IMG/VR virus record: IMGVR_UViG_3300021446_000040
Origin: an uncultured virus (IMG/VR IMGVR_UViG_3300021446_000040)
Lineage: Duplodnaviria > Heunggongvirae > Uroviricota > Caudoviricetes
Strand: one strand, 5' to 3'
DNA: 20,000 bases
Shown: positions 1-20,000 of the stretch, piece by piece
Layout of the letters: every line of letters starts with the position of its first letter
Numbering within the stretch: the stretch's first letter is position 1
Position numbers and translations under genes: made by a program
The notes under the pieces: model-generated
The model's input: only the letters and a program-made list of their open reading frames with translations
What the model was told of the DNA's origin: nothing
Database searches by the model: none

Positions 1-2710
1 ATGTACGACCGGCTTTCCGGGGTAAAGGAAAAGGTGTCAACGCCCGCGCCTGGTACGCTTTGGGCCGCGCCATAGTCGGTATCTATTTCACCGTCCTTGT
101 AGGCACGCCAGGGTAGGGGTTCGTCCCGGTAGACCGGATGAATCACGCTTTCGCGCCCCGTATCGAACTTGATGTATGGCACTTTGTCGCCGCGACCAAG
201 CTTCGCGCCGTCGATGTACCCGGCTTCGACCGCCGCGTTATACATCTTCGCGGCCCTGGCGTGCGCGGTATGGTTCGAATACGTATCACAGCTACAGTCG
301 TCGCGGTCACACACGCATGACAGCCGTTTTCGAAGCGACGCACGCTTTACCAGGTCGCCGTCGCGGTCGCCGTCTAACACGGCGTCGCGTTCGTCTAAGA
401 TAATCGGCGCGGTCGGTTCATCTTCTAACAGCGCTTCGACCAAGCGCGCTTGTAGCTTCGACGCGCCCTTTAGCGTGTCCGACTTCTTGCACTTCAGGCC
501 TACTACCTTGTGTTCGTCCGTTGACTTTCCATCTTCCCAAACTTTCTTTACTGCATACGACTTTTTCTTATCGGTCTGAATGAACCGCGACGCGACATAA
601 TCTACGTCCAGTTCTATGAACGATTCGTCGCCGTTCATTTTAAAGCCGACAAGGTGCTTGATATGCCGATTCAGACTGTCTACGACGGCTTCCGCCGCGT
701 CCGCCGCGACTTTGGCGCTGTCGTAGTCGTCCTTCAGGCTGATAAAGACGCTATCAGTGTCGCCGCCGATCACTTGGTCTACAGCGTCTATTTCGTTTTC
801 AACGAACCGCCGGCTTTCGCGGATTAGGTACTGGCCGGTTTCGGTAATGTGTTCGGACATACCAGGGACGTAATAGCGGTGCAATGGCGACGCGACCACG
901 CCGAACGACGAATTATACAGGGACTTGATACCCATATACATAGCCGCCGCGACTTTCTTTTCAGGCGTGCCGTTTTCCGCCGCGTTCCGGCGATCTTTAA
1001 ATTCTTGTGCCAAATCTTCCAAGTCCGACGTAGCATCGGCCAGTATGCCCCGTTCGTAATCTGGATGCAAGAATCCGCCGCGCGCGTCGCCGTCCTTTTC
1101 AGGGTCGAAGCGGCTGTTAACACCTTCGATAAACGGCTGTTCCGTGTTCGCCCAATAGTCGCCAGGTCCGTCAGCCGTCTTGTTAACGTCTAACAGCTTC
1201 GGTTTCGTTATGATTTCCCGGTCGTCCAAATAGTCGCCGACTTCTTCTTTCAGCCCTTCGTACCCGTCCGTATCAACCCAAGTGTTTTCGCCCATGTTTA
1301 GCGCCTGAATGATGCTTGGATACATCGAACTGAAGTCAGCGACGAACACCCATTCATGCGTTCCCGGCGTCGTTTCGAACACGTNNNNNNNNNNNNNNNN
1401 NNNNNNNNNNNNNNNNNNNNNNNNNNNNNNNNNNNNNNNNNNNNNNNNNNNNNNNNNNNNNNNNNNNNNNNNNNNNNNNNNNNNCTGAAGTCAGCGACGA
1501 ACACCCATTCATGCGTTCCCGGCGTCGTTTCGAACACGTAGCCGCCCGGAAATTCGCCAGTGTCGCGGTAGCGCCCGCGATCGGGAAACACGTAGCCCTG
1601 TTCGTTCGCGCGGCGCAAGATCACACCGTCAACAGCCTTTCCGACCGCGACGCGCGGATAGCCGTTGCTGTCGTAGGTGATCGTAGACATTCGCGTATGC
1701 CCCTGTTTGCACACGCGCGCGGTCGTTTCGACAAGTAGGTACTGTTCCGAAATGCGGCGCGTTAAGTCCGCGTCCTGTAGGTTATACGACTTCAGGCGTT
1801 CGGGGTCATTATTCCACCATTCGCGTAGTTGCTTGTACGATTCGCTTTCATCCATATCCTTCGAATCGCCTAATTCGTGTTCGGCGACCGAATCCAGGCC
1901 ATAGCTGTCTAATTGGTCGCGCTTGAACGACCGGAACAGCCCCATGGCGTCGAAATGGATCAAGCCAAATTCCGGCCAGGTAAAACCCGAAACCCGGTCA
2001 CTTTCTTCAAGCCGGTTTTTCAGGTACGGCAGATCGAACGATTCGCTATTCCACCCGACAAGCACAAAGTAGTTTTCCAACAGACCGCCGTCGGAACGAT
2101 CGGCCGGGTTCCCTATCAGTTCGGTATAGATTTCCTGTTCCGTGCCAGTGATGAAAAATTCGTTGCCTTCGCCGTCAACCGCCGCGAAGGAAAGGATTTG
2201 CGCGTCCGCGTCGTCCGGTTCGGGGAAGCCGTCGGTCGGGTCTACTTCTATGTCAAAGTATAGCACGTCCCCCGGATCGGGCGTATCCAGTTCAAGTAGG
2301 TCCGGGCGATCGATTAAGACGCGCCTGGCATAAGGCACGTCAGCCTGGTAGGTTTCCGGCACTATGTCAGCGTCGCTTTGCGGCATATCGGCCAGGTCGT
2401 CCCGAAGGTCGTCCAATTCGTTGCGAAAGCTACCGATCGTTCCGGGCGCTTCGGCTTCTACTTTCACGAAACCGTCCGGCGCATTATCGTAGTCCGGGTT
2501 CGTCCAAGCTTCCCACAGTTCGGTCTTGGACGTATCCAGTTCGCCCCATGGAATGTTATCAAAGTCGCCGACTTCCATGTAGAAGTACGGGTTGAACGGC
2601 GCTTTGAACTGTTTGCGCCGCTTTTCGCCGTTTTCTTTCATTAACAGTTCTACGTATAGTGGATCGTCCGTATTGTCGAACCCGTATTGCAGGTCGTACA
2701 CGCGGGACAT
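1..2710 (-). CDS. polB: Family B DNA polymerase, archaeal type, 3' end outside the window (>850 aa after collapsing the gap)
   Basis: ExoI YFDIEV, ExoII GWNSESFDLPYL, ExoIII YNLQD. Bases 1330-1384 are repeated at 1485-1539 across the N gap; collapsing them gives motif A DFSSMYPSII, motif B KSLYNSSFG (900-926), motif C GGDTDS (750-767) and KKKSY. The frame is open to base 1 by manual translation. Confidence 0.96.
1330..1539. other. Assembly gap (100 N, 1385-1484) flanked by an exact 55-nt duplication; scaffolding artefact
   Basis: ctgaagtcagc...cgaacacgt occurs on both sides of the gap; removing one copy plus the Ns restores the polB frame. Confidence 0.9.
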
Positions 2711-2767
2711 TACAGCCCGGCGCTTTGCCCCCCAAAGACTAAAGCGTTGCGTACCGCATTAGTAAGC
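2711..2767. promoter_or_regulatory. Probable divergent promoter region for polB and the DUF6378-like gene
   Basis: 57-nt spacer with a central AT-rich core (aaagactaaag, 2734-2744) about 25-30 nt from both start codons, as expected for leaderless haloarchaeal transcripts. Confidence 0.5.
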
Positions 2768-3103
2768 GTGACAAGCGATACAGCAATCTTGGACGAAGCA
2801 AAGCAAATCGTCAACGAACGCGAAAGCATGAACGGGCCGGCGATCCAAAGCATGACTACGATTCGCCAACTGTGGAATGTCTACCTTGGCGAAGCGTATC
2901 CCGACATTACGACGCGCCAAGCGGCGGTCATGCTTGCACTGCTGAAAGTCGGCCGGCACACGCACGGGGATAACGGTATAGACGACGCGCGCGACATTGC
3001 CGGCTACGCAGAACTGGCCGCGCGGGTCGAAGAAGAACCAGGCGATCACACCTGTTGCGACTGCTGTATCAACGACGAAACGGGGCCGGTTAACAAGTTT
3101 TAG
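2768..3103 (+). CDS. DUF6378-like small alpha-helical phage protein with a Cys-rich tail
   Basis: ILDEAKQIVNER..G...W.VYLG....A.MLALLKVGR......D...DIAGYA resembles the DUF6378 pattern. GTG at 2768 preferred because the longer ORF overlaps polB. C-terminal HTCCDCC. Confidence 0.75.
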   Translation: MTSDTAILDEAKQIVNERESMNGPAIQSMTTIRQLWNVYLGEAYPDITTRQAAVMLALLKVGRHTHGDNGIDDARDIAGYAELAARVEEEPGDHTCCDCCINDETGPVNKF

Positions 3104-3109
3104 ACGCCG

Positions 3110-3988
3110 TTAGTCGTCGTCCCAAACGCTACCCCCGACCTTTTTACATTCGTCTACGAACGGACAGAACCGCATACAGTTATCCGGGTCTATCGGGTCG
3201 GTCGCCGGAATGGTATCTTCTTGGCGGTTGTTATAATGCAGGTACGCGCGCTGTACGATTTCAAGCCAAACCTTCGCTTCTTGCGGTACGCGGTAGCGCC
3301 TTTCATCCAGTTCGTTGCGCGTGATATAGGTTAGTTCGCCTGGCGCGTCGAACGCCTGCTGATAGGTCGCCAACTGGTATTGATGCTTCGGTCTGAAACC
3401 ACGCTTGTTAAAGCGATCAAGCCAGTCTAATTTCTTGATCGTTTTGGTTTCAATTACCCGATCGATTGACCCATCATATTCCGACCATTCGCGCACAGTA
3501 TCGATCGACGGGTAGCCTTCGATTTCTTCGTTGTAAGACGACTTAGCGTACCGCTGTCCGTCCTGGCCGTCGAACACGTAGGCAACATGGCCGCGACCTG
3601 GCGCGTCAACGTTGAACACTACCCAATCCGATTCGCCTACGATCCGAAGATAGCCATTCGGCGCGTCGTCCGCCGGCAGAAAGATCGTACAGCCCACGTC
3701 CTGCCGAACGCGCTTGTCGCCAAATTCTTCCCGAAGCGCGTCGCCGTATCTATCTTCAATGTCATTCCCCAAGGGAAAATATGGCGACGCTTGGGGTTCT
3801 TTCCCGTTCTTGTGCGCCCAATATTCTTTCCGCTGGCACTTGGCAACGTGGGACGCATGAACGTCGGTATCAACCGCTTTATGGCGACCTGGATCATGGC
3901 GATCAACGTATTCGGCTTCAAGCCATTTCGGGATTAGTGGATCAAGCCGTCGAAAAGAACCAGTATCTTCCGCCGCCGTCAATTCCAT
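3110..3988 (-). CDS. Solo Cas4-like / PD-(D/E)xK RecB-family nuclease with four Cys (probable Fe-S cluster)
   Basis: ASHVAKCQRK (C51), GESD (D121), IETK (E180/K182), QLATY, CMRFCPFVDEC (C271/C275/C281). No CRISPR array or other cas genes in the window. Confidence 0.85.
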   Translation of the reverse strand: MELTAAEDTGSFRRLDPLIPKWLEAEYVDRHDPGRHKAVDTDVHASHVAKCQRKEYWAHKNGKEPQASPYFPLGNDIEDRYGDALREEFGDKRVRQDVGCTIFLPADDAPNGYLRIVGESDWVVFNVDAPGRGHVAYVFDGQDGQRYAKSSYNEEIEGYPSIDTVREWSEYDGSIDRVIETKTIKKLDWLDRFNKRGFRPKHQYQLATYQQAFDAPGELTYITRNELDERRYRVPQEAKVWLEIVQRAYLHYNNRQEDTIPATDPIDPDNCMRFCPFVDECKKVGGSVWDDD

Positions 3989-4010
3989 ACGTTAACCTGT
4001 GCGCGGTCGG

Positions 4011-4259
4011 TTAAATAAGTGTCGCCAGGTAGATACTGAAAGCGCCGAACAGCACAGCGACGACCGCCGCAACATACGGCGCACCGAACAGCAGTAAGAT
4101 AGCTTTCGTTATGCTAACCTTCCCCGCCAGTTTATGCCAAGACCACCTGAAATCGCGCTTGATGCTAACCAGGCCATGAACATAGCCGGCGAAAACCATT
4201 AACTGCGTCAGCCCATACGCAACCGCGACGCTGGCCCACAGGGTATCAATCGCTTCCAT
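4011..4259 (-). CDS. Small 2-TM membrane protein (82 aa), paralog of the adjacent gene
   Basis: Two hydrophobic segments around a basic loop (SIKRDFRWSW); ATG at 4259 lies 22 nt after the upstream stop. Confidence 0.75.
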   Translation of the reverse strand: MEAIDTLWASVAVAYGLTQLMVFAGYVHGLVSIKRDFRWSWHKLAGKVSITKAILLLFGAPYVAAVVAVLFGAFSIYLATLI

Positions 4260-4281
4260 ACTTTGCACTACAGCCGCGCGG

Positions 4282-4527
4282 CTAAATAATTGACGCAAAC
4301 CACAGCACGCCCACAACGAACAGCGCCGCAGTAGTCGCGCCCCAAGCCGGCATTACAATCGCGTCGAAAGCGATTTGCGGCGTTTTGACCTGTGCGAACG
4401 CTTCGCCCCACGTTAGGCTTCGCTTCCGCTTCAGGCTAATTACAGACCATGAACACATAATTAGCACCATTAACAGAACGATCGGGTAGGCCAGTGCGAA
4501 CGCTAACCAAACCAAGCGCCATTCCAT
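4282..4527 (-). CDS. Small 2-TM membrane protein (81 aa; alternative start 4536)
   Basis: Two hydrophobic segments around a basic loop (SLKRKRSLTW); TATA-like AAAAATATAAA about 25-35 nt upstream of ATG 4527. Confidence 0.75.
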   Translation of the reverse strand: MEWRLVWLAFALAYPIVLLMVLIMCSWSVISLKRKRSLTWGEAFAQVKTPQIAFDAIVMPAWGATTAALFVVGVLWFASII

Positions 4528-4547
4528 ATTCCGCATACGGCAGGCGT

Positions 4548-4562
4548 GAATTTATATTTTTC
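4548..4562. promoter_or_regulatory. Bidirectional TATA-like element
   Basis: gaatttatatttttc lies between divergent starts at 4527 (-) and 4581 (+), roughly 25-30 nt from each. Confidence 0.6.
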
Positions 4563-4580
4563 CGTGCCTATTATATGCGT

Positions 4581-4937
4581 ATGGGAATGGTAACGGAACC
4601 GCCCGACCGTATTTCCGTGCGTAGGCTTACCAAAGCATACGCGGCGAATGACATTTCTACTGAAGAACTAATGCGAACCCTTCAGGAAAGCTATTCGTTT
4701 CACGAACAGATAGAAGTGATTAGCAGTCCGAAGGCCGGCGTGCTTACCATTTCCTATAACCCTGATACACACCCGACCTTACACAAGAAGCTGAAAGGCG
4801 CTGGATGGGAAACCGACGGCATAGTAATCGACGCTTATCAGACGCCCGAATCCATCGAACGCACACAGCCAGGCCGCGTCGCTACCTACAAGCTTGGTAA
4901 CAAATCAAGCAACCGCATGACTATCTTTCGCGGCTGA
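4581..4937 (+). CDS. Hypothetical protein (~118 aa)
   Basis: ORF fills the space between minus-strand genes; TTTATA at 4551-4556 fits a start at 4581 (4575 or 4587 also possible). No family recognised. Confidence 0.7.
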   Translation: MGMVTEPPDRISVRRLTKAYAANDISTEELMRTLQESYSFHEQIEVISSPKAGVLTISYNPDTHPTLHKKLKGAGWETDGIVIDAYQTPESIERTQPGRVATYKLGNKSSNRMTIFRG

Positions 4938-4939
4938 TT

Positions 4940-5122
4940 TCAGCTTGTTAAACTTGCCAAGCCACTAACGACCGCCATGAACAGCAGGTAGGCAACAGTC
5001 AACTGAAGCACTGTCGCGGCGGCTGTGTAAGAAATCAGAAACCCGGCAGTGAACCAGGCCGCGACCGCTATAACGATGAAAATAGACGTAACAGCGGCCA
5101 AGGCTAACGCGCCGTTATCCAT
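4940..5122 (-). CDS. Small 2-TM membrane protein (60 aa)
   Basis: Almost entirely hydrophobic; upstream TTTTTTACG at 5145-5153. Confidence 0.7.
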   Translation of the reverse strand: MDNGALALAAVTSIFIVIAVAAWFTAGFLISYTAAATVLQLTVAYLLFMAVVSGLASLTS

Positions 5123-5171
5123 ACGGTTACTTTTGCCGCGCCCGCGTAAAAAAGTGCGGTCTAAGGCTACG

Positions 5172-5567
5172 TTAACGGGTAACTTCTTGTCGCGCCTTTC
5201 GCGCTTGCCAACTGGCCGTTTCCGTGTCCGTTCGCGCTTCGCGGATTTCTTCTTCCACTTCCGGCGGTCCGTCGTATTCGCCCCACAGCGCGCCGGCTTC
5301 GGCTTCGGCCAATTCCAAGAAGGCCATTAGCACGTCCGCGCGGTGAATCCCCGCCGTTTGGACGAAGATACCGCCTTCGGCGTCGCGTTCCTGTACGATC
5401 GCTTCGAACGTATCGAAGCCGCCAGGTTCTTCAGCGTAGTCACCTTCGGCGTCTACGTTTTCGCGCATGGTCTTGATCGCCGCTTGCACCCGGCGCGCCA
5501 GTTCTTCGCGCGGGTTGTCCGCGCGCTTCAGCGCTTCCCGAATGTCCGGCTGTGCTGTTTCAGACAT
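5172..5567 (-). CDS. Hypothetical acidic protein (131 aa)
   Basis: Start overlaps the upstream stop (TAATG); halophile-like composition. Confidence 0.8.
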   Translation of the reverse strand: MSETAQPDIREALKRADNPREELARRVQAAIKTMRENVDAEGDYAEEPGGFDTFEAIVQERDAEGGIFVQTAGIHRADVLMAFLELAEAEAGALWGEYDGPPEVEEEIREARTDTETASWQARKARQEVTR

Positions 5568-6367
5568 TATGCTTCGATCACCGTACCGTTTTCTTCCCGA
5601 AGCCCGGCTTCAAAGAGCACGTCGTCTAAGTCCGCCGGGTCGTCCGCCATTTGGTCTACGAACGCCGCCAGTTCCGCGCGTTCGACTACCTGCCCGTCCT
5701 GGCTTTGGACGTAAACGCGCGCCGCTTCAGCGCCCGCTGAAAGGTCGCCAGTGTCGCGGTCGTCGTTGAAGCTAACGTCGTCGTCGTCGCTTGCAAGCGT
5801 CGAAAGGTCCTGTTTTTCATCTTCCGACCCGGTTTCGATCGGGCGGCTGTCGTCCCGCTGTCCGCTGTAGTTTTCCCGCGCCGCGCGGAAAGCGTCAGCG
5901 TGTTCGTAGTCGTCGTTATCCCACGATTCTTCAGGCATAACGCGACTGTCGAAGATGTACGCGGACGACGGTGCCCATTCGACTTCTTTCGAACCTTCGC
6001 ACCGAATGATAACCGCTTCGCCGATTTCCGCGTGATTGACGTAGCCCAAGCCGCCGTGATCCGACATTTCCAAGCCGTCGCCGACTTCAAGATCGACAAA
6101 GCCGGCGTTATCCGGTGCATCCGGGTCGTAGACCCTGATACCTTCGACGGGTTCGGCCAGTGCAATGATAGCGTGTGGCTGTTCGCTATCGTAAGGCGGG
6201 GTCGTTCCCGCCATGACCACGCCCGAAACCGTCTGTGGTTCGTTCGGGTCGGGCTTCCAGTTCTTAGCGTATTCTACCTGTTCGCCTTTCGCGCCGCTTG
6301 CCGCGTCGTCTATTCCGATCATACTTGTACGCGGGTCCGGGGCTTTTCTTTTGCCCGGTTGACCCAT
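5567..6367 (-). CDS. Putative OB-fold single-stranded DNA-binding protein with acidic linker and possible C-terminal winged helix
   Basis: WKP....V.G ... IGE.V.I.CEG.K ... Y.F beta-strand pattern resembles viral OB-fold SSBs; D/E-rich linker; helical C-terminal domain ending in a beta hairpin; replication-module context. Function inferred. Confidence 0.5.
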   Translation of the reverse strand: MGQPGKRKAPDPRTSMIGIDDAASGAKGEQVEYAKNWKPDPNEPQTVSGVVMAGTTPPYDSEQPHAIIALAEPVEGIRVYDPDAPDNAGFVDLEVGDGLEMSDHGGLGYVNHAEIGEAVIIRCEGSKEVEWAPSSAYIFDSRVMPEESWDNDDYEHADAFRAARENYSGQRDDSRPIETGSEDEKQDLSTLASDDDDVSFNDDRDTGDLSAGAEAARVYVQSQDGQVVERAELAAFVDQMADDPADLDDVLFEAGLREENGTVIEA

Positions 6368-6379
6368 TTAGACACATAG

Positions 6380-6395
6380 ACGGCAGGCGTAAAAA
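6380..6395 (-). promoter_or_regulatory. Putative promoter TTTTTACG followed by motif ACGCCTGCCGT
   Basis: T-tract about 21-28 nt upstream of ATG 6367; the 11-mer recurs at 4537-4547 in an equivalent position. Confidence 0.5.
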
Positions 6396-6403
6396 CCTGG
6401 CGT

Positions 6404-7261
6404 TTAGTTGCTTTCAGTAGGGTTTTCGCCGATAATATCACACATTTCAGCCATGCGGTTTCGGACCGTAACAGTAGACACGTCGCCGATTTCCCCCGCT
6501 TCAGTTTGCGTTACGGGTTCGTCCGCGAACTGTGCGGCTAAGTACACAGCGCCGGCCGCAACGCCGCTTGGATTTTTGCCGTTGTCGTATTCAGACCCGC
6601 GCCAGGCGTCGATTAGTTCCCGCGCGTGCGCGTCGTCTACGCCCGCACGCTGTGCATAGCGGCCTACGTATTCTTCCGGGTCCATGATCGGTGTTACCAA
6701 GTCATAGCGCCGGCGAAAGTTGCGGTACGCTACGTCCGCGTCCGCCTTGTCCGGCAGGTATTCTTCGATTTCATGCAGTGACCTGGTAGCCCCGTTCTGC
6801 CGGCAGATAATATAGAAACACGCGCCGCATACGCCTTCAAGCGTCAGCGCTATCAGCCCGTCCGAATGAACCTGTTTGAACAGATACGCGGCCTGTTCGA
6901 TATAGCTTTCAGGCAGGTCTAAGGCCGCGCCTAAACGGTTTATCTCCGATAAACCGGCTTCCCTTGTGTGGCTGTTTTCCGTCCGCGCGCGGTATTCTTG
7001 GTGCCGCATACGCGACCGTTTCAGCGGGTCGCTTGTGTCGTTCGTCGCGGTCATTCGCGTGCGCAAACCGTTATCCGGCAGGCGATTCGTGCGTTGCGCG
7101 CCAGTGCGCCGGCGTTCTTCGATTTCTTCGCTGTTGAACGCGCGCCATTCAGCGCCCCGGTCTATCGGTTCATCGTCGTAGACAAGCCCGCAGGATTCAC
7201 AAAACGTTTCCTTGTCGGTTGTAGAAACCCGTCCGTTACATTCTTCGCAGGCAAAAGCCAT
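6404..7261 (-). CDS. tfb: Transcription initiation factor IIB (TFB) homolog
   Basis: Zn ribbon CEEC...CESCGLV, B-reader IDRGAEWRAF, cyclin repeats (EINRLGAALDLP...RSLHEI; GKNPSGVAAGAVYLAA), C-terminal HTH QTEAGEIGDVSTVTVRNR. Confidence 0.95.
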   Translation of the reverse strand: MAFACEECNGRVSTTDKETFCESCGLVYDDEPIDRGAEWRAFNSEEIEERRRTGAQRTNRLPDNGLRTRMTATNDTSDPLKRSRMRHQEYRARTENSHTREAGLSEINRLGAALDLPESYIEQAAYLFKQVHSDGLIALTLEGVCGACFYIICRQNGATRSLHEIEEYLPDKADADVAYRNFRRRYDLVTPIMDPEEYVGRYAQRAGVDDAHARELIDAWRGSEYDNGKNPSGVAAGAVYLAAQFADEPVTQTEAGEIGDVSTVTVRNRMAEMCDIIGENPTESN

Positions 7262-7285
7262 TAATAAAAGTTATCCCGGCGCTAC

Positions 7286-7293
7286 TACTTAAA
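7286..7293 (-). promoter_or_regulatory. TATA box of tfb (TTTAAGTA)
   Basis: Typical haloarchaeal TATA box 25-32 nt upstream of ATG 7261, implying a leaderless transcript. Confidence 0.7.
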
Positions 7294-7296
7294 CCG

Positions 7297-7419
7297 TTAC
7301 ACATATTCCGGCGCTGTCTTGCAATGCACACATTCTTTCAGCACGCCGTCTATAGAAAACGCGCGCCAGTACGACGGTGATACACTACGCCCACAGTTAG
7401 AACAGATACGATCGGCCAT
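7297..7419 (-). CDS. One-domain micro zinc-finger protein (40 aa, CPxCG-like)
   Basis: MADRICSNCGRSVSPSYWRAFSIDGVLKECVHC has two CxxC motifs, typical of haloarchaeal small zinc fingers; ATG 7419 avoids overlap with the upstream gene. Confidence 0.8.
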   Translation of the reverse strand: MADRICSNCGRSVSPSYWRAFSIDGVLKECVHCKTAPEYV

Positions 7420-7444
7420 ACGGCCTGTAAAAGCGCGGCGGCTT

Positions 7445-7750
7445 TTAAACTTGGACTTCAGAAAAGCCGGCAAACTGAAGCTTGATAGACCCGTTCGGTT
7501 CATCGTCGTAAGTCGGTGTGGCCTGGCAATCTTCGCCATAGATAGTAAAGACAAAAAAATCGCCGCCGCTGTACTTTACGTCTACGTCCTTGTGGGTTAG
7601 TTGCGTGCGAACGCCGTTAACGTACCACGTCCCATAGACGGTTTCCTTTTCCAAGGACAGCTTCAGCCCGCTTTCGGCTACCAGGTCTATCGCCCGGATG
7701 TATTCAGCCGGGTCGGTCACACCGATTTCAAGCCTGCCGTCTACCTTCAT
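7445..7750 (-). CDS. Hypothetical protein (101 aa), paralog of 7747-8025
   Basis: ATGA overlap with the upstream stop gives the start MKVDGRLEIG; aligns with its neighbour. Confidence 0.75.
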   Translation of the reverse strand: MKVDGRLEIGVTDPAEYIRAIDLVAESGLKLSLEKETVYGTWYVNGVRTQLTHKDVDVKYSGGDFFVFTIYGEDCQATPTYDDEPNGSIKLQFAGFSEVQV

Positions 7751-8025
7751 TCGTCTGTAAAGGTCACAACGATCTTTCCGCGCGACCCTGCTACTGGTTT
7801 CGGCTTGCACTTTTTCAGGCCATGGTTCGTATCGACAAACACCCATTCTTGGCCGATCCAGTGCAAATCTTGATCGGCGTATTCGGTTTCATACGTTGCC
7901 CCGTTCTTGTCTTTCCACTTTCCGATTATTGCTACGTCTACGACCTTCAGGCCTAACCCGGTTGCTAATTCAAGCGCTTCGTTGTACTTGTCGATCGACG
8001 GTATGGTTGCTTTTACTTGTCCCAT
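7747..8025 (-). CDS. Hypothetical protein (92 aa)
   Basis: ATG start with a T-rich element (CTTTCGTACTT) about 19-29 nt upstream; coupled to the downstream paralog. Confidence 0.75.
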   Translation of the reverse strand: MGQVKATIPSIDKYNEALELATGLGLKVVDVAIIGKWKDKNGATYETEYADQDLHWIGQEWVFVDTNHGLKKCKPKPVAGSRGKIVVTFTDE

Positions 8026-8136
8026 GGTCTTACGAACGCCGCCAAGTACGAAAGGTTAACGGTCGCTTTCGCGCCGCTGAAATCGGCCCCTATTGTAGAA
8101 AGGACTGAAATGTGATTTAGGGCTAAGATCGGCTAA

Positions 8137-8236
8137 NNNNNNNNNNNNNNNNNNNNNNNNNNNNNNNNNNNNNNNNNNNNNNNNNNNNNNNNNNNNNNNN
8201 NNNNNNNNNNNNNNNNNNNNNNNNNNNNNNNNNNNN
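8137..8236. other. Assembly gap (100 N, true size unknown)
   Basis: N run with no flanking duplication; hides the end of the primase-helicase gene. Confidence 0.95.
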
Positions 8237-10728
8237 TTTTGCTTGGCGCGATCGGCGCGCACTTTCGAACCGCCAAACGCTATACCAGTGCCGCTATTTA
8301 GTTTGCCGATCGTTTCGGCTACGTCCGCGACCTGCTGATTCGGGCTTCGGTCCGTTGCTAATTTCACAACGGTCACACCGCCCATGACAGGCGCAAAGTC
8401 ATCCATGTACCGCACTGGTTCGGGCGGGTCGCCGTGTATCTTTTCGTGGACTTCAGTCATTAATGTAATGTCATTACCCGCGAACCAGTAGGTAGCATCT
8501 TCCGGCAGGTCTTGAAAGACGCGGCCTGTGTCGCCGACTATATCTATGCTCTTTTCGTTGCCGTCAGCGCGCGTTAACACGCCCTGAAGGTCGTCGTCCG
8601 GGTCGTGGTATAGTATATTCAGCAGTTCGCGCGCATGACCTGGATAGTTATTCTTCAGCCGTTTTCGCGTTTCGAAGAAGTCGGCTTCGGGCTGTAGTTC
8701 GGCCAGGCGTGCGCGAATGTCGGCTACAAGGTCGTGGTATGCGTTATCATTTTCGCCCCATGATTCGACGCCGCTTTCTTTTATCAGCGCCGGCAGTTCT
8801 AAGATAAATTCGGCGACGGCTTCTATATCGTCGTGAATCCGGTCGGTTCGTTCTAAGTCGCCGATCCGTTCGATTATGTGTTCTGCTGTACCTGTTAGCC
8901 CATCCAGTGCGCCCATGCTTGTGCCGGTCTTGTAGCCTGTGCGTTCGCTTTCGAAGATTGTAACGCTTGAACTTATCAGCCGGCTTAGGGATGCTTCTTC
9001 GCTGGTAATTATCAGGTCAAAGTCGTTTTCGGTCGTCCGAACCACGTCTAACTTTTCGGGAACTGTTACCACGACGCGCGCTTCTTGCGCGCCTTTTACG
9101 ATCGCCTGGTACTGGTTCTTTTCAGGATGGATTTTTTCAAGCGCGTCCCATGGGTCTTTAGCGGTCTGTTCGGGGTATTCGTCGCTACTGTAGTTAAGCG
9201 GTGTGTCGTTTTCGCCCCATCCGCTTCGCGCCCATCGGCGACCGCCAAGGTACGCGGTTTCAACGTTCATGTTAACCAGTTTGTCGCGCGTCGCTTGGGC
9301 TTCTTGATGCGACGGCGCGACATATACGGCGCGGTTGAAGTTATCCGCTTTCAGTTCTTCGCGGATGTTTCGGACGATTTCATAGCTTTTGCCCTGGCGC
9401 GCGATTCCCTGCATGGTAAGGTGTTTGTCAGCGCCCGCGTCGCTTTCGTCGTATTCGTTGCTGGCAACGTGTTCATCTACAGACCCTTCCGCGCCTTCGA
9501 CCTTATCACGGCCTAACGGGACGTTAGCCTTGTTACGGAGCCATTCAAGCGCCTGGTTGTATTCGTATTTCGTAAGGTGTTTGCCGTCGGTATCAGTGTC
9601 GTATTCGCTTGGCGCAAACATATCGTCCGCGTCGCGTAGACCGGCTTCGATCACCGCCCACATTAGACAGCGGTACGGTACTTTGTCCTGCTGTTCGATC
9701 TGTTTGCTGGCCTTGGCGTATTCCCAGGCCCAAAACAGCGCTTGGGGGTTTCCTGCAACGCCGGCGTTTTCGCCGCCAAAGTCCGCGCCAAGGTATCCGC
9801 AGTCGGAATTATCGTCGTACCCCCGCGACGCCAAGGCACAAAGCGAAAGTGCGTTGTGCGTACAGCTATGGCCTTCGCGGAAGCACCACACTGTCTTTCC
9901 GTTATATTCGGCGTTCGTTCCGGTTTCGCTACCGTGTAATGGGTGTGCGTGCTTGTCGCCGCTAAGGTCGCCGCCCATTGCCGAATAGACCTGGCCGGTA
10001 TTCAGGTCAAACAACTGGCTACGTTCGCCGTCTACGCTTTGGCTGAAGTCGGTATCCAGTTCGTCCCACGTCGTGCGGTTCTTCGCGGCGCGCTTGATCT
10101 TGCGGTATTCTTTCCGCGCACGCGCACGAAGCCAGGAACGCGGTAGTTCGCGCATACCAAGCGTAGGCAGTTCGTCGCCGCTCGGCACGTTTTCGACGGT
10201 GTAGACCGGCGCTTCGTCGTCCGGCACTTTATCAGCCGGGCGGTAGCTACCCGGCGCGTACATAAGCTTCGCTACGTTAGTGTTCCGAAAGTCGGCGATA
10301 GTGCCGTCGCCGTCCCATTTTTCGGGAATACCGATGCTATCTAAAAGGATTTCATCGTCCGGGTCGTCCGGCTGTGCATAGTACAAGTGCGTGCCGCCCG
10401 AACGCGACCTGATTCGTAGCGTCGGCTTGAACGATTCGCCGTGTGACTGTCGGACCTGTTCGTTATCTTCGTCTATCGCGTGAAAGCGATCGCCCTGCTG
10501 AAAGATAAAGGCGACCGCGTGTGATCCGGCGTCGTTCTTGTGCTGTTGTAGGTACTTCAGCGCTTCGTGGGCGGTTAGGCGGCTTTCGGGTTCGCTTTGC
10601 CACTGTTGATCGAAGAAACCGCCGTCGCCGCTGTTCGTCGTATAGCGCTTTTCATCCAGCGCGACGCCGGCCAGCTTGCGCATGGCTTCGGCGAAAGTAG
10701 AAAATTCGCGCGGACACGTGCCTTCCAT
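8237..10728 (-). CDS. Prim-pol (AEP superfamily) + Zn-binding domain + SF2-like helicase/ATPase fusion; C-terminus in the gap
   Basis: AIDED (DxD), SRSGGTHLYY, DFR...YAPGS; HPLHGSETGTN...WCFREGHSC; Walker A GIARQGKS (9385-9408), motif Ia VYVAPSH, motif Ib VVVTVPEKL, Walker B-like LIITSEEA. Confidence 0.8.
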
Positions 10729-10751
10729 AGCAACCCCTAACAGTTTTTCCG

Positions 10752-10759
10752 AACTTAAA
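10752..10759 (-). promoter_or_regulatory. TATA box of the primase-helicase gene (TTTAAGTT)
   Basis: 24-31 nt upstream of ATG 10728. Confidence 0.65.
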
Positions 10760-10768
10760 CGTTCTGTT

Positions 10769-11227
10769 CTACTTCAAGCGCTTACCCCTTGGCGGGATAA
10801 GCGCGTCAATGACTTCAGACTGAATCCGATCGCCGTAATAGGACGTAATGAATCCTAATACGGTGCTGTAGATCAAAAATACCAGCGCGCCGACAGTGAT
10901 CATGTAGATGGGTAGGCGTTCGCCTGGCACGTATTCAGCGCCGCCTACGAACAGCGTGCCTAAGCCGGTCGCCAGTAGGCCGATAATCGCTAAGAACCGT
11001 TCGACTTGTGCATCGGATCGCACTTCAGCGACCCAAAGGAAATATGCGACCCATGCGAAACAGTTTCCGCCGGTAGCTAAGTAGACTTCAGGGGCGTAGT
11101 AGCCGCGATTAACGACCGTGTAGACGGACAGCAGTATCAGCCCCAAGCTGGATAGCGCCAAGACGTTTGTAACGCGCTTTCGCTTTTCCGGGTCGTTTTC
11201 GTGACTGTACGATATGAGTTTTTCCAT
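10769..11227 (-). CDS. 4-TM membrane protein (152 aa), possibly lysis-related
   Basis: Four hydrophobic segments, charged termini, directly downstream of the holin-like gene. Confidence 0.75.
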   Translation of the reverse strand: MEKLISYSHENDPEKRKRVTNVLALSSLGLILLSVYTVVNRGYYAPEVYLATGGNCFAWVAYFLWVAEVRSDAQVERFLAIIGLLATGLGTLFVGGAEYVPGERLPIYMITVGALVFLIYSTVLGFITSYYGDRIQSEVIDALIPPRGKRLK

Positions 11228-11261
11228 TATCGGCCTTGTGGTGTGTGATTATCGTACATTT

Positions 11262-11528
11262 TTAACGTTTTGCCTTTTTCTGCTGTCCGTCGTCCTGCTG
11301 TCCGCTGTTCCCGCCAGGGAATTGATCGCCGCTTCGGGTTGACTTCAGCGCCCGGCGCGCGGTTTCGGACGTTAGAAGCGTGCCGGCTAAGATCAAGAAG
11401 TCGCGCGCCAAAGATAAAAGCTGTGCGTCGAAGGTAATGAACCCAAAGAACCCAAGCCCGGCAAAGGCCAGCATAACAGCTATGATAATTTGGCCTATGT
11501 CCCTATTCGTTAGATCAAGCCGCGCCAT
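11262..11528 (-). CDS. Holin-like 2-TM membrane protein (88 aa)
   Basis: Two hydrophobic helices, polar basic C-terminal tail, located right after the tail genes. Holin function is inferred from position and topology only. Confidence 0.5.
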   Translation of the reverse strand: MARLDLTNRDIGQIIIAVMLAFAGLGFFGFITFDAQLLSLARDFLILAGTLLTSETARRALKSTRSGDQFPGGNSGQQDDGQQKKAKR

Positions 11529-11576
11529 TATGATGTATGGCTATCGGGGGATTAGTAAAGTTGGCGTCGGCGATCT

Positions 11577-12752
11577 TTAATATAGATTTTCGATGAAATA
11601 ATCGCCGCCTGAAGGCATCTTAACCTTCAGGTCCGTGCTTCCGCCGTCTTTATCTTCGATATAGATAGCGGCGCTTTCGCGCGGAATGTTGTAGTTTGAC
11701 GGGTCGCCGCCAAGAATGGGAATTGGTTGCATGGCGTCGCCGTTCACAAATTTCTTATTCGTCTCATCTATGGTACGGGTATCCCATTCGATCGGTTCAT
11801 CCGCGTTGTTATTCGCGGGCGCGACCGCGAACGTAATAGACGGTTGTGGGGCGTCGCCCGCGCCTGGGTAGTTGCTGTTCATGCCGATCAACGCATGGGG
11901 TTCGTTAGCAACGATAGACCGCCAAGAAGCATCGGGGCCGGGGTCGGTCGCCGAAAGCGGATTGTCGTAGTCCCAATAAGCGTTCCAAGCCCAAGCAACC
12001 CTGCCGTGTCCGCCTTGATGGGATTGCACAAAGTCAGACGTGCCGGCGGCATACCGGATGTATTCGCCGTCGCTTTCGCCGGGAACGCCGCGCGCATCTT
12101 CGCCGCGTTCGAATACGTAAGTTCCCATTAACACGTCACTTTGATCCGACCGCACGAAATTGCCAGGCTGATAGCCCCGGAAGAACTGGCTGTTTTCGGC
12201 GCGATCGACCGGGACGGAATTATCGCCTTCGTAGCGGGCGTTCCGGTAGTTCACACGGGTTGTAAGCGGCCTGCGGTTAGACGTAGCGGTGATACTTGAT
12301 CCGTCGCTGTTAACGTCCCATATCGCCAAGCGCGGCGCTTTACGACCGGATAACACGATGTTACTTTCTGTGTCTATGATTAGCCGGTCTGTGCGCGTGC
12401 GGTCAACCGCCAAGTAGATCGTTTCATCGGACGAATTAGCCGGAATGTCTACGTCGTGAACGTTATTCCCGGTCACTTGGTCGGTTTCGGCGCGGTCGTC
12501 GCTTGCAAGATAGTGTCCGCCAAAGGCGGCTTCGCCAGTATCGATCGTTACTGTCAGCCCGTTCGTTTCGAAGATACCAAAGGCGTTTAGCGGGCCGTCT
12601 AAGATTTCATTATCGGCGGTCGCTAACAGGTCCTTATCAGTCGGCACAACGTATTCGTCGCCCGACTGTGCGATCGCTTCGGCCAGGCGCATAGAATCGA
12701 CGTTTCTTTGGTCGGTGCTATCGCCGTGCGTAGGTTCTGTAACAACAGTCAT
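11577..12752 (-). CDS. Tail fibre / receptor-binding-like virion protein (391 aa)
   Basis: N-terminal GLTVTIDTGEAAFGG...IPANS...IYLAVD adaptor-like domain; FRGYQPGNFVRSD resembles the LDG.....F.RSD fibre motif; Trp-rich C-terminal domain; last gene of the tail block. Confidence 0.6.
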   Translation of the reverse strand: MTVVTEPTHGDSTDQRNVDSMRLAEAIAQSGDEYVVPTDKDLLATADNEILDGPLNAFGIFETNGLTVTIDTGEAAFGGHYLASDDRAETDQVTGNNVHDVDIPANSSDETIYLAVDRTRTDRLIIDTESNIVLSGRKAPRLAIWDVNSDGSSITATSNRRPLTTRVNYRNARYEGDNSVPVDRAENSQFFRGYQPGNFVRSDQSDVLMGTYVFERGEDARGVPGESDGEYIRYAAGTSDFVQSHQGGHGRVAWAWNAYWDYDNPLSATDPGPDASWRSIVANEPHALIGMNSNYPGAGDAPQPSITFAVAPANNNADEPIEWDTRTIDETNKKFVNGDAMQPIPILGGDPSNYNIPRESAAIYIEDKDGGSTDLKVKMPSGGDYFIENLY

Positions 12753-12788
12753 AACTGATTTAAGTTCCCTTTCGGCTTAAGTTATTTG

Positions 12789-13331
12789 CTATTGCCCGAT
12801 AGCCATTGACAAGTTAACAATTAGCACATAATCGGACGTTTTCTTGATCGAATTGGTAAGTGTGACGTAGTTATATACGTCGCCGTCGTCCGAATACGCG
12901 ACCATTTCGGACAGTTCCGGCACTGTATTATCCGCGTTCGGCTTTGGATTCAGTTCGTATTCGTCCGCAAATTCCCGCATATAGAACGTTTCGCCTTCGT
13001 TCGACGGGTCGGTAATTTCGATCCGACCGACAGGTTCCGAACAGCCGGTTTCGTCCGGCGTCGTGCCAGTGCCAAATTCTAATTCGTGATATTCCGGCAG
13101 GCCTTCGGTCCGGTTGTTAAAGTTCAACAGCGCGGCGATAGCTTCATGCAACGCGCTGGCCGTCGTATTGGATTCGGTCGTCTGTTCTTCGGCCCACAAG
13201 CGTTCGTAGTAATCGCGCTGTTCGCTTACGGTTACGCCCGGCACGTCCGGGGCGTAATTAGATTTAATTAGCCGTATCTGTACGTTTTCGTCTACCGTCA
13301 GCTTCGGTTCGCTGGTTTCTATCTTTGCCAT
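12789..13331 (-). CDS. Baseplate/fibre-attachment protein (tail-collar fibre-like, 180 aa)
   Basis: FGTGTTP ... LSEM ..... G..YN ... IKKTSD.VL.V pattern resembles fibre-attachment (DUF3751-like) proteins; tail-module position. Confidence 0.55.
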   Translation of the reverse strand: MAKIETSEPKLTVDENVQIRLIKSNYAPDVPGVTVSEQRDYYERLWAEEQTTESNTTASALHEAIAALLNFNNRTEGLPEYHELEFGTGTTPDETGCSEPVGRIEITDPSNEGETFYMREFADEYELNPKPNADNTVPELSEMVAYSDDGDVYNYVTLTNSIKKTSDYVLIVNLSMAIGQ

Positions 13332-13350
13332 GTTGGGTTATACGTATTTG

Positions 13351-14142
13351 TTATGCAAAAATCAGTCGGTCGTAGAAGCCGCCGCTTGTGTCTAAGCCGC
13401 CGTCGTCCGCGTTCGGCATGGGGTTGTCGTGACTGCCGGCACAGTAACCGACGTGTTCGACGTTACCAGTGTACGGGTAGACCCGCTGAAGCGACGCTTC
13501 GGTTCCGCCGATCGCATGGTTGACTACGACCCTGTGCCACCCGGTCTGTAACGAAACGTTATTATCTATGTCTAAGTCTGTGCGGTTCCCGGTATCACGC
13601 ATGGCCAGGGCTAACCGGCTGTTAGTGACTTCCGCGAAGAACGTGCGGGTCGCTTGGTCGGTGTTAAACAGAAATTTGCGGTTCTGGTTTGCGTCCTGTT
13701 TCAAGAAGTACCAGGCGATCTTTGCGCCTTCGCCGGCTACGTTTTCGCCGTCGGTTATCAGCACGCCGTCGCCTTCTATACCATTGCCCCCGTTGAAGCC
13801 CCCGTTCTGGATCGAATAGCTGTTAGTCGTCGCGCGATAGCTTAGTGATCCGTTACCAAGCGAACCGCGTTCAAAGTCGTCCGTGCGTTCGGCGACCGTA
13901 TTGTAGCTGTTGTAGTCATAGCCGGCCTGTGCGCCGTATTTCGCTTCGCGGTTCGCTGAAGTGTCGCTTGTGGTCGTTGTGTTTTCCCCAAGCGTCAGCG
14001 TGTCAAAGTCGATGTTAGGATAGCGTTGACTACTTTCGACTTCTTTGCGCCCTTGTCGCAGTTCATCTAACTGTCGTTGATGATCACTAAGCGTCCTAAA
14101 CAGTCGGCGGTAAAACCGGCGCTTTCGTCTATGATCTTTCAA
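13351..14142 (-). CDS. Minor tail protein with N-terminal coiled coil and C-terminal beta-sandwich (lectin-like) domain
   Basis: TTG start overlapping the hub stop (TTGA); YGAQAGYDYNSY linker; DDFERGSLG domain start; GWHRVVV strand. Confidence 0.6.
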   Translation of the reverse strand: MKDHRRKRRFYRRLFRTLSDHQRQLDELRQGRKEVESSQRYPNIDFDTLTLGENTTTTSDTSANREAKYGAQAGYDYNSYNTVAERTDDFERGSLGNGSLSYRATTNSYSIQNGGFNGGNGIEGDGVLITDGENVAGEGAKIAWYFLKQDANQNRKFLFNTDQATRTFFAEVTNSRLALAMRDTGNRTDLDIDNNVSLQTGWHRVVVNHAIGGTEASLQRVYPYTGNVEHVGYCAGSHDNPMPNADDGGLDTSGGFYDRLIFA

Positions 14143-15689
14143 AATTGCACACCTTCGAACCCTAATTCAGTGTAAATCTTGAACCCGTTGTAGTCGCGTT
14201 TCTTTTCGGTTACAACGTAATCGCCGCTTACCATTATGTTTTCGTAGCCTTCTATTTTAACCTTGTCGCCTATATCCAGGTTAACGACCCGTTCGCTGTC
14301 TAAGTATTCGGGCTGAAACTGGCTTGGCGGGTAGCCGGACCTGGCCAGTTTCGCGTCGGCAGTATCGCGGACAGCCGCGCCGCTTTCTAAGCCTTCGTTA
14401 ACGATCCGACCGTCTACCCGGCGGTACTTGTCGATGCTTTCGTTCAACGGCTTTTCTACACCGACGGGCTTCGGAAAGTAAGCAACATATGCCGGGTCTG
14501 TGGGGTTTCCGTTCGCGTCGGTTTGCACGCCTATGTCAAAGGCCGAATCGCCGCTTTCGGTATCTACGATCAACCAGATTTCCCGATCCGGTATCTTGTG
14601 TTCGGCCAGGCGAAATGTCGTAAAGCCGTCGTCGTCGTAGGCGACCTTTCTTTCGCCGCTTCCGATAATGTCCGAATCGGTATCACCGGGTTCGATCGGC
14701 CCACTGCCGTCCTGTTTGCCGATCTGGATTCGTGCGCGCACGCCGTTAGCATCCGGGTCGTCCGCCGGCGGTGAATCGGACCGCTTTTTGGTATAGATTT
14801 CAAAGCTTGAAATTTCGCTTTTGCGGGTCGCTATCGGCGTTGTAAGCCGGTTCGTATCGCTTACGGTTACTGTATCGTCTACAGTCCGCTGTGCGTCTGT
14901 TTCATTATTTTCGTCGTCTATACCGCCTACGACGCGCACGTTGTTAACCAAGCCCCGGTCTGTGGTTTCTTCGACGGCTTCGCCGGCAAAGTCAGCCGGT
15001 CCGACGGGTTCTGATAGCCGGTAATCCAGGTCGCGGATTTGCTTGAAGCGAAGCGACCCGCCTTCGCCATACCAGATAATCGGCCCGTAAAACTGTGCCG
15101 CGCGGTCGGCAATTTGGCCGATCACTTTATTCGCTTGTACGCCCTTTACGAAAAAGTCGATTCGTTCGTCTAATTTGGGAAGCGCTTGCCGGCCGATTTC
15201 CGGCGCGTTATCACGTAAGACCTGATTAAGAATCGCGCCGGCGCTTCCGCTTATCGGCCTGTTGGTTTCGGTAAAGTCTACGTCGCGGTCCGATAATATG
15301 CCGTTAGCAAAGCCAGTTAGACGCAGTTCGACTTCAGTCGGCCGCGCCTGTTCGCGGTTCCGTGTGACGTTTGTTATCATAAACGATGCTTCCTGTTCCC
15401 ATCCGCTGAATGGCCCCGCGCCGAACGGTCCCGCGCCAAATTCAGCGCCGGGGTTGTTTTGCACCTGTAAAACCAGCTTGTCTTTCAGGTGTAGCGGTTT
15501 ATCGCCGGACGTGTACTTGGCCGAACGGTTGTCTACCGTTAGGTTTCCGGTGTTTCGCGGTTCGCCGCTCTTTTCGGTCGTAGACATATCTAAAACGTCG
15601 GACGTTTCGATGTAAAAATCAGTAACCGCGTCTGTCCGCGCTTTAGATACCGCTATCTCAAAGTCGTCCGCGTTAAAAAATTCGACCAT
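14139..15689 (-). CDS. Baseplate hub / Tal-like tail tip protein (516 aa)
   Basis: LTVDNR..KY, LVNNVRVVGG, SIDKY, ADAKL....P, LDIGDKVKI...YVVTEK motifs as in hub proteins; FGAGPFGAGPF repeat. Confidence 0.7.
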   Translation of the reverse strand: MVEFFNADDFEIAVSKARTDAVTDFYIETSDVLDMSTTEKSGEPRNTGNLTVDNRSAKYTSGDKPLHLKDKLVLQVQNNPGAEFGAGPFGAGPFSGWEQEASFMITNVTRNREQARPTEVELRLTGFANGILSDRDVDFTETNRPISGSAGAILNQVLRDNAPEIGRQALPKLDERIDFFVKGVQANKVIGQIADRAAQFYGPIIWYGEGGSLRFKQIRDLDYRLSEPVGPADFAGEAVEETTDRGLVNNVRVVGGIDDENNETDAQRTVDDTVTVSDTNRLTTPIATRKSEISSFEIYTKKRSDSPPADDPDANGVRARIQIGKQDGSGPIEPGDTDSDIIGSGERKVAYDDDGFTTFRLAEHKIPDREIWLIVDTESGDSAFDIGVQTDANGNPTDPAYVAYFPKPVGVEKPLNESIDKYRRVDGRIVNEGLESGAAVRDTADAKLARSGYPPSQFQPEYLDSERVVNLDIGDKVKIEGYENIMVSGDYVVTEKKRDYNGFKIYTELGFEGVQF

Positions 15690-15701
15690 ATGACCCTTAG
15701 A

Positions 15702-18700
15702 TTATTCCTGGTTGAAATAGTCTAAGGTGTTCAACATGGTCACAAAGCCGGCGACCAATTCGGCGCGCGTTAGTTCGGACGGATCGCCCTGCGGGATTTC
15801 ATCGGGAACGTCCGGCAGGTCCGGCGCGTCCTTGGGCGGTTCCGGNNNNNNNNNNNNNNNNNNNNNNNNNNNNNNNNNNNNNNNNNNNNNNNNNNNNNNN
15901 NNNNNNNNNNNNNNNNNNNNNNNNNNNNNNNNNNNNNNNNNNNNNGATTCGCCAGGCACGCTAATCCCATCGGGCCGGCGTAGTTCGCGGCTACCCGTGT
16001 AGTCGTTCCCGTCGATCCACACGTTGATTTCAGGCGGGGCAATGATGTTTGTAACCGACCCTTCGATAATGAAGGCGTCGCCGCCATTCAGCGCTAAGAC
16101 GCCGTGAATCGCCGCCTGGCTGTCCGGGTTGATAATTTCGTCGTTGTCGTCCGCCTTTCTATCTTCTTGTGCGGGCGCGTCGGTTTCGACCTTGTACGCT
16201 TCCCATCCGGCCGGGTCGCCGCGTTCATCTTCAGGAACCCACTGGTTCCCGAACAGGTAGACCCTGCTGGTTTGGACGTATTCTTCGCCGCCGACTTCAA
16301 TAGTCAGCGCCGGGTCGCTTTCGATGTTAACGATTTCACCCGTAACGAAGAAGTCGTCGTCCGAATCGCCGGGAACCTGGCCCTTGATCGTAGCGTTCCC
16401 GTCGTTAAAGACGATGTTATCCGAATTGCCCGACAGTCCGCCTAAGCGGGCGTTACCCGTGACTTCAATGGTGTAAGACAGTTGATCGGTTGTACTGCCG
16501 TCGCCTTCGACGTAGATTCGGGTTTCATCTTCCGACGGCCCTTCGGGGTCGTCCGGCACTTCCGGCGGTTCGACCGGAACAGTCGGGTCGGTTTCGTCCG
16601 GCTGTTCTGGTTCGGGGCGATCGGGGGTTTCGGGTTCTTCGACCGGCGCGGTGCTTACGGGGTCGCGCGGTTCGGTCGAAGGTTCTTCGACTTGATCCGG
16701 GGCGTATTCCACGCCGTCTACGTCGGTTTCAAAGTCCGCAACGCAGTCGCGGATTTCCAAGTCGTCGCGGCCAAGGTCAAAGGCATCGTCGCCGTCTACG
16801 TCGCCGCTGAAGTGACAGCCTTCCACAAGAACGCCCACGTCGCCCGACATTCCGCTTTCTTCTACGCGAAGGTGTGGAAGCTGGCCGGCGGTTTTCACCC
16901 GGCAGTTCCGCACTGTAGCGCGTCCGGCTTCGTCGTGAATGGCGATCGCCGCGTTACCTGGCGACCCGCCTTCGCGGTAGGTAACGTCACAATCTTCGAC
17001 AAGACAGCCGTGCCGGTCGCGCACGCGAATCCCGCGACTGTTTTCGCCCGACTGATTACCTTCCGACGTTTTCACCCGTTCGTCTACAACGATCGTTGCT
17101 TCGCGGGCGACCGAATCCGTGCTACCGATCCGAAGGTTCGCTACGTTGCTGTTCGTAAACTTCCCGCCTTCGACTACAACCCTGCCGTCGTTGCCATAGT
17201 CGCGGCCTGGATCGGAGCCATAGACTGCGTTATTCGTGAAACGACCCATTTCACAGTCACGCAGGAAAACGGTGCCTTCGTGCGACGAACTAACAAGAAT
17301 ACCGTTCGTGTCCGTCCCATCTTCTTCCGTGCCGCTGATTTTACACTGTGAAATCAGGCCCGTTTCGCCGCTGTTAACGTCGGTTGAAAAGCCTTTGGAT
17401 TCAGGCGGGTACTGGCCGCGATTTCTAATATGCGAAACGACGAACGTTTCGCCTTCGGCTTGCAAGCGTCCGCCGTATCCGTCCTGGCTGAAGTCGAATA
17501 CGAAATTACTAAACGCCCACGTATCGCCGTTGATAGTGATAAAGTATTCACCGGCGTTGTCCCGCGAACTGTTAGGTTCAAGAACGACTGTTTCGCCGGG
17601 TTCGCCGATAATGGCACAGTCGTTCATTTCAAGGCTAAGGTAGTCGGTCTGATATTCGCCGGCCGGAACGACTGTCACCGTATCGGTCGCGTTCGATGCT
17701 TCTTGTAGCAGGCCGGTAATGTCGTCGCCGTTATCTACGTCTAAGACGTTCTGGTTCGACAAGTCGGCCAGTGCTTCGTACTGTTCGTTCATAATCGTTA
17801 ATGGGTTAATTCCTGTGCTGTTGTCGCCGCCGCTACTTTCGTCGTCCGAATCGTCGTTTTCTACCGGAAGCGCGCCGTCCGTATCCGGTATCAGGTCGCT
17901 TGTGTAGCCGTTTTCCATAACGGATACGTCTAACGTATCGTCCGCCGACATTTTGAGCTGTCCGCGAATGTAATACGTATCCTGGCCGCCTTTGACGTAG
18001 CCGGTCGCGGCCTGTTGCATGGCTTTGTCGCCTGTGTTCGCCATAGCGCCGCGTCTTACGTCGTCCGCTTCGATCCGGTAATGACCTTCATTATCGTCGC
18101 CGCCGATTTTTACCCTGTGCCAAAGCGGTTCGGGCGCACTGTCGTCGCCGCTTCCCACGTGTGCGCGGCCGCCAGGTCCGAAGGCGTTATCACGGTTGAT
18201 CCAGTGTACCTTGTCAAAGCCTTTTACGCCGTCCGTATCTTCCGTGCTGTACGGTTTGTCCTTGTCTTTGTATTCGTCTAATTCTAAGTCGCCGCCGCGA
18301 TTTTCAGCCCACGTGTACCTATCTTCTAACCCCTGGTTAGTTTGCATGATCGCCGAACCGTTCCCGTCGTTCGACGTTTCGGGCGGTTCGGGCGGAACGT
18401 CGCCGGTGTAGTCGAAATGAACCGCGTAGACTTCATGGTAGTCGATCGGCGTTCCCCTGAAGTTAAACACTTCATTGACGCCGCCTTCAGCGTTGTTTTC
18501 GTTACCTTGTACGGTAATGTGGTGCCATACGGTTTTCTTCGAACCGGGTCGGTGTACGTCCAAGACGTGCGAAAACGGCGCGTTAGGGCCGCACGTATGA
18601 TACGCGATTTCCGTACAGTTGTCCCGACCGCCGTGTTCGACGTGATGCCGGCAGTTGTCGGTATAATTACCTATTACGACAGTCCGATCGGCCCACGAAC

Positions 18701-19280
18701 CGTCGTCTGTCATGCACGCGATACCGTACCCTAAGTGATCGAAGGCCGCGTTATACGACCTGTTATTGATAGCGCGGCATTTCTTGCCGCGAAACATGAT
18801 ATTTCCATAGGTAAAGCCCGAAACGTCACATTCGTAGACGGTCGTCCGGGGGCTTTCGGACATAAGCCCAACTAAGATATGGCGTTCGCGGTAATCGCCG
18901 GTTCCGTTCGTATAATCGTCGTCTACGATCGTACCGTCGGCGTGCGGCCCGCGAAGGTTGATACCGACACAAACCTGGCTGTCGTTGCTGATAAAGTTGA
19001 TTTGCCAGGTTCCCCACCCCCAAGCGTCTTCAGTGTCTTGTACCAGGGTCGCGCCGTCTGAAATCAGGTTGCCCCTGATTTGGTATTCACGGTTTTCAAG
19101 TTCGATACGTGCGTTCGGATCGACGTGGATTTGATCGCCTTCGCTGTGCGCTTCAACGGCGCTTGCAAATTCGCCTTCGGATCGCACAACGTAGTCCGCT
19201 TCGTCGCGGTTGAATCGGGGATTAGGCACTTCCCCGCCAGGAAACAGATAAGAAATTTCTTCCGGGTTAACTTTCGCCAT
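15702..19280 (-). CDS. Large acidic protein with two right-handed parallel beta-helix (pectin-lyase-like) modules and three ~80-aa beta repeats; candidate tail spike/depolymerase (gap 15846-15945)
   Basis: G/N/D/C-rich beta-helix rungs in two blocks (about aa 20-320 and 505-860), P/E-rich linker, three copies of Y.IE....D......G.V...D.F...G; no N-terminal signal peptide. True length uncertain because of the gap. Confidence 0.75.
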   Translation of the reverse strand: MAKVNPEEISYLFPGGEVPNPRFNRDEADYVVRSEGEFASAVEAHSEGDQIHVDPNARIELENREYQIRGNLISDGATLVQDTEDAWGWGTWQINFISNDSQVCVGINLRGPHADGTIVDDDYTNGTGDYRERHILVGLMSESPRTTVYECDVSGFTYGNIMFRGKKCRAINNRSYNAAFDHLGYGIACMTDDGSWADRTVVIGNYTDNCRHHVEHGGRDNCTEIAYHTCGPNAPFSHVLDVHRPGSKKTVWHHITVQGNENNAEGGVNEVFNFRGTPIDYHEVYAVHFDYTGDVPPEPPETSNDGNGSAIMQTNQGLEDRYTWAENRGGDLELDEYKDKDKPYSTEDTDGVKGFDKVHWINRDNAFGPGGRAHVGSGDDSAPEPLWHRVKIGGDDNEGHYRIEADDVRRGAMANTGDKAMQQAATGYVKGGQDTYYIRGQLKMSADDTLDVSVMENGYTSDLIPDTDGALPVENDDSDDESSGGDNSTGINPLTIMNEQYEALADLSNQNVLDVDNGDDITGLLQEASNATDTVTVVPAGEYQTDYLSLEMNDCAIIGEPGETVVLEPNSSRDNAGEYFITINGDTWAFSNFVFDFSQDGYGGRLQAEGETFVVSHIRNRGQYPPESKGFSTDVNSGETGLISQCKISGTEEDGTDTNGILVSSSHEGTVFLRDCEMGRFTNNAVYGSDPGRDYGNDGRVVVEGGKFTNSNVANLRIGSTDSVAREATIVVDERVKTSEGNQSGENSRGIRVRDRHGCLVEDCDVTYREGGSPGNAAIAIHDEAGRATVRNCRVKTAGQLPHLRVEESGMSGDVGVLVEGCHFSGDVDGDDAFDLGRDDLEIRDCVADFETDVDGVEYAPDQVEEPSTEPRDPVSTAPVEEPETPDRPEPEQPDETDPTVPVEPPEVPDDPEGPSEDETRIYVEGDGSTTDQLSYTIEVTGNARLGGLSGNSDNIVFNDGNATIKGQVPGDSDDDFFVTGEIVNIESDPALTIEVGGEEYVQTSRVYLFGNQWVPEDERGDPAGWEAYKVETDAPAQEDRKADDNDEIINPDSQAAIHGVLALNGGDAFIIEGSVTNIIAPPEINVWIDGNDYTGSRELRRPDGISVPGEXXXXXXXXXXXXXXXXXXXXXXXXXXXXXXXXXXPEPPKDAPDLPDVPDEIPQGDPSELTRAELVAGFVTMLNTLDYFNQE

Positions 19281-19322
19281 TACGGGGTTTAGTTCGTTCC
19301 CCGCTGAAAAAGATTCGGCGCG

Positions 19323-20000
19323 TTAACCTTCGCCTTTGTAGAAGTATTCGAACTTGGCAAAGTCGTTGTTAGCCCGGATCGCATACCCGTTCCCGTTAGT
19401 CGAACTTGGCGGGGTAAACGTTTCGTCCTGAAGGGGATTATCCAGGTCCAAGCCGTCGCCCATGATAACGCGACATTCGTCTGTCGCCAAATCCGGCGTG
19501 CGGTAATAGACCCTTACGGCGTATGTTTTGCCTGCCGTATAGGTCTGTACCTTTTGCACCTGGATTGTACCACTTCCGCCGTTGTAGTCCCACAAATTCC
19601 AATATTCGTTATCAGGCCGCATTTCTAATTCGGCCCAATCGGCGGACGATTGATCTTCGTAGGCAAACCTTATGTTACAGCCCATGTTTAGCGAATCAAG
19701 CGTAACGTGGAAAGTACCGATTTCTCCTTCCGCTAACAGGCCGGGCGATTCGCTTGTGTCGGTCTGTACCCATGCTTTCGACGCGGACGTTTGGTTATTC
19801 TTTATCGCGCTTGGCGACTGTGAAACGTCCGGGTTCGTAATGTCCCACCAGTCCACGTTATTGAAGTTTACATAGCCTAAGTCGGCGGTACTGTTAACAT
19901 CCCAATATTGCACCTGTGTCCGCGTTTTCGGCGTCGCGGTTACGCTTGGTTCGGGCGCGGTCGCGTCGCTTGTCTCCCTGTCGATATGATAGGTATAATC
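19323..20000 (-). CDS. C-terminal part of a virion protein with a ConA/LamG-like beta-sandwich; 5' end outside the window
   Basis: Frame stays open from 19913 to 20000 (DYTYHIDRETSDATAPEPSVTATPKTRTQVQYWD...); aromatic-rich beta-strand domain after a T/P linker. Confidence 0.7.
   Translation of the reverse strand, partial: DYTYHIDRETSDATAPEPSVTATPKTRTQVQYWDVNSTADLGYVNFNNVDWWDITNPDVSQSPSAIKNNQTSASKAWVQTDTSESPGLLAEGEIGTFHVTLDSLNMGCNIRFAYEDQSSADWAELEMRPDNEYWNLWDYNGGSGTIQVQKVQTYTAGKTYAVRVYYRTPDLATDECRVIMGDGLDLDNPLQDETFTPPSSTNGNGYAIRANNDFAKFEYFYKGEG

Follow-up and report, generated by a model that had tools for sequence, protein, structure and literature searches.

How can a virus genome come to lack almost every copy of a single three-base word? 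This question is raised by GAG and its complement CTC in a 20,000-nucleotide stretch of DNA (hereafter, the window), the source of which is a tailed archaeal virus with a family B DNA polymerase (PolB), a TFIIB and an acidic proteome. The virus is uncultured and is known from halite and rock metagenomes, and no provirus or relative of it was found in the reference genomes searched. The window comprises 19,700 non-N bases (54.7% GC) and three N blocks of 100 bases each, and all of its long open reading frames (ORFs) lie on a single strand. Together with a further 1 kb, about 21 kb of the purged lineage is visible, or about one third of what a full genome in this family, probably longer than 50 kb, would contain. 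Comparisons involved a 52.8-kb relative (G001), a sister lineage with 65% amino-acid identity that overlaps the window over 9 kb (L015), and a background set of 80 other PolB-bearing viral loci, L015 among them.

GAG/CTC occurs 13 times in the 19,700 non-N bases; base composition predicts 657 occurrences and a first-order Markov model predicts 460, giving observed/expected (O/E) ratios of 0.020 and 0.028, respectively. The original prediction, made by reading the letters, had given exactly this number and these positions, had found positions 1–5614 free of sites, and had supposed that several hundred should be expected; all of this is reproduced. Among the 32 strand-symmetrised trinucleotides, the second most depleted is GCA/TGC, with an O/E of 0.75. 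No trinucleotide has an O/E below 0.1 in any of the 39 background loci of at least 10 kb, the four other haloviruses, or the two close relatives. The lowest value among the 80 background loci is 0.30, which belongs to L015, and the next lowest is 0.43. Elsewhere in the samples examined here, avoidance concerns words of at least four bases, in line with what had been proposed.

The loss extends to every reading frame, both strands and non-coding DNA, and thus acts on DNA rather than on codons. Within frame, Glu is encoded 480 times by GAA and three times by GAG, and CTC supplies four of 381 Leu codons. Out of frame, GAG occurs four times against 97.0 expected and CTC once against 98.4 under 200 synonymous-codon shuffles (together five against about 195), while the lowest shuffle values per frame were 35 and 37 for GAG and 19 and 49 for CTC. 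Non-coding DNA (1,538 bases) contains no sites, compared with about 53 expected. These shuffles and the non-coding DNA uphold the earlier view that codon usage is not the target. Sense-strand counts of GAG (7) and CTC (5) are similarly low, and this suggests that the duplex is what is recognised. The loss is also independent of context, as all eight GAG-containing 4-mers are found 0–7 times each against 150–185 expected; the survivors read GAGC (7), GAGA (5), GAGT (1) and never GAGG, as first described (Table 1). The genetic code allows GAG and CTC to be removed without amino-acid change, and the recoding is protein-neutral.

Table 1. Surviving GAG/CTC sites and principal genes of the window.
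Feature	Position	Strand	Remarks
GAG/CTC-purged DNA	1..20000	.	whole window, both strands, coding and non-coding
Surviving GAG	5615..5617	+	CAG in strain L002
Surviving CTC	6944..6946	+	also in strain L002; only window survivor seen shared
Surviving CTC	8549..8551	+	GAT in contigs of runs X1, X2, X3
Surviving GAG	9538..9540	+	exact count
Surviving CTC	10181..10183	+	3-base deletion here in contig of run X2
Surviving GAG, sole GAGT	11216..11218	+	exact count
Surviving CTC	11763..11765	+	exact count
Surviving CTC	15568..15570	+	exact count
Surviving CTC	15657..15659	+	exact count
Surviving GAG	17215..17217	+	exact count
Surviving GAG	17955..17957	+	exact count
Surviving CTC	19724..19726	+	exact count
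Surviving CTC	19974..19976	+	exact count
Family B DNA polymerase, exonuclease and polymerase parts	3..2710	-	Pfam DNA_pol_B, DNA_pol_B_exo1, RNase_H_2; phrog_262
Cas4-like / PD-(D/E)XK-type nuclease candidate	3110..3988	-	phrog_1706, E 2.7e-9
TFIIB/TFB homologue, virus-encoded	6404..7261	-	Pfam TFIIB repeats and Zn ribbon; phrog_20431
890-aa conserved protein	8056..10728	-	no family match in profile searches; 63% identical to L015, 38% to G001
516-aa conserved virion/tail-module protein	14139..15689	-	54–55% identical to G001 ORF
1192-aa lineage-specific protein	15702..19280	-	occupies place of G001 lectin/fn3 tail protein (ConA-like/fn3)

GAG/CTC is depleted in none of 73 Halobacteria genomes sampled (O/E 0.88–1.14). 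Their median density is 48.8 sites per kb (n = 73) against 0.66 per kb in the virus, a contrast of roughly 74-fold, and a host with a GAG nuclease would therefore need to protect all of these sites, some 49 in every kb. At 126 conserved Glu positions, the sister virus has GAG at 82 and GAA at 44, while the window has GAA at 125 and GAG at one. As had been assumed, GAG/CTC is thus normally common in Halobacteria, the presumed host class, and in relatives. Three findings had been named beforehand as speaking against the original prediction: a count near expectation, depletion restricted to in-frame codons, and the same depletion in the host. What was found is a count far below expectation, loss out of frame, and no sampled candidate host that is depleted.

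The purge is specific to its lineage and arose once that lineage had separated from its sister. Strains L001 and L002, the strains being 96–97% identical, are both purged (O/E 0.03 and 0.015), L015 is GAG-rich (1.41), and G001, at 0.72, sits at the generic baseline (median 0.68 in the 80 viral loci). CTC occupies 3 of 121 conserved Leu positions in the window compared with 46 of 121 in L015, and the L015 codons are replaced by CTT (14), CTG (13), TTG (8), CTA (7) and TTA (4). Of the out-of-frame L015 sites, 40 fall within a conserved dipeptide, and in the window varied synonymous alternatives stand in place of every one of them (GAG to GCG, 8; CTC to CGC, 6; CTC to GTC, 5; CTC to TTC, 5; CTC to CAG, 4; and others), and comparison with G001 reveals the same pattern of synonymous resolution. 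Sites have been lost by transitions, transversions, middle-base changes, switches of Ser from AGC to the TCN family, and a 3-base deletion. Since every kind of substitution has removed sites, there is no mutational signature of a single type.

It is very probable that the purge is real, acts on DNA and is maintained by selection. Between strains, 148 and 218 substitutions create three and one new sites, compared with 19.3 and 26.7 expected, and none of 1000 simulations reached values that low in either comparison. The 40 population variants listed create no sites against 4.6 expected (P(0) = 0.007). Differences between GAA and GAG at Glu number 1 of 222, against 8 of 191 for Lys and Gln. The survivors themselves turn over, differing from strain to strain. 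By sequence alone, such selection would be hard to part fully from a very fast, site-specific loss of GAG.

No GAG-specific nuclease or modifier is recognisable in the visible third of the genome, and neither the window nor G001 has a recognisable gene for a methyltransferase or for base modification. The PolB ORF is broken by an N block and continues beyond the left end of the window; it is 62–67% identical to its counterparts in L015 and G001 and about 25% identical to hafunavirus PolB. The Cas4-like candidate (61% identical to G001, 71% to L015) is kept in both of these non-purged relatives and is therefore not specific to the purged lineage. The nuclease genes of G001 include two HNH genes and LAGLIDADG, ERCC4 and Cas4-like genes. 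The viral TFB is 38–43% identical to TFBs among the matches listed, and matches all 401 sampled Halobacteria genomes at E<=1e-30. In G001, the counterpart of the 516-aa protein comes after the tape-measure and tail genes. The 1192-aa protein lacks a positional counterpart in G001, where its one match, weak at 24%, lies elsewhere, and it has no match in phages or IMG/VR; its position suggests that it is probably a receptor-binding protein. Two small, overlapping and doubtful ORFs (4011–4316 and 4282–4536) have no family match and are the sole ones without a counterpart in the L015 overlap.

Word avoidance is a habit of this family. Each lineage has its own list, presumably set by its hosts, and of all these words GAG is the shortest and the most strongly avoided. 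Missing from the window are CTAG, CCGCGG, GGCGCC, TCGCGA, ACGCGT, GACGTC, GTCGAC and GCAGC. G001 is purged of GATC (2 against 231 expected), and L015 of ACAG (0), CCAG (0), CAGC (3) and CGCAG (0), but not of GCAG (56). CTAG is wholly absent from the window virus, its relatives and three hafunaviruses.

The purge suggests that some activity met during infection reads the very short word GAG. The explanation that we favour, tentatively and with a probability of about 0.4, is selection to escape a restriction-like agent that reads GAG alone and whose gene belongs to the host or to another element within the host. Each GAG/CTC on the duplex would itself be a liability to a DNA-targeting activity that reads these 3 bp on their own, most likely a restriction-like enzyme that cuts or nicks frequently, or one that depends on modification. 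The cost per site would be small and roughly additive. A low additive cost is assumed because an efficient double-strand cutter would make even 13 sites per 20 kb lethal, and would leave a stepwise loss from hundreds of sites with no fitness gradient to follow. The specificity domain of the agent may resemble the GAG-reading domains of Type I, IIB and IIG enzymes, minus the second half-site, and the virus family, with no recognisable DNA methyltransferase, would rely on word avoidance. In the portions of the literature available, no enzyme reading GAG alone was found described in cells, archaeal methylome and restriction-modification (R-M) surveys list nothing shorter than 4 bp, and no report of GAG methylation was found. 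A broader proposition, bold and rather unlikely, is that halite archaeal communities harbour a 3-bp stand-alone reader, with self and non-self told apart by whether a word is present, not by chemical marking. In its boldest form, a virus-borne GAG nuclease or nickase would destroy host DNA (~1 site per 20 bp), and the recoded genome would be immune to it. If true, sister lineages of the L015 type would do likewise with ACAG/CCAG/CAGC, and genome-wide recoding would be a mechanism of immunity.

That the virus itself encodes a GAG-specific nuclease or nickase, shredding host DNA while its own genome is spared through loss of the word and not base modification, is unlikely, even though it would make sense of the 74-fold contrast in site density and would remove the problem of host self-protection. 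With a nickase, sparse survivors would be tolerable and the cost per site additive, and the family, as G001 shows, has several nucleases and no recognisable methyltransferase. With no methyltransferase or base modification recognised in the window or G001 to guard the virus's own DNA, protection from such a weapon would rest on word loss. In the source texts available, chloroviruses encode frequent nickases reading 3 nt (PMC3017599), and phages are described as having HNH nickases whose sites are short and asymmetric. However, the visible 21 kb holds no recognisable lineage-specific nuclease, and gaining one while the genome held hundreds of sites would have been self-harm. The other avoided words (CTAG, GATC, palindromic hexamers) resemble ordinary escape from host restriction, which makes an outside pressure the simpler single cause. 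It is quite unlikely that a host type I CRISPR-Cas system reads CTC or GAG as its PAM and has stripped the motif through an arms race with primed adaptation, any copy being a potential spacer source and target. A 3-nt asymmetric word on duplex DNA in either orientation is the format of type I PAMs, and GAG and CTC are both lost; the cost would be additive per site, the host would need no self-protection, and PAM depletion in phages is documented (PMC4246573, PMC12174588, as excerpted). Yet the published depletions appear, in those excerpts, as statistical tendencies and not eliminations, and the known haloarchaeal PAMs, which may not be this host's, have O/E values of 0.76–1.38 in the window, none being purged. 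TTC/GAA is the most abundant trinucleotide of the window. In three named haloviruses, which infect Haloarcula, Haloferax and Halorubrum, it is enriched (O/E 1.27–1.31) although it too could be removed synonymously, and pressure from a known PAM thus leaves no visible mark. L015, moreover, avoids 4–5-mers, unlike type I PAMs.

The original prediction had also offered pooled BREX/type I/IIG/III motifs, many longer specificities sharing a GAG core that jointly removed the word. GAG is indeed a recurrent half-site in EcoAI, EcoEI, StyLTIII and PpiI (PMC3874165, available text), the BREX site CTGGAG, which the original prediction ascribed to Haloarcula hispanica, is given for Haloterrigena in an excerpted source, and the CAG words of L015 form a pattern of this pooled type. 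Nevertheless, this option fits poorly and is very unlikely, as the purge disregards flanking bases. By estimate, a bipartite specificity with a 4-bp partner touches ~1 GAG in 256, and going from ~460 sites to 13 would take in the region of a thousand such specificities, one after another, over a span of only ~35% protein divergence. Context-specific mutation, by which a deaminase, glycosylase or repair bias of host or virus destroys GAG/CTC faster than it is gained, is highly improbable. Rapid loss would explain both the shortage of new sites between strains and the turnover of survivors, but all classes of change resolve sites with none dominating, Leu CTC goes to five products rather than one, and the many other absent words, unrelated in sequence, lie beyond one mutational process. 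The enrichment seen for the neighbouring words GAA/TTC, AAG/CTT and CAG/CTG would suit such a bias, but it is an arithmetic consequence of the Markov expectation. Avoidance at the RNA level, with a MazF-like endoribonuclease cutting viral transcripts at GAG or CUC, is barely credible. It has a parallel in RNA phages, which avoid ACA, the trinucleotide of a toxin (PMC12151602, as excerpted), but a single RNA motif predicts loss from one strand. Here the ORFs lie on one strand and sense GAG and CTC are nonetheless equally purged, as is non-coding DNA, and this symmetry disfavours the RNA explanation.

Escape from a GAG-reading agent can be set beside several known systems. In haloarchaeal viruses and plasmids, avoidance of CTAG and GGCC is tied to host R-M or Mrr systems (PMC11431627, PMC11001535, available text). 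As here, haloarchaeal avoidance (CTAG, GATC, GGCC) involves a short word that is selected out of both strands, and the list varies with the host. However, those words are palindromes of 4–6 bases with known or predicted cognate enzymes, whereas this virus has lost a 3-bp asymmetric word, at several hundred sites per 20 kb, for which no cognate reader is known. The only DNA enzymes found described, in the texts available, as reading a stand-alone word of ~3 nt are the frequent chlorovirus nickases Nt.CviPII (^CCD) and Nt.CviQII (R^AG), which act as the purge implies (PMC3017599). These are enzymes of eukaryotic viruses, RAG includes AAG, which is enriched in the window (O/E 1.45), and no homologue of them or methyltransferase was found in the window. 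Chloroviruses with these nickases are protected by methylation. A protein domain that recognises GAG and methylates its A occurs as a module in EcoAI (GAG-N7-GTCA), EcoEI (GAG-N7-ATGC), StyLTIII (GAG-N6-RTAYG) and PpiI (GAG-N5-GTTC), but according to the available text each needs a second half-site at a fixed distance (PMC3874165), while the purge needs a reader of GAG alone. Phage PAM depletion (Kupczok and Bollback 2014; CC depletion with Pseudomonas I-F, 2025), as excerpted, likewise concerns a 2–3-nt word on either strand, an additive cost and an unprotected host, yet amounts to modest statistical under-representation against near-elimination here (O/E 0.02–0.03). RNA phages facing MazF also avoid a trinucleotide as a nuclease target, but at the RNA level, on one strand and, in the text available, at relative frequencies of 0.59–0.92. 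The purge shares with restriction-site avoidance a null-corrected depletion, loss on both strands and outside reading frames, relatives that differ, and selection that keeps the pattern.

The 13 GAG/CTC sites of the window (5 GAG and 8 CTC on the + strand) were counted exactly over its 19,700 non-N bases, which have a GC content of 54.7%; three 100-base N blocks lie outside all counts. Every position read by eye in the original prediction was reproduced, including the lack of any site in 1-5614. Base composition predicts 657 such sites and a first-order Markov model 460, so that the observed/expected ratio (O/E) is 0.020-0.028. GAG/CTC aside, the lowest of the 32 strand-symmetrised trinucleotides has an O/E of 0.75, and the eight GAG-containing 4-mers occur 0-7 times each against 150-185 expected.

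The predicted contexts of the remaining sites, or survivors, were also recovered: GAGC 7, GAGA 5, GAGT 1 and no GAGG. The survivor-free stretch at 1-5614 is not a regional property, because L001 and L002, two strains of the same lineage, carry sites there. The base after each of the 17 distinct survivors of the three strains is C (11), A (5), T (1) or G (0), and GAGG has no survivor in any strain, although the neighbouring word GAAG is abundant. The bias points to stronger selection on GAGG/CCTC, or weaker selection on GAGC. Escape from Type III systems leaves sites in a single orientation; that pattern was rejected here, as the survivors are mixed on the + strand.

All long open reading frames of the window lie on the minus strand. 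Their Glu codons are GAA in 480 cases and GAG in 3, and CTC accounts for 4 of 381 Leu codons. Out of frame, there are 4 GAG against 97.0 expected and 1 CTC against 98.4, the expectations coming from 200 shuffles in which all proteins and the pooled usage of codons stayed unchanged; no shuffle came near the observed values. GAG (7) is as rare as CTC (5) on the coding strand, and the 1,538 non-coding bases contain none, where about 53 would be expected. The claim that the effect is on DNA rather than codon usage therefore stands, with out-of-frame and non-coding sites equally gone. As all frames, both strands and non-coding DNA are purged, the effect concerns the DNA duplex rather than translation or a single RNA strand. 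Under the genetic code, any GAG or CTC can be removed synonymously whatever its frame, so that a purge this complete is affordable.

Searches with Pfam and PHROGs identified a family B DNA polymerase (PolB), a TFIIB homologue and a Cas4-like nuclease among the window genes, and the proteome is acidic (D 9.5%, E 7.9%). Named haloviruses are distant, with about 25% identity in PolB, and megablast against named phages gave no match. G001, a 52.8-kb IMG/VR contig, shares synteny with the window across about 14 genes. Its capsid, tape-measure and tail genes are followed by TFIIB, PolB, an ERCC4 nuclease, a helicase, HNH and LAGLIDADG, and it has no recognisable DNA methyltransferase. From its size, synteny and gene content, the window represents about one third of a tailed archaeal virus genome. 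IMG/VR labels G001 a 'provirus', but Pfam scans show no integrase or evident host flank; head-morphogenesis (Mu F-like) lies at one end of the contig and capsid at the other, the arrangement of a permuted virus genome.

Features located in the window
Feature	Coordinates	Strand	Relation to relatives
TFIIB homologue	6404-7261	-	72% identity to that of the sister lineage L015, 35% to that of G001
1192-aa protein	15702-19280	-	occupies the place of the lectin/fn3 tail protein of G001

No relative of the 1192-aa protein was detectable in named phages (tblastn) or IMG/VR, and it is likely to be a host-range determinant that changed along with the list of avoided words. PADLOC gave no hits for 13 window proteins, Pfam at E<=1 returned only sub-threshold noise for 11 small ones, and a search for tRNA genes in the window, G001 and L001 gave none.

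Parts of the window are present in 14 public runs whose label is halite or rock metagenome. Three studies (2016-2022) supplied the seven of them that each contain 31-86% of the sampled window words. The purged lineage is visible over about 21 kb, and beyond the window it is represented in IMG/VR only by the 5.6-kb contigs L001 and L002. Exact 40-mers of both window ends are absent from IMG/VR, and scans of that database with alignment A1, the G001 helicase and the 1192-aa protein yielded no further piece. Metagenome contigs scanned with the PolB alignment A2 and the C-terminal part of PolB contained no relative, and genome contigs scanned with A2 contained no provirus.

Within the family, the purge is confined to a narrow lineage. 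L001 and L002, from two other samples, are 96-97% identical to the window and have GAG/CTC O/E values of 0.03 and 0.015. The closest non-purged relative is L015, an 11.5-kb locus with nearly all the genes of window 28-11227 and, across 2,272 aligned codons, an amino-acid identity of 65%, in which GAG/CTC is enriched (O/E 1.41). At conserved Glu positions, the window has GAA 125 times and GAG once, whereas L015 has GAA 44 times and GAG 82 times; of 121 conserved Leu positions, the window uses CTC at 3 and L015 at 46. The ratio in G001 is 0.72, which is the generic baseline: across 80 PolB-bearing viral loci the median is 0.68 (range 0.56-1.41). Most such viruses lie near 0.7, and a value of about 0.7 in a virus is therefore no signal by itself. 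The 79 distant loci (L016-L094) show a mild under-representation, mostly 0.56-0.81 by first-order Markov, and three hafunaviruses with known hosts have normal values (1.06-1.07). No trinucleotide has an O/E below 0.1 in any of 39 background loci of at least 10 kb, four haloviruses, G001 or L015. A 4-mer is purged in 9 of the 39 background loci, and in the 8 loci listed the purged words are only palindromes.

The original prediction held that the same depletion in the host would count against it. None was found in 73 Halobacteria genomes, sampled through 43 segments 20 kb long and 30 segments of about 3.9 kb, where GAG/CTC has an O/E of 0.88-1.14 and a density of 28-59 sites per kb (median 48.8). 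The virus, at 0.66 per kb, lies 74-fold below these genomes, which come from 401 drawn evenly across the class; the true host may lie outside them. All 401 matched the viral TFIIB at E<=1e-30, with 38-43% identity among the matches listed, and this comparison gave no host signal, as all stood at a similar level with no genus ahead. Most of the 80 loci listed for a tRNA probe were bacterial, and only the three 20-kb haloarchaeal ones were used. Other prokaryote loci (L095-L174) have O/E values of 0.64-1.39 (median 0.88), with Halobacteria at about 1.0.

The routes by which sites were lost can be followed by threading codons through ortholog alignments of the window with G001 and L015. GAG codons of either relative are mostly GAA in the window, and the counterparts of CTC are CTT (14), CTG (13), TTG (8), CTA (7) and TTA (4). 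Out-of-frame L015 sites with a conserved dipeptide were resolved synonymously in 40 of 40 cases by many kinds of change, including transversions and switches of Ser from AGC to TCN. Replacements this diverse do not bear the mark of a single mutational chemistry. An artefact of sequencing or of base modification was discarded, given the different replacement letters and the preserved proteins; the presence of the purge in independent assemblies from several studies further rules out a sequencing artefact.

Comparison of strains indicates that the loss persists. L001 differs from the window by 148 substitutions, of which 112 lie at third codon positions; together they generate 3 GAG/CTC against 19.3 expected (SD 3.9), and the 218 that distinguish L002 from the window generate 1 against 26.7. 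With substitution class and codon position kept, none of 1000 simulations was as low as observed for either strain; L001 and L002 overlap, so their counts are not independent. In assembled contigs of four runs, the 40 population variants listed, of 536 variant places, add no new site against 4.6 expected (P(0)=0.007). Synonymous GAA/GAG differences between strains number 1 of 222; the corresponding codon pairs of Lys and Gln give 8 of 191. Survivors turn over between strains: L002 has CAG at 5615, three runs read GAT at 8549, one run has lost the CTC at 10181 through a deletion, and L001 and L002 carry sites at places where the window has GAA, TTC or GCG. Only the survivor at 6944 was seen to be shared. 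Judged from these sequences, selection appears still to maintain the purge in wild populations sampled over several years.

Other words are avoided in the family. CTAG is missing from the window, G001 and L015 alike, and the palindromic hexamers and asymmetric words that are absent differ from one to another. Counted on both strands against maximal-order Markov expectation, the absent words of the window are CTAG (0 observed, 90 expected), CCGCGG (0/37), GGCGCC (0/28), TCGCGA (0/25), ACGCGT (0/19.5), GACGTC (0/19), GTCGAC (0/16.5) and TCCGGA (0/14.5). Its asymmetric words are GCAGC (0/19), ACTTCG (0/20), CTGAAC (0/16.6), CCGTAG (0/13) and CCCAG (2/29); CTGAAG and ACTTCA, one-letter neighbours of the absent CTGAAC and ACTTCG, are enriched. 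GATC is normal in the window (200 against 182 expected) and nearly gone from G001 (2 against 231, both strands), where CTGAAG (1 against 12) and AGCGCT (0 against 32) are also depleted. L015 has a purge of its own in CAG/CTG (O/E 0.30). On both strands it has lost ACAG (0), CCAG (0), CAGC (3) and CGCAG (0), and retains GCAG (56) and TCAG (15); at conserved Gln positions it uses CAG at 5 of 30, against 19 of 30 in the window. CTAG is absent from all three hafunaviruses, and GATC is absent from two and strongly depleted in the third. These viruses, HJTV-3, Hardygib1 and VOLN27B, contain 0, 0 and 0 GGACC/GGTCC against 92-107 expected, and 0, 0 and 1 CACTG/CAGTG against 34-37; each is annotated with a large type IIG-like restriction-modification or methylase gene.

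Whatever reads GAG would act on duplex DNA, where every GAG/CTC would be a liability whatever its neighbours. The cost per site is probably small and roughly additive, because hundreds of sites were removed gradually and 13 remain. We tentatively favour, with a probability of about 0.4, a frequent cutter, nickase or modification-dependent system that recognises GAG alone and is encoded by the host or a co-resident element. An efficient double-strand-cutting restriction-modification enzyme fits poorly: it provides no gradient of fitness as long as hundreds of sites are present, and its host would have some 49 sites per kb to protect. A GAG nuclease encoded by the virus, which would leave the recoded genome untouched, as the original prediction suggested, is attractive in view of the 74-fold contrast in site density between the sampled Halobacteria and the virus and a family without recognisable methyltransferases, but the 21 kb visible contain no candidate gene, and we consider it unlikely.

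Avoidance of a type I CRISPR protospacer-adjacent motif (PAM) seems somewhat less probable again. GAG/CTC has the right shape for one, but the six haloarchaeal I-B PAMs recorded in the accessible part of one source (PMC6546366) are not avoided in the window, although the host's own PAM may differ. Both this virus and three named haloviruses show an enrichment of TTC/GAA, and PAM depletions look modest in the abstracts of published accounts (PMC4246573, PMC12174588). The pool of bipartite Type I/IIG motifs sharing a GAG half-site, also proposed originally, is improbable: such half-sites are well documented in the available text of PMC3874165 (EcoAI, EcoEI, StyLTIII, PpiI), but GAG loss in the window is independent of context, and by our own estimate around a thousand specificities would be needed. 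Context- or site-specific mutation instead of selection is a shade more doubtful still, given the diversity of replacements, and avoidance at the RNA level, with both strands purged, is very improbable. The remaining probability belongs to some explanation outside those listed. In the literature searched, the only stand-alone readers of three nucleotides found were the chlorovirus nickases Nt.CviPII (CCD) and Nt.CviQII (RAG), as described in the accessible part of PMC3017599. RAG itself was excluded as the avoided word, as AAG is enriched in the window.

Motif avoidance is a classic genomic footprint for inferring restriction systems. About 97% of a 3-base word, several hundred sites in 20 kb, has been removed here at no cost to the proteins. 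The footprint predicts an enzyme or RNA-guided system with stand-alone GAG specificity, of which none has been described, and the prediction lends itself to direct testing, since natural DNA free of GAG, sister-lineage DNA rich in it and the habitat are already known. A nuclease as reader would represent a new type of cutter or nickase with very frequent sites, and a reader encoded by the virus would amount to a new means of telling self from non-self. The finding that a genome in nature can undergo recoding against a trinucleotide also bears on ideas of recoded, restriction-proof DNA. In the literature searched, which covered few subscription-journal papers, no DNA virus is described as having purged a trinucleotide almost completely; the avoidance reported there concerns only words of at least 4 bases, or mild statistical trends. 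As far as the available parts of these sources go, the nearest known findings include the avoidance of CTAG, GGCC and GATC in haloarchaeal elements (PMC11431627, PMC11001535), PAM depletion in phages (PMC4246573, PMC12174588), and the avoidance of ACA in RNA phages, with a relative frequency of 0.59-0.92 (PMC12151602).
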